From NCBI GenBank assembly GCA_016186955.1, contig JACPKP010000004.1:5942-69941 (forward strand): a stretch of DNA of 64,000 nucleotides. The letters are read 5' to 3'. This DNA comes from Candidatus Daviesbacteria bacterium (GTDB taxonomy: Bacteria > Patescibacteriota > Microgenomatia > Daviesbacterales > UBA10151). The notes beneath the pieces were generated by a model. It ran no database searches. It had not been told where the DNA came from and saw only the letters and a program-made list of their open reading frames with translations. The position numbers and the translations under genes were made by a program. Positions within the stretch are counted from its first letter, which is position 1, and the number at the start of each line of letters is the position of its first letter. This document shows, piece by piece, positions 1 through 64,000 of this stretch.

Positions 1-9564: not shown

Positions 9565-10514
9565 AGTTAGTTATATCTATAATTATCCCAAATTTTAATG
9601 GTCTAAAACTATTAAAAATTTGTCTACAATCACTTAAGAAACAAACCTTTAAAAATTCCGAAATTATTATTGTTGATAACGGTTCTACCGACTCCTCGGT
9701 TGCATTTATAAAAGAAAATTATTCTAGTTGTCAGATTATTCAACTTGACAAAAATTATGGTTTTGCAAAAGCTGTAAATGAAGGCATTAAAAAATCTAAA
9801 GGAAAATATGTAGTACTTTTAAATAATGATACCGAAGTAGATAAAAATTTTTTAAAACACCTGGTGGAAACTGCTGATCAACAAGACGTTGGTTTTTTAA
9901 CGGCTAAAAGATTTAATTATTATAAAAGAAATTTAATCGATAGTGCGGGTGATGACATGGATTCTGCCGGGCACCTGATTCTTCGTGGATTTGGTCAAAA
10001 AAACTCTGCAGAATTTGATAAATCAGGCTATATATTTTTAGCTAGCGGGGGAAGCTGTTTAATTAAAAAAGAAGTCTTTGAAAAGATTGGCTATTTTGAT
10101 GAGGATTATTTTATGTACATGGAAGATGCAGATTTTTTCTTCAGGGCTCAACTGGCCGGGTTTAAGGGTTGGTACCAACCAAAGGCTTTGGTCTATCACA
10201 TGAGGATGGCGTCTTCAAAAAATCTTGATTTTGTTGAATATTTAAATTTTAGGAATATGATGGCAAATATTATTAAAAACTTTCCATGGTCTTTACTTAT
10301 ACATAATTTTAACTGGCTAAAAATTATTTTAGTAAATATTAATACAATAAGATACCTAAGCTGCAAAGGATTGTTATGGCAGGGCATTAAAGCTGAAGCA
10401 TATATTTTATATAATCTTCCTAAACTACTTAAAAAAAGAAAAAATATTCAGCAGAATAAAAAAGTCTCTGATGAATATATTATAAATAAAATTTTGAATA
10501 AAAAATTCATCTAA
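9561..10514 (+). CDS. glycosyltransferase family 2
   Basis: IIIPNFNG...EIIIVDNGSTDSS and LLNNDTEVD. Overlaps the previous gene by 4 nt. Confidence 0.8.
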   Translation: MKLVISIIIPNFNGLKLLKICLQSLKKQTFKNSEIIIVDNGSTDSSVAFIKENYSSCQIIQLDKNYGFAKAVNEGIKKSKGKYVVLLNNDTEVDKNFLKHLVETADQQDVGFLTAKRFNYYKRNLIDSAGDDMDSAGHLILRGFGQKNSAEFDKSGYIFLASGGSCLIKKEVFEKIGYFDEDYFMYMEDADFFFRAQLAGFKGWYQPKALVYHMRMASSKNLDFVEYLNFRNMMANIIKNFPWSLLIHNFNWLKIILVNINTIRYLSCKGLLWQGIKAEAYILYNLPKLLKKRKNIQQNKKVSDEYIINKILNKKFI

Positions 10515-10518
10515 AGTT

Positions 10519-11574
10519 ATGAAAATCCAAAAGAGTATTACAATATATTTTACTGCTTGGCTAATTACGGTAACGTTTATCCTATTTTTCAGCTATTTTT
10601 CAATTAGTCACGGTACAAAAGAAAAATTTGTGCAGAGTTTGGAAAATTGGGATGGCAGGCATTATCTGAATATAGCAAAAGATGGTTATACTCAAAACTT
10701 TCAATATGCATTTTTTCCACTTTTTCCTTTAATTGTCAGAATTATGACAGGGATAACACATAATTTTTTAGTTTCTGCAATTCTTATAAGTTTGTTAAGC
10801 TCTTTTTTGGCAATCAATATTTTTTATAATCTGATGAGGATAGAGTTTAAAAAAGCAGTAGCTGAAAAGGGAGTTTTTTTTCTACTCTTTTTTCCAACTT
10901 CATTTTATCTTTTGATGTCTTACTCAGAAGGGTTATTTATTCTATTTGTCATGTTAAGTTTTTACTATTTAAGAAAGAAAAAAATACTTTTTTCAGTTAT
11001 TTTTGCAAGTTTAGCTTCCGCTACCAGACTTGCGGGTTTGGCGGTTGTTTTAGCCCTGATGGTGGATATTTTATCAAATCATTCTTTACACCGTAAAAAA
11101 TGGCTCATCTTAATTGCCCCGACAGGATTTTTAAGTTATTGCCTATATCTGTTTTCAAAAACAGGAGACCCTTTTTATTTTCTGACTTCACAGCTGCATT
11201 GGATGAGAAGTTTAGCTATTCCCGGCTTAAATATATGGGAAACCTTGCGTGTGGTATCTTTCCCGGGATTATTGTTGAAATATCCTAATATGGCAATTGA
11301 TTTAATATTTACCATTTTTCTAATAGGGATGGTTTTGAGGAGCTTTAGATTCTTACCCTTCTCATATGGGGTCTATGGACTAATCTCATTACTTCTTCCA
11401 CTTACTACACCAACTTTAATGTCAATGCCAAGATTTATTTTACCCATATTTCCGATTTTTATTTTATTGGCAAAAATTAATAACCAGTATTTTATTTTTA
11501 TATACCAGTTGGTTTCAATAATGCTGCTTTCAGCCTTTGCAGTAATGTATATTAATGGTTATTGGGTGAGTTAA
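10519..11574 (+). CDS. GT-C fold membrane glycosyltransferase, PIG-V/Mannosyl_trans2-like
   Basis: Multi-TM protein. WDGRHYLNIAKDGYT resembles the FDxEHFLxIAExGY motif of the PIG-V/GPI-mannosyltransferase II family. Confidence 0.5.
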   Translation: MKIQKSITIYFTAWLITVTFILFFSYFSISHGTKEKFVQSLENWDGRHYLNIAKDGYTQNFQYAFFPLFPLIVRIMTGITHNFLVSAILISLLSSFLAINIFYNLMRIEFKKAVAEKGVFFLLFFPTSFYLLMSYSEGLFILFVMLSFYYLRKKKILFSVIFASLASATRLAGLAVVLALMVDILSNHSLHRKKWLILIAPTGFLSYCLYLFSKTGDPFYFLTSQLHWMRSLAIPGLNIWETLRVVSFPGLLLKYPNMAIDLIFTIFLIGMVLRSFRFLPFSYGVYGLISLLLPLTTPTLMSMPRFILPIFPIFILLAKINNQYFIFIYQLVSIMLLSAFAVMYINGYWVS

Positions 11575-11581
11575 GGTAATA

Positions 11582-12316
11582 CTACTGCGGCAAGTAAGTG
11601 ACCCTTCTCTCAACCTGGGAGGTATTCCCGACCAGGTTTGTTGCAACTACAGTAATGACATTATCACCTTCATTTATATCAACCGTTTTGGAAAAATTAC
11701 CATCGCCGTTTATGATTACCGTATTTCCGTTAATTGCCAGTGAGCTTGTTGCATCAGTTTTACCTGAAACACTGACTTTTTTATCTCCTCCCTGAATTTG
11801 TTGTCCGTCTGCAGGCTCGCTCAACTCAAGTTTTGGTTTTTCACTACTGTATAGTAGTTTAATTGTTTTAGAAGGGAGGCTTTTTTTACCATCTTCATTG
11901 ACCGTCAGGCCGTAAATGTTATTTGTACCCAGTGACAAAGGAATAGCATCCGATTGAAAGCTACCGTTCTCCCCAGCTGTTGTTTCATTTTTTAATTCAT
12001 TATCAATATATATTTCAACTTTATACTTTGGTGTTGAGTAACCGGAAATTTTAATTGTAGCGCTGTTTGTAGCATCAAAGGGGATATTTAAAACAGGCGG
12101 GGCGATAACTGTCTCTTCGGATACGGAGTTTACCTTTGTGCTGGGTTTAAATTTATTAAAGAAAGATAATCCTCCGATTAAGGCCGGCAGCCCCCAAGTT
12201 GCCATAAAGTAAATCAGGCTGAATATAACAATCACACTAAGTAGAATATTCCTTCTGCTTTTTTTCTCTAGCCTTCTGATAGATCTTGGTTGGTAAGTAG
12301 ATCTGTAGCGCTGCAT
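11582..12316 (-). CDS. hypothetical membrane-anchored secreted protein
   Basis: Basic N-terminus followed by one TM helix. The remainder is T/S/N/G-rich and beta-rich. Confidence 0.5.
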   Translation of the reverse strand: MQRYRSTYQPRSIRRLEKKSRRNILLSVIVIFSLIYFMATWGLPALIGGLSFFNKFKPSTKVNSVSEETVIAPPVLNIPFDATNSATIKISGYSTPKYKVEIYIDNELKNETTAGENGSFQSDAIPLSLGTNNIYGLTVNEDGKKSLPSKTIKLLYSSEKPKLELSEPADGQQIQGGDKKVSVSGKTDATSSLAINGNTVIINGDGNFSKTVDINEGDNVITVVATNLVGNTSQVERRVTYLPQ

Positions 12317-12340
12317 ATTTAGATTATATCAAGTTTTGGG

Positions 12341-12412
12341 AGCCGATGGACGGAATCGGACCGTCACTCTTACGCTTACGAAGCGTCTGCTTTACCATTA
12401 AGCTACATCGGC
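12341..12412 (-). tRNA. tRNA-Thr (anticodon CGT)
   Basis: Reverse complement gives GCCGATG-TA-GCTT-AATGGTA-AAGC-A-GACGC-TTCGTAA-GCGTA-AGAGT-GACGG-TCCGATT-CCGTC-CATCGGC-T. There is a G27/A43 mismatch and an unusual T-loop TCCGATT. Confidence 0.65.
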
Positions 12413-12482
12413 ATAACTATATGAAGTTGCATTTTAATATTTTACATCAAACAGGAGGATATTTTTAGTGTAAAATGGCTTC

Positions 12483-13160
12483 ATGCTTAAAAAATTGAAT
12501 TACCTGGTAGCCTCTCTTTTACCCTCAAAAATCTACTGGTACTGGGCTGGTTTAATTCACCCCTGGCAGGCTGTCTTGGAGGATGCTTCTATGCCAGAAG
12601 AGGTTTATAACAGGGGAGTGGAGTTTGTTGCTATTTTAACAACCTTAAAGTTGATCAATAAAAACAGTAGGCTGCTTGATATCGGTTGTGGGGTGGGTAG
12701 GATGGAGTATGCTTTATGCAGAAAGGTTCAAAGTTGTACAGGCGTCGATATATCTGCATCAATGGTTCGTTTGGCCAAAAGATATGTTAACCAAAATAAT
12801 GTGTGTTTTGCAGTTACTAATGGAAAAGATTTAAAGGTTTTTAAAAACAATAATTTTAATTTGGTGATATCTATACTTGTGTTTCAGCATGTACCCAGGA
12901 AAATTTTTACAAATTACTTGAAAGAAAGTTTTAGAGTTTTAGATTATAAGGGTAAGTTATTTTTTCAGATACCAACAGATGAGTCAGGAGTACAAAAAGA
13001 TCCTGCAAAAAACCATCCATGGGCTTTGCGTTACTACCAGACTGAAAAACTCCAAAAAACGTTGGGAAAGATAGGATTTAAGCGTATTAATTTTTTTAAT
13101 ACAAAGGGATTAAAATTCAAAAAACAGGATAACCAGGCTCTGGTTCTGGCTGTAAAATAG
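12483..13160 (+). CDS. class I SAM-dependent methyltransferase
   Basis: Motif I LLDIGCGVGRMEYAL and motif II-like NLVISILVFQHV. Confidence 0.7.
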   Translation: MLKKLNYLVASLLPSKIYWYWAGLIHPWQAVLEDASMPEEVYNRGVEFVAILTTLKLINKNSRLLDIGCGVGRMEYALCRKVQSCTGVDISASMVRLAKRYVNQNNVCFAVTNGKDLKVFKNNNFNLVISILVFQHVPRKIFTNYLKESFRVLDYKGKLFFQIPTDESGVQKDPAKNHPWALRYYQTEKLQKTLGKIGFKRINFFNTKGLKFKKQDNQALVLAVK

Positions 13161-13301
13161 TGGTGGGACAGCATTTCTGACCTAGAACTAAAGAAACAAG
13201 AAATACTTCCTTTACAGTTCTATTATAACGATATTGACCTTAAAATTCTTCATTTTGCTTCTAGTAATAACAATTTTCTACAAAGTCTAGCTAATTAGCC
13301 T

Positions 13302-13901
13302 ATGGATATAAGAAAAGAAGTGATACAAACATTTGAAGAAGAATTTATTCAACAACACGTTTCTGATAGCGTGTACCGTAGTATCGTAAAAGAACTATCT
13401 GGTGCGAAAGACCCAAAAAGGCGTGGTAGGAAGATAGAATTAACCGCCGAAAAACTCCATAACTTTTTGTTTTATCTATCCCTCGGCCATACGTACAAGG
13501 ATTCGGCTATTTACGCACATATCCCAGAAAATACCAGGCAAAAGTATATGGCTAGTTCTGAAACATTTCAGCGGGTAGCTAGCCTTGCAAAGGACAATTT
13601 AACAATGCAAGCGCGATTAGCCTTGGCGTTTGCTATAGAGGGGTGTAAGCCATGCTACCGTGCCTTTATGCACCCTGTAACAAAAGAAGCAATTTATATA
13701 CTCGTGTCAGAACGACAACCAAATGTTCGTGCCGCAATGTGGTATTTAGACCAAATAAAATACTTTGAAAAATTAAGTGAAAAAAGGGGTGATTCACAAC
13801 AACTTGGCGCACCAAGAAATGAAGAAGAAGCTAGTTTGCTAGAAGAACTTCTAAATAGACATTACGATTACGTAAGAAGCAAAGAACAGGAAGATAAATA
13901 A
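13302..13901 (+). CDS. hypothetical protein (island cargo)
   Basis: 199-aa ORF with no recognisable motif. G+C is visibly higher than in the surrounding core sequence. Confidence 0.5.
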   Translation: MDIRKEVIQTFEEEFIQQHVSDSVYRSIVKELSGAKDPKRRGRKIELTAEKLHNFLFYLSLGHTYKDSAIYAHIPENTRQKYMASSETFQRVASLAKDNLTMQARLALAFAIEGCKPCYRAFMHPVTKEAIYILVSERQPNVRAAMWYLDQIKYFEKLSEKRGDSQQLGAPRNEEEASLLEELLNRHYDYVRSKEQEDK

Positions 13902-13925
13902 CCCAATATCAGATATAATTCCACT

Positions 13926-14426
13926 ATGCTTTATATATTAACAGGGCTTCCATATTCAGGAAAAACAACTTTAACTAAAGAACTAGTAAATCGTTTTGGG
14001 TTTATAAAAGTTTCTATGGACGACGTTATAGACGAAAAAGGCCTTGAAGTCGAAGATATGTCGCAAGAAGATTGGAATACCGTTTATTCAGAAGGGTATG
14101 AGAAGCTAAAAACACTGCTGGAAGAAGGCGAGACGGTAGTTTTAGACCTTGGTAATCTTAAAAGAAGCGAACGACAAACAGCTAGAAATATAGCAGAAAG
14201 TTTAGGTAAAAAGTTCAAAGTTATCTATCTTAATGTTCCATTAGAGGAAATCAAAAGACGGTGGGAAGTTAACGAAAAAACACAAGAACGGGGTCAGCTT
14301 GAAGAAGTAACACTTAAACGGGCATTAGATATGTTTCAAAAACCGACCGAAGACGAAGAATATATTACCTACAATCAACAAATGGATTTAGATAAGTGGA
14401 TTGAAGAAAATATAAAGTCTTCTTAA
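13926..14426 (+). CDS. P-loop kinase (AAA_33/polynucleotide-kinase-like)
   Basis: Walker A ILTGLPYSGKTTL near the N-terminus. Small (166 aa) kinase-only fold. Confidence 0.6.
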   Translation: MLYILTGLPYSGKTTLTKELVNRFGFIKVSMDDVIDEKGLEVEDMSQEDWNTVYSEGYEKLKTLLEEGETVVLDLGNLKRSERQTARNIAESLGKKFKVIYLNVPLEEIKRRWEVNEKTQERGQLEEVTLKRALDMFQKPTEDEEYITYNQQMDLDKWIEENIKSS

Positions 14427-15433
14427 ATAATCGTAATTATTGAAGGCGTTTGTCCTAAAAATCCTATTTGAAACTTTTCTATCTTCTTATTTGGGAAAAA
14501 TGCCTTAGCGTGTTTAATTAGCAAATCTGGTTTGGATACTAGCAGGCATAATCTTCCGTCTGGTTTTAGAATACGGGCATATTCTGATAGCGAACCGACG
14601 TATAAATCTGTAACGCTTTTAATTTCAATTTGTTTGTCCCATGGCAAATTAGATACAGCGAAATCGAACTGCTTATCCTTCCATGGTGCTTTTAGGGCGT
14701 CTAACCTTTTAATCTTGCTTTCTGTTTTACACCCCAAATTAGATAAGTTCTGTAGAGTAGCCTCGACTGCCATATTTTCGATATCGCCACCAAAAATATC
14801 ATTACCTGCAAGATACGCTTCGGCAAGTATCGTTCCACTACCACAGAAATTATCTACGACTATACCTTTATCGCCCAACGTCGCGAGTTTAACCATGGAG
14901 TTAGCAATACTAGGTCTTAGACCGCCCTTAGAAGAAACGGTGCGGTAACTCCTATGAAATAATGGCTTCTCAGTGAGACGCACTGAAACATAGAGTTCTT
15001 TATTGTCTATAAAAACACGAATATCAAAATTAGAATGGTCGAGTTCTGTATATTCCCAGTTATAGTCTTCACCAATAACCTTACTTAGAGAACTTTGAAG
15101 TTCTTCTACCTTAATTTTTGTTTTCGCAAGGCTAAAAGTAACAGAAAAAGTATTGTTAACTTTTCGGTACTGTTCTATTTGTTCCTTTGCAGATTTAAGG
15201 TTAATATCTCTAAAAATGTTTAGAACGTCCTCTACCCTGGATATTTCACCCGTAGCAAGTAACAAGCAAATATCATCAACAGTTTTTAGGTCAGTTAACA
15301 CTTTACTATATTTAGTTTCGAAGACAATTCGTTTAGGTTTTAGGTCGACAAAGTTTACTTCACGAACCAAGTTTTGAATTTCTTGCTTCGCAACTTCCTC
15401 TAATCCTTTTACTGTGTACGCTATTATTTTCAT
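14423..15433 (-). CDS. THUMP-domain class I SAM-dependent (RNA m2G/N6-A type) methyltransferase
   Basis: Motif I VVDNFCGSGTILAEA and motif IV NLPWD (amino-methyltransferase (D/N)PP(Y/W) box). The N-terminal ~150 aa are THUMP-like. Confidence 0.55.
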   Translation of the reverse strand: MKIIAYTVKGLEEVAKQEIQNLVREVNFVDLKPKRIVFETKYSKVLTDLKTVDDICLLLATGEISRVEDVLNIFRDINLKSAKEQIEQYRKVNNTFSVTFSLAKTKIKVEELQSSLSKVIGEDYNWEYTELDHSNFDIRVFIDNKELYVSVRLTEKPLFHRSYRTVSSKGGLRPSIANSMVKLATLGDKGIVVDNFCGSGTILAEAYLAGNDIFGGDIENMAVEATLQNLSNLGCKTESKIKRLDALKAPWKDKQFDFAVSNLPWDKQIEIKSVTDLYVGSLSEYARILKPDGRLCLLVSKPDLLIKHAKAFFPNKKIEKFQIGFLGQTPSIITII

Positions 15434-15443
15434 ATTATGTTTT

Positions 15444-16259
15444 CTAAATGGCTTGACGCCTAAAGTCTAAGTATAAAGCTACAAACTTTGGCCTAGGCAT
15501 TCCATTCTTAACGTCGCGCTTTTCTTCTTTTTCCACTTTCTTTGATTCTGAACTTAAAGTTTTTTTGTCAAAATCATAGTTAATAAGCATACCTTCTTTA
15601 AGATATTTCGATAACTTCTTTTCTTCTGATTCTCTAATCGCCACCTTACACATACTTAATAGGTTTAAGGTCTTTTTATCTACTAAGTCGCATTGGTATT
15701 TTAAGTAATTAAGCATTTCTAAATAAACACCTATCTTACTAAAGTCGATTTTGCCTTGCTTGTGGTCTTCGATAATTTGGTTCACTACACCATTTGTATA
15801 TTGAAAATCCGAGTTAAGGGATTCAACCATTGAATATGCTTCGGCATATTCGTTAATAAGGTCTAAATTAAGAAGTTTCAGACTAAGTCCGGTACTTATT
15901 GAAATGTTATAAAAGCGTAGTATTATTCGGATATTATTGTCATTTGTATTTTGCAGAGCATCTTCAACAGACGCGATATTTCTTGACATATTTACTCTAA
16001 CGGGAATTAATTCGTGTTCGATTTGTACTACTGTATTTCTGTGGTCGAAATATTTATCACGCCGTAGCTGGTTTATCCTTCTTCGTGATTCAAAGTAATT
16101 GGAAAATAAGGCGGCGAAGAATCCCCCTAGAAAAGCGGATAATACTATTTGAAAGGTATTATCTTGTAACAGATTTCCTATGGACGAAGGAATACTGGTA
16201 ATAAATAAAACTGCACTATTTGAAGCGATATTATTCATAATTAATTCTTTTGCCGTCAA
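15444..16259 (-). CDS. hypothetical membrane protein (island cargo)
   Basis: Two N-terminal TM helices (ITSIPSSIGNLL..., IVLSAFLGGFFAALF). No motif recognised. Confidence 0.45.
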   Translation of the reverse strand: MTAKELIMNNIASNSAVLFITSIPSSIGNLLQDNTFQIVLSAFLGGFFAALFSNYFESRRRINQLRRDKYFDHRNTVVQIEHELIPVRVNMSRNIASVEDALQNTNDNNIRIILRFYNISISTGLSLKLLNLDLINEYAEAYSMVESLNSDFQYTNGVVNQIIEDHKQGKIDFSKIGVYLEMLNYLKYQCDLVDKKTLNLLSMCKVAIRESEEKKLSKYLKEGMLINYDFDKKTLSSESKKVEKEEKRDVKNGMPRPKFVALYLDFRRQAI

Positions 16260-16443
16260 TAATCTTTTGAATGTCTTCTAGTTTGTATCGTCTGTCTTGA
16301 CGCTTGCCAATCCGTATAGCTTTTAGGCGACCTTCATTATCCCAACGTCGCAATGTTTGGGGATTAACACTTAATAGTTCGGCCGCTTCTTTAATTCGTA
16401 AAAGCTTTATTTTACCAGTCATAACTTGTACTAAATTATACAT
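16231..16443 (-). CDS. MerR/excisionase-type HTH DNA-binding protein (Xis-like)
   Basis: IKEAAELLSVNPQTLRRWDNEGRLKAIRIG matches the MerR-type/excisionase HTH pattern. 70 aa, adjacent to the recombinase. Confidence 0.55.
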   Translation of the reverse strand: MYNLVQVMTGKIKLLRIKEAAELLSVNPQTLRRWDNEGRLKAIRIGKRQDRRYKLEDIQKIIDGKRINYE

Positions 16444-16469
16444 TTTTTAGTTATAATGTGTAAGTATCT

Positions 16470-16868
16470 ATGAAGAAAAGAAATAAGAAATACGAGCTTC
16501 CCGACTTTGCAGACGATATATTCATGCCTGACGATTTAATGAAGGTTCTTGTGGAACGTAATGGGTGTAAATACTTCTGGGGTATACCTTACAGAATTTA
16601 TAAATCTAGTCGATTTCAGAACATGGAAGAACTTTATAAAGACGAAGACTTAGAGGCACTAGGCGGGGTTTTGTTAGATATTCTCGTAGTTAATAAGTAT
16701 TCAATCGACTTCAAACAAAAAACGGGCGTACAGAAGCTACAAGTGGTCGTGCGGTCATCGGAAAGCGAAGATAAACAACTACTTCATAAGTTGGCTACTG
16801 GGATTCGAGCAAACGATAAACCATTGAATAGAGATAGCATTCCAGGAACTAATAACGACAATGAATAA
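16470..16868 (+). CDS. hypothetical protein
   Basis: 132-aa ORF immediately upstream of, and overlapping, the recombinase gene. Confidence 0.4.
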   Translation: MKKRNKKYELPDFADDIFMPDDLMKVLVERNGCKYFWGIPYRIYKSSRFQNMEELYKDEDLEALGGVLLDILVVNKYSIDFKQKTGVQKLQVVVRSSESEDKQLLHKLATGIRANDKPLNRDSIPGTNNDNE

Positions 16869-18598
16869 ACAACAAACCGTACCACTTCGAGCCGCAGTTT
16901 ACCTTCGTGTATCTACGGACGACCAGATAGAAAAATACGGCATACCTTTACAGAAGGCCGCCGTTGACGCGGTAGTTAATTCTAAGGGAAAACTAGACGA
17001 CGGTTCACCAGCTATGGTACTGGCTGGCGAACCGTACATTTATAAAGACGAAGGGATTAGTGGCACAACACCACTAGAAGAACGACCAGGTTTCGTACTA
17101 TTGAAGGAAGATATTGAAAACGCGCCAGGTGGCGCAAAACCCTTCGATATTGTGGCCGTTTATCGTATCGACAGATTCGCCCGAAAACTAAAAATTCTTT
17201 TAGAAGTAATTGACTACTTCGAGGCACATGATATCCAGTTCATTTCGGCTAACGAAAGCATAGATACTTCTACACCGTTTGGTAAGGCCATGCTCGGTAT
17301 TATTGGTGTGATAGCTGAACTCGAACGGGAAACGACCAAAGCCAGAACACAGGCGGGTAAAGAACAAGCTATCGAACGCGGTGTCTACATGGGTGCAAGT
17401 GCGCGATACGGTTACATTAAGAATAAAGATAAGCGTCTTGAAATCTTCCCACCAGAAGCCGACGTAGTTCGTAACATTTTCGAAATGTTTGTGGTCGAAA
17501 AAAGAAACACGCAGCAAATTGCTGACCGTCTTACAGATAAAAAAATTCTTACCCCATTACCTTCTGCACTTCATTATGGGAAAAGAACAACTGGCAAAAC
17601 AAAGGTTAATGACCTTTATTTCTGGCGGGGTTCCACAGTTAGAGATATTGTAAAAGACGAAGTATATCTGGGAATCTATTACTACAATAAAAACCAAGGA
17701 AGCAAACGCCTAGATAGGTCTTTATGGAAGGAATCACCTTTACTTACTGTCTGGCCTATTAAAATGCCACGCTTGCTACGACGCCAATTCTGACCGCGAC
17801 CCGCTAAACTGGACGGGTACGAGTAAAGTTATAAAGAAAAACAACAAGCGTGTGTATTATTACCAATGCGGCGCAAAAAATACCAAAAAATACTCGACTG
17901 TCTGTAAAGCTATACCCTTCCCAGCGGACGAAATCGAACAATTTGTAACAGGCTTTGTAAAAGACCTTCTAAGCGACCCTGAAAGTGTCTATAACCATGT
18001 TAATTCCCTTCAATCGACTAAGGCTAAGAAACGACAGCTAGAGAAAAAACAGTCCGAATTAACAAAGCTATTTAATGAACTTCCGCGCCGACGTCAAAAT
18101 ATACAGCGAATGTATAAACGCGGCGACATTGGCGACAGTGAATACGACAAAGAAATGGAAGGTATAAAGGCTAAAGAAGTTGAATATAAGACAGATTTAG
18201 GGGCAATACAATTACAAATCGGCGAAAGTAAATTGTCAGATATTTATGCTCGCACACTTAAATTGTTTGCTAAGAAGTACAAACCATTCTTAGACGGCCT
18301 AATGACTGACAGACAAGAAGTATCAGAACTGATACACCTAATAGTCGATAGAATCCATGTCTACACACGTAAGGCGACTAAAAACGACAAAATAGCGGGT
18401 CGTAAGAAGGAAGACCAGGTCATCCCGTACCAAGTGAGGATAGACTTACGCTTACCACAAGACATGATGAAGCGGTTCTCCCAACAAGGGAAGTTCGAAG
18501 TCAAAAATGCTGAATTGAGCGGGAGACGGGATTCGAACCCGCGGCCTTCTCCTTGGGAAGGAGACATACTACCACTATACTACTCCCGCAATAAATAA
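16861..18598 (+). CDS. large serine recombinase, apparently frameshifted (two ORFs: 16861..17793 frame 1; frame 2 open 17714..18598)
   Basis: N-terminal AAVYLRVSTDDQ catalytic-serine motif and the resolvase/recombinase domains lie in ORF1. The zinc ribbon (LKCHACYDAN...YYYQCGAK) and coiled coil lie in frame 2, which is already open from 17714. The 3' end reads through tRNA-Gly on the opposite strand. Confidence 0.75.
18518..18589 (-). tRNA. tRNA-Gly (anticodon CCC)
   Basis: Reverse complement gives GCGGGAG-TA-GTAT-AGTGGTA-GTAT-G-TCTCC-TTCCCAA-GGAGA-AGGCC-GCGGG-TTCGAAT-CCCGT-CTCCCGC-T. Confidence 0.85.
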
Positions 18599-18733
18599 AT
18601 TATACCAAATCCGCAAAATACTATTTTGATATCTTATGATATCTTGACAATTTTTCTCAAAAACCCTAATAATGAAATATCGCATCAATTGTTCAAAGGC
18701 CTTGAATAATAGCGACAAAAGGGGGTGAGTTAA

Positions 18734-19042
18734 TTGGCAGAAAGAAATTTGGAGAATGTAGAAGTTTCTGAAGAGGCTGTTACAGACTATGCAAAAAAAG
18801 GGTTTGGTTTGGTAGGTGAGTACGCTTGGACTCTTGCAAAATATGGAGCGGGTTTAGGGGTTTCAGGATGGGGATTAGAAAAAGGTTACAACTTTGTTGC
18901 TGGACTTCCAGTACTTAGTAATGTAAACACCTTGATTGGTAGTATCGACCATGCCCCAGCAGTCATAGCTGTTTTAGCAACCGGCTTTGCCGGATGGCGA
19001 GCGAAGAAGCATGTAGATAACTGGTTGGAGAAACATGCTTAA
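18734..19042 (+). CDS. hypothetical small Gly/Ala-rich protein
   Basis: 102-aa ORF followed by a clear intrinsic terminator. Confidence 0.4.
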   Translation: MAERNLENVEVSEEAVTDYAKKGFGLVGEYAWTLAKYGAGLGVSGWGLEKGYNFVAGLPVLSNVNTLIGSIDHAPAVIAVLATGFAGWRAKKHVDNWLEKHA

Positions 19043-19098
19043 AGTGTAAGAAACCCTGAATAATAGCTAATATTTTAGGAGTTTCTGGAAATTATTTA

Positions 19099-19132
19099 AA
19101 ATACCCCTCACTGCAGTGCGGGGTATTTTTTA
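19099..19132 (+). terminator. rho-independent terminator
   Basis: ATACCCC-TCACTGCAGTG-CGGGGTAT hairpin followed by a run of T. Confidence 0.6.
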
Positions 19133-19191
19133 TTGGAGGAAAGATATGTATCATTCTGGAGCGTACTGAACTAAAACTGTCACCCTGAGTG

Positions 19192-19479
19192 TTAACGAAG
19201 GGTATAAGCCAAATCATTCCACTCATCGTTGAATTGATTAATCAATTTATCTTTTTTAAATCTTGTCCAACCCTTTATTCTCTTTTCTCCAGCTATTGCT
19301 TGATTCACATCAGAAAACTCTTCATAGTAAACAAGTTTATTTAAGTTATATTTTTCAGTATATCCATAAATTAATTTACGTTTATGTTCCAATACTCTTC
19401 GTTCTAAGTCATTAGTGATACCAACGTAAAGCATTTTGTTATTCTTTGTTGTGAGTATATAAACATAATAACTCTTCAT
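19192..19479 (-). CDS. GIY-YIG nuclease family protein (small, COG2827-like)
   Basis: YVYILTTKNNKMLYVGITNDLERRVLEHK carries the GIY...YIG and R...E motifs. 95 aa. Confidence 0.8.
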   Translation of the reverse strand: MKSYYVYILTTKNNKMLYVGITNDLERRVLEHKRKLIYGYTEKYNLNKLVYYEEFSDVNQAIAGEKRIKGWTRFKKDKLINQFNDEWNDLAYTLR

Positions 19480-19556
19480 TTAGTTATATTCTTCGCTTCG
19501 CTCAGAATGACAAGAGAGTTCTTTAATGATAAAAAAACTACATAATAACACCTGAT

Positions 19557-20189
19557 TTATCTGGGTATCTTAAGGGTCGTGCCAACTTCTATGGCGTCTG
19601 CATTGGATAGGTTGTTTGCCTTTGCTATTTTTTCATACATATATATATCACCATAAGCCCTGCCGGCTATAGTTGAGAGCCAATCCCCTTTGACAACTGT
19701 GTAGGTATCACCTGTAATCTTTTCACCCCAAATAGTTTGGTTGATGGCTCCGCCTGTTCCCTGGCCGTTTGTAGGTGTTTTAGCCTCCTCCAGCTTGGGT
19801 ATGTCCAAAACCTGACCAACCTCAATCTTATTCTCATCAGCCAGTTTATTGGCCTCAACAAGCTTAGAATATTTATATCCGTCATTGTAGTAATTTTGTG
19901 CTATCAGAAAAAGGGTATCACCTTCTTTAATAGTATATTGGCCAGGTAAGTCCTCTTTTTTGACATCTGCAGTTTGTTCATCTGTCTGGCCTGATGGTCC
20001 CAGGCTTCCTTCTGGCTTGTTGAAGTAGTTAAAGATTAAAATTCCCAAAACTATAACTATTAAGGTTCCGAGCACCAGGTTTAGGAATGAATTATTTTTT
20101 TCCAGATCTGTCTGAATTTTATCAAAAAAGCTCTCATCCTGTGAGCTTTTTGCGGAATAGCGTCTTACTGCCTGTTTTTTCTTTGGCAC
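19557..20189 (-). CDS. LysM domain-containing membrane protein (two LysM repeats)
   Basis: N-terminal TM helix. YTIKEGDTLFLIAQ...IEVGQVLDIP and YTVVKGDWLSTIAG...IEVGTTLKIP are LysM signatures. Confidence 0.8.
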   Translation of the reverse strand: MPKKKQAVRRYSAKSSQDESFFDKIQTDLEKNNSFLNLVLGTLIVIVLGILIFNYFNKPEGSLGPSGQTDEQTADVKKEDLPGQYTIKEGDTLFLIAQNYYNDGYKYSKLVEANKLADENKIEVGQVLDIPKLEEAKTPTNGQGTGGAINQTIWGEKITGDTYTVVKGDWLSTIAGRAYGDIYMYEKIAKANNLSNADAIEVGTTLKIPR

Positions 20190-20264
20190 TTTTTAGATCC
20201 TTGGTTGGCAGACTCAACTGAGTCATATTTAACCCATTTTTAGAACATTGTCAAGAGGGCAATT

Positions 20265-20700
20265 TTGCAAAAGTTTAGCGCCCTCATGGTTTTCCACTGT
20301 TTAGTGGCCTACCCGAGGGCGCTTAAAGCTATGCACCTGATATTGCGGAATAAAAGATGTAGCTTGCCTGCCACTAGGCAGGTGTTAGTTCTTGTTCTTT
20401 TGGAGCATAGTCTCCGCAGGATACCCCTGCGAGCTCATGCTCCAACTTGTCCTGCTCGGCAAGCCAACGCAACCAGCGCAAATGAGCTGGGTTCGGCTCG
20501 CGGGGGGGCACGGAAAACATCTGCAGCTCTGCGTCGTATCTGTTCATTTCCTCCTCCAGAATCCGTTCGTGACTCCGCTAAATCAAGGTGCACCCGGGTT
20601 TCCCCGGAAATACAAAGGAAACAAAGCCCAGGTTGCAATCAGCCCACCCTTGTTTCTAATGTAATACGTATTATATCAGAATATGTCAAGAAACACAAAC
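20265..20700. other. G+C-rich ORF-free segment; candidate structured non-coding RNA (identity unresolved)
   Basis: Strikingly G+C-rich relative to its flanks. Only arginine-rich junk ORFs appear in all frames. Several strong hairpins are present (e.g. GGAGCAT...CCGCAGG-ATACC-CCTGCG...ATGCTCC and GCCTGCC-ACTA-GGCAGG). Confidence 0.3.
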
Positions 20701-20764
20701 TATAGGATTTTAGTTTTACATTGCGTTGAAAGAAAAGGGTGGAATTGTTACAATACTACCACTT

Positions 20765-20820
20765 GGGACCGTAGTGAACTGGTTATCACGGTCCGATGGA
20801 CATCGGACAGATAGCGGGTT
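20765..20820 (+). pseudogene. tRNA-Asp 5' partial duplicate (pseudo-tRNA)
   Basis: Its first 26 nt are identical to the intact tRNA-Asp 330 nt downstream (GGGACCGTAGTGAACTGGTTATCACG). The anticodon arm is diverged, the identity AGATAGCGGGTT is shared, and the sequence then diverges with no T-arm or 3' acceptor strand. Confidence 0.6.
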
Positions 20821-20840
20821 GATTGGTTACCAGGTGAAAT

Positions 20841-21104
20841 ATGGGAATAGTTTATATTTTAAGATCGTTAGTAAACGGAAGGTTTTACATTGGGTCGACG
20901 AATGATTTAGAAAGGAGATTTGGAGAACATAATTTAGGAAAATCAAAAGCGACAAAATTTACAGCGCCGTTTGAATTAGTCTTTAGACAGGAATATGATT
21001 CGTTAAACAAAGCCAGACGAGTTGAAAATAAGTTAAAAAAATTTAAGAGCAAGATAATTTTAGAAAAGATAATAAATGATAGTTTTATAACTTTGGGACC
21101 GTAG
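20841..21104 (+). CDS. GIY-YIG nuclease family protein (small, COG2827-like)
   Basis: IVYILRSLVNGRFYIGSTNDLERRFGEH. 87 aa. The stop codon TAG lies inside the 5' acceptor/D region of tRNA-Asp. Confidence 0.8.
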   Translation: MGIVYILRSLVNGRFYIGSTNDLERRFGEHNLGKSKATKFTAPFELVFRQEYDSLNKARRVENKLKKFKSKIILEKIINDSFITLGP

Positions 21105-21167
21105 TGAACTGGTTATCACGTCTCCCTGTCACGGAGAAGATAGCGGGTTCGATTCCCGTCGGTCCCG
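21095..21167 (+). tRNA. tRNA-Asp (anticodon GTC)
   Basis: GGGACCG-TA-GTGA-ACTGGTTA-TCAC-G-TCTCC-CTGTCAC-GGAGA-AGATA-GCGGG-TTCGATT-CCCGT-CGGTCCC-G. Confidence 0.9.
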
Positions 21168-21291
21168 CCTAGGCACTAAATTTTAATATTTCAGTCAGTT
21201 TTCCTGAAATTTGAAGTTAATAGTGTTCGAATTACATCAAGCGAATATTTAGTAAAATTCTGCAGAAATTAACTTTATTTTTAGTAAAAAG

Positions 21292-21579
21292 TTAATAATC
21301 TTCAACTGTTCTTATTCTTCCATCAGCTCTATGTATATATACGGATGTACCTTGGTTTTGAGCAATTGATTTAGCTCGATCTATAGCTGCCTTTTGAGTT
21401 TTAAAAATATCACTTGCTCTTTCTGCTCCACCACGAATTACTACCCATGAATTATCTTTATGTATAACATGGTGGTTTTGTTTACCTCTCTCGACAGCTT
21501 GTTTATAAGCCCTTATCTGAGGATTATTTTGATTTGTCTTATATATAACTTTTTTCATATTAAAATTTAGACTGAACAA
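21292..21579 (-). CDS. DUF2188-like small protein
   Basis: HVIHKDNSWVVIRGGAERASDIFKTQKAAIDRAKSIAQNQGTSVYIHRADGRIR matches the DUF2188 pattern W.V...GA.RAS..F.TQ.EAI..A..IA.NQ...L.IH..DG.IR. Confidence 0.5.
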   Translation of the reverse strand: MFSLNFNMKKVIYKTNQNNPQIRAYKQAVERGKQNHHVIHKDNSWVVIRGGAERASDIFKTQKAAIDRAKSIAQNQGTSVYIHRADGRIRTVEDY

Positions 21580-22162
21580 ATGAAATTATATCATTTTCTG
21601 ACATTTGAATTTTATTTAAATAAGCAATGAATTCTGTTCTGTTCCCAAATTCAATCTTGGCAAACTGCATTGTTTGGTTCTCCGTATAAGAACTTTCTAC
21701 AATGTTTATTGCTATTTGAGGATATTTTAGAGTAATCCACAATAACGTTTTTCTAGCACCAGAATGAGTTTTGTAAAAGTGAGAATCTTTAAATTTTCTA
21801 TCACGACTTAAAAAAGCAATAAATGCTCTTTTAAGATCATCAGGTATAATAGCATAAATGATAGGCTTTTTCTTTAATTTAAAAACTTCATTTAATTTAA
21901 TTCTTGCACCTTCCTCTGTAGAAAGCGTTGCATCAAATACAATACTTTTTTTACGGCTTAGTTGTGATGATAAAAACTCTGTTTTTCCAGATGCTGCGCC
22001 ACCATTTAAGAAGATTATGTTGTTGAACTTATGCTTTTTTAATTCTTCATAAAACAACTTATCTGCTTGTTTTGCTGACGCTGTATGGAATAACTCAGCC
22101 TTCTTGGGTAAATAACCAAACATAGTTTTCTTGATTTCATCTGCTGAAATGATAACGACCAT
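21560..22162 (-). CDS. zeta-toxin-like P-loop kinase
   Basis: Walker A NGGAASGKTEF within a zeta-toxin-like layout. 200 aa. Its 3' end overlaps the DUF2188 gene by 20 nt. Confidence 0.5.
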   Translation of the reverse strand: MVVIISADEIKKTMFGYLPKKAELFHTASAKQADKLFYEELKKHKFNNIIFLNGGAASGKTEFLSSQLSRKKSIVFDATLSTEEGARIKLNEVFKLKKKPIIYAIIPDDLKRAFIAFLSRDRKFKDSHFYKTHSGARKTLLWITLKYPQIAINIVESSYTENQTMQFAKIEFGNRTEFIAYLNKIQMSENDIISFVQSKF

Positions 22163-22361
22163 ATGTTAGTGAGTGAAATATAGCATAAAATATACTAAAG
22201 GAAGATCATTAGATTTGAATTACCATTTGTTACAAAGTTTTATGCTGATAAATTAAGCTGGAATATAGGTGTTCCAAATTTAAGCCTTCAAGCCCGCATA
22301 GGCTCGACAAGTTAATATTTACCAATTTTTAGTGAATTTTGAAGCTAAAAGTGTTCAAATC

Positions 22362-23094
22362 CTATTTAACGACAATTGAGTCGCCTGGGGAGATTATATA
22401 ATCTGCTGGTCTACGTGGGGATCTAAACTCTACCATGAAATCAGATTTCTGGTCACCTGATTTTATTAAATCTTGAATTAATTTCTCCTCGTCAAGAATA
22501 GAAAAATTATTATCCCCACCAAAATACCGAGCACAACTTGATTGATAACCTAAATCTTCAAGCATATTATTGGCTCTATCTTTAGCAGGGTAGTACCCAG
22601 AATGAGAACCCCCACAAAAAACTACCACTTTCGAATTTTGATCATTCTCCAATCTATCTCTAATAATTTCTGTCCATTGTCTATTCCTTTTACCAAATGT
22701 AGCTGACTGACTAGAGGCTAGGTATTCCTCGTTAGAAATATCCAATCCGTGTATATTCATCCCTAATGATTTAGCTAAAGAGTAAATTTCAAAATATTTA
22801 TCTCCCATACTAGGATCTTTATCATTCCAATGATCCTGTAAATATTGCCTTACTTTTTCTGAATCTGTAGTATCAAATCCCTTTGGTAACATTTCTAAAG
22901 CAAGATCTGTTACCCCCCCCCTCGGCCAATCTCTCTAGAGCACCTTTGAAGGCTTCTTTATCTGTAAAAGAGGTATGGCTATCGTTGATGAACAAAACTC
23001 TATTATTTCCAAGAATTTTACCATAATCAACTGGTTCTGGGTCACCAACTTCTTTTGTGCCTAATCCCAGTTTCACCTCATCATCCATATTCAA
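22362..23094 (-). pseudogene. hypothetical protein interrupted by a frameshift at a C9 (coding-strand G9) homopolymer
   Basis: ORFs 22873..23094 and 22362..22892 are adjacent, run in the same direction and overlap at the poly-C tract 22913-22921 (coding-strand GGG Gly codons). Joined they give ~245 aa. Confidence 0.55.
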
Positions 23095-23256
23095 ACTATA
23101 CCATAATCTGATCCTACATTTATTTGTTGCAAAGTTTTGTACTGATATAATAAACTTTGATATAGGTGTTCAAAATTTTTACCTTTGAGCCCGCTAGACT
23201 AACTGTGGGTGTCTTATAGTTGACTTCTGGGATCAATTTATGTTAGGATTGCTTTT

Positions 23257-23640
23257 ATGAAAGAGTATGTAAGACATCCTTTAGGCTCTCCATCTGGTGA
23301 ACCATTTGATGACAGAACTCAGGTTGAGCTGGAAGAAAAACCTACTCAACTAATGATGGCGACACACAATAACGTCGGCTTAGATGTGAGCAATCTATTA
23401 CAAACATTAGGTTTTGTGCAGGTTGAAGGAGAATCGGCAGGTGATTTGTTTTTAAGGAACACCCCAAAGAAAATTTTTAGTAGGGATTGGGCTATTTCTT
23501 ATCAAAAGGCAGAAAAGGGAGAAAAACGGGATCTTAACATTTTTACAATTTATCTCAATCATGGATCAGAGGTAGGTTATATGGATTTTCTGAGACAGAT
23601 TACAAACAGACAAGGTAGATACTGTGTTTTCTTCCCCTAA
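23257..23640 (+). CDS. hypothetical protein (cassette)
   Basis: 127-aa ORF about 60 nt downstream of a conserved repeat copy. No motif recognised. Confidence 0.4.
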   Translation: MKEYVRHPLGSPSGEPFDDRTQVELEEKPTQLMMATHNNVGLDVSNLLQTLGFVQVEGESAGDLFLRNTPKKIFSRDWAISYQKAEKGEKRDLNIFTIYLNHGSEVGYMDFLRQITNRQGRYCVFFP

Positions 23641-23870
23641 ATACAATTGGATTGCTTGAGACTCAACTCAAACGGGTGCCCTTTTCATGGGTAAAAAATT
23701 TCAAACTCTGCAAAGTTTTATACTGCTCCACTAAACTCTTATAAAGGTGTTCTAAATTTAAACTCTCAAGCCCCTCAATATTTTACGTTGCAAAAAATTA
23801 AAGAATATGGTATATTATTGTCATAAACGCCTCAGCTTGTGCGAAAGCCCGCTGAGGTTTTTTGTAATAT

Positions 23871-24461
23871 TTGTTTATGTCTAAGTGCATACTATTTATT
23901 GATGGCGAGAATTTTATACATAAAATTGAAGAGGTTTTAAAACAAGAGGGTATAAATAATAACAAAAAAGATTTAGCCTTAATAAACCTAAATAAACTTT
24001 TTAAAGAAGCATTGCAAGGCTTTGATTTTTCCAGAAAGATATTTTATGCCGCCAGACTTCACTTACACCCGGATACTAAAAAGAAATCAGAAGAACTTAT
24101 CAAACTCCAGCGCAAACTGCGCAACAATCTTATAAATCAGGGGTATGAATTCATTATCGCTGGGAATGTTAGAGCTCAAAAGGTGGGGAAGAGTGTGGTT
24201 TTCAGAGAAAAAGGTGTGGATGTAAAAATTGGTGTTGATATGACCTCGCTGGCTTGTGATAAAAAAATTGAAACTGCTATTCTTTGCAGTTCGGACTCAG
24301 ATTTACAACCTGCAATTACAGAACTTAAAGAAAGAGGTATAAAAGTAATCTATTTAGGTTTTGAAAACAATCCCAATAAAGGACTTACCTTTACCACAAA
24401 CAGAACAATCCTGTTAAGAAACTCTGAAGTAATTGAGGCTTGTCAAAACAGAAAAGATTAA
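23871..24461 (+). CDS. NYN/LabA-like (PIN-fold) domain protein
   Basis: N-terminal ILFIDGENF and the later ILCSSDSDLQPAI match the NYN-domain signatures (hhFIDGENh and hhSGDSDF). Confidence 0.6.
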   Translation: MFMSKCILFIDGENFIHKIEEVLKQEGINNNKKDLALINLNKLFKEALQGFDFSRKIFYAARLHLHPDTKKKSEELIKLQRKLRNNLINQGYEFIIAGNVRAQKVGKSVVFREKGVDVKIGVDMTSLACDKKIETAILCSSDSDLQPAITELKERGIKVIYLGFENNPNKGLTFTTNRTILLRNSEVIEACQNRKD

Positions 24462-24763
24462 ACTACACATAACTGTTGTAAAGCTCTATACTGTTCAACT
24501 CAACCCTGATACAAGTATTCCAGATTTGAACCCTCAAGCCCGCAATAAACCTATAGTTGCATTTTTATTTAAAATCTGTTACTATGCCTTGACTAAAGAA
24601 TGAGCTCAGATTAATTGTTATCCAAAGTTTATTTCTTTTGTTTTAATTCTCTTGCACTTTTAAATAACCTCTTAATACTACTGTGCAATTAGTGCATCTT
24701 AATTTTTGGTGTATTAATTGTGCAGTAGTACTGCATAAAATAATTTGTGCTAAGGAGGAACTG

Positions 24764-25546
24764 GTGAGAAAGGATCTTAAGTTTGAGGTATCCGAAGGAT
24801 TGACATTGTCGCTTGAAGATCTTTGGGCGAAAGTGTCTATCCGAACTAGCCCAAAGGGAATTGCAACAGTGGTTCTTGAGGGCGAAGAGAAGTTTATTAA
24901 CCAGGTGAAAGTGGAGCACCCAAACCCCTCTGAACTAACTCTCAAGGGTGAACAGGGTGGCAACACTGTCATTATGGGAGGCGGTTCCTCTATCGTCCTA
25001 GGAGGCCGGGGCAATGTTGTGATCGGCGGAAATATCCGAGGCAGTGTGATCTCATCGGGTAATCTCGTCATCATCAACGGCCGAGTGGTCTCTGGTGGCA
25101 AGGACGTGACTGTAACTTTGGGCGATGAAATGCTCAAGATTAAGATCACAGTCCCGGAAGGTACTGATCTCTCCAGCCATAGTGTTGAGGAACTCGATTC
25201 CAATGGACTTCGAGGAAAACTCTCACTTTCATTAAGCGGCCAGCAGCAAGCTGTTGTTGGTTTTGCCAAGAAGGTTAGGGTTTCCTGCAGCGGTCAGTCT
25301 GAGATTCAAGTTACCGAAGCTAGCGGAGATTTGAATGTCTCCACTAGCGGACAATCTTCTGTTGCCATCACAGGCAGCTTTGAAGATGTTGAGACTCACA
25401 GCAGTGGCCAAAGTCACATTGGAATCAACGGCAATTGCCGTAATTTCGAAGGTGACTCATCTGGCCAAAGCTCAATTTCGGTTTTGGGATCTGTCTCTGG
25501 CCGTGTGCGAAAGCACTCAAGCGGTCAAAGCAATATCCGAGTTTAG
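24764..25546 (+). CDS. beta-helix repeat protein with reiterated SGQS units (DUF4097/DUF2807-like putative adhesin head)
   Basis: Likely GTG start 6 nt after the AAGGAGG RBS (the track ORF starts upstream at 24683). Repeats: CSGQSEIQV, TSGQSSVAI, SSGQSHIGI, SSGQSSISV, SSGQSNIRV. Markedly G+C-rich relative to neighbours. Confidence 0.55.
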   Translation: MRKDLKFEVSEGLTLSLEDLWAKVSIRTSPKGIATVVLEGEEKFINQVKVEHPNPSELTLKGEQGGNTVIMGGGSSIVLGGRGNVVIGGNIRGSVISSGNLVIINGRVVSGGKDVTVTLGDEMLKIKITVPEGTDLSSHSVEELDSNGLRGKLSLSLSGQQQAVVGFAKKVRVSCSGQSEIQVTEASGDLNVSTSGQSSVAITGSFEDVETHSSGQSHIGINGNCRNFEGDSSGQSSISVLGSVSGRVRKHSSGQSNIRV

Positions 25547-25567
25547 TTGAGAGTTCGGCAAGAGAAA

Positions 25568-25607
25568 CCGCCCTAAGGGTTATAAACCCAAGGGGCGGAT
25601 TTTTTTG
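25568..25607 (+). terminator. rho-independent terminator
   Basis: CCGCCCTAAGGGTT-ATAA-ACCCAAGGGGCGG followed by T7. Confidence 0.65.
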
Positions 25608-26198
25608 TATATTTAAATATTGTTTAAAATGTAATTTGGGTACGCGTCCATTAAGGTATTTAATAGAGCTAATGATTCATATAAACCTACATTGCTCCCG
25701 CCTTCGTCTCGCTGAAGCTCGACTACGGCGAGGTAAACCCGTAAGTAGTCGAGCGTAAGCGGAAAGTATGAATTATGTGTATTTCTTGTTATGTTGGGAT
25801 GGAAAAATCTATACTGGTTCAACTAATAACTTATCCTTTGAACTTGAAAAATATTTTAAATCAGGTTCAGGAAGAGCATTTATGAAAAAACATAAACTGG
25901 TTGATCCTTAAAAATTTGCTATATTTTCCCCGTTTAACCCTGAGCCTGTCGAAGGGTCGATCCCGTATTAATCCTATAACTTGACTTTGGGTTTAAATTT
26001 GTTAAAATAATCCCACTTTAGAAATAAACCCAGATTAATTGTTATCTTGTTTTTGTTTCTTTTGTATGTTTTTTGCACATTAATTTTAGAATTTCAAATC
26101 CAATCCTTAAGCAAAGGTTTAAAGCAGGTAAAATAGCTTACCTTTTTTAAGTCTTTGCTTAGGTGGAAGCGGAGATAATAAACCGGAGAGTTACGTAA

Positions 26199-26612
26199 AT
26201 GACACATGCAGTGAGCGAAGTGTCTACTGAACAGTGCCTGCACTGGAAGGAAGAGGTGGCATTTATTGCCTCCATCAACCCATCCTTTTTGCGGGATGCA
26301 TGGCTAAACGCCATGGGTGGGCTAAACCCAGAGTACAATCTTCTTGAGATGCTTCTAAAGCCTCTCGAGGGACAACTCTGGTGGCATCTGACCCGCCATC
26401 CTCAGAAATGCAAATACCAAATGATCAAGCTTCTCGAGGAAAGGTTGGATCAGTTCCGTAACTGCCATTACTGGAGGAAACTCCTAGAAATAGCTGTGAC
26501 TCCAGGGATGGAACGGAGTGATTCTCATTTGAAGGATTGTGTGTTTTGTCAGAGGGACCTGCGGCAGATGAAGCCGAAGCTCCCTTACTACAAAGAGTTC
26601 TATAAACGCTAA
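26199..26612 (+). CDS. hypothetical protein (cassette; Cys/His-rich)
   Basis: 137-aa ORF ending with CVFCQ. Followed by the terminator GGGCGGT...ACCGCCCTTTTT at 26662-26692. Confidence 0.4.
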   Translation: MTHAVSEVSTEQCLHWKEEVAFIASINPSFLRDAWLNAMGGLNPEYNLLEMLLKPLEGQLWWHLTRHPQKCKYQMIKLLEERLDQFRNCHYWRKLLEIAVTPGMERSDSHLKDCVFCQRDLRQMKPKLPYYKEFYKR

Positions 26613-26820
26613 GCTAATGGGGACCACCTTCCCCCGAATGCTTAGTTCTAAGTGCTCATTCAAGGGCGGTTCTATATGGACCGCCCTTTTTATATCCCAA
26701 AACCTTGTAGGGTTTTATATTGAATCTTCAAACTCTTATAAAGGTGTTCCAGATTTGAACCCTCAAGCCCGCAAATAACTATAAGTTGACCCTTAAAGCA
26801 AGAAGTGTTATTATTGGTTC

Positions 26821-27750
26821 ATGGCTATTGATGTTGAACCTAAAGATCTTGGAAAAGTTATCCAGCTTGTTGCCAAAAGCGATGGTTGGAAAAGACAAGA
26901 AACAAGATTTAGTATAGATAGAACAGTTCTAATTACAGGCAATCCTAGCCCTGAAATCACTCATCAAACACCTGCTGAACTAATACAACCCTTAAGAGCA
27001 GCTTGGCTTACTACGAAAGATAAAAGACCTAATGATTTTAATGGTCCAAAAGTTGCTGTTAGGAGACTCGCTGTTGTTGATGGTATCTTGCAAACAGATG
27101 CTGTTGAAACTGATTACTTTACTTTATGGGGATTACCACAAGCCGAAGAATCAAAGTCCTATTTTATGGAACATGAGCAACAGGTAGTTATCAATAGATC
27201 TTTCTTCCCGAATGCTTTATATGAAACTAATATTCCTTGGGGTATTTGTACACATAATACTCTGCTTGATGCAAATGGAGATATACTGTTTGTCATTCGT
27301 TCCATGTCTCAAGGATTTAATCAGGGAAGAGTCTCTGTTACTGAAGAGGAACAAATGGAGCCAGATGATTCTAGCCCTTTTTTTGCTTCACATAGAAGTT
27401 TTACCGAGGAGTTAGGTTTATTTGTTCCAGAACGAAGAATCTCTTTAGTTGGAGTAGCTGTGGAAAAAGGGGCTGCTTATCCAGCATATCATTATATTGC
27501 CGAAACAGATACATTGGCAAAAAACATTGTTGATAGTTGGAGGCAGGCGAGGGACTATAATGAACACACAGCGCTTTTTGTTGTACCTATGACACAAATT
27601 GATAATTGGATGAATTCAGATGATATAAACCCAGAAATATGGCAAGCACATTTCTTAGCAGGCAATATTGCTCCTGATGCAAAATTGAGGCTGCATAATA
27701 CTTCTGCCTGGAGATTAGAATTAGCAAGAAGATTTACTCAATCTGTATAA
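26821..27750 (+). CDS. hypothetical protein (cassette)
   Basis: 309-aa ORF 35 nt downstream of repeat copy 5. A weak Nudix-box-like RSFTEELGL was seen but is not convincing. Confidence 0.4.
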   Translation: MAIDVEPKDLGKVIQLVAKSDGWKRQETRFSIDRTVLITGNPSPEITHQTPAELIQPLRAAWLTTKDKRPNDFNGPKVAVRRLAVVDGILQTDAVETDYFTLWGLPQAEESKSYFMEHEQQVVINRSFFPNALYETNIPWGICTHNTLLDANGDILFVIRSMSQGFNQGRVSVTEEEQMEPDDSSPFFASHRSFTEELGLFVPERRISLVGVAVEKGAAYPAYHYIAETDTLAKNIVDSWRQARDYNEHTALFVVPMTQIDNWMNSDDINPEIWQAHFLAGNIAPDAKLRLHNTSAWRLELARRFTQSV

Positions 27751-27910
27751 TAATTAACATTTGATCCTTGTAAAATTTGATATTGTTAGACCAAACTTTT
27801 TAATCTTATAGCGTATAGTTGATTTTTTAAGGGGTTTTTGCTACAATTTTCCAGTTTCTTTTGAAACAGCACATTAAGGCTGGAATAGCCACAGAAGCAA
27901 GGAGGATACC

Positions 27911-28207
27911 GTGGAGGTTCTGTTAGCAGGAGCCGCCATTTGGGCGGTTTGTGGGGCGCTGGCGTATGGCTTAACGCTAGCTTACTTTCAAATGAAGTAC
28001 CCGGCGATAGCCTACCCGTGGCGTCATGCGGATACTTTGGTTGCATTATTGGTAGCAGTTTTTGGTCCGTTTGGACTCATAGTTACATTATTAAGCAGTG
28101 AGGGCTGCAGGTATGGCCTGCGGTATAAGCCTCTTTCCGATAAGGAAAGCTGGGCAGCTTTCCAGAAGAAGTACCCAGGGTTGTCAAAGGAGGATTGGTT
28201 GCGCTAG
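27911..28207 (+). CDS. small membrane protein
   Basis: 98 aa with two TM helices. Followed by the terminator GGGCGGCCC-GTTA-CGGGCCGCCC plus T-run at 28221-28250. Confidence 0.45.
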   Translation: MEVLLAGAAIWAVCGALAYGLTLAYFQMKYPAIAYPWRHADTLVALLVAVFGPFGLIVTLLSSEGCRYGLRYKPLSDKESWAAFQKKYPGLSKEDWLR

Positions 28208-28291
28208 TTCCGGCAAGTGCAGGGCGGCCCGTTACGGGCCGCCCTTTTTCATGCGTAAAAGTGTAAAACAGATCTGTGTTAAAATAATTCC

Positions 28292-30106
28292 ATGGGTGAG
28301 GGTAAATTTTCCAACCGGCAGGTTGTCAAACTGCTCAGGTCTGTTGCGGCAGCGCTGACTCTTAAAAAAACTAACCCATTTCAAATCAGGGCTTATGAAA
28401 ATGCAGCAGATTCAATTGAACACCTTGACAGTGAAATTAAGGATGTTTGGGAAGAAGGCAAGATTGACGGTGTTCCCGGTATTGGCAAGAACCTGCAGGA
28501 ACATTTAAGTGAGCTTTTTAAAACAGGGGTAGTTAAACATTTTGAGTCACTTATGCGTGGAGTAAACCCGGTAATCTTTGACCTTTTGGATATCCCCGGC
28601 ATTGGGCCTAAAACAGCCCAGGAACTGGCTGAATTGGGCATTAAGGACTTAAACCATCTTAAGAGTGAAATCAAAAGCGGAGAGATCATAAAAAAGGGTT
28701 TTTCCGGAAAGATAGCTGAAAAAATTATGTCCGGCCTTGAGGAGTTGTCAGGCAGGGGCGGAAGGATGCTTTTGCCTTATGCTTCAGCCCAAGCGCAAAG
28801 GATTTTGGCGTACCTGCAAAAAAGCCCTTTGGTTTTGAAGGCAGATCCATTGGGTAGTTTAAGAAGGCAGGTTGCTACAATTGGCGATTTAGATTTCTCG
28901 GTAAGTGCCAAAAGCAGCAAAGAAGTTGTGGATTATTTTATCAAAATGCCTGGGGTGAGTCGAATCATAGATCATGGGACAAATAAGGCTTCTGTGGTTT
29001 TAAATTCAGGTTTGCAGGCTGATTTGTTGGTAGGGGAACCTGGAAGCTATGGGGCTCTACTGCAGCATTTTACAGGTAGTAAAAACCACAATATACATTT
29101 GAGAAGTATTGCAAATACAAAAGGATATTCTTTGAGTGAGTATGGGCTAAAAAAAGTCAAAAGTCAAAAGTCAAAAGTCAAAAATGGGGAAGTTTTGCCT
29201 TGCAAAACTGAAGATGATTTGTATGGGATACTTGGGATGGAGGTGCCGCCTCCTGAGATTAGGGAAGATACAGGGGAGATTGAAGCAGCCATCGCCCAAA
29301 AACTGCCAAAGCTGGTTGGGTTTAAAGATATCAAAGGGGATTTGCATACCCATTCAAACTTTCCCATGGTTAGCCCTTCACATGGGCCAGGTGCAAATTC
29401 CATAGATGAGATTATAACCAAAGCAAGAGCGTTAGGATATGGATATATTGGCATTTCAGACCACCCGCCAGGTTTCAGAACTACTACCAAGGATCAAATT
29501 GTTAAAATTCTGGAAAAGAGGACAAAAGTTATCCAAAATCTTAAAAAGAGCCTGCCTGCCGACCTGCCTGACGGCAGTCAGGGCAGGCAGGGTACAAAAA
29601 GTATCCGGGTACTTAATGGCCTCGAAGTTGATATTTTGGGTGACGGAAGTTTAAGCGTTCCTGATGAGATTTTAAAAACCCTAGATTACTGCATTGCCGG
29701 AATCCACTCGGGACACAGGGGTACTAAAGAGCAAATTACCAAAAGACTTGTGAAAGCCCTGGGAAATCCTTATGTGGATATAATTTCCCATCCTACGAAC
29801 AGGCTTTTAAACGAAAGAGAATCATCAGAAGCGGATTGGGAGGAGATTTTTAAGCTTTGTGCTAAAAATCAAAAAATTCTTGAGGTTAATGCTTACCCAA
29901 ACCGGTTGGATTTACGTGATGATTTGGTCAGGCAGGCTTTAAGTTTTGGGTGTAAGTTCATCATCGATACGGATGCCCATGAGGTTGCCCAGATGGAAAA
30001 TATGAAGTTTGGAGTTTCAGTTGCCAGACGTGGATGGGCAGAAGGGAAAGATATTATAAATTCTTGGGACTGGACAAAATTTGCAAAATGGTTTAAAATT
30101 AATTAA
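28292..30106 (+). CDS. polX: DNA polymerase X family protein with C-terminal PHP domain
   Basis: N-terminal 8-kDa/HhH region ([22 protein letters not shown]) and a C-terminal PHP domain (DLHTHSNF...GISDHPPG...IIDTDAHE). Confidence 0.85.
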
Positions 30107-30117
30107 GGTTTAAGTAT

Positions 30118-30669
30118 ATGGATCCGATATTTATTATTCTTGGAGCAGTAGCCGTAGCAGGATTTTGGCTATTGATGACTTATAACAGCTTAGTGACTCT
30201 CCGTAACAGAGTAAGAGAGGCATGGAGCCAGATTGATGTGCAGCTTAAGAGACGCTCATCTTTGATCCCCAATTTAGTTGAAGCTGTAAAAGGCTATGCA
30301 AAACATGAGAAGTCTGTTTTTGAGGAAGTGACCAAGGCTAGAAGCGCCATGGTTGGGGCAACCACCAAAGGGGAAAAAGCAGTAGCAAATGATATGTTAA
30401 CAGGGGCTTTAAAATCCCTTTTTGCTGTTGCTGAGGCTTACCCTGACCTAAAAGCTTCGGAGAACTTTAAACAGTTACAGGAAGAGCTCTCTGATACTGA
30501 AACTAAGGTGGCAGCTTCCAGGCAATTTTATAACACCAATGTTTTGGATCTGAACAACTCTTTGGAGATGTTCCCTTCATCTTTGATCGGATCCATGTTT
30601 GGTTTTACCAAAGAGGAATTCTTCAAAGCCTCTGAAGAAGAAAAAAAAGACGTGGAAGTGAAAATTTAA
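30118..30669 (+). CDS. lemA: LemA family protein
   Basis: N-terminal TM then [46 protein letters not shown], which is the LemA signature. Confidence 0.8.
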
Positions 30670-30672
30670 AAT

Positions 30673-30879
30673 ATGAATCAAGAAAACAAAGGGAAAATTG
30701 ATCCGTTATTCAGCCCTAATCCTGATCCTGATCTTCATGTGGAAATTATAGCTGTGGAACCTGTTTCTGTAGTCCCGATGAGTCGGGATCAGTTCCGTGA
30801 AGCCAATAGAGGTTATTTTGAGATTTTAGCCAAATACATGGGAAGGGAAAGAGCGGAAAAAGCCTGGAAGCTCATTTAG
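30673..30879 (+). CDS. hypothetical small protein
   Basis: 68-aa ORF 4 nt after the lemA stop. Confidence 0.35.
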   Translation: MNQENKGKIDPLFSPNPDPDLHVEIIAVEPVSVVPMSRDQFREANRGYFEILAKYMGRERAEKAWKLI

Positions 30880-30948
30880 ACCGGCTTGAAGCGGAAAAAC
30901 CAACTACCGATAGAATCCACCCCGTTGTTACTATAATAACCTGATGAA

Positions 30949-31040
30949 AGAACAAAAATCAGGCAACCCTATTTAAAAAACACATCTACTGAACATTTTG
31001 TGCTAAAATACTTCTGATATGGCTACTGTGAATACTGCAA
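30949..31040. repeat. direct repeat copy A (duplicate of the htpX promoter and first 7 codons)
   Basis: About 92 nt, roughly 85% identical to 31560..31650, including a 44-nt perfect core AGAACAAAAATCAGGCAACCCTATTTAAAAAACACATCTACTGA. Confidence 0.85.
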
Positions 31041-31067
31041 GGGAGTAGGATATGATATAATCATGTC

Positions 31068-31328
31068 ATGTCAAGACCCAAACAAGAGCTACAATTTAAG
31101 ATATTAATCGAACAGGATGAAGATGGGATTTATGTGGCTTCTGTACCAGAACTTCCTGGTTGTTATACCCAAGGAAAAACTTTAGAACAGGTTAGGAATC
31201 GGATTAAAGAAGCGATAGAACTGGTTCTAGAATCTGATCAGGAAATAAAAAAAGAAAAGTTACAATCTCCGAAACCAGCTTCTAATTTTTTTGGGATAGA
31301 AGAGATAACTGTCAGCAGTTATGCCTAA
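31068..31328 (+). CDS. hicB: type II TA system HicB family antitoxin
   Basis: FKILIEQDEDGIYVASVPELPGCYTQGKTLEQVRNRIKEAIEL matches HicB/UPF0150. Confidence 0.8.
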   Translation: MSRPKQELQFKILIEQDEDGIYVASVPELPGCYTQGKTLEQVRNRIKEAIELVLESDQEIKKEKLQSPKPASNFFGIEEITVSSYA

Positions 31329-31542
31329 ATTATCTCCAATTAATGCCAAAGAGTTAATTAAAATCCTACAGAAAAAAGGATTTGAGGTTATTCATCAAAA
31401 AGGAAGTCATGTCAGACTTAGATATCCAGATGGCAGAAAAACAACAGTGCCTATGCATGCCGGGGAAAAAATTGGAGTAGGATTGTTGAGGAAAATCTTA
31501 AGGGACGTGAATATCTCAAGAAGTGAGTTTGAAAAGAGATAA
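31321..31542 (+). CDS. hicA: type II TA system HicA family toxin
   Basis: AKELIKILQKKGFEVIHQKGSHVRLRYPDGRKTTVPMHAGEKIGVGLLRKILRD matches HicA/YcfA. Overlaps hicB by 8 nt. Confidence 0.8.
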   Translation: MPKLSPINAKELIKILQKKGFEVIHQKGSHVRLRYPDGRKTTVPMHAGEKIGVGLLRKILRDVNISRSEFEKR

Positions 31543-31559
31543 ATTAAGTTTTGAATGAC

Positions 31560-31650
31560 AGAACAAAAATCAGGCAACCCTATTTAAAAAACACATCTAC
31601 TGAGCATTTTGTGGTAAAATTTACCATAATATGGCAACTATAAATACTGC
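31560..31650. repeat. direct repeat copy B (native htpX promoter and 5' end)
   Basis: See copy A. Confidence 0.85.
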
Positions 31651-32581
31651 TTGGGATCAGGTTTCTTCAAATACATTAAAAACCTGGGCTATCATGATTT
31701 TATTTACCATCTTTGCTGTGGGGGTGGTTTATGTGATTACAACAGCCTGGCTTGGGCCTGATGTTGACGGCTTGGGGATAGTGGGGATGGCATTTATTGT
31801 GGCAGGGGTGATGAATTTTGTGTCATATTTTTGGTCTGACAAAATTGTGCTGGGAATCTCCGGAGCAAAGCCTGTGGATGAGAAATCAAACAAACAGTTA
31901 TACCATCTGGTGGAAAATTTATGCATTGCTGCAGGATTACCTACCCCTAAAATTTATACCCTTGAAGACAGCGCCCCGAACGCCTTTGCAACCGGAAGGG
32001 ATCCAAAACACGCAGCAATCTGTTTTACAACAGGAATCCTGCAAAAACTTAACAAACAAGAGTTGGAGGGTGTGACAGCCCACGAGCTTTCCCATGTCGG
32101 CAATAGGGATACACTTTTGTTGAGCGTTGTCTCTGTTTTAGTGGGTACAATCGCTCTTTTATCCGACTGGTTTTTAAGGTCGCTTTGGTTTGGCGGCGGC
32201 AACCGTGATAATGACAATAAAGGCAGCGCTATTTTTATGGTCCTGGCGCTTGTTGCGGCAATTTTAGCCCCGATTGTGGCAACTTTAATCCAGCTGGCAG
32301 TTTCCAGAAGAAGGGAGTTTTTAGCAGATGCATCAGGGGTGCTTTTAACCCGCTACCCTGAGGGGCTTGCAAGCGCATTGCTGAAAATCTCCTCAGATAA
32401 AGAACCCTTGGAGGCAGCGAACAGAGGTACAGCTCATCTGTACATAGTTAATCCCTTAAAAGGCCTGCCTGCCGGCAGGCAGGGCCATGATGCAGTAGGT
32501 TTTTTGGCAGGGCTTTTCAACACCCACCCCCCAATCCAGGCTAGAATAAAGGCTTTGCAGGAGATGGAAGGCAAAATTTAG
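31631..32581 (+). CDS. htpX: zinc metalloprotease HtpX (M48)
   Basis: TM helices plus HELSHVGNRD (HEXXH) and a downstream EFLAD glutamate. Confidence 0.85.
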   Translation: MATINTAWDQVSSNTLKTWAIMILFTIFAVGVVYVITTAWLGPDVDGLGIVGMAFIVAGVMNFVSYFWSDKIVLGISGAKPVDEKSNKQLYHLVENLCIAAGLPTPKIYTLEDSAPNAFATGRDPKHAAICFTTGILQKLNKQELEGVTAHELSHVGNRDTLLLSVVSVLVGTIALLSDWFLRSLWFGGGNRDNDNKGSAIFMVLALVAAILAPIVATLIQLAVSRRREFLADASGVLLTRYPEGLASALLKISSDKEPLEAANRGTAHLYIVNPLKGLPAGRQGHDAVGFLAGLFNTHPPIQARIKALQEMEGKI

Positions 32582-32583
32582 GC

Positions 32584-32877
32584 ATGCAGTTAACTTCTGA
32601 CCAGGTTAAAAAAGTAGCAAAACTGGCAAACCTGCCTTTGTCTGAAGATGAAGAAGAAAAATATGCCGGGCAACTCTCTGTAGTTTTGGAATACATCAAT
32701 CAGCTAAATAAAGTTGATACAAAGGGAGTTGAACCCACCTATAATGTTTCGGGAAATGAAAATGCCCTGAGGAGTGATGAAGCTGAAAGTTGTTTAACTC
32801 AAGCAGATGCTTTATTAAATGGGTCAAATATAACGAATGGTTTTTTTGTCACAAAAGGAGTTTTTAAGGAAGAATAA
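32584..32877 (+). CDS. gatC: Asp-tRNA(Asn)/Glu-tRNA(Gln) amidotransferase subunit C
   Basis: VKKVAKLANLPLSEDEEEKYAGQLSVVLEYINQLNKVDT is the GatC signature. 97 aa. Confidence 0.85.
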   Translation: MQLTSDQVKKVAKLANLPLSEDEEEKYAGQLSVVLEYINQLNKVDTKGVEPTYNVSGNENALRSDEAESCLTQADALLNGSNITNGFFVTKGVFKEE

Positions 32878-34277
32878 TGGCTGATATTCAATCGTTAACA
32901 TTAACTGAAACAATGCAAGCTCTTGAGAGAAAAGAATTTTCTGAGGGAGAGCTTAACTTGACATATCAAAAAAGGATAGCTAAGTTAAATGACAAACTAA
33001 ATGTTTACCTAGATATACAGGTGACTAAAACAGGGATTCCTGCAGCTATTAAGGATTTAATTTCTACAAAAGGGATTAGGACTTCTGCTGGATCAAAGAT
33101 TATAGAAAATTACAAACCTCCATATAATGCCACAGTGATAAATAAGCTGATCGCAAATGGAGTGTCACTGATTGGCAAAACTAACCAGGATGAGTTTGCC
33201 ATGGGTTCTTCAGGGGAAAATTCTGCATATAGAGTCACTAAAAACCCTTGGGATCTAACTAAAGTTCCGGGAGGTTCATCTTCAGGCTCGGCAGCAGCTG
33301 TGGCAGCGGATATGTGTGTTTTTTCTTTGGGGACAGATACCGGCGGATCTATCAGGCAGCCTGCGTCACTTTGTGGAGTGGTGGGGTTGAAGCCTTCTTA
33401 TGGCAGGGTTTCCAGATATGGCGCAATTGCCATGTCTTCATCATTGGATCAGATTGGACCAATTACTAAATCTGTGGAGGATGCTGCTAAAGTATTGGAA
33501 TGGATTTCGGGACCAGATGGATATGACTCAAATTGTTCAAATTTCAAATTTCAAAATAATACACCCGCTGCGCGAACAAATTTCAAATTTCAAATTGATC
33601 TGAAGGGTCTTAAAGTGGGAATCCCAAAGGAATATTTTGGTAAAGGGATTGATCCCGGAGTGGAACAAGTCATTAAAAAGGCTATTAAAAAGCTGGAAGA
33701 GTTGGGAGCAGAAATTGTAGAAATCTCCCTGCCTCATAGCGAGTATGCATTGGCAGTTTATTACATTATCATGCCGTCTGAGGTATCCTCAAATTTGGCC
33801 AGGTTTGATGGTATTAGATATGGTTTGACCAGGGACAAATTTGGCTCAGAACCTAAACGCAGGATTATGCTTGGGACTTATGCGCTGTCTTCCGGCTACT
33901 ATGAAGCTTATTTTAAAAAAGCTGCACAAGTCAGAACTTTAATAATTCAGGATTTTCAGAAAGCCTTTGGAAAAGTGGATGTTATCGTAGGGCCTGTTTC
34001 TCCAACTGTAGCCTGGGATTTAGGAAAAAAGACAGATGACCCGCTATCAATGTATCTATCGGATATTTACACAGTGCCTGCCAGTTTAGCAGGACTTTGT
34101 GGGTTGTCTGTGCCATGCGGTTTTTCTGAAGGTCTGCCTGTAGGATTGCACATATTAGGCAAGCAGTTTGATGAAGCCACTGTTTTTAAGGTTGGTTATG
34201 CTTATGAGCAGGCAACACAGTGGCATTTGAAAAAGCCCGAAATAGCACGGAGCTTAGAGGAGGGAGATAATGTATAG
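32877..34277 (+). CDS. gatA: Asp-tRNA(Asn)/Glu-tRNA(Gln) amidotransferase subunit A
   Basis: Amidase signature GGSSSGSAAAVAA with Ser-cisSer-Lys context. Contains an ~18-aa insertion bounded by NFKFQ...NFKFQ. Confidence 0.9.
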   Translation: MADIQSLTLTETMQALERKEFSEGELNLTYQKRIAKLNDKLNVYLDIQVTKTGIPAAIKDLISTKGIRTSAGSKIIENYKPPYNATVINKLIANGVSLIGKTNQDEFAMGSSGENSAYRVTKNPWDLTKVPGGSSSGSAAAVAADMCVFSLGTDTGGSIRQPASLCGVVGLKPSYGRVSRYGAIAMSSSLDQIGPITKSVEDAAKVLEWISGPDGYDSNCSNFKFQNNTPAARTNFKFQIDLKGLKVGIPKEYFGKGIDPGVEQVIKKAIKKLEELGAEIVEISLPHSEYALAVYYIIMPSEVSSNLARFDGIRYGLTRDKFGSEPKRRIMLGTYALSSGYYEAYFKKAAQVRTLIIQDFQKAFGKVDVIVGPVSPTVAWDLGKKTDDPLSMYLSDIYTVPASLAGLCGLSVPCGFSEGLPVGLHILGKQFDEATVFKVGYAYEQATQWHLKKPEIARSLEEGDNV

Positions 34278-34674
34278 ATTTGAGAAGTTGGAAGTTTGGA
34301 AAATGGCTGTACAATATGCACTAGCAGTATACAAACTAACTAGGTTGTTTCCAAAAGAAGAGCTATTTGGTTTGACTTCACAACTTAAACGAGCTGTTAT
34401 ATCAATATCTAGTAATATAGCTGAGGGTTCCGGAAGTGCAACAATAAGAGACTTTTGTAACTTCTTAGATATTGCTATTAAATCGACACTTGAGACCGTT
34501 TCTCAGCTAATCCTTGCGAAGGAATTAGTTTACATAAACGAAAAAGATTTTAATAAATTGTATGAAGATTCAGAAATATTAGTTAAAAGAATAAGGACTT
34601 TAAAAGCTTATCTTAAAAAACCCCGTGCTCCGCGCCCCAACCACCAACCATTTCAGGAGGGTTACAATGTCTAA
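34270..34674 (+). CDS. four-helix-bundle protein (23S rRNA IVS-protein family, TIGR02436-like)
   Basis: [53 protein letters not shown]. Overlaps the gatA stop and the gatB start by 8 nt each. Confidence 0.75.
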
Positions 34675-36021
34675 CTACCAGCCAGTGATAGGACTTGAGG
34701 TGCATGTTGAATTAAACACTAAAACCAAAATGTTTTGCAGGTGCAGTGCAGACTATTTTGGTAAAGAACCCAATTCACAAACCTGCCCTGTTTGTTTAGG
34801 GCTGCCCGGAGCTTTGCCGTATATAAACGAAGAGGCAATTAAAAAATGTATTCGAATTGGCCTGGCATTGGGATGCAAAATAAATCCAGTCAGCTACTTT
34901 GAGAGAAAAAATTATTTTTATCCGGATTTACCAAAAGGATATCAGATCTCCCAGTTAGTATTGCCGATTGCAGTAGGTGGTGAAATAGAGGTGGAAAATG
35001 ACAAGGGGGAGAAAACTAAAGTTAGAATTAACAGGGCTCATCAGGAGGAAGACACGGCCAAATTGACACATCAATTTGGAATTCAAAATTCAAAAGTAAA
35101 AATGAAGAGGCGAGGTCTCTGGTAGACTTTAATAGGTCTGGAGTGCCTTTGGTGGAAATAGTAACAGAGCCTGATTTTACAGATTCTTCCCAGATTAGAG
35201 ATTATGCAAAAAAACTTCAGGATATCTTCCGGGAGACTGGTGTTTCTAATGCTGATATGGAAAGAGGAGACATGCGTTTGGAAGCTAACGTCTCAGTCCG
35301 CCTTATCGGTCAACAAGAACTGCCCTCTTATAGAATAGAGCTTAAAAATATCAATTCCTTTAGATTCATGGTTGCGGCCGTAGAGTATGAAATAAAAAGA
35401 CAATCGGAAGCTTTAGAGAGGAGAGAAAAACTATTTCAAGAGACTAGAGGTTGGAATGAAGCTAAAAAGCAAACTTATTTGCAAAGATCCAAGGAAGAAG
35501 CCCATGACTATAGATATTTTCCAGATCCAGACCTTCCCAAATTAAGAATAAGGAGTGATTTAGTTGAAAAATTAAGAGAACAGGTAGAACAAAAACATCC
35601 TAAAAATAAGATAAAAAGATGGGAGTTGTTAGGGGTTCCGTATAATTCTGGGGCAACAATTATTAGGCAGGGAATGTCAAACTTTTTTGAAGAGGCTGTC
35701 AAAATAGGTGAATCTGAAGGAGTAGCTGCTCAAAAAATTGCAAATTACATTATAAACCAAAAAGTTGACCTGGTGGATTCTTCGCCAAAACAGGTGGTGG
35801 ATGATGTCGCAGGAAAGAGTATGGGGGTAATCGGTGATACCGGGGAGTTGGAAAAATTGGCAAATGAGGCGATATCGGAAAACCCAAAAATTGTAGAGGA
35901 TTACAAAAAAGGGAAAGAATCAGCAGTGCAGGCGCTAATCGGAGTAGTGATGAAGAAAACTTCAGGTAAGGCTGAGCCGTCTGTTACTAAGAAATGCTTA
36001 GAAAAAATGCTTAAAATCTAA
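34667..36021 (+). CDS. gatB: Asp-tRNA(Asn)/Glu-tRNA(Gln) amidotransferase subunit B, interrupted by a -1 frameshift at an A5 tract (35098-35102)
   Basis: RBS AGGAGG 6 nt before the ATG at 34667. ORF1 (to 35125) ends ...[20 protein letters not shown]. The next frame reads ...[25 protein letters not shown]. One extra A in the A5 run restores the canonical sequence. Confidence 0.8.
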
Positions 36022-36066
36022 ATCTCCTACTTGAAAAGCGCCTCTTGGATACTGGTAAAATGACAC

Positions 36067-39000
36067 ATGTCCAAGTTTGTCCATCTTCACACCCACACCG
36101 AATATTCGCTTTTGGACGGATTATCCAAAATTCCCCAACTGGTTAAATCAGCTAAGGATTTAGGCATGGAAGCCTTAGCCATCACCGACCATGGGGTTTT
36201 GTATGGGGCCATAGAATTTTATAAAACCTGCCAGTCGGCAGGTCTAAAACCAATAATAGGTTGCGAGCTTTATGTTGCCAAAAGGTCCTATAAAGATAAG
36301 GAAGGAAGGCTTGATTCAGAACCGTACCATCTGACAGTTCTTGCTAAAAATTTACAGGGATACAAAAATTTGATGAAACTGGTTTCTATATCCCATCTGG
36401 AAGGTTTTTATTACAGGCCCAGGGTTGATAAAAAACTCTTAGAGGAGTTTGGTGAGGGACTTATTGGCCTTTCAGGTTGCCCGGCAGGGGAATTTGTCAG
36501 AAGCCTGCCTGCCGGTCAGGCAGGTTTGGATGACCAAAAATTGGAGAAAGCCCGGGAAGTAGCCCAATTGTATTTGAGTATATTTGGTGAAGGAAATTTT
36601 TATTTTGAACTCCAGAACCATTTTTATAGTGAGCTTTTAAAAAACCCGGATCTTTTGGATATAGACAAGAGGGACCTGGAAAATATGGGCAAACTGCAGG
36701 AAATGACATGGAAGGCAGTCAGGGAATTGTCAAAAAAATTAAGTATCCCGATGGTTGCCACAAATGACTTGCACTATATCAAAAAGGAAGACGCTGAGGC
36801 GCAGGATTGCTTAGTTTGTATTCAGACGGGAAAATTCCTTACTGACACAAACAGGTTGAGGATGTTTAACACTCCGAACTTATATCTTAAATCAGCTGAT
36901 GAGATGGCAGAGGCATTTGGGGATATACCTGAAGCTTTAGAATCTACAGTCAAAATAGCAAACAGTTGTAATTTGGAAATTTCTTTGGGAAAAGCCAGGT
37001 TTCCCATATTCCAGGCGCCGGATCAAAAATCATCAGCTGATTATTTAAAAGAACTTACGTATCAGAAAGCGAAAGAAAAATTGGAATTGACGGATGAAAT
37101 TAAAGAAAGATTGGATTATGAGCTTGGTTTGATTGAACTGAAAAATTATGCAGATTATTTTTTAGTGGTTAGTGATTTTATAAACTGGGCGCACGAACGG
37201 GGGATTATTACCAACACCAGAGGTTCTGCTGCGGCATCGCTGGTTTTATACAGTTTAGGGGTGACAAATTTTAACCCTTTAGAGTATTTTCTGCCTTTTG
37301 ACAGGTTTTTAAATAAGGATAGGCCCACCCTACCTGATATTGATGCGGATTTGGCTGACGACAGGCGGGATGAAATTATCCAATATGTTTCGGATAAATA
37401 CGGTGAAGATAAAGTTGCCCATATTGTCACTTTTGGGACCATGATGGGGAGGGCAGCGATTCGGGATATCGGCAGGGTGATGGGTGTAGCTTATGGGGAG
37501 GTTGACAGGATTGCCAAACTGGTCCCCCCTCCCCACCAGGGGTTTCATAAACCCTTAAAGGATGCGGTAAGAGAAGTGCCTGAACTTGCAGACCTATACA
37601 AAAACGACCCTAAATATAAAAAATTATTGGATTTGGCTATCAAAGTGGAAGGTACGGTCAGGCATGCCTCTGTCCATGCTGCAGGGATAGTTATCTCCCC
37701 GGAACCGCTGACGGATTTCACCCCGCTTCAGCGGGAATCCAACGGGGATAAAGTTGTTACCCAATACGATATGTTTGCAGTGGAAGATGCGGGTCTTGTA
37801 AAAATGGATTTTTTAGGAATCAGGAATTTATCAATTTTGGGCAGGGCGGTCGAATTTGTGGAAGCAAATGGGGTAAAAATTGATTTGGATAATATCCCCC
37901 TTGATAATGAGCGCAGCTCCATCCATCCTTATTTACCGCCGGATGGATGTAAAAAAGCTTATGAGCTTTTAAAAAGAGGGGAAACAATGGGAATTTTCCA
38001 GCTCTCCAGCGCCGGTATGACTAAATATTTAATTGACCTTCAACCAAACAGCATCAGAGACCTGTCGGCAATGGTTGCACTCTACCGCCCGGGTCCTCTT
38101 AGCGCAATTCCGGATTATATCGCCAGAAAAAGAAACCCCAAACTGATTAAATATTTCGATCCCAGGATGGAGGAATACATGAAGGAATCACTGGGGCTTT
38201 TGGTTTACCAGGATGATGTTTTAAATACCGCTGTCAGGCTTGCCGGTTATTCATGGCAGGATGCGGATAAATTCAGGAAAGCGATGGGTAAAAAGATCCC
38301 CTCGGAGATGGCCAAACAAAAAGATAAGTTTGTTGAAGGTTGTGTAAAAAACGGGATGATTCAGTCTAAAGCAGAAGATTTATTTGAACTGATTGCCCCG
38401 TTCTCGGCCTATGGTTTTAATAAGGCTCATGCCGCATCTTATGCAATGATTGCTTACCAGACAGCCTATATGAAAGCAAATTACCCTGTTGAATTTATGG
38501 CAGCGGTTATGACTGCCGAATATGGGGATTCTGATAAGATTGCTGAGGCTATTGAAGAATGCAAGAGGATGGGTATAGTGGTACTGCCTCCTGATATTAA
38601 TTTTTCCAAGGTGGGTTTTACCCTGGAAAAACTCAGGGGTTTGAAAGAGCAGGATTTGGAGAGGCAGTTGACTGAAGGGGGTAAGGAAAAAGAAGGGATC
38701 CGTTTTGGGCTTTCCGCCATTAAAAATGTCGGGCTGTTGGCTATAGAATCCATACTCAAAACCAGGGATGAAAAGCCTTTTGAGAGCCTTTTTGACCTTT
38801 GTTTGAGGGTAGATACCAGGTTGGTAAACAGAAAAACATTGGAGAGTGTAATAAAAGCAGGGGCTTTGGACTCATTCGGTTCAAGGGCTGCCCAACTTTT
38901 GGCGCTCGATCAATGTTTGGAAGAAGCGCATAAAAGCTCTAAAGCTAAAATTTCCGGCCAAACCTCCCTGTTTGACAGTGAAGAGCTTGGAGCCGGGTCA

Positions 39001-39684
39001 AAAATAACGCTTCCTGTAATTGAAGAGATGTCTGTTGATAAGCTTCTGGTGTTTGAAAAGGAGCTGTTAGGTTTTTATCTGCATGAACCTCCTTATCTGG
39101 AGAATCTGCGCAAAGTTACTATCTTGACAGGTATAAAATTTTTAGACATTTCAGATGATGACATCAATAAAAAATTGACTTTGGGCGGAGTTGTTGCAGA
39201 GGTGAAAAAAGTCATGACCAAAAAATCAGCCCAGGAGATGGCTTTTGTAAAGTTGTCTGATGGGACAGGGGAGATTGAATGTGTTATTTTCCCCACTATT
39301 TATGCCCAAAATAAACAGATACTCGAAAAAGAGGAGGTGCTTTTGATAAGCGGCCGTATTGACAAAAGGGAAGATGATTACTCGTTGATAGTTGAATCGC
39401 TGCAAAAATTTGATCCGGATAGTCATGAAAACAAATTGGGTTGGGTTGAAACAGATTTTGTTTCCAAAGTAGAGATAGATATTCCCCAAAAAGCCAATGG
39501 AGATTTACTAAAAAAGATTAATTCCCTGCTTAGGCAGTCTCCGGGTAATTCTCCAGTCTCAATTTTGATACCGATTGGGAACTCTGTTAAAAAAATTAGC
39601 CTTTCTTTTGCTATTAATCCAAGCCAGGAACTTATTAAAAATATTGAAACAATTCTGGGTCCGAACTCAGTCCGCTTGATTTGA
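36067..39684 (+). CDS. dnaE: DNA polymerase III alpha subunit
   Basis: 1205 aa. PHP domain HLHTHTEYSLLDG, a polymerase core, and a C-terminal OB fold. Confidence 0.9.
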   Translation: MSKFVHLHTHTEYSLLDGLSKIPQLVKSAKDLGMEALAITDHGVLYGAIEFYKTCQSAGLKPIIGCELYVAKRSYKDKEGRLDSEPYHLTVLAKNLQGYKNLMKLVSISHLEGFYYRPRVDKKLLEEFGEGLIGLSGCPAGEFVRSLPAGQAGLDDQKLEKAREVAQLYLSIFGEGNFYFELQNHFYSELLKNPDLLDIDKRDLENMGKLQEMTWKAVRELSKKLSIPMVATNDLHYIKKEDAEAQDCLVCIQTGKFLTDTNRLRMFNTPNLYLKSADEMAEAFGDIPEALESTVKIANSCNLEISLGKARFPIFQAPDQKSSADYLKELTYQKAKEKLELTDEIKERLDYELGLIELKNYADYFLVVSDFINWAHERGIITNTRGSAAASLVLYSLGVTNFNPLEYFLPFDRFLNKDRPTLPDIDADLADDRRDEIIQYVSDKYGEDKVAHIVTFGTMMGRAAIRDIGRVMGVAYGEVDRIAKLVPPPHQGFHKPLKDAVREVPELADLYKNDPKYKKLLDLAIKVEGTVRHASVHAAGIVISPEPLTDFTPLQRESNGDKVVTQYDMFAVEDAGLVKMDFLGIRNLSILGRAVEFVEANGVKIDLDNIPLDNERSSIHPYLPPDGCKKAYELLKRGETMGIFQLSSAGMTKYLIDLQPNSIRDLSAMVALYRPGPLSAIPDYIARKRNPKLIKYFDPRMEEYMKESLGLLVYQDDVLNTAVRLAGYSWQDADKFRKAMGKKIPSEMAKQKDKFVEGCVKNGMIQSKAEDLFELIAPFSAYGFNKAHAASYAMIAYQTAYMKANYPVEFMAAVMTAEYGDSDKIAEAIEECKRMGIVVLPPDINFSKVGFTLEKLRGLKEQDLERQLTEGGKEKEGIRFGLSAIKNVGLLAIESILKTRDEKPFESLFDLCLRVDTRLVNRKTLESVIKAGALDSFGSRAAQLLALDQCLEEAHKSSKAKISGQTSLFDSEELGAGSKITLPVIEEMSVDKLLVFEKELLGFYLHEPPYLENLRKVTILTGIKFLDISDDDINKKLTLGGVVAEVKKVMTKKSAQEMAFVKLSDGTGEIECVIFPTIYAQNKQILEKEEVLLISGRIDKREDDYSLIVESLQKFDPDSHENKLGWVETDFVSKVEIDIPQKANGDLLKKINSLLRQSPGNSPVSILIPIGNSVKKISLSFAINPSQELIKNIETILGPNSVRLI

Positions 39685-39713
39685 GGGCTTATTTAAGATA
39701 AAATTGCAAGATC

Positions 39714-40028
39714 ATGCTTTCATTACAGTTTAAAGACAACAGTGTAGATATTGGCGATACTGTCCGGATAAAAAGCACTATTGTTGAAGGAGGAAAAACA
39801 AGGGCGCAGACTTTTAAGGGATTGCTGATTGCAATATCAGGCAGAGGCGAAAACAGAACTTTTAAGGTACGCCATATCGGACCTCAGGGTATAGGTGTGG
39901 AAAGAACCTGGCCCTTAAATGCCAAGTCGCTGGTGGATGTGGAGAGAGTCAAACCTGCTAAAAAAGTGAGGAGGGCAAAGCTTTATTATTTGAGGGACTT
40001 GACAGGCAAAATGGCAACCAGGGTATAA
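39714..40028 (+). CDS. rplS: 50S ribosomal protein L19
   Basis: GDTVRIKSTIVEGGKTRAQTFKGLLIAISGRGENRTFKVRHIGPQGIGVERTWPL. Confidence 0.9.
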   Translation: MLSLQFKDNSVDIGDTVRIKSTIVEGGKTRAQTFKGLLIAISGRGENRTFKVRHIGPQGIGVERTWPLNAKSLVDVERVKPAKKVRRAKLYYLRDLTGKMATRV

Positions 40029-40035
40029 TAACTTT

Positions 40036-40290
40036 ATGACAACTCCCGAAGGAGACTGTTTTCATTACCAGGATCTGGAAAAATTAGAAGAAAAGGGTGC
40101 AACGGTTGAGCAAGATGGTGATTTAACAATTATTAATTCAACAAAAGAATCTTTGGAGGAAGAGTTAAGGCAATTAGAAGAACACCTCAAATCCCACACT
40201 GATCCGATGGATCCAGACTATGAAGCAGATTTACTCCGTAGAGCCGGTATTGAGTATATCCTCACTAGGTTTTATACCCCAGTAGTATAA
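40036..40290 (+). CDS. hypothetical acidic small protein
   Basis: 84-aa ORF between rplS and rnhB. Confidence 0.35.
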   Translation: MTTPEGDCFHYQDLEKLEEKGATVEQDGDLTIINSTKESLEEELRQLEEHLKSHTDPMDPDYEADLLRRAGIEYILTRFYTPVV

Positions 40291-40299
40291 TTACCGAAT

Positions 40300-40917
40300 A
40301 TGGTTTATGCAAACTGTAGATTGGAAGAGAGACTTTGGCAAAAGGGATTTCAATATGTTTGCGGGATGGATGAGGTGGGCAGGGGATGTTTTGCTGGGCC
40401 GGTGGTTGTTGGAGCTGTAGTTTTTTCCCCTGATTCAAAAATACCGGTTGGAATAGCTGATTCAAAACTTCTCAAACCGCAGGTGCGGGAAAAACTTGCT
40501 GAGGAGATTAAACAGGTCATACCTTACTGTTCTACCGCTGTAATCGGTGTGGATTTCATAAATAAATTTGGCATCGGTAAGGCGACAATGATGGCTTTTA
40601 GGAAAGCAGTGAAACTTCTGGCAGTAAACCCTGACCATATTTTGGTAGACGCTTTTTATATTGACCACCTGGACCGTATAAAACAAACTGCTGTCAAGGA
40701 CGGGGATACAATTTGCTCATCAATTGCAGCAGCATCAATCATTGCCAAAGTATATCGGGATAAGCTAATGGAAGGTTTGCATGAAAAATATCCCCAATAT
40801 GGTTTTGCAATTCATAAAGGATATGGGACTAAAAAACACCAGGAGGCGATTAAAATCCATGGACTCAGTAAAATCCACAGAACCTCATTTAATCTAACAA
40901 AGTTTTTGGCAGTTTAA
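40300..40917 (+). CDS. rnhB: ribonuclease HII
   Basis: GMDEVGRGCFAGPVVVGAVVF and a downstream DSK motif. Confidence 0.9.
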   Translation: MVYANCRLEERLWQKGFQYVCGMDEVGRGCFAGPVVVGAVVFSPDSKIPVGIADSKLLKPQVREKLAEEIKQVIPYCSTAVIGVDFINKFGIGKATMMAFRKAVKLLAVNPDHILVDAFYIDHLDRIKQTAVKDGDTICSSIAAASIIAKVYRDKLMEGLHEKYPQYGFAIHKGYGTKKHQEAIKIHGLSKIHRTSFNLTKFLAV

Positions 40918-40943
40918 TTATTGTTCGAAGAATAATTCTTAAC

Positions 40944-41315
40944 ATGGTTTTTAAATATGCTAACAAGCGAACCGGAAAAAAAGGCGAGGAGTTGGCATGC
41001 AATTACCTCAAAAAATCAGGTTATAAAATCCTGTCCAGAAATTTTTTAATCAGGGGTGGAGAGATTGATATTATAGCCAGGGATGGGGACATACTGGTTT
41101 TTGTTGAAGTTAAAGCAAGGTATTCCCATGAATATGGCTTGCCTAAAGAATCAATCACGCCCTGGAAAATTAAGGCTTTGAAAAAAAGCGCCCTTTTTTA
41201 TATCCAAAAAATAAACTGGGGGAATAATCCTTACAGGTTTGACCTGGTTGGTATTGATTACGCTTTTTCTAAAGACAGTCCAGATATAGAACTTATCAAA
41301 AATATAACCTTTTAG
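40944..41315 (+). CDS. yraN: YraN family (UPF0102) endonuclease
   Basis: GEELACNYLKKSGYKILSRNFLIRGGEIDIIARDGDILVFVEVKAR. The rnhB-yraN linkage is typical. Confidence 0.85.
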   Translation: MVFKYANKRTGKKGEELACNYLKKSGYKILSRNFLIRGGEIDIIARDGDILVFVEVKARYSHEYGLPKESITPWKIKALKKSALFYIQKINWGNNPYRFDLVGIDYAFSKDSPDIELIKNITF

Positions 41316-41368
41316 TTGACAAGTAAAACCTATCTGATATAGTAATCTTAAAGCAATAGCTTTAAAAA

Positions 41369-42442
41369 ATGGAACCCAAAGCAGAGGTTCTAAAACATTC
41401 TTTAAAAAGATTTTCCAGGCGTAGTTTTTTAAAATATCCGGTTATCTTTGGGGCGGGACTTCTGGTTGGTAAACTGACTGCCCCTTGCCCCCTGATTGCT
41501 GAGGTGACAGATTGTCCGGATAACCCTGTTATTCCCCCGCCTCCGGCAAGAGAAGACCTATCTTCAAGATTTGGGCTGCATATCCCCAACGATGGCAGTT
41601 TTGATCCGGTGCAAATCATGGAAACAGGTGCAGGTTGGATTAGGTTTGTAGCTATGCAAGAAGATAAAGTTGACCCCACCAAAATACTAGAATATCTGGC
41701 CCGGTGCCGTCAGATTGGTATTAAATCCCTTGCTGTTGTTGCCAAAGAAAGCATTGGGGACCGTGATTTAAAAGATGCAGCCAGGTTTTTTGCCCAAGTT
41801 TATGATGGCGCTGTGGATGCATGGCAGATAGGTAATGAACCTGATGATACCAACCCCGATGGAAAATGGAGCTGGAAAATGGATGGGGTTTCTTTCACAA
41901 GCCTGCTCTGGATATTCAGGAACGCAATGGGTCAGAAAGCTTATCTTGTAGCAGGAGGTTTGGATACCAATAGGTTGGAATATTTACAGGATGTTGATTT
42001 AAGTTGGGTTAATGCGTTAGCGATACACCCCTATGGTCAGGGATTGCCTGACTGGCCCTCCCCTTATGGGTTTCCCGGACACATAGGACTTATGGTAGAT
42101 AAATATTTCAAGTATGCAAACATTTTCGGGAAAAAACTCTGGATTACTGAATGGGGGATCAACCATGACCATTTTGGGGAGAATTATGCAGCCGATTATA
42201 TAAGAAAAATGCTGACTTATTTAAGGGATTCTGTAGAGGTTAATACTAAAGTGGATAAAATATTTTATTACAATTTGTTTGATCAGGCCAACCAGGAATT
42301 TTCCCTTGTGCACACGGATTACACCAAAAAGCCTTCATATTATGCATTTAAGGATGTAGCTTTAGGTAAAACAACCGCAGTTGACCCAAAAAGATTGGAC
42401 AGTTTTTCCGATCTTTCCCACATAAGCCCCTTTCCGGGTTGA
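41369..42442 (+). CDS. Tat-secreted glycoside hydrolase, clan GH-A (GH5-like)
   Basis: Twin-arginine signal FSRRSFLKY. WQIGNEPD (NEP acid/base) and ITEWGI (TE nucleophile) are typical of clan GH-A. Confidence 0.55.
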   Translation: MEPKAEVLKHSLKRFSRRSFLKYPVIFGAGLLVGKLTAPCPLIAEVTDCPDNPVIPPPPAREDLSSRFGLHIPNDGSFDPVQIMETGAGWIRFVAMQEDKVDPTKILEYLARCRQIGIKSLAVVAKESIGDRDLKDAARFFAQVYDGAVDAWQIGNEPDDTNPDGKWSWKMDGVSFTSLLWIFRNAMGQKAYLVAGGLDTNRLEYLQDVDLSWVNALAIHPYGQGLPDWPSPYGFPGHIGLMVDKYFKYANIFGKKLWITEWGINHDHFGENYAADYIRKMLTYLRDSVEVNTKVDKIFYYNLFDQANQEFSLVHTDYTKKPSYYAFKDVALGKTTAVDPKRLDSFSDLSHISPFPG

Positions 42443-42533
42443 CACCTGCGGATTTTTAATGTTTTTAGGCTCAAGATTTGGTGCAAATTTTAGGACTTTT
42501 TATTAATAATTACTAGATGTTATACTAAAATTA

Positions 42534-43277
42534 ATGCTGCCTAAGATTTTAATTGGTATTGTGCTTTTAATAATTGGGGTAATATCCTTTGGTTTTTTAA
42601 CTAAAGATAATAATTCCTCTCCGCCTCCTTTTACTAACAACTTTACTCAAAACCCAAGAGAATCTGGTGATGAACCACCATTAAAGATAAAACACATAGG
42701 GGTTAACTTCGAGGATTTTGTTTTTTCCAAGGATTATTTGGAAGCTTTTGAAACACCATTTATGGGTTTTGGATATGTTATCCCAGCAGAAAAAAGTAGC
42801 ACTGGACAAAATAAGGCTAATCCTCAACCCACCTTTATCTTACCTTTGGGCACTAAGGTTTATGCAATAGTTGATGGGACTGTTGCAAATATCCCAACAC
42901 TTTGGAGTAATGATTTATCCATTCAGATTACTGAAAGTGGCAAGATGGAAAAATGGGTCTATGAGGTAGAACATGTAATAAATCCCAAGGTTACAGTGGG
43001 AGATAAAGTTAGGGCCGGTCAAGAGATTGCTGAGGTAAGTAACTATGATAAAAACTTAAAAGGTTTTGGGATTGTGGAAATAGGGATTTTAAAGGGTGGT
43101 AATCTACCTTCCCATGTCTGCCCGTTTGCCTATTTAGACCCCCAAGTTAAAGAAGAGACTGTTGCCAAGATTAAATCACTCTATAAAGGTTGGGAGGAAT
43201 ATATTAAAAGTACCTCTTTTTATAATGAAGCTGAAGAAGTCACAGGTTGTGTTAGCCTAAACCCCATTGATGGTTAA
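42534..43277 (+). CDS. membrane-anchored M23/LytM-like domain protein (possibly non-catalytic)
   Basis: N-terminal TM. VYAIVDGTVANI...VGDKVRAGQEIAEV follows the M23 beta-sheet pattern but no HxH was seen. Confidence 0.4.
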   Translation: MLPKILIGIVLLIIGVISFGFLTKDNNSSPPPFTNNFTQNPRESGDEPPLKIKHIGVNFEDFVFSKDYLEAFETPFMGFGYVIPAEKSSTGQNKANPQPTFILPLGTKVYAIVDGTVANIPTLWSNDLSIQITESGKMEKWVYEVEHVINPKVTVGDKVRAGQEIAEVSNYDKNLKGFGIVEIGILKGGNLPSHVCPFAYLDPQVKEETVAKIKSLYKGWEEYIKSTSFYNEAEEVTGCVSLNPIDG

Positions 43278-43383
43278 AAGGTTTTCAAAAGAAGCAAATT
43301 TTACTCTTGAGATCTTCATTATATTCTCGGTTGAGAAGTTATTGAAGTAAACTTCCACCCCCGGAGTGGAATTGTAGCTACAC

Positions 43384-44136
43384 CTAGGGATTTTGTAGCG
43401 CTTCTTTGCAGTTTTGCTCTATCCATTTCTGTTCGTCTGCACTTACAGGGATTGTCTTTCCATTAAAAATGATAGTTGTTTGTTTATCTTTTTCTGTAAT
43501 TAGCCTTTCAGGGCAGGTGTTTGGTGGAAGCACTTTTGATGAAACTACCTGCTGTCCAGTATTTTTGTGCAGACCGCGGTAAGAGTTTTTCAAAACATAA
43601 ATTTGAAAAGCAAAAAATCCAAAAATGAAAATGTTTATTAAAAGTACAATCAGGATGGCATTTCTCCTGCCCGCCCATCCCCATTTTTGATCCACCCATC
43701 TATAAATAAAATATGGTACCAAGGTAAGAAGAATCCAGAAAGTAAAGGTAAAAACTATTGTGTTAATAAGTGTCGGGCGCTGATCCAGTGGGGTTAATGT
43801 CCGTTGCTCCAATATCCAAAGGGTTGCTCCGATAATCCAAGCCAGTGGCCAGGTAAATATCCTGTATAGAATCCAGATTATTGTGCCGATTATAAGATAG
43901 GCAAAAGGACGATGCAGTAAACCATCTCCTAAAGCCAAATCCAGTATATGAAGTTTATAAGGACCTTCCCCACCTAATCCAGGTCCATATAAATAAGTTG
44001 GCAAGGCCGGTAGCTGTTCACCCAACAGAAAGAACATCAGCACAAAGAAGACAATAAAACTCCAAGGTAGTTTATAGTTTGAACGAAGCGAAAATTTTAA
44101 GCTTTGTTCATAACCACTTTTCCAATTAAAAAACAT
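43384..44136 (-). CDS. hypothetical multi-pass membrane protein
   Basis: 250 aa with 6-7 TM helices. Confidence 0.45.
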   Translation of the reverse strand: MFFNWKSGYEQSLKFSLRSNYKLPWSFIVFFVLMFFLLGEQLPALPTYLYGPGLGGEGPYKLHILDLALGDGLLHRPFAYLIIGTIIWILYRIFTWPLAWIIGATLWILEQRTLTPLDQRPTLINTIVFTFTFWILLTLVPYFIYRWVDQKWGWAGRRNAILIVLLINIFIFGFFAFQIYVLKNSYRGLHKNTGQQVVSSKVLPPNTCPERLITEKDKQTTIIFNGKTIPVSADEQKWIEQNCKEALQNP

Positions 44137-44444
44137 TATTTAAGTGTACACTATTTTTAGTGAAATCTGGTGAGTTCAAAAAACTATAAAATACATAGTA
44201 TTGATGCAATAATTTAATCATGAGTTAGAATCCTAAACAGTCTCTTGGCTATAGGATTGATTTTGAGGAGTTATCCACAATTTTTTCCTTTATCAAAATC
44301 AAACAGATGCGATTTTCTCTTAGACTGCTCCCTTTTGCCCATTTTTCGAATTATCCTTACTCTCTCAATATGCTAGAAAAAGCGACGGTAAGAAGCTAAG
44401 GAGTACAAGCGCTACGATTATAATGATCAGCCATTTTTTAAAAT

Positions 44445-47231
44445 TCATTGACGTAGCTTATTTAAGATTTCTCCCAACTTTTTTATTTCCTCTCCGTACC
44501 TGCCCCAATCTCCCTCCCTTTGTGCATTGATGGCAGATTGATACGCCTGACTAGCTTGTTGAAGAAGACCTTCTTTACTTTCATCGGCAGGTGCACTCAG
44601 GGCAGATTCTGCGGATGGTTTTGTTTGACCCTCGGTAGTGCCAAATATCTTAGCAAAGCCTGCTTCCAATGTCTCTTCCATGGCAATTTTATTTTCATAG
44701 GCAACAATAACCCGTTTGAGTTCCGGGATTTTTCCTGTTGCTGCCTTAAGATAAAGCGGCCGGACATAGACCAAGGATTCCTCAATTGGAATGACCAGAA
44801 GCGGGCCTTGAATTACCTCCGAACCGCCCTGATCCCAAAGGGAAATTTGCTGACTGATCTGTGCATCCTGACTTATCCGGCCGATAATCTGTTTGGGACC
44901 AAACACCAGTTTATCCTTGGGGAAACGGTAGACAACCAGCTTGCCATACTGCTCCCCGTCATTTCTGGCCACCATCCAGGCAGAAAGGTTATCTTTTGCT
45001 CTTGGGGTAAACGGCAGCATCAAAATATACTCCTCGGCTTTCTCACCAGGAAGCTTCATAATCATGTGCCGAGGATCCATTATCGGTACATTGTTGCCTG
45101 TTTGTGCCTCGCCCCCCTGGGCAATAGCAGGAATTTCCCACTGGTCCTCTTTATTGTAGAAAATCTGCGGGTTATCCATATGATAGGTTGTGTAGATTGC
45201 TGTTTGCAGAGTGAACAAATCTTGCGGATAGCGCAAATGAGCAGTTAAGCTTTTAGGCATTTCTGAAAGTGGAAGGAAAGTTTTGGGGAAAATTTTGGCG
45301 TAGGTTTTGATAATCGGATCATCCGGATCTGTTTGATAAAACTTAATCTCTCCTCCATAAGCATCTACCACTGCCTTGACTGAATTTCTAATATAGTTTA
45401 CGTTACCTCCATTTAACGGTAGTTTTTGGGAATATGGATAACGGTCGGTTGATGTATAGGCATCAAGTATCCAATACAACTTGCCCTCGGCAATCACCAA
45501 ATACGGGTCGCGGTCAAGGGTAAGAAATGGAGCAATTTTTGAAACCCTCTCTTTTATATTGCGGTAATAAATGATACGGCTCTCCTGGGTTACATCACTT
45601 GATAAAAATAATTTGAGGGAACCAAAGCGCAAAGCATACAGGAATCGGCGCAGGGGTGAGTTAATCTCAACGCCGCCTACTCCGCTATATGTGGTATAAA
45701 CATTTTCATCCCCTTTGGGGTAATCAAACTCTTTGGACTTAGTTCTGACTATCACATAATCATTGGGGATTTCGCCGTAATAGACTTCAGGCCTTGTGAC
45801 CTCAAGTTCTTTGACTTCGGATTTTGGAGGTAGGTCTTTAACAAATAACACCGGCAATCCTTCCGGAGTAACCTGGTTCACTGGTCCGGCAGCCACGCCG
45901 TAACCGTGAGTAAAGGTCAGCCGCTCATTAATCCAATTCTTGTTAGGTAGACTGTCGGAAGCCAATTCTCTGGGAGAAAGCATAATCTGGCGCACCTCAT
46001 TGTTGATTGTATAGCGATCGTTATCAACAGAGGTAAACTCGTAGTAAGTCCTAATCTCCTGGATTTGCGAAAAAGTGGACAGAAGCGGCGCTCTGTCCCA
46101 GAGTCTGACATTCTTGATGGTCAGATTGTTGGCCGCTATATCAGGAGCTGTAATCGGTTTATCCGCGGCTATTTCCCGCTCTTCCACCTTATCCAAACCA
46201 TAAGCCTTGCGACTCGCCTCAATGTTGTATTTGATAAAAGGCGTTTCTTTGGTAAGTTCATTGGGCGCAACTACCAGTTTTTGAAAAACACCAGGGATGA
46301 TTGAAGAAGCAAACCCGACTATGACAGTCAAAGAAATTGCTCCAAAAAGAGGCGCAATTTTTCCGCTCACACCATAAAATAAAGCCAGAATGGCAGCCGC
46401 CCCGTAAACAAATACAGATATGCGCAATATAGGTACCATAACATTGGCATCGGTGAAGGCCGCACCAAACACCGGGCCGCTCTGGCTGGTGAGTAAATTA
46501 TAAAGTGAAAAGTAGGTACCTGCGGCAATGGTTGAAAGAAAGAGAGATAATAGAATGCTGATATGCAGTCTGGCTTTTGGTTCGGTATGATCTCTCAAAG
46601 ATCTAATAATCAGACTTTCAGGCTTTACGGTTAATTTGGAGAGGTTAATTTTAGGGAAAAGGCTTGATAAATTGAGGCTACCCCGCAGAATGTAGATTGC
46701 ACCGCAACCGATAAGCGATATTAAAATAACGGTTTTTATAAGGCCAAGTCCAAAAGAGTATATAGGGAGGGAAAATACGTAAAAAGATACGTCAGCACCA
46801 AATAACGGGTCTTTTTGGCCAAACGGTACGGCTGAGAGGAATTTTAAAACGTCGTGCCAACTACTTGCGGCTAAAAAAGCGATAAAGATAGAAATAATAC
46901 AGCTTAAGATAATGCCAAGCTTTCCAAGCAAGCGATTACTGAGGTTTAAGGGTTGACCAAGACCAATCAGGGCTTCAGGGATACTTGCTATCCAGGGTAT
47001 TTTTGAACGGATGGCAATTAGTAGATTGGTAAGAAGAAATGCTGCTGCAAGAATTCCTGCTACAGTTCCCACAATGATTTTGGCAACGAGTGATTTGATA
47101 AAAATTTCGGTAAAACCAACCTCCTGGTACCACCACCAGTCGGTAATCAAAGAAACAATGCTTGAGAAGAAAATAAAAGTAACAAAGGCCAGACCTAAGA
47201 ATGTCAAGGAAAAAAATTTAGTGATGTTCAT
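44445..47231 (-). CDS. UPF0182 family membrane protein
   Basis: 928 aa. N-terminal multi-TM region beginning ...LITDWWWYQEVGFTEIF (the UPF0182 hallmark WxxEVGF) followed by a large extracytoplasmic domain. Confidence 0.6.
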   Translation of the reverse strand: MNITKFFSLTFLGLAFVTFIFFSSIVSLITDWWWYQEVGFTEIFIKSLVAKIIVGTVAGILAAAFLLTNLLIAIRSKIPWIASIPEALIGLGQPLNLSNRLLGKLGIILSCIISIFIAFLAASSWHDVLKFLSAVPFGQKDPLFGADVSFYVFSLPIYSFGLGLIKTVILISLIGCGAIYILRGSLNLSSLFPKINLSKLTVKPESLIIRSLRDHTEPKARLHISILLSLFLSTIAAGTYFSLYNLLTSQSGPVFGAAFTDANVMVPILRISVFVYGAAAILALFYGVSGKIAPLFGAISLTVIVGFASSIIPGVFQKLVVAPNELTKETPFIKYNIEASRKAYGLDKVEEREIAADKPITAPDIAANNLTIKNVRLWDRAPLLSTFSQIQEIRTYYEFTSVDNDRYTINNEVRQIMLSPRELASDSLPNKNWINERLTFTHGYGVAAGPVNQVTPEGLPVLFVKDLPPKSEVKELEVTRPEVYYGEIPNDYVIVRTKSKEFDYPKGDENVYTTYSGVGGVEINSPLRRFLYALRFGSLKLFLSSDVTQESRIIYYRNIKERVSKIAPFLTLDRDPYLVIAEGKLYWILDAYTSTDRYPYSQKLPLNGGNVNYIRNSVKAVVDAYGGEIKFYQTDPDDPIIKTYAKIFPKTFLPLSEMPKSLTAHLRYPQDLFTLQTAIYTTYHMDNPQIFYNKEDQWEIPAIAQGGEAQTGNNVPIMDPRHMIMKLPGEKAEEYILMLPFTPRAKDNLSAWMVARNDGEQYGKLVVYRFPKDKLVFGPKQIIGRISQDAQISQQISLWDQGGSEVIQGPLLVIPIEESLVYVRPLYLKAATGKIPELKRVIVAYENKIAMEETLEAGFAKIFGTTEGQTKPSAESALSAPADESKEGLLQQASQAYQSAINAQREGDWGRYGEEIKKLGEILNKLRQ

Positions 47232-47557
47232 ACAAAAAAACCAGCCAAATCTAGTCTTGGCCGGTTATAATTGATGATGTTTCGCAGCTCTAAAACGCAT
47301 GCTATTGACCATCCGTCTTATTGCTCCGCATCACCCAAGGCGCTGTTAGACTAAATTCAGCATAACATAAGGTTCCTGTTCTTGCAACAAAAAAAGAAAA
47401 AGACCCCATTGCTGAGGTCTTAACCCGAAAGATTCTATTGCTAGAAACTTTCTAACTCTATAGCTTACGCCATAAAGCTAATTTTAATTTATACTAATTG
47501 TGCTTTTTTGTAAAGCACATGTACAATCGTTGTTATAAATCTATTGTCTTTTTAGGC

Positions 47558-48056
47558 TTAATTGCCCCCTTTGAGATACCTGTCAAAAAATTCAACCGAG
47601 TGTTCCATAGCGGTGTCGAAACTATTAGTTAAGTTATGGTCATCACCCTCATAAGGATAGAATTCAACAAGTTTGTTAACCTCTTGAAGTTGGCTATTCA
47701 ATTTCTCTGAGAAATTGAAAGGAACGTGAGAGTCGTCTTTTGCGTGGTGCAGCTGAATAGGCCCGGAAATGTCTGCTAAATAAGAGTTTGCCGAGATTGA
47801 GTTCCAAAAGGGGATTTTGTTCCGGAGTACCATACTGGTCGATAAGATTTTGCCTCCATGAGGTTGCCCAATGCGGTGTGCGTCTCCAATTATTGACTAA
47901 ATCAGAATAAGAACCAACCACCCCTATACTGGTTGTAACTGCTCCCCGAAGGAAGGGTTTGCTCAAGTGTAATCTCACTGCCCGGATAAGTCTGCTGTCG
48001 CATGTATTCAATTGACAACGGATGGAGCTTTTCTTCCAAACCGCCTTGATCCTCAC
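47558..48056 (-). pseudogene. alpha/beta-hydrolase (S9 peptidase-like) remnant
   Basis: The C-terminal fragment contains the catalytic-His region LHHAKDDSHVPF. Upstream frames are broken, with overlapping ORFs 47694..48056 and 47558..47833 in different frames. Confidence 0.4.
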
Positions 48057-48057
48057 T

Positions 48058-48747
48058 CTACTTTCTTTTTAACTTCCTGATGATACTTGCCCTGATTTCG
48101 CCGTCAACTAATATATGGTGTAGAGCCGGTAATACGGAGGCAATAACGATCAGTCCAACAATTGGCAGGAGATATTTATCAACATCCGGGATCAGGCTTC
48201 CTAAGTAATATCCTGCCAGAGTTACCCCAATTGCCCAAAGAACAGCTCCAAAAAAATTGAAGAAAACAAACCTTTTGTAATACATCTTACCGGCCCCTGC
48301 AACAACCGGGGCAAATGCGCGAATAACCGGAATAAACCTTGCCAAAATGATAGTTTTACCTCCGTGTTTATCATAAAATCTCTGAGCCCTTTCCAGGTGC
48401 TTTTTATGAAAGAAGATTGAATTATTTTTGCTAAAAATCTTAGGTCCTAAGTTTGCTCCGATTAGATAACCAATGCTGTCACCTGCAATCGCGGCCACAA
48501 AGCAACCTGCAATTAAAATTTTAATATCAAGGTATCCTTGAGATGCTAAAAATCCGGCTGTAAAGAGAAGACTATCTCCGGGAAAAAAGAAACCAATCAA
48601 GAGACCTGATTCTAAAAAAACTATGGTAAAAACTCCCAAATACCCAATTGCTTGAATCAGAGAAGCCAGATCAAAATACATAAAAGTAAGTATAGCAGAA
48701 AAGGGACTTGGAGAATGTAATTGTGCCATAACAGGCGAACAACACAT
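48058..48747 (-). CDS. dedA: DedA family membrane protein
   Basis: GFFFPGDSLLFTAGFLASQG is the DedA/SNARE-associated signature. Confidence 0.8.
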   Translation of the reverse strand: MCCSPVMAQLHSPSPFSAILTFMYFDLASLIQAIGYLGVFTIVFLESGLLIGFFFPGDSLLFTAGFLASQGYLDIKILIAGCFVAAIAGDSIGYLIGANLGPKIFSKNNSIFFHKKHLERAQRFYDKHGGKTIILARFIPVIRAFAPVVAGAGKMYYKRFVFFNFFGAVLWAIGVTLAGYYLGSLIPDVDKYLLPIVGLIVIASVLPALHHILVDGEIRASIIRKLKRK

Positions 48748-48844
48748 TAAAAAATATAAAAATGGAGCTAATCAAACATTTATTTACTATAGATGCACTA
48801 AAAAAATAAAACCCTGTTCTCAAAAATACATTTCAGAACCTGAA

Positions 48845-49431
48845 TTGGAGGGACAAGTAAGAAAAATAGTCTCTGATTGTGCGCTACCCCAAGAATGGGC
48901 TGATGATTGGTATAAATGGATGGAAAAAGATGAGAAAAAAGAACTAATACTTTCTGATGAAAATATTAAGAGGTTAAAAGATGAAGTTAAATCTTTAGAT
49001 AAAAAGTTAAATATCCTGCTGGACAGCTACTTAGATCAAGCTATTGATGCTGAAACTTATAAACCAAAAAGAACGAATTTTTCAATGAAAAATTAAAATT
49101 GGAGGAAGAAATAACAAAAATAAAGACAGACGGTTCGAGTTGGCTCGAACCTATGAAAGAGTGGTTAGGTAGCGCACTTTCGTGCGCAAAAATCGCGCGC
49201 ACAAAAAATACATGCTCCGATTTAGCAATCGGAGCAAAAACTGTCGGCTCGAACTTCTTTTTACTTAACCGCCGGCTGCTGGTAAATTATGAAAAGCCTT
49301 TTGCAGCACTCTGCGCGCCCCCACCCGCGCAGAGAAATTCCGAAGCTTTGGCTTCAAAATCCCTTTCGGTACCGCCTACGGGATTCGAACCCGTGATTAC
49401 TGGGATGAAAACCCAGCGTCCTAACCACTAG
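48845..49431 (+). pseudogene. remnant of a large serine recombinase C-terminal region, ending across tRNA-Glu
   Basis: Two short ORFs. DENIKRLKDEVKSLDKKLNILLDSYLDQAIDAETY resembles the coiled-coil DxYxDGxIxxEEY region of serine integrases. The last ORF reads through the tRNA-Glu complement, as the intact recombinase does at tRNA-Gly. Confidence 0.4.
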
Positions 49432-49442
49432 ACGAAGGCGGC
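49370..49442 (-). tRNA. tRNA-Glu (anticodon TTC)
   Basis: Reverse complement gives GCCGCCT-TC-GTCT-AGTGGTTAG-GAC-G-CTGGG-TTTTCAT-CCCAG-TAAT-CACGGG-TTCGAAT-CCCGT-AGGCGGT-A. Confidence 0.8.
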
Positions 49443-49516
49443 TCGTTACACTCGTCACTTATAAATTTTAACAAAATTTACCTTAAATAACCAGTTTACA
49501 AGCATGACTTAAAGGC

Positions 49517-51298
49517 TCATTTCGTACCGTTTAAATCAACTTTTCTGATCCGGACATTTTTTGGGGTGACTTCAACCAGTTCCGTATCATTAATATATTC
49601 TAAGGCATCTTCCAAATCCATAATTTTTGGTGCATTAAAATGTTCGGATACGCCTTCACCGCTGGAACAGTGGTTAGTCTGTTGTTTTTCCTTGCATACA
49701 TTAACACTCATATCGCCTGCTCTGGCGTTTTGGCCGATTACCTGTCCCTTGTAAACCGTAGTTCCCGGCTGAATAAAAACAATCCCCCTGCTTTGGATTG
49801 AGGCAAGCCCGTAAAGTTTGGTTATCCCGTTTTCATGCACAACCAGCGAACCCCTTTCCCTTTGGTAGTTTTGTCCCAAATCCTGCCTAAACTCAAAAAA
49901 GTTTGCATTTATTATTCCCGTACCTTTGGTATCGGTAATAAATTCACTTCTATACCCAAAAAGTTCTTTTGTTGCAATAAGAAACTCTAAAAATACAATC
50001 CCATTTTCCCGGCTCATCTCCTGCAAAACTCCATGGCGCAGCCCCATTTTTTGCATGACCACGCCCTGATAAAGTTCCGGGACTTCTATAAAAACCCGTT
50101 CAAAAGGGGTTATTACTTTCCCGTCACTTATTTTTTCTATCACCTTAGGTCTGGAAACCTGAAACTCAAAACCCTCACGCCTTAAACGCTCAATTAGAAT
50201 TGCCAGGTGCAATTCACCTCTCCCGCAAACTTCCCAGCCTATCCCGTTGTCGGAAACTTTTAGCGCCACATCATCGTCGGCAGCTTTGTAAAGCCGCTCC
50301 CTGATCTGTCTGGAAGTTTTAAACTCCCCCTCTTTTCCGGCAAATGGGGAGGTGTTTACCCCAAAAGTCATTATGACGGTAGGCTCTTCTATAGATAAAA
50401 GCGGTTGGGGCGGTGTACCAATTTCATCGGTAATTGTTTCACCGATAGTTATATCAGTGATTCCTGAAAAGGCTATAATGTCTCCGGCTCCGGCTTCATT
50501 TACGGCAATTTTTTCCAGTCCTTCAAAAACAATTAAAGAAGTTAAGCGGAATTTAAATCTCTCGCCCTCCCTGTTTATTTGTATAACATCCTGGTTGGCT
50601 TTAATCCTTCCGTTGATAATCCGGCCGGTTGCAATCCGGCCTTTAAAATTATCAGACGCAATAGAGGTGACCAAAACCTGGAGCGGTTTATCCGGGTTAC
50701 CTTTGGGAGAGGGGATATGTTTTATAACCGCTTCAAAAACAGGTGTTATATCTGCCATTGCCGGTAAATCAGGTTTGTTTCCGGCAACGCCATTTTTTGC
50801 CGAGGCGTAGATAATGGGAAAATAAGCGCTTTCCTCATCTGCCCCAAGTTCTATAAAAAGGTCAAAAGTTTTACTTATCACATGATCTATCCTGGCGTCA
50901 GGCCTGTCTATCTTGTTGATTACAACAATAATTTTTAATCCCAGAGCTAAAGCCTCCTGTAAAACAAACCTTGTCTGTGGCATAGGGCCCTCTTTTGCAT
51001 CCACCAAAAGCAGGCAGCCATCCACAAGTTTTAAAACGCGTTCAACCTCCCCGCCAAAATCCGCATGTCCGGGTGTGTCAACAATGTTAATTTTAGTTCC
51101 GCGGTAATTTACGGAAGCGTTTTTTGAAAAAATAGTTATGCCCCGTTCTTTTTCAAGCTCGTTGCTGTCCATAATCAAATTTTTGCCGTCAAATTCTTTG
51201 GAAAGTTTCGTTTGGGTTTGGCGGAGCAGGGCATCCACCAGAGTGGTTTTGCCATGGTCAACGTGGGCAATGATCGCTACGTTCCTTAAATTATTCAC
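49517..51298 (-). CDS. typA: translational GTPase TypA/BipA
   Basis: [20 protein letters not shown] and DTPGHADF G-motifs in the EF-G-like domain order. 593 aa. Confidence 0.9.
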
Positions 51299-51337
51299 AA
51301 GAATTTAATTATAACGGATTACACAAAATATAGCAAA

Positions 51338-52012
51338 CTATGGGGTAGATTCCTGCACAAACTTACAATAAGAACAATCCCCGGAAGAATCAGGAATTTT
51401 TCCGTCCAGAATTTTTTTTGCTTCCATTATTTTATCCTCAACCCATGAGTCATTACCATCATAAGGCTGTACTTTAATATCAAAACTTAAATTGCCTTTT
51501 TTAAAACCCTTCTCCTTATTTACCCTGCAATAGACAAAATATCCCCTGTCCAAAACCTTAAACTTATTTTTTCTTAAGATCCACTGGTAGATTTCCATCT
51601 GGCGTTTGTAACTCTCATATAACTCTCCCTCTTTGGCGCCTGATGCTTTGTAGTCAACCACCATAAGGCTGCCTTTGGAGTCTACCCAGATGTCATCAAC
51701 CGCTCCAAACACTAAAAAATCAGTTTTTTTATGATGATACTGGATCCCGGTAAAAGTATTCCGCCATCTATCTATATCGTTGTGCATAAAGGGGATGGCG
51801 TCAATGCCTTCGCGGGTAATAAGGTAATGGGCTGTGCCGTTTTTGCGGTGTCCGTCAAATTCATTTTTGAGAAGAAAATCTACAGCATTGTTAATTGTGT
51901 AAGGAGCACCGAATGGGCGAGCAATACCCTTGCCGGCGTAAAGCCAGAAACAACGGGGACAGTCAAATAATAATTCTAATTTAGACCTCGATAATTTAAT
52001 CATATGGTTCAA
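51338..52012 (-). CDS. Cas4-like/RecB-family PD-(D/E)XK nuclease (DUF83), stand-alone
   Basis: N-terminal CPRC and C-terminal CSYC cysteines (Fe-S cluster pattern), VVDYK (D..K catalytic) and EIYQWIL (QxxxY) motifs. Confidence 0.55.
   Translation of the reverse strand: MNHMIKLSRSKLELLFDCPRCFWLYAGKGIARPFGAPYTINNAVDFLLKNEFDGHRKNGTAHYLITREGIDAIPFMHNDIDRWRNTFTGIQYHHKKTDFLVFGAVDDIWVDSKGSLMVVDYKASGAKEGELYESYKRQMEIYQWILRKNKFKVLDRGYFVYCRVNKEKGFKKGNLSFDIKVQPYDGNDSWVEDKIMEAKKILDGKIPDSSGDCSYCKFVQESTP
51946..52003. repeat. direct repeat copy 1 (native 5' end of the Cas4-like gene)
   Basis: 58 nt. All but 2-3 positions match 53104..53161. Confidence 0.85.
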
Positions 52013-52036
52013 AATTGAGATAGTTTGATCTAACTA

Positions 52037-53083
52037 TTATTTTCTTTTTTTACTTTTATCAACCAGCTTAACTGCTTTATTTGCAAAAGTCTCAAAATCC
52101 TTATCCGCCTTACTTAGATTTTTTAAACGGTTTTTGTAATAAACATTATATTCTTTTTCTGCCAATTCTTTTGCCAGTTCGTGCGAAATTTTGCCGGCGT
52201 CTTTTAAGATTTCTTTGTTATTGATCTGCAAAAAACTATTCAGCTTATCAATCCAATCTTTCATATACATTGGCACCCTCTGAATTGCCTGTCCCTGGGC
52301 AAACACAAGATATTGCTCGACAAGATTATTTAACACAAGAAGCTCTTGCTCGTTCAAGTAATTTTTGGCAATCACCACTTCTTCTTTTGTCGGTTTATTG
52401 CCTCTAAAGTTTGTTAATCCTACGTTTGGTTTTTTGCTATTCACTCTACCGGCAACTATTTCCGCAGCCGTACTTCCCGTAATCGCGTAATGGACTTTGT
52501 TTTGCACTGTTTTAAAAAATAGAATGCTTTGTTCGTCGGTCGGGTCATAGTCCACGCTGGTGGCATAAATATCAGTAATTTTCCTATAAAATCGTTTTTC
52601 AGAAGTGCGAATGTCCGCGATTCGTCGCGTCAAATCTTCAAAATAATCAAACGGCAAATCAGGATTTTTTAATCGCTCATCATCCAATACAAACCCTTTG
52701 ACAATATATTCGCGCAAGCGCGCTGTTGCCCACTGACGAAACGAAGTAGCAATAGAGCTTTTGACACGGTAACCTATAGAAATGATCAAATCCAAATTAT
52801 AGTATTCTAAATTTCGCGAAACCTCACGCTCACCTTCTTTTTGAACTGTTAAGTAATTCTTAACAGTTGCATTTTGAACTAACTCGCCTTCTCCAAAAAT
52901 ATTTTTTACATGCAGGCTAATATTATTTTTTGTTGTTTGAAACAGTTCTGCTAAAGCATTTTGAGTAAGCCACACCGTATCTCCGTCAAAACGCACATCA
53001 ATTTTTGTTTGCCCGTCTTCGGCTTTATAAATAATGATTTGTGATTTTTGATTGTTTGTTTTTATTCCTTTACTCTTAGACAT
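52037..53083 (-). CDS. rhuM: RhuM family virulence-associated protein
   Basis: IIIYKAEDGQTKIDVRFDGDTVWLTQNALAELFQTTKNNISLHVKNIF matches the RhuM N-terminal signature. Confidence 0.75.
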   Translation of the reverse strand: MSKSKGIKTNNQKSQIIIYKAEDGQTKIDVRFDGDTVWLTQNALAELFQTTKNNISLHVKNIFGEGELVQNATVKNYLTVQKEGEREVSRNLEYYNLDLIISIGYRVKSSIATSFRQWATARLREYIVKGFVLDDERLKNPDLPFDYFEDLTRRIADIRTSEKRFYRKITDIYATSVDYDPTDEQSILFFKTVQNKVHYAITGSTAAEIVAGRVNSKKPNVGLTNFRGNKPTKEEVVIAKNYLNEQELLVLNNLVEQYLVFAQGQAIQRVPMYMKDWIDKLNSFLQINNKEILKDAGKISHELAKELAEKEYNVYYKNRLKNLSKADKDFETFANKAVKLVDKSKKRK

Positions 53084-53103
53084 ATTATTTTTTATATCGT
53101 TTC

Positions 53104-53161
53104 AGAAACAACGGGGATAATCAAATAATAATTCTAATTTAGACCTCGATAATTTAATCAT
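53104..53161. repeat. direct repeat copy 2 (duplicated Cas4-like 5' end upstream of rhuM)
   Basis: Encodes the leader peptide MIKLSRSKLELLFDYPRCF*, which ends 16 nt before the rhuM ATG. Confidence 0.85.
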
Positions 53162-53252
53162 TTATTTTCCTCCAAACCCTTTATTTCCATAGTTTACGCT
53201 ATTTGCCTGGTAGATAATTCTGCCAAAGCCGTAAAAATAAGCTCTGCCTCAG

Positions 53253-53480
53253 TCATACGCTTGCTTGCATTTTCAGTTGGTCACATTTTGTGATAGACTC
53301 ACTTCCTTCATGCTTTAAACGGTTTTTAAGTGTGGTCCAATAACTTTGCGCTTTTTTGAAATTGGGTTGTTCAGTAAGAACAGATATAATATCGATCACT
53401 GAAAAATACCATTTTTCCTTTTTCCCGTCCCATTCCCTGCGGATATTCTTGCCTTTAAAAACAGACAGTTGAACATTCAT
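53253..53480 (-). CDS. Bro-N domain-like small protein
   Basis: FKGKNIRREWDGKKEKWYFSVIDIISVL resembles the Bro-N pattern F....iR....dge.WF...D...vL. Confidence 0.4.
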   Translation of the reverse strand: MNVQLSVFKGKNIRREWDGKKEKWYFSVIDIISVLTEQPNFKKAQSYWTTLKNRLKHEGSESITKCDQLKMQASV

Positions 53481-53676
53481 TGTTTAAATATAAACCATAA
53501 ATTACCCGAAAGTCAATACTTCAATTTCACTCAGCATTGACCCTTAGGGAGAGCGAAGTGAGATTTATCCGGAGAGGTGTGAACTTATCCGCCAGCCGGC
53601 GGACAAATAAAGGGTGGATTTTTTCTTATAACTCTGAGTTTGCCGAAGGGCTATTCCAAGTGGAAGGTGGTTTTGC

Positions 53677-53904
53677 TCACAAAATACCCTGACTTTTGAG
53701 TTCCTGAAATAAGGTAACTGATCTTTCAAGGCCTGAAATTTTTAATGCATCTACATCTCTTCCGTCCCTGAGTTCTTTAATTGCAACATAGGCAAAGTTT
53801 TGTTTAATCCTTGACTCAATTTTTTTACCAATGAGAAGAGTCTTGACTAATCCGTCGTCGGAATAAATTTCTCCCTTAAGAACATCAAGAATAGTTTTAG
53901 CCAT
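53677..53904 (-). CDS. hypothetical small protein
   Basis: 75-aa ORF. Confidence 0.3.
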   Translation of the reverse strand: MAKTILDVLKGEIYSDDGLVKTLLIGKKIESRIKQNFAYVAIKELRDGRDVDALKISGLERSVTLFQELKSQGIL

Positions 53905-54398
53905 ATTATCTATATCCCGCGATTTATAATCTTTTTCCGAGGTAAAATATTGAATGATAAAGATAAATACTTCATTATTTGTGGGGAACTATGGAGTAAC
54001 TCTTAGCGCTTTGCCCAATCGCTCAAGAAAATTTTGTTTGAATGCTTTAAGAGAGGTTTTTTCATCTGCTCTAATCTCTTTTGAAAAAGAGTCTTGTTTA
54101 TACGCTTGTTGAGTTGAGGGAATAATTTCGCCAATGCCAATATCAAAGTCGATTGACGTTTTAGATTGACGTTTTAGGCTGCTTATTCTTCTTTGGCATG
54201 AAATTTTATACTAAGTGGCAGTTACAGTATATAGTTGGGTACCAGCTTTTGTATGAACTTTTTCTACAGCGTTCTCTGGTACTTCTTTACCGGCTTTTGT
54301 GAAGAACGAGACTTGAGCAGGATTATCTTTATATTTAGTCGCAATAAAACAAATAATTTGTTCCAGGGTCATGGTTTGGTCTTGTAACCAATAGCATT

Positions 54399-54650
54399 CT
54401 ATTCATTGATATAGATCTTTCCCTCTATCATAGCTTTGAGGAATTCAAGTTCACTCTCGACAATCTCCTTTCCTATTTTATTTCCGGCCTCAACATTTTC
54501 TATTAATTCGTCTCTAGTAAAATCTCCGGTATTCCCAATTACGACATTGAGTTCGTCTGAGGATGTTTTAAGACGCTCTATCACTAATTTTTTTAATTCT
54601 TCATCTGCATCAAATGATGGTGTTTTTTTTACTATTTTTTCTTCATTCAT
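54399..54650 (-). CDS. hypothetical small acidic protein (downstream partner of an overlapping pair)
   Basis: 83-aa ORF. Its start overlaps the upstream ORF stop (ATGA). Confidence 0.35.
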   Translation of the reverse strand: MNEEKIVKKTPSFDADEELKKLVIERLKTSSDELNVVIGNTGDFTRDELIENVEAGNKIGKEIVESELEFLKAMIEGKIYINE

Positions 54651-54853
54651 ATGAGTATTTTCATTTGAGTTAATTTTTCTAGTATTTCTTTGCCTTTGAG
54701 GGTATTTTTATCTACTTCTAACCATGCTGCGTTCCAAGTTAAAGGCTGACCATCAATAATAACTATTACCCGATCACGTTCGTTTAAAGGTAAATTAGCG
54801 TAGATCTTTAAAAATTTTGATCTTGTATCCATTAATAAGCAATATAATACCAA
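54647..54853 (-). CDS. hypothetical small protein (upstream partner of an overlapping pair)
   Basis: 68-aa ORF. Confidence 0.35.
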   Translation of the reverse strand: MVLYCLLMDTRSKFLKIYANLPLNERDRVIVIIDGQPLTWNAAWLEVDKNTLKGKEILEKLTQMKILI

Positions 54854-55066
54854 AATTCTGTTACATTTACATTCATTTCAATTTTTTCCTTCCACAATTG
54901 CAATTTCTTCCGGCGTCAATCCGTAGAGTTGATAAACTAATTGCTGGATTTGTTTTTTTGTTTCACATTATACTGCATATCCCGCCAGAATCAGGGACTA
55001 TTAAAAACCTGCCAAAAGATTAAAACCTTAGGTAGGTTTTATAGTATCATACACCAAATAATAAGT

Positions 55067-55495
55067 ATGGACAAATTTTCTAAAGAGAAGCGAAGTTTCA
55101 TCATGTCGCGGATTAAAGGTAAAAATACAGGTATAGAGTTAATTGTAAGAAAAAAGCTGTGGGCTTTAGGGTTTAGAGGGTATAGGATCCATTCATCCAA
55201 AGTTTTAGGGAATCCGGACATTACTTTTGGGAAGAAAAAAATTGCCATCTTTTTGGATGGTGATTTTTGGCATGGTTATGTCCTTAAGGAAAGGGCAGGG
55301 AAGTTGCCCATATACTGGTTAAATAAGATCAAGGGGAATATGGGTCGCGATGAAAAATATTCAAAAGAGTTAAGGGGTCAAGGTTGGAAAGTAATAAGGC
55401 TTTGGGAACACGAAATCACGGAAAACTTTGATAAGGCGGTTGCTAAAATTGTAAAGGCTCTTGGAGGGGTAAATACGGCCTGTCAAATTCCTTGA
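55067..55495 (+). CDS. vsr: very short patch repair endonuclease
   Basis: MDKFSKEKRSFIMSRIKGKNTGIELIVRKKLWALGFRGYRIH...IAIFLDGDFWHG matches Vsr. The ORF track starts at 54941, but the Met at 55067 fits the family. Confidence 0.8.
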   Translation: MDKFSKEKRSFIMSRIKGKNTGIELIVRKKLWALGFRGYRIHSSKVLGNPDITFGKKKIAIFLDGDFWHGYVLKERAGKLPIYWLNKIKGNMGRDEKYSKELRGQGWKVIRLWEHEITENFDKAVAKIVKALGGVNTACQIP

Positions 55496-56750
55496 ATTTA
55501 TCCATACTTACATCCTCAAATTTATTATTATCTAACATGGCTATTACACATTGCCCTATATGGTAACCTAGGTTTACAGGGACAGCATTTCCTATTTGTT
55601 TATATTGAGAGCTGGTTGATCCAACAAATTCCCAATCATCAGGAAAAGTTTGTAGCCTGGCATATTCCCTTATTGCCAAAGGCCGTGTTTCCTCCGGGTG
55701 GCAACGTTCGGTTTGTTTCTGGGCAGGCGCACAAGTTAAAGTTAAGCTGGGTTCATTCCAGGATAGGCGTCTTGCCATACCAGTTTTTCCACCACCTAAA
55801 TAGAAACTTTTTCCCATATACTCTTTTTGTAATCCAATAGGTAATGACTTCCAGTATCCACCAGGTGGGACTAATTCCATAATCTTCTTTTTTTTCTCCG
55901 GGTATTGTTGGCCTGGTGATTTTGGGCAACCTCTTAGCGCTTCGCGTAATGAAATTGTATAATCTTTTTCCTTTGGGAAAATGAATGGGATGTTTAAATC
56001 CTTTCGGATGGCAATAATTACCAACCTTTCCCTTTTTTGTGGGACATCCAGGTATTGTGACTTAAGAATTCGGTAAGCAACTTTATATCCTAAATCCCCT
56101 AAACTTTTAACCATTGTAGCTAAAGTCTTACCACTGTCGTGCATTAATAACCCCCTGACATTTTCACCTATCGCTATTTTAGGGTTAGTTTCCTCCACAC
56201 ACCTAGCGAACTGGAAGAACATTGTCCCTCTTATGTCGCCAAAACCTAAACCTTTTCCTGCATAGCTGAATGATTGGCATGGGAAGCCTCCCTGAACTAT
56301 ATTGACTTTACCTACCCATTTCCTAAAGTCGACATTTGCTACATCACCTTGGAGGATATTCCAGCTTGGCCGGTTTTTCTTTAGAGTCTCTACGCAATTT
56401 TTATCGATTTCGTTTAGGAGGATATGGTTTATACCTGCATTTTCAAAGCCTAGTGCAGTACCTCCTGCACCTGCGAACAGTTCAATAGCTGTGTATTTTG
56501 TCTTTTTGCCTGATTTCAGTATGCGGAAGTTATTGATAGTACTTGTTCCTTTAACCTTGGTTTGCACCCGCTGGAGTTCATCTATACTAAAGAGGCGGTA
56601 ATTGTGGTCTGACCTGGCTGATTTTATTAATCCCTTTTTCTCCCATCTTCTTATGGTATCAACAGAAACATCCAGTTTCTGGGCAGCCACATGGATAGTA
56701 AGCAGTTTATTCACTAAACTTATAATAATAGTAACCAATGCATAATGCAA
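55443..56750 (-). CDS. dcm: DNA (cytosine-5)-methyltransferase with N-terminal MerR-like HTH
   Basis: Motif I ELFAGAGGTALGF, motif IV GGFPCQSFSYAGK (PCQ), motif VI ENV. Converges with vsr and overlaps it by about 50 nt. Confidence 0.85.
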   Translation of the reverse strand: MHYALVTIIISLVNKLLTIHVAAQKLDVSVDTIRRWEKKGLIKSARSDHNYRLFSIDELQRVQTKVKGTSTINNFRILKSGKKTKYTAIELFAGAGGTALGFENAGINHILLNEIDKNCVETLKKNRPSWNILQGDVANVDFRKWVGKVNIVQGGFPCQSFSYAGKGLGFGDIRGTMFFQFARCVEETNPKIAIGENVRGLLMHDSGKTLATMVKSLGDLGYKVAYRILKSQYLDVPQKRERLVIIAIRKDLNIPFIFPKEKDYTISLREALRGCPKSPGQQYPEKKKKIMELVPPGGYWKSLPIGLQKEYMGKSFYLGGGKTGMARRLSWNEPSLTLTCAPAQKQTERCHPEETRPLAIREYARLQTFPDDWEFVGSTSSQYKQIGNAVPVNLGYHIGQCVIAMLDNNKFEDVSMDKFKEFDRPYLPLQEPLQF

Positions 56751-56771
56751 GGGTTATAATTATTACAGGAC

Positions 56772-57464
56772 TTATGAATAGGTTTTTTCGAATATTTCCT
56801 TGTAAAAGGGGTCATTAACAATAACTTTTAAAGGTTTGCCTAAAACATCTCCAGTTATTTGAGGGAGAATCTCGTATAACTGTTTTAATGCATCAGGTAC
56901 CCCACTTGCAAGGGCATAGAAAGTTTTTCCGTCAGTTACGTGAATACGGCCAACTGTTTCCCTAACTGTATGGGTTTTATTATCAGGTGGAGAAAAATCC
57001 TTGTCATAAATGTACCTATTTTTTGGTATAATTTCAACATAGTATGCAGTAAAGCCGGGGTATTCGCTATCTAATGCATACTTGAGGTTATCGTAAATTA
57101 CTACCTTGTCAGAACCTTTTGTTGTATTGTGCTTATTTTTTATTTCAGCAATTATTTTTTTCCCAACATTCCTTATGTCTATCAAGTGTCCAGTCCCTAA
57201 ATCCTCCCACCCAGGCATAGAGCCCAGGATCCTTTGGTGGAAATCCCCTAATTTGTTTTGCATTGATTTTTGCCCCTGCCTTACCCTTTCTAATTCCACC
57301 CACTTGGATAAAGTTATTCCCTGGATTGAAGCTTCAAACACAGCGGAAAAAGGATCAACAGCATTTTTATAAAAACTCTTTTCTGTCTCTTGCTTAATAT
57401 ATGAGAGCACCCATGAAACGTGTTTATGTAGGTCTTCGTCTTTAATAAATGTAAGTAAAGCCAT
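56772..57464 (-). CDS. putative type II restriction endonuclease (PD-(D/E)XK)
   Basis: 230 aa directly downstream of the C5-MTase. GHLIDIRNVGKKIIAEIKNK is a plausible D...(D/E)xK core. Confidence 0.4.
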   Translation of the reverse strand: MALLTFIKDEDLHKHVSWVLSYIKQETEKSFYKNAVDPFSAVFEASIQGITLSKWVELERVRQGQKSMQNKLGDFHQRILGSMPGWEDLGTGHLIDIRNVGKKIIAEIKNKHNTTKGSDKVVIYDNLKYALDSEYPGFTAYYVEIIPKNRYIYDKDFSPPDNKTHTVRETVGRIHVTDGKTFYALASGVPDALKQLYEILPQITGDVLGKPLKVIVNDPFYKEIFEKTYS

Positions 57465-57471
57465 ATTTGGA

Positions 57472-58134
57472 TTATACCAAATTCTCTTTACTCATACTGA
57501 AGAAGCCTTCACCAGTAACTATGATGTGGTCGAAAAGTTCAATACCGAGTAATTTTCCAGCGTCGGCCAGTTTTGCAGTTATTTTTATATCTTCTTCTGA
57601 AGGGTCAGGATTGCCAGAAGGATGGTTATGGGCAATAATGATTTGGGCGGCGGAGTTACGAATGGCTGGTTCGAAGACTTCGCGCGGATGCACAAGCGAT
57701 TCATTTAATGTACCAATAGAAATAATTTCCCTACATATTTCCTGGTTCCTGGTATCTAAATAAAAAACCATAAAATGCTCCTTTTTAAGATCCCTAATAT
57801 CTTTTAATTGTTCCCAGACATCTTTTGGAGATAAAATTAACTCTGTTTTTTTCTCTTTTAATAAGCGTTTTCCAAGCTCAAAGCAAGCTACAATTTCACA
57901 TGCCTTTGTTTCCCCTAACCCTGTTGTATTTTTTAATGCTTTTACATCGGCCCTTGTTAAATTGTTGCCGGTAAATTTTTTAAGGATTTTATTTGAAAGT
58001 TCAACAACGTTTATACCTTTAATGCCAGTCCCTAAAAGGATAGCTAGAAGCTCTGAATTTGAAAGTTTTTCAGGCCCGTATCTAATCAGTTTTTCCCTTG
58101 GCCGGTCAATTTTTGGTAAATCCTTTATTTTCAT
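57472..58134 (-). CDS. radC: RadC-family (JAB/MPN) protein
   Basis: PREKLIRYGPEKLSNSELLAILLGTGIKG (HhH) and a C-terminal IIAHNHPSGNPDPSEED JAMM motif. Confidence 0.85.
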   Translation of the reverse strand: MKIKDLPKIDRPREKLIRYGPEKLSNSELLAILLGTGIKGINVVELSNKILKKFTGNNLTRADVKALKNTTGLGETKACEIVACFELGKRLLKEKKTELILSPKDVWEQLKDIRDLKKEHFMVFYLDTRNQEICREIISIGTLNESLVHPREVFEPAIRNSAAQIIIAHNHPSGNPDPSEEDIKITAKLADAGKLLGIELFDHIIVTGEGFFSMSKENLV

Positions 58135-58285
58135 ATTTATAGTTTAATATCTGCTTCGTTACATTCCATATAATTTTTTCTCAAATCCAATATTTAACTG
58201 CCTTAAAAGGCTATATGCTCTTGAGTATTTTATCTCTTTTGCCCCCTACAAACAACAAAAATGAGTAAAGAGTGCCGGAGAGATT

Positions 58286-58726
58286 TTACACCAAAATTTT
58301 TTCTCTTTGCAGGTGGAGGGCGCGGGATTCTAAATCTGCAAAACTTGGCATTACAGAGCGGGCTATGGAAAAGGCCCGGGATTTAAAATGTTCTGCAGCG
58401 GATTTGCCATCATGCAAAATCCTTGAGGCAATATTTGCCAGATAATCCAGCTTTAACATATCAGATCCACACCCGCTATGATCATGATGTCCAGACCTTT
58501 CCTCTGCCACAAAGCCCCCGCAAAGGCTGGCCATCATTCCAATGAGCGCCTCCTCTGCCCCAAAACCTGAAAAGGAAATTGAGGTATAACCTAAAGCATT
58601 ACCTTCTGGTATGATGCAAATTTTACAAACTTCCCCTCCTAAACTTTTTGCCACAGCAGCATGGCCAATTTCATGGATTGCCACCTGCTTTTCCTGCTCT
58701 GCTTCTTTCATGAGTAAATTATACAT
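58286..58726 (-). CDS. putative zinc metallopeptidase (HEXXH)
   Basis: AIHEIGHAAV HEXXH motif. 146 aa. Confidence 0.4.
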   Translation of the reverse strand: MYNLLMKEAEQEKQVAIHEIGHAAVAKSLGGEVCKICIIPEGNALGYTSISFSGFGAEEALIGMMASLCGGFVAEERSGHHDHSGCGSDMLKLDYLANIASRILHDGKSAAEHFKSRAFSIARSVMPSFADLESRALHLQREKILV

Positions 58727-58771
58727 GAAAATATTGTGCTTGGGAGGGATGAGTTTTACTGGTTTAAAATT

Positions 58772-59404
58772 TCATTCTAATGTTGGGGTATTTTGATCAG
58801 TATTTTCTATCATTGAAATTTCCCCTGTTTTCCAATTTAATCTTTTTGATGTCCCAAAAGAATAAAAAGCAACATATTTTGCCCTCTTATCTATTATATG
58901 ATCAGACCCGTATAGATATTTTTCTACTTCCTGATTACCGTCAAATAGATTAAAAGGATAGTATGCAATAAATTCCCATTTCTTCTTAGCGAAACCGAAA
59001 GGCACTACCATTAATCTGTAAAATTGCAATTTATTCAATACCGGCACAAAAGCAAAGATCCTGTCTGTTAAACTCGGGTCTTTTTTGCCTGTCCAAAATT
59101 CTTTTTTTAAGGGATATAAATTTTGAAAAATAATTGGTGTAATCATGGCTATATCAAAAACATCCAATATTTCTTTGGCATTTTCATTCTTGCTTATTTT
59201 TGCAGATTCTGTAAACTCTTTAATGCTTGCGATCACACCATTGATATTTATTGCTACTGTTGTTAAAGGGGTACTCATCAAGGGAATAATTTTTGAGGTA
59301 AAAAAAACCGATACCATTAAGGCTTCCTTGGGAAAGTCAGGGGTTAAATAACAATTTCTGTTTTTTAATTTTTTAATCATGTTATGCCCTATTTTGCCAA
59401 ACAT
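58772..59404 (-). CDS. hypothetical protein
   Basis: 210-aa ORF. Confidence 0.4.
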   Translation of the reverse strand: MFGKIGHNMIKKLKNRNCYLTPDFPKEALMVSVFFTSKIIPLMSTPLTTVAININGVIASIKEFTESAKISKNENAKEILDVFDIAMITPIIFQNLYPLKKEFWTGKKDPSLTDRIFAFVPVLNKLQFYRLMVVPFGFAKKKWEFIAYYPFNLFDGNQEVEKYLYGSDHIIDKRAKYVAFYSFGTSKRLNWKTGEISMIENTDQNTPTLE

Positions 59405-59544
59405 TACTTAATCTTGCAAATTTTGCACACAAGTTTACACCCCACGGGTGATTTAGCCCTACAAGCAACAAAAAATTTCCTTCTTGAAAATAGTGTACTT
59501 GGGAGTAAGATGGGTTTTACTGAATGAAAATTTCTATCAATTGT

Positions 59545-59562
59545 TTTGTGACCCGACTCGGA
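59545..59562. repeat. 18-nt direct repeat of the tRNA-Lys 3' end (TTTGTGACCCGACTCGGA); second copy at 59677..59694
   Basis: Exact 18/18 duplication of the last 3 bp of the T-stem, the 3' acceptor strand, the discriminator and 5 nt of trailer, located 132 nt beyond the tRNA 3' end. Confidence 0.8.
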
Positions 59563-59680
59563 TAATATGCCCTCGCTTCACTCGAGCGAACAACTACCCA
59601 CTATCGTGGTGGCGCAGATCGAATCCTCAAACAGATCAAAAAATTCAAAATGACGGCATGGAGCCGTAATTTTGAATTTG

Positions 59681-59752
59681 TGACCCGACTCGGATTCGAA
59701 CCGAGGACCAAAAGCTTAAAAGGCTTCTGCTCTACCGCTGAGCTATCGGGCC
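59681..59752 (-). tRNA. tRNA-Lys (anticodon TTT)
   Basis: Reverse complement gives GGCCCGA-TA-GCTC-AGCGGTA-GAGC-A-GAAGC-CTTTTAA-GCTTT-TGGTC-CTCGG-TTCGAAT-CCGAG-TCGGGTC-A. Confidence 0.85.
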
Positions 59753-59819
59753 ATTGATAATATTTTACCATTTTAGGCATGGAATAATCCACTTCCGCTG
59801 TAGATTAGAGCCTAGAAGT

Positions 59820-60434
59820 CTATAGAATAGCAACTACTCGAGGTATAAAAGATTTTGTTCCTCTTGTTGTTAATCTAAGTCCATTAGATCCCCTTAATAA
59901 TGAAAAGCCAATATATCTTGTATCTGCAACCTCAATAAATCCTTTATCCTTCGTTACCTCACTGGTAACTAAACATCTTCCCAAAAAATTTATCCAACCT
60001 TCTTGATTAGTAATTTGGTTACCTAAGAAATGATAAGATTGCCCAGTTTCCATTAAAAAGCCTCCTCCAAAATGAGGTATAATGCAAGAACGTAATCTCT
60101 CTTCTGTGGTCTGCAGGCCTGCTAATCCCTTACTAAGCGTTAAATCCATCATTAATAAATGTCCTTTGGCACCATCTAATAAATTAACCCTCGAGTCCAA
60201 AGCTATATTTGCTTGTGTTTCTTCTGCAAAAATTAATATTTTAGGGTCTAATCCTCTAAGAAAATTTTCTCTGGAGACAGGAATCATTTCATCTTTCCCC
60301 AACTGAGCAGGTACATATACATATTTCCTATAAAAAACATTAGCTATTTGAGGGTTTTGCCCAACCACAAATTTTGCAGCCTCTATTGTTGTTGCACCAA
60401 CTAAAGATTCAGACATGCTTGGGTGATTATACAC
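59820..60434 (-). CDS. hypothetical protein
   Basis: 204-aa ORF. Confidence 0.4.
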   Translation of the reverse strand: MYNHPSMSESLVGATTIEAAKFVVGQNPQIANVFYRKYVYVPAQLGKDEMIPVSRENFLRGLDPKILIFAEETQANIALDSRVNLLDGAKGHLLMMDLTLSKGLAGLQTTEERLRSCIIPHFGGGFLMETGQSYHFLGNQITNQEGWINFLGRCLVTSEVTKDKGFIEVADTRYIGFSLLRGSNGLRLTTRGTKSFIPRVVAIL

Positions 60435-60736
60435 GAAAAATCCGACCTTGCGGCCGGATTCATCGAGAACCTGCTTTTTTTTAAAATATCTGCTTGCGCA
60501 TCTATTTTTTTGTTATTTTCTTGCGAATACAACAATAAAAACAGGTAAAATGAACTATACACCTATTTTAATCACTTGTCAACCCCCCAAATTGCTGGTT
60601 GGTGAATTCATTTTGTAGCTTGTTGACAAAGGCGGCTTATTGGTTAAAATCAACCATATGGTAGAAAATATTCAGATAAAAAAGACGGTTTTGCGCCATC
60701 TTACCTGGGATAATTACTTAAGTTTAATTCTTTTTT

Positions 60737-61660
60737 ATGTCCATAGAAGGTAGATGCAGATCGGCAGTTTGTCTTGCAGGATATTTTAAAGATGTCGCCG
60801 CGCTTCATTACTCTGCCAAAAGGAGACTTGGGAAGGATGGGATAATCTGGTACCCTGTCAGCTCTTTTCTTCTTCCGTTTTTTAACCAAGTTGCCGGTAA
60901 AAATATTCCAGAAAATACATATCCGCTTATCTCCTACCTTTGGGAATATGCCAGACAAACAGATGATCTGTTCGATAGATCAACAAAATTCCCCAGTTCG
61001 GATGAAACAGATACGGCGACTGCCTCTGCAAGGGGGAAACTGATAACCGCTATCCAAAAAGCGGAAATTACGGATCTCCAAAAAAATGAGCTGACTGATG
61101 AGATTAGGGAGCTTAGGGAAAGAGTGTATCAAGCTTTTGAGGACCAAAACAATTGGATTAAACAGCCATCTTTTGAAAAAGCATTTAATTACAGAAAAAA
61201 TTCCAGCCTGCTTTTAATGAGAAAAATAGCAGTAATGGGTAATATTCTTGCACTTACATCTGATGAAAGAAAAAAACGGGTTGAAGATTGCCTTGAAGAT
61301 ATAGGGGTTATTATGCAGTTTATAGACGATTTGATGGATGTTGAAGAAGATTCTTTATTGGACGGAAACCTTATACATGCCGTGTTGCATGATGAGGACG
61401 AACAGGAATTATTTACCCGGGCCTTGAGTTTGGCGCCTGATCAGACAGGACTATTTAAGCTGCTGGAGGATTCAGCCCCCAAAACAAAACTTTTTATTTC
61501 AAGGATTATTGCCCAGTCGTTGGCAAATTTGGAAAGTAACTCCTTCAGTGTGGGAATATCGGTCAAGTTCTTTACCGGTTTGCTTTTAAAAAATGTAAAA
61601 ATTTCAAGGCAAAAAAGGGATTTTTTAAGCAAGTTTGCCAATGAGATGCACAGGCTTTAA
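60737..61660 (+). CDS. hypothetical protein
   Basis: 307-aa ORF, alpha-helical and acidic. Confidence 0.4.
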   Translation: MSIEGRCRSAVCLAGYFKDVAALHYSAKRRLGKDGIIWYPVSSFLLPFFNQVAGKNIPENTYPLISYLWEYARQTDDLFDRSTKFPSSDETDTATASARGKLITAIQKAEITDLQKNELTDEIRELRERVYQAFEDQNNWIKQPSFEKAFNYRKNSSLLLMRKIAVMGNILALTSDERKKRVEDCLEDIGVIMQFIDDLMDVEEDSLLDGNLIHAVLHDEDEQELFTRALSLAPDQTGLFKLLEDSAPKTKLFISRIIAQSLANLESNSFSVGISVKFFTGLLLKNVKISRQKRDFLSKFANEMHRL

Positions 61661-61770
61661 GTCAGTTGGAGCGCTTGTTTGAAAGAAAGCCCAGCCTAGC
61701 TGGGCTGAAATCTCACTTTCATGAGACACTCCTTTTTATGGAAGTTTTAAGAGTATAACACACCCTATAG

Positions 61771-62697
61771 TTGTATGTCAAGGTGGTAGACAAAGGGTAT
61801 ATAATAAGGGATATGGTTGAGAAAAATAATGGTTTACCGGAAATTTCTGAGAACCTGAAAGTAAAAATTGGCATAATAGGTTATGGAATTGTAGGTATGG
61901 CGCTGGCCGGTGGTTTTAATCAGGACCATATCTCTTACTTTGATAAATACAAACCAAGCCGGCCCTTGGAGAAGGTAGTAAAAGATTCGGAGTTCATATT
62001 TATATGTCTGCCGACCCCGATGTTTGCTGATGAATCAGGTATTGACTTATCAATCATTGAAGAAAATATTGCCAAAATTACCCCCCTTACAAAAAATACC
62101 GACAAGATAATTGTTATAAAATCTACAGTTGTACCCGGGACTACTGAAAAATTTGAGAAGAAGTATCCCAAAAGTAAATTTGCTTTCAACCCTGAATTTT
62201 TAACCGAAGCTAACTCCTTTGATGATTTTAAAAACGCTGACAGAACAATAATCGGGGCTAGCAATAATCTGGTTTCCAGAAGGTTGGCTATGCTATACCA
62301 AATCCGTTTCCCCAAGTCCCGTATTTACCAGACAGACCCGACCAGCGCCGAGATGGTAAAATATATGGCTAATGCTTACCTTGCCACCAAGGTGATTTTT
62401 GCAAACCAGATGGATGCTCTTTGCCAAAGCTTAGGTATAAGATACGAAGAGGTGAAAAAAATGGTGGTGGCAGACCAGAGAATTGAAGATACACATCTTG
62501 ATGTGACAACAGAAAGAGGGTTTGGGGGAAAATGTTTTCCTAAAGATATAGTGGCATTAATTGCTGAAGCAGACAAAAGAGGTGTTGACCTTTCCCTGGT
62601 AAAAGAGGTTTGGAAAATAAATAAGCATATCAGGCAAAAGCATGACTGGGTGGAGATCCCTTTTGCCACCTCAGAAAAAAATGATGAATTGGGTTGA
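61771..62697 (+). CDS. nucleotide-sugar (UDP-glucose/GDP-mannose) dehydrogenase family protein
   Basis: N-terminal Rossmann KIGIIGYGIVGMALAGGF and the central VIKSTVVPGTTE. 308 aa is short for the family. Confidence 0.65.
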   Translation: MYVKVVDKGYIIRDMVEKNNGLPEISENLKVKIGIIGYGIVGMALAGGFNQDHISYFDKYKPSRPLEKVVKDSEFIFICLPTPMFADESGIDLSIIEENIAKITPLTKNTDKIIVIKSTVVPGTTEKFEKKYPKSKFAFNPEFLTEANSFDDFKNADRTIIGASNNLVSRRLAMLYQIRFPKSRIYQTDPTSAEMVKYMANAYLATKVIFANQMDALCQSLGIRYEEVKKMVVADQRIEDTHLDVTTERGFGGKCFPKDIVALIAEADKRGVDLSLVKEVWKINKHIRQKHDWVEIPFATSEKNDELG

Positions 62698-63637
62698 CCT
62701 GGTGATTTTAGTTTTGTTGGCGTTTTTTGTGATAGAAGGATTTTCCAAGTCCTTTATTTCAGAGCTGCTGGATTTTTTCTCATTCCTGCTGGCTTTTATA
62801 CTTTCAGTCCGTTTTTATAACCTGCCGGCCCTATTTTTTGAAAATAACTTTCAGATTCCTCATTCCTTGAGCAATGTTTTGGGTTTTGCTACTGCCTGGT
62901 TTTTGGTAGAGACTGTTTTTTTGGGGATTACACCAACCATACTGTTAAAAATTCCCGCGGTTTCAAAAATCAACAAGCTGACAATACTGACAATTATCCC
63001 CTCGCTTTTTAAGGGTTTGGTTTTAGTGACGGTTTTACTGCTTTTGATTGGTACGTTTCCGGTTCAACCGAAGGTCAAAATAGCAGTTGAAGATTCTCAA
63101 ATCGGGTCAAAGATTTTGGGATATGCCAGAAATCTCGAGATGCCCCTTAAAAATATCTTCGGGGGGATTACAACGGATAGCCTGACGTTTTTAACCATCA
63201 AGCCAAAAAGCGATGAAAGGGTTGCTTTGGGTTTTCAGACAGACCAGTTTTATCCCAGTGAGGTTTTGGAAAACCGGATGATCGAACTGGTCAATAAAGA
63301 AAGGGTTAACCAGGGATTTAAGCCGCTTACATTCAATGCTAAATTAAAGGAGGTGGCAAGAAGCCATTCGGCTGATATGTTCAAAAGAGGTTATTTTTCC
63401 CATTACTCACCAGAGGGAAAATCCGTGGCAGAACGGGCTGAAAATTATGGAGTTGAGTATTTGGTGATAGGTGAAAATTTAGCCTATGCGCCAAATTTGG
63501 AACTTGCCCACAGCGGACTGATGAATTCCCCAGGCCACAGGGCCAATATTTTATCCCCTGATTTTAATGAAATAGGGATTGGAATTATGGATGGTGGAGT
63601 TTATGGGCTGATGGTGACTCAGGTGTTTACTAATTAA
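62681..63637 (+). CDS. CvpA-like membrane domain fused to a CAP/SCP (YkwD-like) domain
   Basis: MNWVDLVILVLLAFFVIEG is a CvpA-type start (the track ORF begins upstream at 62642). The C-terminus ...ARSHSADMFKRGYFSHYSPEGKS...GENLAY...HSGLMNSPGHRANIL is a CAP domain. Confidence 0.55.
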   Translation: MMNWVDLVILVLLAFFVIEGFSKSFISELLDFFSFLLAFILSVRFYNLPALFFENNFQIPHSLSNVLGFATAWFLVETVFLGITPTILLKIPAVSKINKLTILTIIPSLFKGLVLVTVLLLLIGTFPVQPKVKIAVEDSQIGSKILGYARNLEMPLKNIFGGITTDSLTFLTIKPKSDERVALGFQTDQFYPSEVLENRMIELVNKERVNQGFKPLTFNAKLKEVARSHSADMFKRGYFSHYSPEGKSVAERAENYGVEYLVIGENLAYAPNLELAHSGLMNSPGHRANILSPDFNEIGIGIMDGGVYGLMVTQVFTN

Positions 63638-63674
63638 TCCTAAAAGTGTAAAGTGCAAAGTGAAAAATAAGTCT

Positions 63675-64000
63675 ATGTTAAGCGCTAACCAGGTTAAGCT
63701 GATCATAGTCAGTGTTATTACCCTCACTTTAAGCGGGTTCTTATTTTATCAAGGGTTAAAGCCCCAAAGTACAACCTCACAGGATAAAGAAAGCAAAATA
63801 TCCCAGGGGCAAAAGGCTGGCCAGACTGGTACCAAAGAGGGACAGGATGCTTCAGGATCTGCAGAAGGGCAAAACCTGGTTACAGTGTCAAGGGTGGTTG
63901 ATGGGGATACAATCGAGGTGGTATATTTGGGCCAGGCCAGGAAATTAAGGTATATCGGTGTAAACACCCCGGAGACTGTTGACCCCAGAAGGCCGGTGCA
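63675..64000 (+). CDS. thermonuclease (SNase-like) family protein, 5' partial at window end
   Basis: Signal-like N-terminus then VVDGDTIEVVYLGQARKLRYIGVNTPETV (the GDTI...IRLIGVDAPE motif). No stop before the window end. Confidence 0.5.
   Translation, partial: MLSANQVKLIIVSVITLTLSGFLFYQGLKPQSTTSQDKESKISQGQKAGQTGTKEGQDASGSAEGQNLVTVSRVVDGDTIEVVYLGQARKLRYIGVNTPETVDPRRPV

Follow-up and report, generated by a model that had tools for sequence, protein, structure and literature searches.

The window examined here, 64,000 nucleotides of DNA from a Candidatus Daviesbacteria genome, holds recombinase sequence abutting a tRNA-Gly(CCC) gene and, close by, genes for a kinase and a methyltransferase, which raises the questions of whether these genes form a mobile element, where such an element begins and ends, and what its cargo does. 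We report that positions 13161..18517 (5.36 kb) very probably represent an immobilised copy of a family of small integrative elements of Candidate Phyla Radiation (CPR) bacteria, with a probably split integrase gene and exchangeable cargo; small serine-integrase elements of this kind, at tRNA ends in these bacteria, are undescribed. An initial annotation had described an integrated element at the tRNA gene, and this is borne out by the recurrence of the block, with both ends unchanged, at other tRNAs and between unrelated flanks. The open reading frames that it listed are all present where it placed them, and the limits of the element are 13161..18517 instead of 13302..18598, with the following features:

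13161..13298, + strand: left end and putative recombinase 'tail'; 45 sense codons, start-less, stop TAG at 13296-13298
13302..13901, + strand: p199, backbone; follows the tail in five elements; weak small-terminase-like HTH
13926..14426, + strand: P-loop kinase, 166 aa, cargo; Pfam AAA_33 E 9e-19, KTI12 E 1e-11
14423..15433, - strand: THUMP-type methyltransferase, 336 aa, cargo; Pfam UPF0020 E 2e-21, NLPW motif
15444..16259, - strand: p271, variable slot; no family match
16231..16443, - strand: HTH_17 protein of excisionase/MerR type, 70 aa, backbone; Pfam HTH_17 E 1e-11
16470..16868, + strand: p132, backbone; kept directly upstream of the recombinase in relatives
16861..17731, + strand: large serine recombinase pseudogene, 5' part; Pfam Resolvase E 3e-32
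17732..18517, + strand (+1 frame): recombinase pseudogene, 3' part; Zn_ribbon_recom E 7e-6
18515..18519, no strand: right junction core TTGAG; TTGTG in relatives
18518..18589 (start at 18517/18518), - strand: tRNA-Gly(CCC); ARAGORN, Rfam 69.4 bits

The backbone runs in the order detached recombinase tail, p199, cargo, HTH_17, p132 and large serine recombinase. The element lies immediately past the tRNA discriminator base, with the recombinase 3' end toward the tRNA 3' end, and its left end begins right after a resident 225-aa methyltransferase gene (12483..13160, stop codon 13158-13160). Seven independent relatives were counted with one geometry: a tRNA gene lies antisense to the recombinase, and its discriminator base adjoins the 3' end of the recombinase. 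The tRNAs at the seven elements are Gly-CCC, Lys-CTT (twice), Glu-TTC (twice), Val-CAC and Glu-CTC, and at least five different tRNA species are occupied by family members. The kinase and methyltransferase block is found in three copies at different tRNAs with identical end points, those outside the window being at tRNA-Lys(CTT) in L005 and at tRNA-Glu(TTC) in L082/L148, between unrelated flanks. L147, at tRNA-Val(CAC), and L151, at tRNA-Glu(CTC), share the tail, p199 ... HTH_17, p132, recombinase backbone and carry different cargo; L155-157, again at tRNA-Lys(CTT), hold a type I restriction-modification system as cargo, and L158 lies at tRNA-Glu(TTC). The initial annotation had asked whether related genomes carry the same genes in the same place, and the different tRNAs and unrelated flanks found here favour mobility. 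Its compositional argument for mobility fails because the G+C content of the element (0.376) matches the window mean (0.377): the cargo, said to be G+C-richer than its flanks, stands at 0.355, and the left flank alone is unusually rich in A+T (G+C 0.323). Of all 5.36-kb stretches, 58% have a G+C content at least that of the element, which is not marked by composition.

The tRNA-Gly(CCC) gene, intact and native, is the integration target; it lies outside the element and was not delivered by it, because its acceptor stem is unlike those of the tRNAs adjoining other elements. As previously noted, it lies on the opposite strand (18518..18589) and the recombinase open frame ends across it, at 18598, but the 'classic' rebuilding of a tRNA 3' end that had been read into this arrangement does not hold: no repeat of the tRNA segment is present at the other end of the element in the window, the tRNA is wholly native and the junction falls at the discriminator base. 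Rebuilding of the tRNA 3' end is the pattern of tyrosine integrases, whereas here a serine integrase is found and the sequence common to both junctions is ~5 nt (TTGTG). The right junction core, TTGAG in the window and TTGTG in relatives, comprises three trailer nucleotides and the complements of tRNA positions 73 and 72. TTGTG(G) occurs at both junctions in L147, L148 and L151, and TTGTG at the right junction in L155 and L158; the window has the consensus core at neither junction (TGG left, TTGAG right, U73 discriminator). The tRNA acceptor/T-arm with its T-rich trailer would be the likely attB, which would account for the variety of tRNAs occupied. Neither an excised circle nor an attP junction or unoccupied attB was observed, and IMG/VR contains no match to the attP pattern or the tail pattern.

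We read 13161..13298 as the probable detached 3' end, or 'tail', of the recombinase gene, which integration would split. It consists of TGG at 13161 and 44 codons from 13164, begins WWDSISDLELKKQEILPLQFYY... and has no start codon; the far end begins at the same nucleotide, with ~45 start-less codons, in six of the seven elements including that of the window. Homology of the tail with L005, L082/L148, L147 and L151 begins at this same nucleotide, beyond which the upstream flanks are unrelated, and the tail proteins are 76-86% identical between elements. In an excised circle the right end (...AAT GMT RAM TTG) would join the left end (TGG GAC AGC ...) in frame, and the integrase gene would span attP and encode about 634 aa. 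Integration would remove the last ~45 codons, leaving a gene that ends at the junction or runs into the antisense tRNA; the recombinase frame would cross the tRNA only because its own last codons had been removed. The circle would also make one transcription unit of p132, recombinase, p199 and kinase, and a divergent one of HTH_17, the variable gene and the methyltransferase, so that integration would part p199 and the kinase from their promoter as well. The recombinase family comprises at least 322 CPR proteins; among the 120 closest, 37 have C-terminal peptides read from the antisense strand of the tRNA T-arm (RDSNP, WELNP, GFEPW, GIRTHD), and another 70 stop ~3 residues or less from the junction.

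In the window itself the recombinase is a pseudogene. The large serine recombinase of the initial annotation is indeed a recombinase, but not a single intact gene: it is present as two open reading frames in different frames (16861..17793 and 17852..18598), and comparison with the intact homologues of L147, L005 and L151 places a 107-nt deletion between 17731 and 17732, by which ~36 codons were lost and the frame was shifted. The 5' part holds the Resolvase catalytic domain (YLRVSTDDQ) and matches the Pfam Recombinase domain model at positions 3-73 of 102, its frame meeting a stop at 17791-17793 past the deletion point. The 3' part, with a zinc ribbon and a coiled-coil region, is 80-83% identical to the intact homologues and ends ...KFEVKNAEL (TTG at 18515-18517), where homology with other elements ends just ahead of the tRNA discriminator position; its open frame happens to extend across the antisense tRNA as far as 18598. 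The gene is dead, and the deletion is not an assembly error, since the same sequence recurs in two further assemblies, independent and built from other runs.

Of the backbone proteins, p199 is 60-93% identical across the elements that carry it and is probably a DNA-binding protein; its family numbers only 29 representative clusters in 1.8 billion proteins. Its frame and that of p271 had been listed as unknown, and neither 13302..13901 nor 15444..16259 has a Pfam match. For p271 there is also none in PHROG, NCBIfam or PADLOC; by eye, its N-terminus contains hydrophobic helices. The p271 slot of L005, L148 and L151 is occupied by an unrelated 490-494-aa DUF8370/DUF8371 protein, and the L005 protein, to which p271 is dissimilar, matches the PADLOC candidate PDC-M36A (E 1.6e-21). 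The MerR/Xis-like HTH reported at 16231..16443 holds as an HTH_17/MerR protein and scores 32.8 bits with NCBIfam TIGR01764 'excise' (cut-off 28.8). The gene diverges from p132 and the recombinase and occupies this position in six elements; the seventh, L158, has no HTH_17 match on record. The stop of p132, which has no family match in Pfam, PHROG or NCBIfam, overlaps the recombinase start by 8 nt, and the gene is kept upstream of the recombinase in L005 (71% identity), L147 (89%), L148 (67%), L151 (65%) and L158 (43%). In the element, no genes for replication, transfer or packaging were detected.

The kinase and the methyltransferase, named as cargo in the initial annotation, both lie inside the shared ends, and cargo varies across the family: kinase and methyltransferase in three elements, and type I restriction-modification, OLD-like ATPase or metabolic genes in others. 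Sister elements with defence genes were also observed. The element is a mosaic: in the window, p132 and the recombinase are closest to those of L147 (89% and 87%), and p199, kinase and methyltransferase to those of L005 (93%, 93% and 85%). Synonymous divergence is 0.18-0.29 for the kinase, 0.16-0.44 for the methyltransferase and 0.64-0.77 for the recombinase, and the cargo is under purifying selection (dN/dS 0.09-0.23). The kinase and methyltransferase are a cassette moving between related elements.

Three other readings of this architecture were weighed. That the tail is a regulatory segment next to att, or a small ORF with its own translation, and not the end of the integrase gene, would agree with the TGG, not TTG, ahead of it in the window and L005, and with the failure to find any contig or protein with a recombinase fused to its own element's tail (0 of the 120 nearest recombinases; none in IMG/VR). 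It is nevertheless improbable. Tail substitutions are codon-periodic in a single frame (window vs L082, pS 0.77, pN 0.19, ratio 0.24, as against 1.1-1.3 in the two remaining frames, both interrupted by stops). That frame has no conserved start codon and is in phase with the recombinase across the rebuilt attP in each of the five elements for which junctions were read. In L005, moreover, the tail segment forms the last 46 codons of a neighbouring recombinase whose frame reads into it, giving 635 aa, in agreement with the 588 + 47 predicted for L148; the left junction of L005 adjoins a second element, so tandem arrangements occur too. A minimal phage satellite, in which a small-terminase-like p199 redirects helper phage packaging, would explain transfer without transfer genes. 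The 5-10 kb size, the integrase and the excisionase-like HTH resemble minimal satellites such as PICI/PICMI-type islands; p199 matches phrog_4102 'terminase small subunit' (E 6.6e-5, residues 39-88), one family member matches Pfam Sf6_terminase (E 5.6e-4), and the p199 model (pLDDT 78) has a local likeness to Sf6 gp1 (69 columns, probability 0.7-0.87, E > 0.3). These signals cover only an HTH of ~50-70 residues and fall under family thresholds, every fold match has an E-value of 0.29 or more and neither elements nor end motifs match IMG/VR, which makes a satellite unlikely. Highly improbable is the reading in which only HTH_17, p132 and recombinase are mobile, the kinase, methyltransferase and p199 being resident chromosomal genes beside the landing site. 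Methyltransferase orthologues do occur in ordinary contexts without a recombinase (one 78%-identical copy adjoins QueF, Vut_1 and TGT), as does a Woesebacteria kinase-methyltransferase pair; a recombinase was present only in L013 among the 66 species-representative loci fetched, and the composition of the element is not foreign. The far boundary, however, falls on one and the same nucleotide, 140 nt upstream of p199, in three genomes whose flanks are unrelated, and encloses kinase and methyltransferase, and in L147 and L151 the tail and p199 mark the far end too, with other genes in place of these two.

As for the cargo carried by this integrative element, the 166-aa AAA_33 P-loop protein and its convergent methyltransferase neighbour, with a 4-nt overlap, are all found where first reported. 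By sequence and by structural model the kinase most resembles the kinase domain of archaeal PSTK. It resembles the N-terminal kinase domain of PSTK/KTI12, without the C-terminal tRNA-binding domain; its family profile has M. jannaschii PSTK as best PDB match (3adb, E 4.4e-10, whole domain), and its model (pLDDT 92.6) has its top TM-score, 0.76, to PSTK. With NCBIfam PSTK the kinase scores 43.9 bits (cut-off 290). GLPYSGKTT, D32, D74, R83, R112 and R122 are invariant in the family. The methyltransferase is assigned from its profile matches to the SAM-dependent Trm14/TrmN/RlmL (UPF0020) THUMP group, and its earlier description as a THUMP-domain NLPWD enzyme stands: the motif is present, and the THUMP score of 19.1 bits is just below the Pfam cut-off of 20.6. 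It scores 99.8 bits with NCBIfam Trm14_Arch (cut-off 280) and 93.4 bits with EmtA (cut-off 625), has PDB profile matches to 3ldu (2.5e-27), Trm14 (3tlj, 8e-22) and TrmN (3tma, 1.7e-13), and has orthologues of 36-57% identity in CPR and DPANN genomes. A tentative reading of the cargo is tRNA acceptor-stem N2-guanine methylation with a tRNA-directed kinase or ATPase, these substrates being putative.

The initial annotation had instead suggested RNA end-healing or modification of Pnkp/Hen1 type, a repair or immunity module. Both proteins do come from RNA-directed families, the kinase shares its fold with polynucleotide kinases (mammalian PNKP, T4 Pnk and phrog_505, E 7e-13), the convergent couple recurs in several CPR lineages and defence genes lie in sister elements. 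Such a module is nonetheless very improbable, and a repair function for the cargo is unsupported: the genes are usually apart (the methyltransferase adjoins the kinase at 5 of 43 kinase loci, and the kinase the methyltransferase at 3 of ~27 species-representative methyltransferase loci), they are convergent and form no operon, and none of the three elements with the pair encodes a ligase, a phosphatase, a phosphoesterase or a 2'-O-methyltransferase of Hen1 type. Hen1 is a 2'-O enzyme, whereas the cargo enzyme is of the N2-guanine THUMP type, and the kinase profile is far nearer PSTK (E 4e-10) than T4 Pnk (E 3e-3). A resistance cargo that protects the ribosome, made up of an EmtA-like rRNA guanine methyltransferase and a P-loop kinase for small molecules (antibiotics or sugars), is also unlikely. 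The match of the methyltransferase to the EmtA model is end-to-end (5-310 vs 5-307 of 336, 93 bits), and the L148 sister element encodes an Erm/KsgA-borderline rRNA adenine dimethylase (211.7 bits with the Erm model, cut-off 212); the lowest Foldseek E-value of the kinase model is to a sugar kinase, followed by gluconokinases, and a weak chloramphenicol phosphotransferase match was found (E 0.008). Yet the methyltransferase reaches 15% of the EmtA cut-off and 36% of the Trm14 cut-off, full-length orthologues occur in DPANN archaeal genomes (36-43% identity), relatives are named tRNA(guanine6-N2)-methyltransferase in sources, one close orthologue adjoins the queuosine tRNA-modification genes QueF and TGT, and PSTK is the best match of the kinase by both sequence and TM-score.

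The convergent pair is also found at ordinary chromosomal sites in other CPR genomes, and orthologues of both genes are mostly chromosomal and mostly unlinked; in the MAG of L005, the only one that could be checked, the element copy is the sole methyltransferase orthologue found, so that the cargo may be an ordinary housekeeping gene.

The window belongs to a Candidatus Daviesbacteria (CPR) genome, and its 336-aa methyltransferase is 100% identical to an NCBI protein assigned to that taxon. The ORFs of the integrated element proposed at tRNA-Gly in the initial annotation are all present at this locus, and its domain assignments for the kinase, the methyltransferase and the HTH protein stand, with a Pfam match for each. 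The features of the locus are as follows.

13302..13901, plus strand: p199, no protein family matched
13926..14426, plus strand: kinase, 166 aa, matching AAA_33 (E 9e-19) and KTI12 (E 1e-11)
14423..15433, minus strand: methyltransferase, 336 aa, matching UPF0020 (E 2e-21), with THUMP slightly under threshold and an NLPWD motif
15444..16259, minus strand: p271, no protein family matched
16231..16443, minus strand: HTH_17/MerR protein
16470..16868, plus strand: p132, no protein family matched
18518..18589, minus strand: tRNA-Gly(CCC)

The recombinase has the domain order resolvase, recombinase domain, zinc ribbon, and its resolvase catalytic domain (PF00239, E 3.3e-32, residues 11-175) includes the motif YLRVSTDDQ. 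It had been described as one gene but is broken. In the frame of 16861..17793 lie the resolvase and a portion of the Recombinase domain (PF07508, covered only at positions 3-73 of 102), and the remainder, with the zinc ribbon (PF13408), is seen only in the +1 frame. Against three intact homologues, 107 nt are absent at 17731/17732, a loss of some 36 codons from the Recombinase domain that also shifts the frame, and imperfect AATCNCC repeats bracket this deletion. The recombinase is intact in relatives, at 588-599 aa. An identical broken sequence is found in two assemblies from other sequencing runs, and exact-match look-ups of the two flanking proteins lead to the same population only. The copy in the window is an immobilised, fixed remnant. 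Its composition does not mark the region off. The cargo had been thought richer in G+C than its surroundings, but its value is 0.355 against a window mean of 0.377; the element as a whole stands at 0.376, a figure equalled or exceeded in 58% of equally long windows. As the element matches the window mean, G+C was dropped as a sign of foreign origin.

The limits of the element can be drawn by comparison with two relatives. The first, L005 (the same as L013; GCA_964535655.1), has a methyltransferase that is 85% identical and an element adjoining tRNA-Lys(CTT), in which the genes follow the order of the window: recombinase (intact, 599 aa), a 131-aa gene, HTH_17, a variable gene, methyltransferase, kinase and a 199-aa gene. 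The second, the metagenome contig L082 (the same as L148, L149 and L150), shares this order and lies beside tRNA-Glu(TTC). In all three copies DNA similarity ends on the right at ...AA(C/T)TTG, directly before the complement of the discriminator base; beyond this point they match in the generic T-arm only, and the acceptor stems are those of three different tRNAs. On the left, similarity ends at the same nucleotide in each, (T)GTGGGACAGCATTTCTGAC (window 13161-13164), and the flanks are unrelated; in the window a resident 225-aa methyltransferase gene (12483..13160) adjoins here with its stop codon. The far end holds no repeat of a tRNA-Gly segment: blastn-short of this tRNA against the window gives only the T-arms of other tRNAs, and the same holds for tRNA-Lys in L005. 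Direct repeats of a tRNA 3' end as att sites were rejected, none being found in either. Given the shared end points in unrelated flanks and the lack of a tRNA repeat, the element occupies 13161..18517, next to a native and complete tRNA. The earlier limits of 13302-18598 were right in setting an element at tRNA-Gly and wrong in its boundaries, and the suggestion that integration rebuilds the tRNA 3' end is not supported, since the far end carries no duplicated part of the tRNA. Integration of an element with a kinase-methyltransferase cargo is supported, as is mobility: the same genes, looked for at the same place in relatives, sit in different places. An Rfam search returned tRNAs only. Logan contigs break inside tRNA-Gly (18537-18565), but this was rejected as evidence for a variant with an empty site, since breaks in tRNA-Asp and at arbitrary positions are seen in contigs of those runs too.

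At E <= 1e-30 the recombinase family numbers at least 322 relatives, every one of them from a CPR-type source. Every one of the loci listed here abuts a tRNA 3' end in the same manner.

Related elements: locus; recombinase identity; adjoining tRNA; cargo where noted
L147; 81%; tRNA-Val(CAC); 2-hydroxyacid dehydrogenase, glyoxalase, OLD-like ATPase, hydrolase
L151-154 (Amesbacteria); 77%; tRNA-Glu(CTC); in L151, HIT, histidine phosphatase, Ldh_2, DUF8370/8371
L158; 63%; tRNA-Glu(TTC)
L155-157; 49%; tRNA-Lys(CTT); type I restriction-modification system

In L147 and L151 the left end is that of the element in the window, a start-less 'tail' followed by p199, and the right-hand backbone of HTH_17, p132 and recombinase is shared as well. 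Since L147, L151 and L155-157 carry other genes, the kinase-methyltransferase pair is one of several alternative cargoes. Elements of the family measure 5-10 kb or slightly more and contain no phage or conjugation genes. No cultured-phage serine integrase exceeds 28% identity. IMG/VR lacks the family: there the recombinase found only relatives of 23-26% identity, and the reconstructed attP and tail motif found no match. Full-text literature searches on mobile elements and integrases brought up no description of the family.

Some individual loci deserve mention. One chromosomal site (L005 5947-6135; L155-157 about 11776-12390), where tRNA-Lys(CTT) lies beside tRNA-Arg(TCG) in the vicinity of genes for SBP_bac_5, holin, UvrC and transglutaminase, is occupied by two markedly different members of the family, one with the kinase-methyltransferase cargo and the other with a type I restriction-modification system; it is a hot spot. 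The L148 element at tRNA-Glu(TTC) has an extra rRNA adenine dimethylase gene between HTH_17 and p132 (L148 8700-9587, equal to L082 5565-6452), which scores on the Erm/KsgA border (Erm 211.7 bits, cut-off 212; ksgA 169.8, cut-off 171). Six CPR-type MAG contigs (L013, which holds the element's best relative, L015, L018, L021, L027 and L029) are titled 'uncultured Gammaproteobacteria bacterium', and for these the titles look wrong.

A core of 5-6 nt, TTGTG(G), is common to both junctions of L147, L148 and L151 and is made up of three trailer nucleotides and tRNA positions 73 and 72. The junctions in the window are atypical, with U73 giving TTGAG on the right and with TGG on the left. Several placements of the crossover dinucleotide suit the intact elements, and the window fits none of these without one mismatch. 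Elsewhere in the window an unoccupied tRNA-Lys(TTT) (59680-59752) has A73 followed by CAAAT and thus carries the consensus core of the family's insertion site (CACAA in the RNA sense).

The left-terminal 135 nt or so of the elements are without a start codon, yet coding-like. Between the window and L082 this tail (13161..13298 in the window) has a pS of 0.77 and a pN of 0.19 in one frame, a ratio of 0.24, and the other two frames contain stops and give ratios of 1.1-1.3; protein identity of the tail between elements is 76-86%. The recombinase frame closes with ...AAT GMT RAM TTG at the right junction and the tail frame opens with TGG GAC AGC at the left one, such that ends joined through the TTGTG(G) core would read ...N-L-W-D-S-I-S-D... 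in frame. These alignments suggest that the integrase gene is probably split by integration, with attP predicted to lie inside the ORF. The attP junction is predicted as ...GAAGTCAGAAATGATAACTTGTGGGACAGCATTTCTGAC... and the empty attB for L148 as ...CCGAAAAACAGTTTGTGACCTTACCGGGAATCGAACCC, and the full-length integrase of L148 would have 588 + 47 = 635 aa. A real ORF shows this geometry: a second recombinase in L005 (12137-14044; 635 aa, 41% identical) abuts the element's left end head-to-tail and reads into the tail. This arrangement suggests that two related elements lie in tandem in L005; a second tail bounding the neighbouring element was not found in 21 kb of L005 sequence. The second recombinase has its own 205-aa protein and an HTH_3 repressor-like gene, in a stretch that continues to about 15100, and ThsB_TIR and DUF433/DUF5615 genes follow further along. 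L158 has two tail-like segments upstream of one recombinase (2974-3078 and 4358-4451, the latter interrupted), which suggests that remnants of elements accreted at one tRNA-Glu site.

Once integrated, the gene either stops at the junction (TTG TGA at the tRNA-Glu sites) or runs into the antisense tRNA, where L005 adds 12 codons and the window 26. Among the 120 closest recombinases, 70 terminate no further than about three residues from the junction, and in 37 the C-terminal peptide is a translation of the antisense T-arm of a tRNA, read in any of three frames (RDSNP, WELNP, GFEPW, GIRTHD and others). The earlier observation of a recombinase ORF ending across the tRNA is right in that an open frame crosses it; these 26 codons are read-through at the integrated junction.

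In the reconstructed circle one strand would carry p132, the recombinase with its tail, p199 and the kinase, with overlaps or gaps of no more than 24 nt, and the opposite strand the methyltransferase, the variable gene and HTH_17. Transcription of the two units would diverge at a spacer of 26 nt (16444-16469), and they meet at the 4-nt overlap of kinase and methyltransferase. To judge from gene order, integration would separate p199 and the kinase from their upstream unit. Their position makes HTH_17, p132 and p199 candidate accessory factors. The p199 family is narrow, with 29 representative clusters in 1.8 billion proteins. Its match to phrog_4102 (small terminase) is a weak signal covering the HTH only (E 6.6e-5), it has a local likeness to Sf6 gp1 at E > 0.3, and structure prediction gave a moderate model with no significant fold match; p199 is a candidate DNA-binding protein that might assist recombination or, were the element a phage satellite, serve in packaging. 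Neither p199 nor p132 is paralogous to the 205-aa protein beside the second recombinase of L005, and p271 has no similarity to the 494-aa protein of the same slot. PADLOC gave no match for p271, p199, p132 or the kinase, and generic methyltransferase models only for the methyltransferase.

Full-length orthologues of the methyltransferase, 36-57% identical, occur in CPR and DPANN genomes, and DNFCGSGT (SAM motif I) and SNLPW (motif IV) do not vary across 15 orthologues. PF01170 (UPF0020) matches with 77 bits and PF02926 (THUMP) with 19.1, the cut-off being 20.6; the N-terminal 214 residues align with positions 1-217 of Trm14_Arch and 13-223 of 3ldu. The profile matches Trm14 (3tlj, 8e-22), TrmN (3tma, 1.7e-13) and RlmL-like structures. 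Like the tRNA m2G6 enzymes Trm14 (archaea) and TrmN (Thermus), and like RlmL and EmtA, the protein appears to join an N-terminal THUMP-type module to UPF0020 with an N/D-P-P-aromatic-like motif, NLPW. Unlike Trm14 and TrmN it rides on a mobile element, and it scores far under all curated equivalog cut-offs (Trm14_Arch 99.8/280, Trm14_Thcoccales 77.8/480 and EmtA 93.4/625 bits).

The kinase is one of a small family confined to CPR (81 clusters of 159-183 aa, with 42-93% identity) and was compared with PSTK, the O-phosphoseryl-tRNA(Sec) kinase, and with Kti12 (PMC6511879, PMC2275090). The family profile matches PSTK of M. jannaschii (3adb, E 4.4e-10) along the entire kinase domain, profile positions 1-152, and the next PDB classes are orders of magnitude weaker (T4 Pnk, E 3e-3). 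The confident model (pLDDT 92.6) has its top TM-score, 0.76, with PSTK, and scores only slightly lower with the folds of gluconokinase, PNKP and adenylate kinase; E-values of the fold search do not separate these, and only TM-score and sequence favour PSTK. PSTK is thus nearest in kinase-domain sequence and fold, with the Walker A motif, catalytic Asp and lid arginines kept; the invariant residues are Walker A GLPYSGKTT, D32, D74, R83, R112 and R122. Unlike PSTK and Kti12 the kinase is bacterial (CPR) and, ending at residue 166, is without their C-terminal tRNA-binding domain; its score against TIGR03574 (PSTK) is 43.9 bits, 15% of the cut-off of 290.5. No selenocysteine or Elongator (Sec/Elp) genes surround it in 43 loci, where its neighbours include an unknown small protein (8/43), Ham1 (7/43), the THUMP methyltransferase (5/43) and also Xth. 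The commonest of these, a protein of about 170-183 aa with no Pfam match (L091, L093, L094, L097, L098, L103, L106 and L118), has motifs that by eye resemble those of SAM methyltransferases (DVAGGQG, VVDPR, GLHPDQAT).

Kinase and methyltransferase genes adjoin in 3 of about 27 species-representative methyltransferase loci, and in one Woesebacteria genome besides, and are convergent in every case. At synonymous sites the three elements diverge by 0.18-0.29 in the kinase, 0.16-0.44 in the methyltransferase and 0.64-0.77 in the recombinase. In the window p132 and the recombinase are nearest to L147 (89% and 87%), and p199, the kinase and the methyltransferase are nearest to L005 (93%, 93% and 85%). 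On these comparisons the kinase-methyltransferase cassette moves between elements. The cargo genes are under purifying selection (dN/dS 0.09-0.23).

As to what the cargo does, we predict, tentatively and at rather less than even confidence, a tRNA acceptor-stem N2-guanine methyltransferase accompanied by a tRNA-directed kinase or ATPase. The initial annotation had likened the pair to Pnkp-Hen1 RNA repair, which it resembles in that a kinase gene adjoins an RNA methyltransferase gene. We consider this reading very improbable: no ORF of the element or its relatives encodes a ligase, phosphoesterase or 2'-O-methyltransferase, the kinase is a single domain of 166 aa without phosphoesterase or ligase domains, the methyltransferase is of the THUMP N2-guanine type and not a Hen1 2'-O enzyme, and the two genes, on opposite strands and convergent, form no operon and are not conserved in their linkage. 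A cargo of the rRNA or antibiotic-resistance type would accord with the EmtA-like alignment of the methyltransferase and with the Erm/KsgA-borderline gene of the L148 element, and is in our judgement unlikely. The acceptor-stem methyltransferase and tRNA-directed kinase or ATPase are our preferred reading of the cargo.

A joint reading of the family may be offered as a possibility for which we would claim somewhat less than an even chance. Its members would use generic tRNA 3' ends (acceptor/T-arm plus trailer) as attB, carry the integrase gene across attP and shuttle a cassette of two tRNA acceptor-end enzymes, and the element in the window would be a dead member of this undescribed, CPR-wide family of minimal serine-integrase elements. 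A generic tRNA 3' end as attB would permit entry into many different tRNAs. Full-length enzyme would arise in the excised circle only, the integrated copy yielding a C-terminally truncated or scrambled protein; the split would act as a built-in sensor of the integration state, could set directionality and would also switch expression of p199 and the kinase. The THUMP methyltransferase and PSTK-like kinase domain would be shuttled between hosts by the family as a cassette.

The element's recombinase shares its domain order with phiC31, Bxb1, A118, SPbeta and SCCmec Ccr, and its NCBIfam matches are CcrB, XisF and CcrC. As in large serine recombinase elements, there is a short shared core with no long att repeat, and a small Xis-like HTH gene lies near the integrase. 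Unlike such elements, which use one protein-coding or unique site, the family targets the extreme 3' ends of several tRNA genes, and its integrase ORF appears to span attP. It resembles the tyrosine-integrase tRNA islands (P4-like, SaPI-like, AICE) in having an integrase beside a tRNA 3' end, variable cargo that includes defence genes, and decayed remnants that pile up at a site (L158); it differs from them in having serine recombinase domains only, no tRNA 3' segment duplicated at its far end and at most two tRNA nucleotides in its core. She and co-workers are said to have described, in 2001, an SSV1-type archaeal integrase gene that is partitioned by integration into a tRNA gene. The SSV1 enzyme, which comes from archaeal viruses, is a tyrosine recombinase whose gene is divided close to its midpoint. 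As with SSV1, attP would lie within the integrase ORF, integration at a tRNA would break the gene and the gene would be whole only when excised; unlike SSV1, the bacterial serine recombinase would lose only its last 45 or so codons and keep all known domains. The family is distinctive in three ways: its targeting of tRNA ends, an integrase ORF that seems to cross attP, and the exchange of RNA-modification and defence cassettes.

To our knowledge, little is known of the mobile DNA of CPR bacteria. Large serine recombinases are prized as genome-engineering tools, and scarless insertion after the discriminator base of several tRNAs is an unusual target logic for such an enzyme. If integration really exchanges the C-terminus of the enzyme, this would be a simple, testable control of directionality. 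RNA-modification genes can move as exchangeable cassettes among reduced genomes (Trm14-like and PSTK-like here; Erm/KsgA-like in one relative), which may account for their patchy distribution. For the window itself the practical message is modest, that of a fixed remnant with cargo genes kept by purifying selection.

Three other features of the window were noted. A stretch of about 480 nt (20240-20720), between a LysM gene and a GIY-YIG ORF with tRNA-Asp, has a G+C of 0.44-0.48 against 0.377 for the genome; its ORFs match no protein family, it has no Rfam match at E <= 0.1, and on either strand its predicted folding is much stronger than that of shuffled sequence (z -6.6 and -6.1). The stretch may encode a structured RNA that lacks annotation. 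Two small free-standing GIY-YIG ORFs (19192-19479, minus strand, and 20841-21104, plus strand) show similarity to the N-terminal part of group I intron endonucleases (E 3e-5 and 3e-7) and flank the structured region and tRNA-Asp. At 21292-22162 (minus strand) a 200-aa P-loop-like protein with no family match overlaps a 95-aa DUF2188 protein by 20 nt, and the two genes may form a module.

Follow-up and report, generated by a model that had tools for sequence, protein, structure and literature searches.

The locus examined here raises the question of why a small nuclease gene should stand between an incomplete and a complete copy of one tRNA-Asp gene, with its stop codon inside the latter, and what kind of element such an arrangement represents. 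In an earlier note, it had been taken for a homing or insertion footprint that targets the tRNA gene and preserves a functional copy. We put it at about an even chance that positions 20726-21169 of the window (the whole 64-kb stretch of DNA that was analysed) form a selfish cassette whose family is old, widespread and resident within tRNA transcription units, chiefly in CPR/Patescibacteria. The features of the locus are as follows.

20726-20754, + strand: sigma-70-like promoter, TTGAAA-17-TACAAT with extended TG (best promoter-like site in 20150-21350, 10/12 matches)
20765-20790, + strand: pseudo-tRNA segment A, a copy of tRNA-Asp nt 1-26 (acceptor 5' strand and D arm; 26/26 identical to 21095-21120)
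20791-20808, + strand: conserved palindromic hairpin (HP) GTCCGATGGACATCGGAC, 18 nt (read from the sequence; relatives have this motif in the same place beside many types of tRNA)
20809-20824, + strand: pseudo-tRNA segment C, a copy of tRNA nt 44-55 (variable loop and T-stem 5' strand, AGATAGCGGGTT; 12/12 identical, by alignment) followed by GATT
20832-20837, + strand: putative Shine-Dalgarno-like AGGTGA, 3 nt 5' of the ATG (read from the sequence)
20841-21104, + strand: ORF for an 87-aa minimal GIY-YIG nuclease of the bacterial Slx1/UPF0213 type (ORF call; Pfam PF01541, E=1.8e-16; profile matches to PDB 1zg2 and 1ywl)
21095-21169, + strand: intact tRNA-Asp(GTC) with no encoded CCA (ARAGORN; Rfam tRNA, 64.8 bits)

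Anatomy of the tRNA-Asp locus

The observations on which the earlier note was built were confirmed. According to ARAGORN, Rfam, Pfam and the ORF coordinates, the 87-aa ORF ends with a TAG at 21102-21104 that is also nt 8-10 of tRNA-Asp (U8-A9-G10), and the partial copy of the tRNA 5' half was recovered 330 nt upstream by a repeat search as an exact repeat (20763-20790 and 21093-21120; 28 nt, 100%, spacing 330). This repeat consists of 26 nt of tRNA and the TT that precedes it, and by our own calculation, a 28-mer would be expected to recur exactly within 3 kb ~1e-10 times by chance. The final codons of the ORF, GGA CCG TAG (G-P-stop), are tRNA nt 2-10, and nt 1 is the G of the TTG codon before them. 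The same search returned a second exact repeat of 12 nt, AGATAGCGGGTT, at 20809-20820 and 21138-21149 (spacing 329). Between the two copied segments, HP stands exactly where the tRNA has its 17-nt anticodon arm (nt 27-43). GTCCGATGGACATCGGAC is a perfect palindrome with 8-nt arms and a central GA, and as a single strand it could form 7 pairs with a GGAC loop. The layout described earlier, 26 nt followed by a diverged anticodon arm and an identical block, was therefore correct, but the statement that nothing further follows was not: GATT at 20821-20824 matches tRNA nt 57-60 with C56 missing, so that the end of the pseudo-copy falls inside the T-loop. Outside the hairpin, the copy is identical to tRNA-Asp at 38/38 positions.

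The tRNA-Asp gene is itself uninterrupted, and the GIY-YIG gene is the sole ORF between the two repeats, where an ORF and Pfam survey found no tyrosine or serine recombinase. A serine recombinase at 16861-18598 is part of a tRNA-Gly locus 2 kb off. Rfam scans of 17500-22500 (E<=1) and 20190-20850 (E<=10) returned only two tRNAs and no intron, ribozyme or known sRNA. The promoter sits 10 nt 5' of the pseudo-tRNA and is presumed to be the native tRNA-Asp promoter, now driving pseudo-tRNA, ORF and tRNA; a sequence scan found no terminator-like site between it and the tRNA-Asp end. The stretch 20713-20729 resembles the YIG-coding part of the ORF over 17 nt and might have been left by an older copy; as tblastn gave no protein-level match there, the resemblance was put down to chance.

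The 87-aa protein comprises the GIY-YIG catalytic domain alone, with no other Pfam domain and no DNA-binding domain. Among 35 homologs, Y16, G18, R26, H30 and E62 are invariant and Y5 is nearly so. Profile matches were obtained to 1zg2 (E=7.5e-11), 1ywl (5.4e-8) and I-TevI 1mk0 (6.5e-4), together with a match to TIGR01453 limited to the first ~32 positions. By these matches, it is a minimal, single-domain member of the GIY-YIG superfamily in its bacterial Slx1/UPF0213 branch, nearer to the UPF0213 structures than to I-TevI or UvrC. GIY-YIG chemistry is hydrolytic. The UPF0213 proteins BH0048 (PDB 1zg2) and EF2693 (PDB 1ywl) have the same domain, a length of ~90-100 aa and no auxiliary domain. 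A 2006 survey treated bacterial Slx1-like/UPF0213 proteins as the minimal GIY-YIG variant and recorded one fusion to a tRNA methylase, and it described no tRNA coupling, pseudo-tRNA or hairpin for them (PMC1564403). At E<=1e-10, the family was represented by 2,450 representative clusters, several with two fused copies.

A protein profile scan of viral contigs gave only N-terminal motif matches to ordinary phage endonucleases and no close relatives, and PADLOC and PHROGs gave only generic N-terminal matches to 'homing endonuclease'. The viral-contig scan thus offers no support for a phage as the vehicle of the cassette. The window holds three GIY-YIG genes or remnants. The earlier note had suggested checking whether the paralog at 19192-19479 also abuts a tRNA-like sequence, and it does not: it is flanked by a different hairpin repeat. 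A second hairpin type thus occurs beside other GIY-YIG paralogs, which hints that a small GIY-YIG gene with a cognate hairpin may be a general module.

Recurrence at other tRNA genes and the hairpin

The comparison was extended to 80 loci in other GTDB genomes, which yielded 78 complete ORFs. A same-strand tRNA abuts the ORF in 64/78 of these relatives, with 17 different anticodons, and in most of them the opposite side of the ORF bears an incomplete copy of that tRNA. Two architectures were recognised. In class 1 (49/78), the tRNA starts -30 to +25 nt from the ORF stop, and the order is promoter, tRNA nt 1-26, HP, nt 44-~57, ORF and intact tRNA. The offset is exactly -10 in 25 of the 49 loci, such that the stop is again U8-A9-G10, and the stop codon is TAG in 39. 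By local alignment, the upstream match to the downstream tRNA beat 100 shuffles in about three quarters of the class 1 loci, usually spanning nt 1 to ~50-59. In a further 15/78 (class 2), the tRNA ends -5 to +30 nt from the ORF start and the order is mirrored, with the intact tRNA followed by the ORF, nt ~18-26, HP and nt 44-76; here the ATG adjoins the tRNA 3' end or shares nucleotides with it, and the stop lies inside the D-loop copy. The ORF always lies between pseudo-tRNA and intact tRNA with a codon borrowed from the tRNA, and the pseudo-copies consistently end in the T-loop or begin in the D-loop.

The same three-part anatomy with its hairpin was found at many tRNA identities in at least 60 independent genomes, within an ORF family that has diverged to 40-70% identity and whose protein clades track the tRNA isoacceptor and the hairpin variant. 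Tandem arrays and degenerate copies also occur (L006, L014, L074 and L079). The pseudo-copy was closer to its own tRNA than to the same isoacceptor elsewhere in 30/36 loci (mean 0.81 vs 0.70), and its acceptor strand was identical to that of the tRNA in 26/36. In the earlier note, the upstream fragment was a duplicated piece of the target. A passive duplicate of this kind is contradicted by the recurrence of the hairpin swap at many tRNAs and by the copy tracking its own tRNA. No description of tRNA-coupled GIY-YIG cassettes or of a pseudo-tRNA hairpin was found in a literature search, and the cassette is apparently widespread in CPR and undescribed so far.

In copies aligned in Asp, Ala, Gly, Val and Arg contexts, the anticodon arm is swapped for the palindrome YCCGAYG-NN-CRTCGGR, and the same GC-rich hairpin core, CCGAY/RTCGG, was found in dozens of genomes next to tRNAs that include Asp, Ala, Gly, Val and Arg. 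Across 62 distinct hairpins, pairs 3-5 were invariant or nearly so, pairs 1, 2, 6 and 7 covaried and the central 2 nt were free, in a set that was selected for being hairpins and in which pairing is therefore partly by construction. Mismatches were divided between G-T (5) and A-C (4), counts that do not tell RNA from DNA. Some clades have the hairpin in the D-loop or T-arm instead of the anticodon arm, and where it is in the D-loop, the tRNA copy stops at nt ~25. Extra hairpins, also conserved, are confined to loops or arms, with the stems kept. Hpy188I-like TCNGA sites within the hairpin were considered, an idea that was dropped because TCNGA is absent from the CCCGA variants.

The empty site and the history of the cassette

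The locus was compared with that of a syntenic relative (L081/L082), with which it shares the LysM...polX synteny. In this relative, an identical tRNA-Asp has the promoter at the equivalent position, directly upstream, with no pseudo-copy and no ORF between them. The relative has a different GIY-YIG gene inserted downstream of tRNA-Asp, which is absent from the window (21206-21232 vs 7377-7403 of L082; 24/27 identical). The same tRNA-Asp site is occupied in the window and in two other loci (L001 and L003). This empty site supports the part of the earlier reading in which an inserted element is tied to the tRNA gene and a functional tRNA is left behind. An ordinary pair of tandem tRNA genes without the ORF, which would have made the upstream copy a decayed duplicate, was not seen in the relatives.

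Signs of recent movement were looked for in several ways. The tRNA-Asp genes of the window and the empty-site relative are identical at 75/75 positions, and their Val, Thr and Gly tRNAs are 76-80% identical. This pair was the single outlier: in 28 between-locus comparisons, the cassette-associated tRNA was not more conserved than neighbouring tRNAs, and a general hitch-hiking of the tRNA with the cassette was not upheld. One identical protein (P0009) was present in 17 contigs, with one gene context in all 10 places listed, which came from several samples. At the syntenic Asp loci, GIY-YIG divergence (55-71% aa) resembled that of LysM and polX, the flanking genes. Since none of the P0009 contexts, the flank divergence and the 28 tRNA comparisons gave evidence of recent movement, most of the cassette's history was deduced to be vertical.

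Competing explanations and their implications

The best reading of these sequences is an old, slow-moving selfish cassette that keeps the tRNA and whose tRNA-derived segments probably act as homology or attachment arms. It starts from the anatomy of the locus, the recurrence at 17 anticodons, the presence and absence of the cassette at tRNA-Asp, the conserved catalytic residues and the pseudo-copy that tracks its own tRNA. The tandem arrays, the degenerate copies, the several GIY-YIG copies in the window and the number of clusters are hallmarks of selfish elements. The proposed parts are a minimal Slx1/UPF0213-type GIY-YIG gene and a pseudo-tRNA module in which one arm or loop would have become a palindromic hairpin. 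A single precursor covering the cassette would be transcribed from the tRNA promoter, and its cleavage by RNase P at tRNA +1 would remove the stop codon of the ORF, so that nuclease synthesis would compete with tRNA maturation and stay low. Entry into cognate tRNA genes, in the past and perhaps occasionally at present, may have occurred by homing-like or Campbell-like recombination of the cassette's own tRNA segment with the chromosomal tRNA, which would leave an intact tRNA and, as a direct repeat, a segment of it. Most probably, the hairpin is the cis site of the nuclease, which may recognise its structure or its sequence, and it would also interrupt the homology between pseudo-copy and tRNA.

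Known elements resemble this cassette in part. Integrative elements that target tRNA genes (prophages, ICEs and genomic islands) likewise keep a functional tRNA and end, on the far side, in a direct repeat of part of it, and their boundaries lie in the anticodon, T-loop or D-loop regions. The cassette differs in its size (~330 nt), in the lack of a tyrosine or serine recombinase, in having a hydrolytic nuclease as its sole gene, in the remodelling of the copy with a hairpin and in the duplication of the 5' portion in class 1. IS200/IS605 TnpA and REP/RAYT systems also combine a very small nuclease gene with conserved subterminal hairpins and with hairpin-adjacent sequence that matches the target. 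Their HUH/Y1 chemistry passes through covalent intermediates and they move as single-stranded DNA, in contrast to the hydrolytic GIY-YIG nuclease here, and we know of no hairpin-dependent transposition of the IS200/IS605 type for GIY-YIG enzymes. Several points weigh against the selfish cassette. Its mostly vertical history leaves room for a domesticated host function, the protein is a catalytic domain alone and a hydrolytic GIY-YIG enzyme would be unable by itself to rejoin DNA, and simple target-site immunity is inapplicable to an occupied allele with an intact tRNA.

A free-standing homing endonuclease is a credible but unlikely alternative. Such an enzyme would cut the uninterrupted tRNA-Asp, double-strand break repair would copy the gene in, and the upstream fragment would be displaced or duplicated target; the hairpin would have been co-converted for no other reason than that it breaks up the repeat and makes the insertion stable. 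The GIY-YIG domain with its intact predicted active site, the presence/absence polymorphism at a conserved site and the identical tRNA-Asp beside less similar tRNAs, as flank co-conversion predicts, are all consistent with homing, as is the position of the pseudo-copy ends in the T-loop and D-loop, the two universally conserved blocks of tRNAs. A precedent is SegB of phage T4, a homing endonuclease of the GIY-YIG type from a tRNA gene cluster; its gene lies between or next to tRNA genes, is not intron-borne and is inherited preferentially with the flanking tRNA region (PMC2330249). SegB is much larger, has DNA-binding modules and is phage-encoded, and it is not known to have a pseudo-tRNA copy, a conserved hairpin or start or stop codons in common with a tRNA.

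Classical homing on the uninterrupted tRNA-Asp is awkward because the occupied allele keeps a complete, identical tRNA and hence would not be immune. Every short target within the tRNA survives there, and only a site spanning the upstream flank and >26 nt of tRNA differs. The 87-aa protein lacks the DNA-binding module of known homing GIY-YIG enzymes; both the hairpin and the additional hairpins are conserved and occur as insertions in loops or arms only, and there is no sign of recent spread. Of the homing footprint of the earlier note, the inserted element that keeps a functional tRNA is thus supported, and classical homing is not. Group I intron-encoded GIY-YIG endonucleases differ from the present case, in which Rfam found no intron ribozyme and the tRNA is uninterrupted. 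In CPR rRNA genes, GIY-YIG ORFs have been reported in non-intron insertion sequences (PMC11270868). That system involves the same organisms, structural-RNA genes and no group I or II intron ribozyme; it differs in that the rRNA genes are interrupted, whereas here the tRNA remains whole, with the ORF joined to its end, and the main text of that report makes no mention of tRNA.

A domesticated, host-beneficial arrangement acting at the RNA level is likewise unlikely. Pseudo-tRNA and hairpin would then be a leader or trailer controlling the processing, stability or translation of a nuclease mRNA cotranscribed with the tRNA, for example through an alternative cloverleaf with the other half of the tRNA, and the nuclease would serve DNA repair like Slx1. 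This would suit the long vertical persistence under purifying selection and the promoter 5' of the pseudo-copy, as well as the overlap of start and stop codons with tRNA ends, which must bring RNase P and 3' processing into conflict with translation. The extra hairpins in loops, with stems kept, are as in functional RNAs, and a bacterial Slx1 homolog is fused to a TrmH-like tRNA methylase (PMC1564403). The alternative cloverleaf is not supported, because only 5/16 acceptor-strand differences from the tRNA keep pairing with the tRNA 3' strand and 11/16 break it. The minimum free energy fold of the whole 411-nt unit (z = -2.5) contained no alternative cloverleaf either, a weak argument given that it did not fold the tRNA itself as a cloverleaf. 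The hairpin is not a simple translational operator, since it is upstream of the ORF in class 1 and downstream in class 2. The copies at different tRNAs, the tandem arrays, the truncated copies and the patchy presence look selfish.

Homology-guided, structure-specific cutting is regarded as improbable. In this model the pseudo-tRNA, as RNA or as a DNA strand, would pair with the cognate tRNA gene to the left and right of the exchanged arm, the non-homologous hairpins HP and anticodon arm would extrude, and the resulting four-way junction would be resolved by the Slx1-type nuclease, with crossovers exactly at the arm boundaries giving class 1 or class 2 insertions. It is in keeping with the Slx1 lineage, whose eukaryotic members cut branched DNA (PMC1564403). 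HP replaces exactly nt 27-43, itself a hairpin, between flanks that match the tRNA fully; depending on whether a crossover falls at the left or the right boundary of the arm, one or the other of the mirror architectures seen would result; and the pseudo-copy is kept matched to its own tRNA. The model is purely inferential, and it leaves unexplained the D-loop-hairpin clades in which the copy stops at nt ~25. To our knowledge, no GIY-YIG enzyme is guided by pairing of the pseudo-tRNA type. Its more general form is equally a long shot: the pseudo-tRNA/hairpin module would be a targeting device for a minimal Slx1-type nuclease, pairing with the cognate tRNA gene around the non-homologous hairpin to form a Holliday-junction-like structure that the nuclease resolves, a homology-programmed and structure-specific system for cutting and recombination with tRNA genes as landing pads.

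Finally, the decay of an ordinary tandem tRNA-Asp duplicate around an unrelated small ORF has a negligible probability: such duplicates are common and the upstream copy lacks the 3' half, but this explanation is refuted by the recurrence of the same anatomy and hairpin across tRNA identities and genomes and by the single tRNA of the empty-site relative, and the full identity of the copy outside the hairpin contrasts with an ORF family at 40-70%.

If the description of a selfish cassette holds, thousands of genes annotated as 'GIY-YIG nuclease family protein' in CPR and uncultured bacteria would be parts of cassettes and not stand-alone repair genes, and recurrent mis-annotations, namely ORFs extended through tRNAs and partial tRNA 'genes', would be explained. 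The uncharacterised bacterial Slx1/UPF0213 family would gain a testable function and candidate substrates, and the compact pair of nuclease and hairpin might serve as a tool. The cassette would also represent a new route by which a selfish gene attaches to essential tRNA genes, through common codons and a promoter, and would bear on the evolution and exchange of tRNA genes in streamlined genomes.

Anatomy of the tRNA-Asp locus and other GIY-YIG copies

The cassette at tRNA-Asp comprises three features.

20765-20824, + strand: pseudo-tRNA, a partial copy of the adjoining tRNA
20841-21104, + strand: 87-aa GIY-YIG ORF (Pfam, E=1.8e-16)
21095-21169, + strand: intact tRNA-Asp(GTC) (ARAGORN and Rfam)

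The earlier note had described an ORF with its stop inside the tRNA and a partial tRNA copy upstream, and this was found to be right in all essentials by repeat search, ARAGORN, Rfam, and Pfam. The TAG stop occupies nt 8 to 10 of tRNA-Asp. Two exact repeats were found, one of 28 nt (20763-20790 and 21093-21120) and one of 12 nt (20809-20820 and 21138-21149), and between them, in place of the 17-nt anticodon arm of the tRNA, lies the 18-nt perfect palindrome GTCCGATGGACATCGGAC. The reported identity of the upstream copy over 26 nt and the 12-mer stood, but the statement that nothing further follows the 12-mer did not. The succeeding GATT matches the T-loop, given deletion of C56, and the copy was therefore deduced to end within the T-loop.

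In the protein profile search, the UPF0213 proteins 1zg2 (E=7.5e-11) and 1ywl, both NMR structures, outranked I-TevI and eukaryotic SLX1. The 87-aa protein falls in the bacterial Slx1-like branch that the 2006 GIY-YIG superfamily survey (PMC1564403) calls "minimal", and it contains no DNA-binding domain; the catalytic residues of the GIY-YIG family were invariant or nearly so in the protein alignment. The family comprises 2,450 representative clusters at E<=1e-10, with many members carrying N-terminal over-extensions that are translated tRNA sequence and a few consisting of two fused copies.

Further features of the window were as follows.

19192-19479, - strand: second GIY-YIG paralog, 95 aa (region 19179-19510)
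25768-25950: third GIY-YIG remnant, internally deleted, 47 aa, MNYVYFLLCWDGKIYTGSTNN...EKYFKSGSGRAF
16861-18598: large serine recombinase in two ORFs (Resolvase and Recombinase domains, then the zinc-ribbon part)
18517-18589, - strand: tRNA-Gly(CCC)

The second paralog was checked for an adjoining tRNA-like sequence, as the earlier note had proposed, and no such flank was present. A second kind of hairpin repeat flanks this gene at both ends in inverted copies: GTCATTCTGAGCGAAGCGAAGAAT immediately precedes the ATG, and GTCACCCTGAGTGTTAACGAAGGGT (19179-19203, + strand) overlaps the stop codon. This pairing of a small GIY-YIG gene with a hairpin differs from the one at tRNA-Asp. A GC-rich repeat-like stretch lies ahead of the 47-aa remnant, and after it comes the same hairpin as that of the 95-aa paralog (ACCCTGAG...CGAAGGGT, ~25928-25950). 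At its 3' end the serine recombinase gene overlaps tRNA-Gly in antisense, and the whole resembles an integrative element at that tRNA gene, possibly one left as a frameshifted remnant.

Recurrence across genomes and the hairpin

The first hint of a family trait came from the termini in the protein alignment. Homologs with 50 to 74% identity end in LGP, LGS, or MGP, the tRNA 5' end in translation, while several over-called N termini (MYIGQV, VTGSNPV) are the translated hairpin plus T arm. Eighty loci from species-representative genomes, mostly Patescibacteria with some Omnitrophota, Elusimicrobia, Melioribacteraceae, and others, were annotated with ARAGORN and our own scripts, giving 78 complete ORFs. 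A same-strand tRNA started -30 to +25 nt from the stop in 49 of the 78 (class 1) and ended -5 to +30 nt from the start in 15 (class 2, the mirror order); the other 14 were arrays or had the order pseudo-copy, ORF, pseudo-copy, tRNA. Seventeen different anticodons were involved.

The class 1 offset was exactly -10 (stop at U8-A9-G10) in 25 loci, and the stop was TAG in 39 of 49. For about three-quarters of class 1 loci, a local match to the downstream tRNA was found upstream that was better than all 100 shuffles, typically comprising tRNA nt 1 to ~50-59 and ending 1 to 9 nt before the ATG. In alignments, these copies have the same kind of palindrome for the anticodon arm irrespective of the tRNA, with the consensus YCCGAYG-NN-CRTCGGR. 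In class 2, the intact tRNA comes first. Next is an ORF that starts with an ATG adjoining or overlapping the 3' end of the tRNA and stops at the TAG within the D-loop GGTAG, and after it nt ~18 to 26, the hairpin, the variable loop, the T arm, and the acceptor 3' strand. Pseudo-parts lie on both sides of the ORF in many loci. Clades at Lys, Thr, His, and Pro tRNAs have a copy that ends at nt ~25 and carry hairpins in the D-loop, and several loci have extra hairpins with a CCGAY/RTCGG stem in D- or T-loops or in place of the T arm. The arrangement of ORF and tRNA is a family trait and not a local accident.

Repeated units were seen in individual comparison loci. Tandem arrays in L006 (2690-2920) consist of three 74-nt units with a hairpin in each, and L079 (1-1000) repeats an ORF fragment with the 3' part of a pseudo-tRNA-Pro, with no intact tRNA in view. 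Two ORFs in succession, each preceded by a tRNA or pseudo-tRNA, occur in L014 (3280-3560) and L074 (2800-3400).

Among 62 distinct hairpins, which were chosen for hairpin formation and for which the alignment-defined cases are the unbiased support, pair 3 was C-G in all 62, pair 4 C-G in 59, and pair 5 G-C in 56, and the two central bases were free of constraint. Conserved half-sites flanking a free center are as would be expected if a symmetric protein recognizes the sequence. Covariation was observed at the outer pairs and at pairs 6 and 7 (G-C/T-A/C-G; T-A/C-G), and its presence in more distant clades shows that the capacity to form a hairpin or palindrome is itself kept. G-T and A-C mismatches were equally rare (5 versus 4) and favor neither RNA nor DNA. 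In a neighbor-joining tree, protein clades track tRNA isoacceptor and hairpin variant alike.

Presence, absence, and upkeep of the cassette

A metagenome scan with the first 42 nt of the window tRNA-Asp yielded L081 and L082, contigs from a single organism, which share with the window the gene order tRNA-Val, tRNA-Gly/Thr, LysM gene, tRNA-Asp, polX. The comparison with a relative without the insert, proposed in the earlier note, could thus be run; these contigs have a single tRNA-Asp with a promoter directly before it, and both pseudo-copy and ORF are missing upstream. What they have instead is another UPF0213-type GIY-YIG gene, encoding 85 aa (L082 7055-7377, and also L081), 66 nt downstream of tRNA-Asp. 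Ahead of this gene are an inverted repeat of ~49 nt, nearly perfect, and GGCCCGCCA, which copies part of the acceptor 3' end. This downstream insertion is not in the window, where 21206-21232 matches L082 7377-7403 in 24 of 27 positions, better than any of 200 shuffles. Each locus is therefore an empty site for the insertion of the other. The tRNA-Asp genes are identical (75/75), an outlier since tRNA-Val(CAC), Thr(CGT), and Gly(CCC) have only 76 to 80% identity, and this suggests lateral exchange or (co-)conversion of that gene. In 28 further locus-to-locus comparisons, cassette-associated tRNAs showed no general excess conservation.

Between the LysM gene and the cassette, the window has a GC-rich segment of ~400 nt (20265-20650; 52 to 64% GC versus ~35% around it), with no Rfam match and no similarity to other loci; it is missing from L081 and L082, where the spacer is ~100 nt. 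Downstream, ~7 kb (21170-28300) with a DUF2188 protein and several unannotated ORFs separates tRNA-Asp from the polX-like gene and is probably an inserted island; the gap is ~1.2 kb in L082, and in L003 polX comes almost directly after the cassette. A 74-nt intergenic stretch (window 23121-23194, L082 8178-8251) is 85% identical in dissimilar surroundings, lying just upstream of polX in L082 and 5 kb from it in the window.

The order LysM, cassette, tRNA-Asp, polX is common to the window, L001, and L003. In L018 and L020, the tRNA-Asp and cassette unit has the opposite orientation between the same flanks, suggesting inversion or re-insertion. GIY-YIG identity in syntenic Asp loci was 55 to 71%, on par with flanking genes, and P0009, a family protein identical on 17 contigs, had one context in all 10 places listed. 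From these data, the cassette was deduced to have been in place for long, with few signs of recent movement. The pseudo-copy matched its own tRNA at a mean of 0.81 (0.86 to 1.00 in clean cases) versus 0.70 for the same isoacceptor in other genomes; the own tRNA was the better match in 30 of 36 loci, and the acceptor strand was that of the tRNA in 26 of 36. Since a neutral relic would be expected to decay over that time, either gene conversion homogenizes the pseudo-copy or selection preserves it. In some of the two-sided loci (L005, L016, L035, and L041), the pseudo-parts match each other but not the intact tRNA, and the differences are compensated changes in stems, which suggests a former tRNA gene split by the ORF plus tRNA.

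Proposed expression and movement

The most promoter-like sequence (TTGAAA-17-TACAAT with TG) stops 10 nt short of the pseudo-copy, and no terminator-like site was found from there to the tRNA end, from which we infer that the tRNA is made from a pseudo-tRNA, ORF, tRNA precursor. AGGTGA precedes the ATG of the ORF. A cut by RNase P at tRNA +1 would deprive the ORF of its stop codon; in class 2, it is the start codon that would be lost or exposed, by 3' processing. Any one transcript would then give either translated nuclease or mature tRNA but not both, a built-in throttle.

The anatomy, its recurrence, the insertion polymorphism, and the upkeep of the pseudo-copy are demonstrated; the route by which the cassette moves is deduced from them. 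In every case the ORF has the intact tRNA on one side and a partial copy with a hairpin on the other, so that a direct repeat of the tRNA segment encloses the hairpin and ORF. This fits a single crossover of an element-borne tRNA segment with the chromosomal tRNA and also homing with co-conversion of flanks. The most likely reading, with about even confidence, is a recombination-dependent selfish cassette with the hairpin as the cis site of its nuclease. The earlier note had suggested a homing or insertion footprint; a functional tRNA is indeed kept, but classical homing by a plain endonuclease is unlikely because the occupied allele still has the complete target. A domesticated module acting at the RNA level is improbable. 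Little weight is given to a homology-guided four-way-junction mechanism, and chance decay, for an arrangement recurring across the family, is hardly credible.

In the literature searched, only PMC2330249, PMC1564403, and PMC11270868 were relevant, and no description of a tRNA-coupled GIY-YIG cassette was found. T4 SegB (PMC2330249) is one relevant precedent, and a study of CPR rRNA insertion sequences (PMC11270868) describes GIY-YIG ORFs in non-intron insertions, its main text never mentioning tRNA. Within this literature, the cassette appears undescribed, and it appears to be kin to a known kind, the tRNA-associated selfish nuclease genes.

Follow-up and report, generated by a model that had tools for sequence, protein, structure and literature searches.

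We analysed a window of 64,000 nt from a metagenome-derived genome of Candidatus Daviesbacteria bacterium (GCA_016186955.1 JACPKP010000004.1:5942-69941). Three small accessory genes were found in it, each lying between two copies, 59 to ~100 nt long, of the 5' end of the gene that follows. These were a GIY-YIG nuclease gene at tRNA-Asp (site 1), hicBA at htpX (site 2) and rhuM at a Cas4-like gene (site 3). The features, by window position, were as follows.

Site 1
20726..20754, + strand: promoter-like site TTGAAA-17-TACAAT with TG, the best of the region (10/12 matches), upstream of the pseudo-tRNA
20763..20826, + strand: pseudo-tRNA-Asp, the upstream copy (repeat comparison)
20791..20808, no strand assigned: palindrome GTCCGATGGACATCGGAC, in place of the anticodon arm (motif scan)
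20841..21104, + strand: single-domain GIY-YIG nuclease gene, 87 aa (Pfam 1.8e-16)
21095..21169, + strand: intact tRNA-Asp (GTC), the target (ARAGORN; Rfam 64.8 bits)

Site 2
30944..31044, + strand: upstream copy of the htpX leader (repeat comparison)
31068-31328, + strand: hicB (Pfam HicB 4.9e-11), part of the insert
31321-31542, + strand: hicA (Pfam HicA 1.6e-20), part of the insert; the toxin-antitoxin pair hicBA spans 31068..31542
31555..31656, + strand: functional downstream copy, htpX leader and 5' end (repeat comparison)
31631..32581, + strand: htpX, the target (Pfam Peptidase_M48 3.7e-30)

Site 3
53103..53161, - strand: upstream copy of codons 1-19 of the Cas4-like gene (repeat comparison)
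52037..53083, - strand: rhuM, the insert (Pfam RhuM 5.6e-106; PADLOC candidate defence family PDC-S05)
51945..52003, - strand: downstream copy, with which the Cas4-like gene itself begins (repeat comparison)
51338..52003, - strand: Cas4-like PD-(D/E)XK nuclease gene, the target (Pfam PDDEXK_1 3.3e-13)

Blastn placed the direct-repeat pairs at all three sites far above chance expectation, and each repeat of sites 2 and 3 occurred exactly twice in the window. An earlier sequence-only reading had seen in these sites one recurrent insertion signature. We found the repeat pairs where it had placed them, with insert and target running in the same direction at all three sites, and agree that ordinary transposon target-site duplications do not fit these repeats. 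Its statement that the repeats cover the target's promoter and 5' end was correct for the 5' end, a possible promoter being present at site 2 only. One common mechanism, in contrast, appeared unlikely. On balance, we favour the view that the signature is real yet composite, site 1 belonging to a family of tRNA-nested nuclease genes and sites 2 and 3 being long-target-duplication insertions.

A GIY-YIG gene nested in tRNA sequence

At site 1, 20763-20824 aligned with 21093-21154 (blastn, E 1e-6), the copies sharing 28 identical nt first, then a divergent stretch and then another matching block. The repeat starts 2 nt ahead of tRNA position +1, and the duplicate spans tRNA nt 1 to about 58. The pseudo-tRNA-Asp retains the 5' acceptor strand, the D-arm, the variable loop and the start of the T-stem, and is devoid of the anticodon arm and the 3' half; neither ARAGORN nor Rfam called a tRNA in it. 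The palindrome motif that it carries occurs twice in the 64-kb window against 0.02 expected. The upstream copy had been described as degraded, a term that does not suit an anticodon arm exchanged for a perfect and evolutionarily conserved palindrome. The insert, 266 nt long, holds one protein gene, whose stop codon TAG is formed by nt 8-10 of tRNA-Asp. Three single-run Logan assemblies that cross the junction of pseudo-copy and GIY-YIG gene agree with the window letter for letter. Ahead of the pseudo-copy, and outside the duplication, is the best promoter-like site (20726-20754), and the same TGTTACAAT was also found in the orthologous locus L014. This site is probably the tRNA-Asp promoter, and probably now drives the GIY-YIG gene too by co-transcription. 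Integrase-mediated tRNA integration was rejected for site 1, since the insert contains no integrase and the duplicate is the 5' part of the tRNA, not the 3' part; lambda-type duplication of tRNA 3' ends had been set aside before, rightly. A group I intron was rejected as well, because the intact tRNA was the sole Rfam hit at E<=1.

The 87-aa protein is a catalytic domain alone, in which Y16, R26, H30 and E62 were invariant among 31 GIY-YIG homologs. Its closest solved relatives are the UPF0213 PDB chains 1zg2 and 1ywl, and tblastn returned no phage homolog. We then surveyed 80 metagenomic loci with homologous GIY-YIG genes, which encode 87-95 aa and belong to candidate-phyla (CPR) bacteria. 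A same-strand tRNA gene was present within 150 nt of the GIY-YIG gene at 77/80 loci, at least 12 isoacceptors being used across the family, and at 45 of the 80 loci the stop codon fell at tRNA nucleotides 8-10. Two tRNA copies, recognised by significant flank similarity, bracketed the gene at 56/79 loci. In all 13 of the 13 alignments inspected the substitution was placed exactly at the anticodon arm, with the pseudo copy upstream in some loci and downstream in others. Furthermore, a CCGAY..RTCGG hairpin was found in the tRNA-derived flanks of 63/80 loci, a 38-fold enrichment, its dominant form being CCGATG-NN-CATCGG. One scan gave more than 540 relatives as a minimum. The family is large, widespread and apparently undescribed, and site 1 represents a separate, family-specific architecture, apart from sites 2 and 3.

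Comparison with related loci showed both conservation and movement. Orthologous position and architecture are kept between the window and L014/L023, the GIY-YIG proteins having 70% aa identity. Against L014, the pseudo-copy was 78% identical overall, about 90% over its first 60 nt and 19/20 in the palindrome; the flanks reached 46-52% and the third codon positions of the GIY-YIG gene 38%. Identity by codon position between the gene and its ortholog was 0.82/0.82/0.38. This pattern points to purifying selection on both the GIY-YIG ORF and the pseudo-copy. In L003 and L005, which are more distantly related, tRNA-Asp is single and neither GIY-YIG gene nor pseudo-copy is present. GIY-YIG proteins 64-69% identical to one another were found at differing tRNA types and in both arrangements, indicating that the gene has moved between tRNA genes. 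L020 carries tandem pseudo-tRNA pieces.

We infer for site 1 a selfish, homing-type element, in which the GIY-YIG gene sits between two tRNA copies, one functional and the other having lost one acceptor strand and had its anticodon arm exactly replaced by CCGATG-NN-CATCGG. The ORF borrows its stop TAG from tRNA nt 8-10 and would use the tRNA promoter. The putative nuclease may cut at or near the tRNA gene or the hairpin, whereupon repair off an occupied locus would copy the gene together with flanking tRNA sequence. D-arm and T-arm blocks common to tRNAs could then permit occasional same-register jumps to other tRNA genes. By analogy with the hairpin repeats that flank Ssn GIY-YIG genes, the palindrome is probably the putative cognate site of the protein. 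The GIY-YIG protein has no separate DNA-binding domain, an observation counted against such an element.

Since the locus is orthologously conserved at 70% aa, the gene is mostly vertically inherited, and could be domesticated rather than mobile. It would then be a host gene, perhaps a tRNA- or DNA-linked housekeeping nuclease, with the pseudo-tRNA and palindrome acting as a regulatory leader (operator or processing signal). The position and architecture shared with L014/L023, the apparent selection on ORF and pseudo-copy, and a bare catalytic domain nearest to UPF0213 proteins of unknown function agree with this explanation. We nevertheless hold it unlikely, if plausible, given the near relatives at other tRNA types in both arrangements, the patchy occurrence of the gene, which is missing from L003 and L005, and the pieces in L020, which indicate ongoing rearrangement.

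Long target duplications at htpX and the Cas4-like gene

At site 2, 30944-31044 and 31555-31656 were 86% identical over 102 nt (E 9e-27), with 95% identity in the first 66 nt. The upstream copy consists of about 76 nt of upstream sequence followed by nine altered htpX codons ending in TAG. The only promoter-like piece in this repeat is an extended -10-like TGTGnTAAAAT (TGTGCTAAAAT), which the consensus promoter scan did not call. At site 3, 53103-53161 and 51945-52003 were identical at 57/59 nt (97%, E 8e-21). This repeat begins at the ATG and comprises coding nt 1-59 only, with no promoter. For its upstream relic a GGAGG ribosome-binding site survives at a distance of 8 nt upstream, and a TGA ends the reading frame exactly at the junction; no Shine-Dalgarno sequence was found upstream of the functional Cas4-like copy. 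Both upstream relics stop within coding sequence at an immediate stop codon. The duplication takes in the beginning of the gene downstream, so that a truncated gene relic arises at these sites. Pfam detected HicB, HicA and RhuM only, and no mobility genes, in the two inserts, and the site 1 palindrome was absent from both sites.

The surroundings of both targets vary among relatives. The htpX product has 90% aa identity to its L001 ortholog; between lemA and htpX, L001 and L005 have other genes that no repeats flank, and the htpX leaders of these two do not align with that of the window. The Cas4-like gene closes, on the downstream side, a defence island that includes Vsr, a C5 methylase, Eco47II endonuclease and RadC. 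Restriction-modification systems lie upstream of Cas4-like genes in L006 and L007, and in another CPR lineage a truncated rhuM stands immediately ahead of a Cas4-like gene. Sites 2 and 3 come from one assembly, and exact-protein look-ups of HtpX, RhuM and HicA gave no match. For sites 2 and 3 we found neither a donor sequence nor an empty site in the same species, which leaves the course of the event, its direction and its mechanism alike, to inference.

The sequence-only reading had also called for further examples, and these were obtained: besides the GIY-YIG family, two repeat families in the window and a mirror-image case in a related contig, L016, where the duplicated segment is the 3' end of a gene. 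Gene 5' ends are therefore not special. The two families in the window were:

22225..26814, + strand: D1, five copies of a module of roughly 78-110 nt, at 22225, 23122, 23703, 24471 and 26700
24599-24641 and 26023-26065, + strand: D5, a 43-nt imperfect direct repeat that brackets a DUF2807 gene and a truncated GIY-YIG

D5 is a candidate for a further example of the signature. The D1 copies separate unrelated cassettes, with a promoter-like site after most copies, and in L002 a D1 element occupies the orthologous place beside different cassettes, including another hicBA pair; D1 is possibly the same signature, iterated. An integron cassette array was rejected for D1, as the cassettes lie on both strands and the copies are conserved in sequence, not in structure alone. 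The window ORFs that were scanned gave no tyrosine recombinase.

We read sites 2 and 3 as scars of homology-anchored, one-ended recombination. Together with the D5 pair, the 3'-end case and perhaps D1, they would be long-target-duplication insertions in integration hot spots. An accessory gene would arrive on DNA that also bears the end of the adjacent core gene. Homologous recombination inside the core gene would join one side, and illegitimate joining within the recipient's copy would join the other, leaving the truncated upstream relic. A Campbell-type single crossover of a circle with the same short homology gives the same product and would look no different here. In this proposed explanation no dedicated recombinase is involved. 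Divergence of the two copies at site 2 was uneven (4/66 against 10/38 positions, p=0.006), which counts against such insertions and is not simply accounted for by either recombination model.

A different order of events has the duplications first, as local tandem promoter or leader modules possibly selected as promoters, between which accessory genes landed later. Such an order is suggested by the ends of the site 2 repeat and of the D1 modules, which fall at or near a -10 element with genes next, and by the D1 element kept in L002 beside unrelated cassettes. It is nonetheless improbable: at site 3 the repeat consists of coding sequence alone (nt 1-59), its length is not a multiple of 3 and a tandem copy would disrupt the gene; the site 1 duplicate always occurs together with the GIY-YIG gene; and none of L001, L003, L005, L006 and L007 showed a duplication without an insert.

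That one dedicated, lineage-specific system, either site-specific or based on a cassette circle with the target 5' end, made all three insertions is very improbable, despite the like geometry and orientation of the sites, their high density (at least 3-7 cases in 64 kb) and the defence, toxin-antitoxin or nuclease-type character of every insert. The single acquisition route suggested earlier had made shared junction sequence a point to check, and across the three inserts we found neither a common junction motif nor terminal inverted repeats. The palindrome is confined to site 1, and L016 duplicates a 3' end. The closest rhuM relative (85% aa) has no flanking repeats and stands in an unrelated setting; nucleotide homology to it is limited to the ORF. 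Moreover, the ORFs scanned in the window yielded a single recombinase, a serine recombinase (16861-17793), and enzymes of this type make no long duplications.

Assembly artefacts from merged strain variants are scarcely credible at sites 2 and 3, for while the genome is metagenome-derived, the copies diverge by a few percent, much as two strains might, and both sites are known from one assembly, a de Bruijn path from Cas4-like codon 20 or htpX codon 10 into the insert requires junction-spanning reads, the relics are structurally coherent (ribosome-binding site, start codon, immediate stop) and site 1, with the same geometry, is backed by three separate run-level assemblies.

Known systems with similar features

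Long, variable target duplications around defence-gene inserts devoid of mobility genes were reported in 2000 (Nobusato et al.) and 2010 (Furuta, Abe & Kobayashi) (PMC2853133). As there, the units at sites 2 and 3 are small, of defence type and free of transposase or integrase, and the direct repeats are site-unique, target-derived, slightly diverged and variable in length, at about 100 nt (86%) and 59 nt (97%) against the >30 bp described. Unlike the published cases, which are restriction-modification units, the inserts here are hicBA and rhuM, the host is a CPR bacterium and the duplication, reaching into the downstream gene, leaves a truncated gene relic. Long target duplication is thus not new as a phenomenon; sites 2 and 3 would widen it from restriction-modification systems to toxin-antitoxin and RhuM genes. 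Several cases within 64 kb suggest that this kind of insertion is frequent in CPR bacteria. With genomes that are tiny, mobile elements of which few can be recognised and, to our knowledge, no cultured genetics, these bacteria gain accessory and defence genes in ways that are poorly understood.

A free-standing GIY-YIG homing endonuclease gene among tRNA genes is also known from phages T4/T6 as segB, and in T6 a tRNA-segB segment is amplified through double-strand breaks and ensuing homologous recombination (PMC2330249; PMC13096335). SegB differs in being a phage gene product with a DNA-binding extension; its gene lacks the in-register nesting inside a tRNA duplication, its stop is not at tRNA nt 8-10 and no palindrome-substituted pseudo-tRNA accompanies it. 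The tRNA-nested GIY-YIG genes could be a new selfish class whose nuclease recognises its own palindromic hairpin, set in a remodelled tRNA copy, and copies itself and flanking DNA via tRNA-gene breaks. The same activity in trans, as shown for phage SegB, or CPR-specific break repair, could produce the long target duplications around defence and toxin-antitoxin genes throughout these genomes. We regard this proposal as speculative and rather unlikely; if true, it would link all the cases mechanistically.

Ssn proteins (cd10448) are single-domain GIY-YIG single-stranded-DNA nucleases whose flanking hairpin repeat (NTS/SRM) is a cleavage signal (PMC11893778). They share with the site 1 gene a stand-alone GIY-YIG domain of roughly 90-100 aa and a conserved hairpin-forming motif beside the gene. 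In contrast to the Ssn repeat, the site 1 motif CCGATG-NN-CATCGG, with 2 occurrences in 64 kb, is not a genome-wide repeat, and it lies inside a tRNA pseudo-copy; the Ssn paper (PMC11893778) mentions neither tRNAs nor Patescibacteria. The published SRM consensus had no match in the window, which counts against the homing-type element. The family offers a testable candidate for a new sequence- or structure-specific mini-nuclease with a putative cognate site, and a possible coupling of nuclease expression to tRNA transcription and processing.

Finally, group I introns interrupt tRNA-Asp and tRNA-Asn genes of Patescibacteria at position 35/36 (PMC13011429), in the same phylum and, for tRNA-Asp, in the same gene as at site 1, with the disruption likewise centred on the anticodon arm. 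Site 1 differs from these in that Rfam finds no group I intron, nothing interrupts the downstream tRNA-Asp and a protein gene lies in the 266-nt insert.

Duplications bracketing three accessory inserts

We found that the repeat-pair observation of the sequence-only reading is sound for this genome, whose host is a candidate-phyla (CPR) bacterium of the Microgenomates. Repeat pairs exist at a GIY-YIG gene beside tRNA-Asp (site 1), at hicBA beside htpX (site 2) and at rhuM beside a Cas4-like gene (site 3), with insert and target in the same direction at all three. Pfam identified GIY-YIG, HicB, HicA, M48 peptidase (HtpX), RhuM and a PD-(D/E)XK Cas4-like nuclease. Comparison loci and contigs from relatives or homologs are numbered L001-L107.

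Repeat pairs and tRNA target
Site 1 repeat: upstream 20763-20824, downstream 21093-21154; 28 nt identical, a divergent block, a second matching block; E 1e-6
tRNA-Asp: 21095-21169; ARAGORN and Rfam
Site 2 repeat: upstream 30944-31044, downstream 31555-31656; 86% over 102 nt, first 66 nt 95%; E 9e-27
Site 3 repeat: upstream 53103-53161, downstream 51945-52003; 57/59 nt; E 8e-21

The duplications had been thought to include the promoters of their targets. This is possible at site 2 only, where the repeat holds just an extended -10-like element that was not called by the promoter scan. The site 1 repeat starts 2 nt 5' of tRNA position +1, a promoter-like site being located upstream of the upstream copy, and the site 3 repeat starts at the ATG. 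The duplication pattern itself recurs in the GIY-YIG family and in L016, with two further repeat families of the window (D5 and D1) as candidate examples.

Further repeats
D5: 24599 and 26023; 43-nt pair on either side of a DUF2807 gene and a truncated GIY-YIG gene
D1: 22225-26814; five same-orientation copies of a 78-110 nt module with core GGTGTTCCAGATTTRAACCCTCAAGCCCGC
L016 repeat: 5860-5912 and 7363-7415 of that contig; 53 nt, 91% identical; PD-(D/E)XK 3' end including the stop codon

The L016 repeat brackets an inserted AAA_14/DUF4143 ATPase gene and thus mirrors the 5'-end cases of the window; since a 3' end is duplicated there, 5' ends are not special. The D1 copies are interspersed with unrelated cassettes, on both strands, in the interval from tRNA-Asp to PolX; most copies are followed by a TG-extended promoter-like site, and the element was found at the orthologous place in L002 (~7187, 8236 and 8832) around different cassettes. 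D1 had neither an integrase nor an Rfam match. An integron was rejected, with no integrase and with cassettes in mixed orientations, and amino acid identity of 43-44% ruled out that the same hicBA cassette occupies the L002 D1 array and the htpX site. When the junctions were compared, no end motif or terminal inverted repeats common to the three inserts were found, and the palindrome of site 1 was absent from sites 2 and 3, leaving the proposed single new mechanism for all three unsupported.

A GIY-YIG family nested in tRNA genes

Exact look-ups gave the first homologs of the 87-aa GIY-YIG protein; a 31-sequence alignment was then used to scan metagenomes. The scan gave at least 540 relatives, and family statistics refer to the best 80 loci of these. 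A same-strand tRNA gene was no more than 150 nt away in 77 of the 80. The ORF and the tRNA overlapped by 10 nt in 45 loci, so that the ORF stop codon TAG is tRNA nucleotides 8-10; the tRNA was just 3' of the ORF in 13, and its end was 0-75 nt 5' of the ATG in 19. The tRNAs involved were Asp-GTC, Val-GAC/TAC/CAC, Ala-GGC/TGC/CGC, Gly-GCC, Thr-GGT, Ile-GAT and Arg-ACG/GCG. Sequence 5' of the ATG was significantly similar to sequence from the ORF end in 56 of 79 loci, indicating that the bracketing tRNA duplication is a family trait.

Alignments revealed that the non-functional copy and the local tRNA agree over the 5' acceptor strand and D-arm and again over the variable loop and T-stem, and that a palindrome, usually CCGATG-NN-CATCGG (CCGATGGACATCGG at site 1), replaces the anticodon arm. 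The remodelled copy was the upstream or the downstream one, depending on the locus. The hairpin occurred in the flanks of 63 of the 80 best loci, at 4.9 per kb versus 0.13 per kb elsewhere. Since its loop is always G-N-N-C, which lengthens the palindrome, a DNA-level site is probably a better fit than a stable RNA tetraloop. The catalytic residues Y16, R26, H30 and E62 were invariant across the 31-sequence alignment, and the closest solved structures were the UPF0213 proteins 1zg2 and 1ywl, with I-TevI and SLX1 next. Furthermore, proteins 64-69% identical were associated with different tRNA types and with either arrangement, which shows that the gene has switched tRNA hosts, and L003 and L005 had one tRNA-Asp and neither the GIY-YIG gene nor the pseudo-copy. 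Literature searches turned up no account of tRNA-nested GIY-YIG genes in CPR bacteria; site 1 is a member of a widespread, apparently undescribed variant of GIY-YIG element.

At site 1, the protein had an annotated counterpart of 100% identity in Candidatus Daviesbacteria. Three single-run Logan assemblies were exact window substrings, from 18538, 19484 and 20077 to 21144, all ending within the repeated tRNA segment; they cross the junction between the pseudo-copy and the GIY-YIG gene, which rules out an assembly artefact. A group I intron or other Rfam family was rejected, Rfam matching the intact tRNA alone at E<=1, as was a phage origin of the gene with no tblastn match. The upstream copy, which had been described as degraded, is instead conserved in the orthologous locus L014, its anticodon arm swapped for the palindrome. 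The L014 gene order is LysM, GIY-YIG, tRNA-Asp and, a few genes later, PolX, and the GIY-YIG proteins of the two loci share 70% identity.

Identity between the window and L014
Pseudo-copy: 78% overall, ~90% over the first 60 nt
Palindrome: 19/20 nt
tRNA: 87%
GIY-YIG ORF: 69.5%; 0.82 / 0.82 / 0.38 by codon position
Flanks: 46-52%

These identities indicate that the pseudo-copy and the ORF are both under constraint. We favour the view that site 1 is a selfish element of the homing type, with a nuclease that recognises either the planted palindrome or the tRNA-gene structure. The ORF and tRNA-Asp would probably be co-transcribed from a promoter 5' of the pseudo-copy, and RNase P cutting at tRNA +1 would strip the stop codon from the ORF and thereby limit nuclease expression. 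The D-arm block (nt 8-25), common to many tRNAs, may keep the register when the element moves. Site 1 is similar to phage SegB, which drives break-induced amplification of the tRNA-segB segment, in having a GIY-YIG gene among tRNA genes, but its protein, unlike SegB, is without a DNA-binding domain. It shares with the Ssn family a single-domain GIY-YIG nuclease and a flanking hairpin (cognate in Ssn), whereas the published Ssn motif, SRM, had 0 matches in the window; the Ssn paper mentions neither tRNAs nor Patescibacteria.

Several side observations were made in the family. In L020 (3700-3900 and 4290-4380), three tandem 75-nt units, each combining part of a tRNA-Ile D-arm with the hairpin CTCCGACGTACGTCGGAG, are located 5' of an intact tRNA-Ile, and a pseudo-tRNA-Ile with hairpins replacing the anticodon arm and T-arm is 3' of the GIY-YIG gene. 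Many C-termini are ...LGP or ...LGS, for which the tRNA acceptor stem supplies the codons, and some gene calls have an N-terminal extension, ...VTGSNPV..., that is a translated tRNA T-arm, showing that automatic annotation reads through tRNA-derived sequence.

Insertions beside htpX and the Cas4-like gene

Sites 2 and 3 are both in hot spots. In L001 the lemA-htpX spacer contained other, unrelated ORFs of 138 and 77 aa, and in L005 it likewise held unrelated ORFs, in neither case with flanking repeats; the Cas4-like orthologs of L006 and L007 had a type I and an MmeI-like restriction-modification system upstream. The best Cas4-like matches (86%) were from Levy-, Woese- and Daviesbacteria. RhuM matches the PADLOC candidate defence family PDC-S05, and its gene is preceded by a defence island.

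Defence island upstream of rhuM
53200-59700: island between tRNA-Lys and the Cas4-like gene; the genes below, several short ORFs, then rhuM
57472-58134: RadC
56772-57464: Eco47II-type endonuclease
55443-56750: MerR-fused C5 cytosine methylase
54941-55495: Vsr

The relics, that is, the upstream copies of the two target 5' ends, are coherent in structure. The site 3 relic retains a GGAGG ribosome-binding site and the ATG, with TGA exactly at the junction, and the functional Cas4-like copy has no Shine-Dalgarno sequence; the site 2 relic peptide is M-A-T-V-N-T-A-R-E-stop. The site 2 copies showed 4/66 differences in the upstream part versus 10/38 around the start codon (p=0.006), an uneven divergence for which neither recombination route proposed below accounts simply. 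At two codons it is the relic, rather than the functional copy, that agrees with the L001 ortholog.

A conserved recombination site in the Cas4-like 5' end was rejected, as the first 59 nt were no better conserved than the remaining gene, indicating that the site 3 repeat is a recent local event. Nor does rhuM behave as a cassette defined by conserved ends or by repeats on its flanks: its closest relative (85% aa, L103) had unrelated gene neighbours and nucleotide similarity limited to the ORF, and L103-L107 were without repeats. A truncated rhuM was found immediately 5' of a Cas4-like gene in another lineage, making a donor with rhuM upstream of the Cas4-like gene of site 3 plausible. An IMG/VR scan with RhuM had no match, exact-protein look-ups of HtpX, RhuM and HicA returned no record, and a chimeric RhuM and HtpX homology query retrieved RhuM relatives only and no closer HtpX loci.

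For both sites we favour the entry of DNA carrying the accessory gene and the adjoining core gene end. One crossover would be homologous, inside the core gene, and the second end would be joined illegitimately within the recipient's own core-gene copy; alternatively, one Campbell-type crossover with a small circle would give the identical product. On either route the repeats would be recombination scars, and dedicated machinery would be unneeded. Insertion with long target duplication is a known class for restriction-modification units (PMC2853133), which sites 2 and 3 resemble in repeat length, repeat uniqueness and the lack of mobility genes, but their inserted genes are not restriction-modification systems. 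They are probably new members of this known, mechanistically unsolved class.

Two side observations concern these genes. Protein P0237 (498 aa) of L104-L106, found in three independent assemblies, is a truncated RhuM (first ~236 residues) fused in frame to a Cas4-like PD-(D/E)XK. The htpX-gatC gap is another variable spot beside htpX, L001 having an extra 244-aa ORF (3577-4311) where the window has 18 nt.

Other features of the window

Two more small GIY-YIG genes (of another subfamily), an island and a structured stretch were also found.

19192-19479 (-): intact 95-aa GIY-YIG gene, flanked by GTCATTCTGAGCGAAGCGAAGAAT-like sequence
25768-25910 (+): 47-codon truncated GIY-YIG copy with a 10-bp-stem hairpin 5' of it
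12413-18516: 6.1-kb island between tRNA-Thr and tRNA-Gly
49100-49365 (-): GC-rich stretch of ~260 nt immediately 3' of tRNA-Glu

Neither GIY-YIG gene had an in-register tRNA neighbour or a match to the published Ssn SRM. The island contains methyltransferases and a serine recombinase (16861-17793; Resolvase and Recombinase domains, possibly truncated), and its two bordering tRNAs are 10 nt apart in L005. The GC-rich stretch, which matched no Rfam family at E<=1, contains several strong hairpins including GCTCCGATTGCTAAATCGGAGC, the sole other window match to the site 1 palindrome pattern, and could represent either a structured RNA missed by annotation or what is left of a tRNA-linked element.

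What the first reader, a model, noticed from the sequence alone, without database searches (positions are those of the whole stretch)
30949..31650. hicBA module inserted upstream of htpX with a ~92-nt duplication of the htpX promoter and first codons
Copies at 30949-31040 and 31560-31650 are about 85% identical with a 44-nt perfect core. Copy B runs into the real htpX start (MATINTAW...). Copy A ends in a 9-codon leader (MATVNTARE*) 19 nt before hicB. The TA cassette therefore captured a copy of the host promoter, 5'UTR and start codon. This gives it htpX-like (stress-responsive) expression and translational coupling to a decoy leader peptide.
Basis: seen in the sequence. Interest (0 to 1): 0.6.

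Follow-up and report, generated by a model that had tools for sequence, protein, structure and literature searches.

The report
Insertion scar around a hicBA cassette
A 0.5-kb toxin-antitoxin cassette landed about eight codons into the protease gene htpX of a Daviesbacteria genome, and the 100-base repeat on either side is the scar of that insertion (one copy keeps htpX intact, the other is an orphaned promoter with a stub of the gene), a pattern that recurs around about a quarter of related cassettes sampled.

Summary
A direct repeat of about 106 nt (30944-31049 and 31555-31661, 44-nt perfect core) brackets hicB (31068-31328) and hicA (31321-31542). Each copy holds an extended -10 promoter 9-10 nt before an ATG that opens with htpX codons. 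The two closest relatives have one promoter, no hicBA and no repeat, so the duplication came with the insertion.

hicB has its own extended -10 promoter (TGATATAAT) 6 nt before its ATG, and 27 of 28 related cassettes keep such a promoter, so no host promoter was needed. The genes look leaderless, so there is no real 5'UTR. Coupling to the 9-codon decoy is unlikely.

The repeat is best read as an insertion scar. Fourteen of 56 related hicBA loci carry flanking direct repeats, against 2 of 110 control genes. Most of these duplicate the end of a neighbouring gene (alaS, rtcB, a UVR-motif gene) or tRNA. The relic copies differ mainly at third codon positions (31 of 41), so they are diverged alleles brought in by recombination between lineages. 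The same window holds two more such scars. No recombinase lies next to the cassette, and the exact mechanism is inferred.

The parts
30118..30669 (+). lemA, the conserved upstream neighbour in the polX-lemA-htpX-gatC-gatA synteny
   Evidence: PF04011, E = 1.6e-57. The synteny holds in about 60 loci.
30673..30879 (+). orf68, a small fast-evolving ORF, counterpart of the 77-aa ORFs that precede the htpX promoter in L001 and L081
   Evidence: Shared motif M(T/S)RD.(L/F)REAN seen by eye in the translations; tblastn found no match. No Pfam hit. The only database hit is the window's own record.
30944..31049 (+). Repeat copy A: orphaned htpX-type promoter plus a truncated htpX start
31001..31009 (+). 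Extended -10 of copy A (TGCTAAAAT), 9 nt before ATG 31019
   Evidence: Motif scan. The same motif type precedes htpX in about 40 relatives.
31019..31048 (+). Decoy ORF MATVNTARE*; the first 7 codons are a normal htpX N-terminus allele
   Evidence: Sequence. MATVNTAW is the commonest HtpX start among relatives.
31053..31061 (+). hicB's own extended -10 promoter (TGATATAAT), 6 nt before the ATG; marks the left end of the conserved cassette
   Evidence: 27 of 28 related loci.
31068..31328 (+). hicB antitoxin, 86 aa, N-terminal HicB domain only, no DNA-binding domain
   Evidence: PF15919, E = 4.9e-11, residues 10-61. Nearest solved structures are 2YZT (67 aa) and 6G1C. 1684 homologues at E <= 1e-5, most of the listed ones 86 aa.
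31321..31542 (+). hicA toxin, 73 aa, overlapping hicB by 8 nt
   Evidence: PF07927, E = 1.6e-20. The GSH motif aligns with GGH of 1WHZ.
31543..31554 (+). 12-nt tail of the cassette between the hicA stop and copy B
   Evidence: Sequence. A similar tail, ATAAAGTTTTGAA, follows hicA in L113.
31555..31661 (+). Repeat copy B: the working htpX promoter plus the first 10 codons
31612..31620 (+). Extended -10 of copy B (TGGTAAAAT), 10 nt before the htpX ATG
31631..32581 (+). htpX (M48 peptidase, HELSH motif), intact
   Evidence: PF01435. 90% identical to L001.

Best explanation
The repeat is the scar of a recombinational insertion, not a regulatory device. A minimal hicBA cassette (its own leaderless-type extended -10 promoter, hicB, hicA and a tail of about 12 nt; 31051-31554) was inserted about 8-10 codons into htpX. 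The event left two copies of about 100 nt of htpX promoter and first codons. Copy B keeps htpX intact and expressed. Copy A is an orphaned promoter that can only make a 9-codon peptide and read through into hicBA. The most likely route (inferred) is transfer of hicBA from a related lineage together with an adjoining piece of htpX. Integration would be by homologous pairing on the htpX side plus an illegitimate join on the other side (homology-facilitated illegitimate recombination), or by a single crossover of a circular fragment. Either route restores the gene and strands a partial second copy. What is shown: the anatomy, the absence of insert and repeat in relatives, the cassette's own conserved promoter, the enrichment of such repeats around this cassette family, and the allele-like divergence of relic copies in other loci. 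What is inferred: the recombination route, which copy is native, and all transcription and translation behaviour.
For: 1) Relatives L001 and L081 have one promoter, no hicBA and no repeat. None of 24 other Daviesbacteria with inserts between lemA and htpX has a second htpX promoter (scores <= 24, against 127 in the window).
2) hicB has its own TGnTATAAT promoter 6 nt before the ATG, conserved in 27 of 28 related cassettes. Sequence similarity among cassettes starts at that -10 and ends at the hicA stop.
3) Fourteen of 56 non-redundant hicBA loci have flanking direct repeats scoring above every one of 336 mismatched-flank controls and every inverted control. Only 2 of 110 other genes in the same loci do (Fisher p = 5e-6, odds ratio 18).
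4) The duplicated pieces are gene or tRNA ends: the promoter and first 27 codons of alaS (L160), the last 26 codons of rtcB (L139), the last 15 codons of an upstream gene with only a sub-threshold ASCH hit (L104), the last 19 codons of a UVR-motif gene (L114), tRNA ends (L100, L136) and a promoter next to a putative tRNA (L131).
5) In four such loci, 31 of 41 differences between the relic and the working copy fall at third codon positions (binomial p = 4e-8), with 26 synonymous against 8 non-synonymous codon changes. The relic therefore evolved as a functional allele in another lineage.
6) In the window, the first 7 decoy codons (MATVNTA) differ from htpX by two synonymous changes and one V/I change, and that N-terminus is the commonest natural HtpX start.
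7) Two more insertions in this window have the same form: a GIY-YIG gene at tRNA-Asp and a RhuM gene in a PD-(D/E)XK nuclease gene.
8) Precedent exists. One-ended homologous plus illegitimate recombination has been proposed to leave displaced relics (PMC5361080). Single crossover of circles duplicates 109-950 bp of the homologous locus (PMC3240628). [quoted passage not shown]
Against: No same-species empty site or donor was found, so the event itself is not observed. The uneven identity (95% over the 5' 66 nt, about 68% over the next 31 nt) is not predicted by a simple donor-recipient model; it needs a mosaic history or gene conversion. The window's own coding overlap is too short for the allele test. 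Comparison with L001 and L081 does not say which copy is native. Homologous pairing across about 100 nt at 85% identity is inefficient. The cassette ends are tight in many loci, which could point to a cassette-specific mechanism with defined ends. L015 carries a related hicBA at the same lemA|htpX position with no duplication. No transcript data exist.
Confidence: 0.68

Rival explanations
1. In-situ long target duplication. The cassette was inserted by a replication or repair event (template switching, or joining into widely staggered nicks) that duplicated about 106 nt of the local target. The copies were identical at first and diverged later, or the filled locus later spread to other lineages by ordinary homologous recombination.
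For: The repeat abuts both cassette ends, as a target duplication would. The 5' 66 nt are 95% identical and are not conserved in any relative, so that part is a recent local copy. The two other scars in this window are 100% identical over 28 nt and 97% over 59 nt.
Against: Relic copies in L160, L139, L104 and L114 differ mainly at synonymous sites (31 of 41 at third positions). A neutrally decaying local copy would not show this unless an allele replacement followed. Identity along the window repeat is significantly uneven (p = 5e-4). No known enzyme makes 20-118-nt target duplications.
Confidence: 0.2
2. Functional capture. The extra htpX-type promoter and decoy leader are kept because they give hicBA htpX-like regulation and couple hicB translation to the leader peptide.
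For: Copy A retains a perfect extended -10 and an ATG, and its 5' 66 nt are 95% conserved. HicB lacks a DNA-binding domain, so it could not autoregulate by binding DNA itself, and outside control is conceivable. In L160 a decoy alaS ORF ends in an ATGA overlap with hicB.
Against: hicB's own promoter is conserved across the family. Most related cassettes have no such repeat (42 of 56). Many repeats duplicate 3' gene ends or tRNA ends, which cannot drive expression. The 19-nt gap has no Shine-Dalgarno sequence and holds two trapping ATGs. No stress element was identified, and the core is absent from relatives' htpX promoters.
Confidence: 0.08
3. Site-specific cassette. hicBA is a non-autonomous element moved by a recombinase encoded elsewhere, as with integron cassettes or att-flanked mini-islands, and the repeats are attL and attR.
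For: Flanking direct repeats that restore the target gene end are the classic mark of integrase-mediated insertion, including at tRNA ends (L100, L136). The cassette ends are tight.
Against: No recombinase lies within or next to the repeat-bounded segment. The repeat sequences are unrelated between loci, so there is no common att core. The repeat has no hairpin potential, with z-scores from -1.1 to +0.7. No inverted repeats sit at the ends.
Confidence: 0.07
4. Assembly artefact: a chimera or a mis-joined repeat.
For: The source is a metagenome-assembled genome.
Against: The copies differ by 14% and carry an indel, and the perfect core is only 44 nt. The ORFs are intact. The independent Logan assembly breaks inside the core, as expected for a true repeat. 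Analogous structures occur in many unrelated contigs.
Confidence: 0.02

Closest known systems
[quoted passage not shown]
   Same: The insert lies a few codons into a housekeeping gene. The gene stays functional behind a second promoter and a slightly different N-terminal coding stretch. The displaced promoter and first codons remain at the other junction.
   Different: Those elements are many kilobases long, encode a tyrosine integrase and an excision factor, and use one defined att site. Here the insert is 0.5 kb, holds only hicBA, has no recombinase, and the family sits at many unrelated sites.
Homology-facilitated illegitimate recombination and single-crossover (Campbell-type) integration (PMC3240628, PMC5361080)
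   Same: One homologous anchor plus one illegitimate join, or one crossover of a circle. Both give an insertion with a stranded or duplicated piece of the anchor gene. Duplications of 109-950 bp were seen experimentally.
   Different: These were shown in the laboratory or proposed for T6SS and Rhs arrays. They have not been described as the usual footprint of toxin-antitoxin cassettes, and not in CPR bacteria. The route here is inferred from sequence only.
Toxin-antitoxin gene cassettes of chromosomal integrons
   Same: Small, promoter-bearing TA units bounded by repeats in variable regions.
   Different: No attC-like hairpin and no integron integrase nearby. The repeats are host gene sequence, not a cassette-borne site.
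HicAB type II toxin-antitoxin family (Thermus 1WHZ and 2YZT; Burkholderia 6G1C)
   Same: A HicA domain with the conserved histidine and a HicB N-terminal domain, in overlapping genes.
   Different: The order is hicB then hicA, an arrangement also reported in ANME-1 archaea (PMC13385816). HicB is 86 aa with no DNA-binding domain. The promoter layout is leaderless-type.

Membership tests
HicA toxin (PF07927) | Profile match above the curated threshold | tested here: met
   73.4 bits against a cutoff of 27, covering profile positions 1-58 of 58.
HicA toxin (PF07927) | Conserved histidine in the G-x-H motif | tested here: met
   KGSHVRL aligns with KGGHRLY of 1WHZ. That this histidine is catalytic is from my own knowledge of the family.
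HicA toxin (PF07927) | mRNA interferase activity, neutralised by HicB | not testable with these tools
   Needs expression assays.
HicB antitoxin (PF15919) | N-terminal HicB-like domain | tested here: met
   43.3 bits against a cutoff of 27, residues 10-61. Matches 2YZT and 6G1C.
HicB antitoxin (PF15919) | C-terminal DNA-binding domain (RHH or HTH) used for autoregulation in the characterised HicB proteins | tested here: not met
   The protein is 86 aa and nothing matches beyond residue 63. The nearest solved relative is the 67-aa TTHA1756. This is a short HicB variant, common in the family.
Type II TA operon | Two small adjacent or overlapping genes that travel together | tested here: met
   8-nt overlap in the window. 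The pair is kept in 62 of the 80 related loci.
Integron gene cassette | attC site: an imperfect palindrome that folds as a hairpin at the cassette end | tested here: not met
   Both strands of both repeat copies fold no better than shuffles, with z from -1.1 to +0.7. No inverted repeat at the ends.
Integron gene cassette | Integron integrase and attI next to the array | tested here: not met
   The neighbours are polX, lemA, orf68, htpX, gatC and gatA. The rest of the genome was not seen.
att-flanked integrative element | Direct repeats at both ends that include the target gene end | tested here: met
att-flanked integrative element | A recombinase gene inside the element, and one common att core across members | tested here: not met
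   Only hicB and hicA lie between the repeats. The repeats of different loci share no sequence.
Insertion sequence or transposon | Terminal inverted repeats, a transposase and a short target duplication | tested here: not met
   No inverted repeats at the ends, no transposase, and a duplication of about 106 nt.
One-ended homologous or illegitimate recombination scar | The stranded copy is a diverged functional allele of the working copy | tested here: inconclusive
   Met in related loci, with 31 of 41 differences at third positions (p = 4e-8). In the window only 7 codons can be compared: two synonymous changes and one V/I change.
One-ended homologous or illegitimate recombination scar | Microhomology at the illegitimate joint, and an identifiable donor | tested here: inconclusive
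   The joint lies somewhere in 31040-31052, where GGGA and AGG match between the copies. No donor was found.
Leaderless-type transcription unit | A -10 element placed so that transcription starts at or within a few nucleotides of the ATG, with no Shine-Dalgarno sequence | tested here: met
   TGnTAnAAT lies 5-10 nt before the ATG of polX, hicB, htpX, the decoy, the 1205-aa gene at 36067 and others. The same holds for htpX in about 40 relatives. Start sites were not mapped.

The most novel reading that the evidence does not exclude
Small accessory cassettes of CPR bacteria and of the other small-genome organisms sampled here (hicBA, and in this window also a GIY-YIG gene and a RhuM gene) may move by a regular, integrase-free route. 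In that route they enter the first or last codons of housekeeping and tRNA genes while carrying a replacement gene end from their previous host. This would make them minimal homing units that spread between lineages through the conserved genes they sit in.
Probability: 0.2. Interest if true: 0.75.

Novelty: new variant of a known kind. Interest (0 to 1): 0.5.

Why it matters
How chromosomal toxin-antitoxin modules move has long been unclear, because most have no recombinase, no terminal repeats and no obvious site preference. In this sample about a quarter of one very widespread hicBA family is bracketed by duplicated ends of neighbouring genes, and the stranded copies look like alleles from other lineages. 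That gives a concrete, testable route: import through one-sided homology with conserved genes. It would also explain how tiny genomes with few mobile-element enzymes still shuffle accessory genes. For annotation, it shows three things. Orphan promoters and stub ORFs next to small cassettes are scars rather than regulators. htpX and many other genes here probably start without a leader; the public record calls HtpX 21 residues too short. TA cassettes bring their own promoters.

Tried and rejected
- A 28-nt piece of the core was searched in metagenome contigs to find an empty site or a donor: no match.
- Exact-protein look-ups of HtpX, HicB and HicA, and of the NCBI-called HtpX (P0001), found nothing. 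orf68 found only the source record and one short Logan contig.
- Sliding nucleotide identity of htpX and lemA against L001 and L081 was used to look for a recombination breakpoint. No signal was seen; the relatives are about 18% diverged, too far for this test.
- The two copies were compared with L001 and L081 to decide which is native. The result is equivocal: the spacer favours copy A and the codons split.
- Rfam over the whole window found only six tRNAs. Folding the repeat showed no structure. The repeat is therefore not an RNA element or an attC site.
- The promoter and terminator scan missed the extended -10 promoters because they lack a -35, and it found no terminator between hicA and htpX.
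- The idea that a 593-aa ORF near the RhuM insertion was a large serine recombinase was wrong; it is TypA/BipA. One Resolvase-domain ORF exists among the 48 ORFs scanned, but I did not locate it.
- Three of the 14 repeat-positive loci are not clean gene-end scars. L097 is a REP-like repeat with extra tandem copies, L105 looks like a GC-rich REP-like repeat (two copies in its locus), and L146 is a pair of paralogous small membrane genes.

Full report
**What is there.** The window comes from a Candidatus Daviesbacteria genome (CPR, Microgenomates). HtpX relatives come almost entirely from such genomes, and the exact HicB and orf68 sequences, plus an HtpX identical over the 295 aa that NCBI calls, belong to an NCBI Daviesbacteria record with a 206,757-nt contig. 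Reading 30600-32700 gives this order:
- lemA (30118-30669) and a 68-aa ORF (30673-30879);
- repeat copy A (30944-31049);
- hicB (31068-31328) and hicA (31321-31542);
- a 12-nt tail, then repeat copy B (31555-31661), which runs into htpX (31631-32581);
- gatC and gatA.

The 44-nt perfect core occurs twice in 64 kb, against none in 100 shuffles. The first 66 nt are 95% identical.

**Promoters and starts.** This genome places an extended -10 element (TGnTAnAAT) 5-10 nt before the ATG of many genes. Examples are polX, the 1205-aa gene at 36067, the genes starting at 57464 and 12316 on the minus strand, and two tRNAs at matching distance. Both repeat copies carry such an element: TGCTAAAAT at 31001-31009 and TGGTAAAAT at 31612-31620, 9 and 10 nt before their ATGs. 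About 40 Daviesbacteria htpX genes have the same layout, with no Shine-Dalgarno sequence. The genes therefore look leaderless or nearly so, and "5'UTR" is a misnomer. This rests on sequence only; starts were not mapped. The NCBI record calls HtpX from an internal Met (295 aa), which loses 21 residues that are conserved across the family.

hicB has its own element, TGATATAAT at 31053-31061, 6 nt before its ATG. In 27 of 28 non-redundant close relatives of the cassette a TGnTAnAnT motif lies 6-11 nt before the hicB start. Similarity between cassettes begins at that motif and ends at the hicA stop. The cassette is a self-contained unit of about 0.5 kb.

**Is it an insertion, and does the repeat go with it?** The synteny polX-lemA-htpX-gatC-gatA is conserved in about 60 loci. 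The lemA-htpX spacer ranges from 6 nt to 2.7 kb, so it is an insertion hotspot. The two closest relatives are L001 (HtpX 90% identical) and L081 (87%). Both have a 138-aa ORF (cut off at the contig end in L081), a 77-aa ORF resembling orf68, one TGTGATAAAAT promoter and htpX, with no hicBA and no repeat. None of 24 other Daviesbacteria with inserts at this spot has a second htpX promoter. L015 has a related hicBA (62% and 58% identical) between the lemA stop and the htpX promoter with no duplication. The duplication therefore belongs to this particular insertion. An assembly artefact is very unlikely: the copies differ, and an independent k=31 Logan contig (L162) stops 30 nt into the core, where a true repeat makes the graph branch.

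**The same pattern elsewhere.** A metagenome scan with HicB returned 80 loci, and 62 of them hold a usable hicB-hicA pair. I aligned 300 nt upstream of hicB against 300 nt downstream of hicA.
- Fourteen of 56 non-redundant loci have direct repeats scoring above the maximum of 336 mismatched-flank controls (35) and of the inverted-orientation controls (34).
- Around 110 other genes in the same loci, only 2 do (Fisher p = 5e-6, odds ratio 18).
- L097 is a REP-like repeat with extra tandem copies, L105 looks like a GC-rich REP-like repeat, and L146 is a pair of paralogous genes. L085 (a short hairpin motif that also occurs in L093) and L108 were not resolved.

Eight of the remaining loci (besides the window) duplicate an end of a neighbouring gene or tRNA:
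- L160: the promoter and first 27 codons of alaS. The decoy ORF reads into the hicB -10 and stops in an ATGA overlap with the hicB ATG.
- L139: the last 26 codons of rtcB.
- L104: the last 15 codons of an upstream gene that has only a sub-threshold ASCH hit.
- L114: the last 19 codons of a convergent gene with a UVR motif.
- L086: the promoter and first 5 codons of a weakly MazE-like gene.
- L100: the 3' end of what reads by eye as a tRNA.
- L136: the 5' end of what reads by eye as a tRNA.
- L131: a promoter next to a putative tRNA.

L089, which scores just below the cutoff (31), shows a similar duplication of an upstream ORF's 3' region.

In the four protein-coding cases that can be read in frame, 31 of 41 differences between the stranded copy and the working copy fall at third codon positions (p = 4e-8). 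There are 26 synonymous and 8 non-synonymous codon changes. A dead local copy would decay evenly across codon positions. These relics diverged under selection for protein function, that is, as alleles in different lineages. The window fits this as far as its 7 comparable codons allow: MATVNTA against MATINTA, with two synonymous changes and one V/I change, and MATVNTAW is the commonest natural HtpX start.

**Two more scars in this window.**
- A GIY-YIG gene (20841-21104, PF01541) lies between a degenerate pseudo-tRNA and the real tRNA-Asp. The first 28 nt of the pseudo-tRNA are identical to the real one.
- A RhuM gene (52037-53083, minus strand) lies after codon 19 of a PD-(D/E)XK nuclease gene. 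A 59-nt repeat at 97% identity flanks it, and the decoy MIKLSRSKLELLFDYPRCF* keeps the native GGAGG.

**Mechanism.** The repeat is an insertion scar. The best-fitting route is import of hicBA from a related lineage together with an adjoining piece of the conserved neighbour gene. Integration would use homologous pairing on that side and an illegitimate join on the other, or a single crossover of a circular fragment. Both routes restore the gene and strand a partial second copy. Both have precedent:
- a displaced-relic outcome was proposed for HFIR in Vibrio T6SS arrays (PMC5361080);
- duplications of 109-950 bp arise from single crossovers of circles in E. coli (PMC3240628).

L015 shows the kind of donor arrangement required, with hicBA directly upstream of the htpX promoter. 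[quoted passage not shown] Those are large and encode integrases.

Several points remain unexplained.
- The identity gradient (3 differences in 66 nt against 10 in 31 nt, p = 5e-4) needs a mosaic history or gene conversion.
- Which copy is native is undecided. The -10-to-ATG spacer of copy A resembles the relatives', but the codon differences split between the two copies.
- The cassette ends are tight, so a cassette-specific mechanism stays possible.
- In-situ long target duplication followed by spread between lineages remains a serious rival.
- A recombinase acting in trans cannot be excluded from 64 kb of sequence. However, there is no common att core, no hairpin, no terminal inverted repeat and no recombinase next to the cassette.

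**Consequences (inferred).** No terminator is predicted between the three tandem promoters at about 31009, 31061 and 31620. Transcripts from copy A would yield the 9-residue peptide. hicB and htpX would then be internal, SD-less starts on those transcripts, and so poorly translated. Two out-of-frame ATGs (31052 and 31063) lie between the decoy stop and the hicB ATG, which argues against reinitiation. Copy A's promoter, 52 nt upstream, could interfere with the hicB promoter. Nothing in the sequence indicates stress control.

**The TA module itself.** HicA has the conserved G-S-H motif and is closest to Thermus 1WHZ. HicB is the short form without a DNA-binding domain and is closest to 2YZT. The gene order hicB-hicA is known (PMC13385816). 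The family is very large: 1684 hits at E <= 1e-5, and the named records among the listed hits are CPR groups (Daviesbacteria, Saccharimonadales, Levybacteria).

**Verdict.** The regulatory reading is largely unsupported. The repeat is an insertion scar of a kind known for large integrative elements and for laboratory recombination, here attached to a minimal toxin-antitoxin cassette. It recurs often enough (25% against 2%) to be worth a dedicated study.

Noticed in passing
window 20746-21169: A GIY-YIG nuclease gene (20841-21104) sits between a degenerate pseudo-tRNA (from 20763, behind the promoter TGTTACAAT at 20746) and the real tRNA-Asp (21095-21169). The first 28 nt are duplicated exactly (20763-20790 and 21093-21120). 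The ORF's stop codon lies inside the real tRNA.
   Followed up: partly
window 51945-53161 (minus strand): A RhuM-family gene (52037-53083) is inserted after codon 19 of a PD-(D/E)XK nuclease gene (51338-52012), with a 59-nt repeat at 97% identity. The decoy MIKLSRSKLELLFDYPRCF* keeps the native GGAGG ribosome-binding site. The real start now has none.
   Followed up: partly
window 22225-26815: Five copies of a repeat of about 75-110 nt (consensus ...TGTTGCAAAGTTTTATACTG...AGGTGTTCCAAATTT.AACCCTCAAGCCCGC...) lie between small accessory ORFs (NYN domain and unknowns). There is no Rfam match. It could be a cassette-array boundary or a shared promoter or RNA element.
   Followed up: partly
window 32461-32484 and 29551-29591: A GC-rich palindrome (CCTGCCTGCC...GGCAGGCAGG) lies in frame inside htpX, adding 7 residues (LPAGRQG) relative to L001 and L081. 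A longer version lies inside polX. A similar GCCTGCCGGCAGGCAGG sequence occurs upstream of hicB in L087 and L088.
   Followed up: partly
window 31631-31693: The public annotation of this genome starts HtpX at an internal Met (295 aa, P0001). That omits 21 N-terminal residues (MATINTAWDQVSS...) conserved in the relatives examined (about 50 loci), probably because the true start has no Shine-Dalgarno sequence.
   Followed up: yes
L029 60-200: In another Daviesbacteria the htpX promoter is followed by a 26-codon ORF that begins with htpX's own MATI and ends in an ATGA overlap with a new htpX start (MKNVNTAW). An element of about 75 nt appears to have entered codon 5 of htpX.
   Followed up: partly
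L015 3434-4001: A related hicBA (62% and 58% identical) sits at the same lemA|htpX position in a different Daviesbacteria species. It starts 2 nt after the lemA stop and has no duplication. This means either repeated targeting of this spot or exchange through the conserved flanks.
   Followed up: partly
L011, L014, L017, L021, L036, L044 (lemA-htpX spacers); L097 1916-2016: REP-like palindromic repeats of the type GTCATTGCGAGCG.AGCGAAGCAATCT recur in the lemA-htpX spacer of many Daviesbacteria and next to some hicBA cassettes.
   Followed up: no
window 54941-57464: A restriction-modification cluster: a Vsr-like endonuclease, a C-5 cytosine methylase (its ORF not pinned down, probably 55443-56750) and an Eco47II-type restriction enzyme. 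It lies next to RadC, an AEP-like primase gene and tRNA-Lys, and is probably part of a variable island.
   Followed up: no
L112 275-523 and L140 3143-3859: The only two control genes with strong flanking direct repeats (scores 88 and 48) in the flank test. They may be further small cassettes with the same kind of scar.
   Followed up: no
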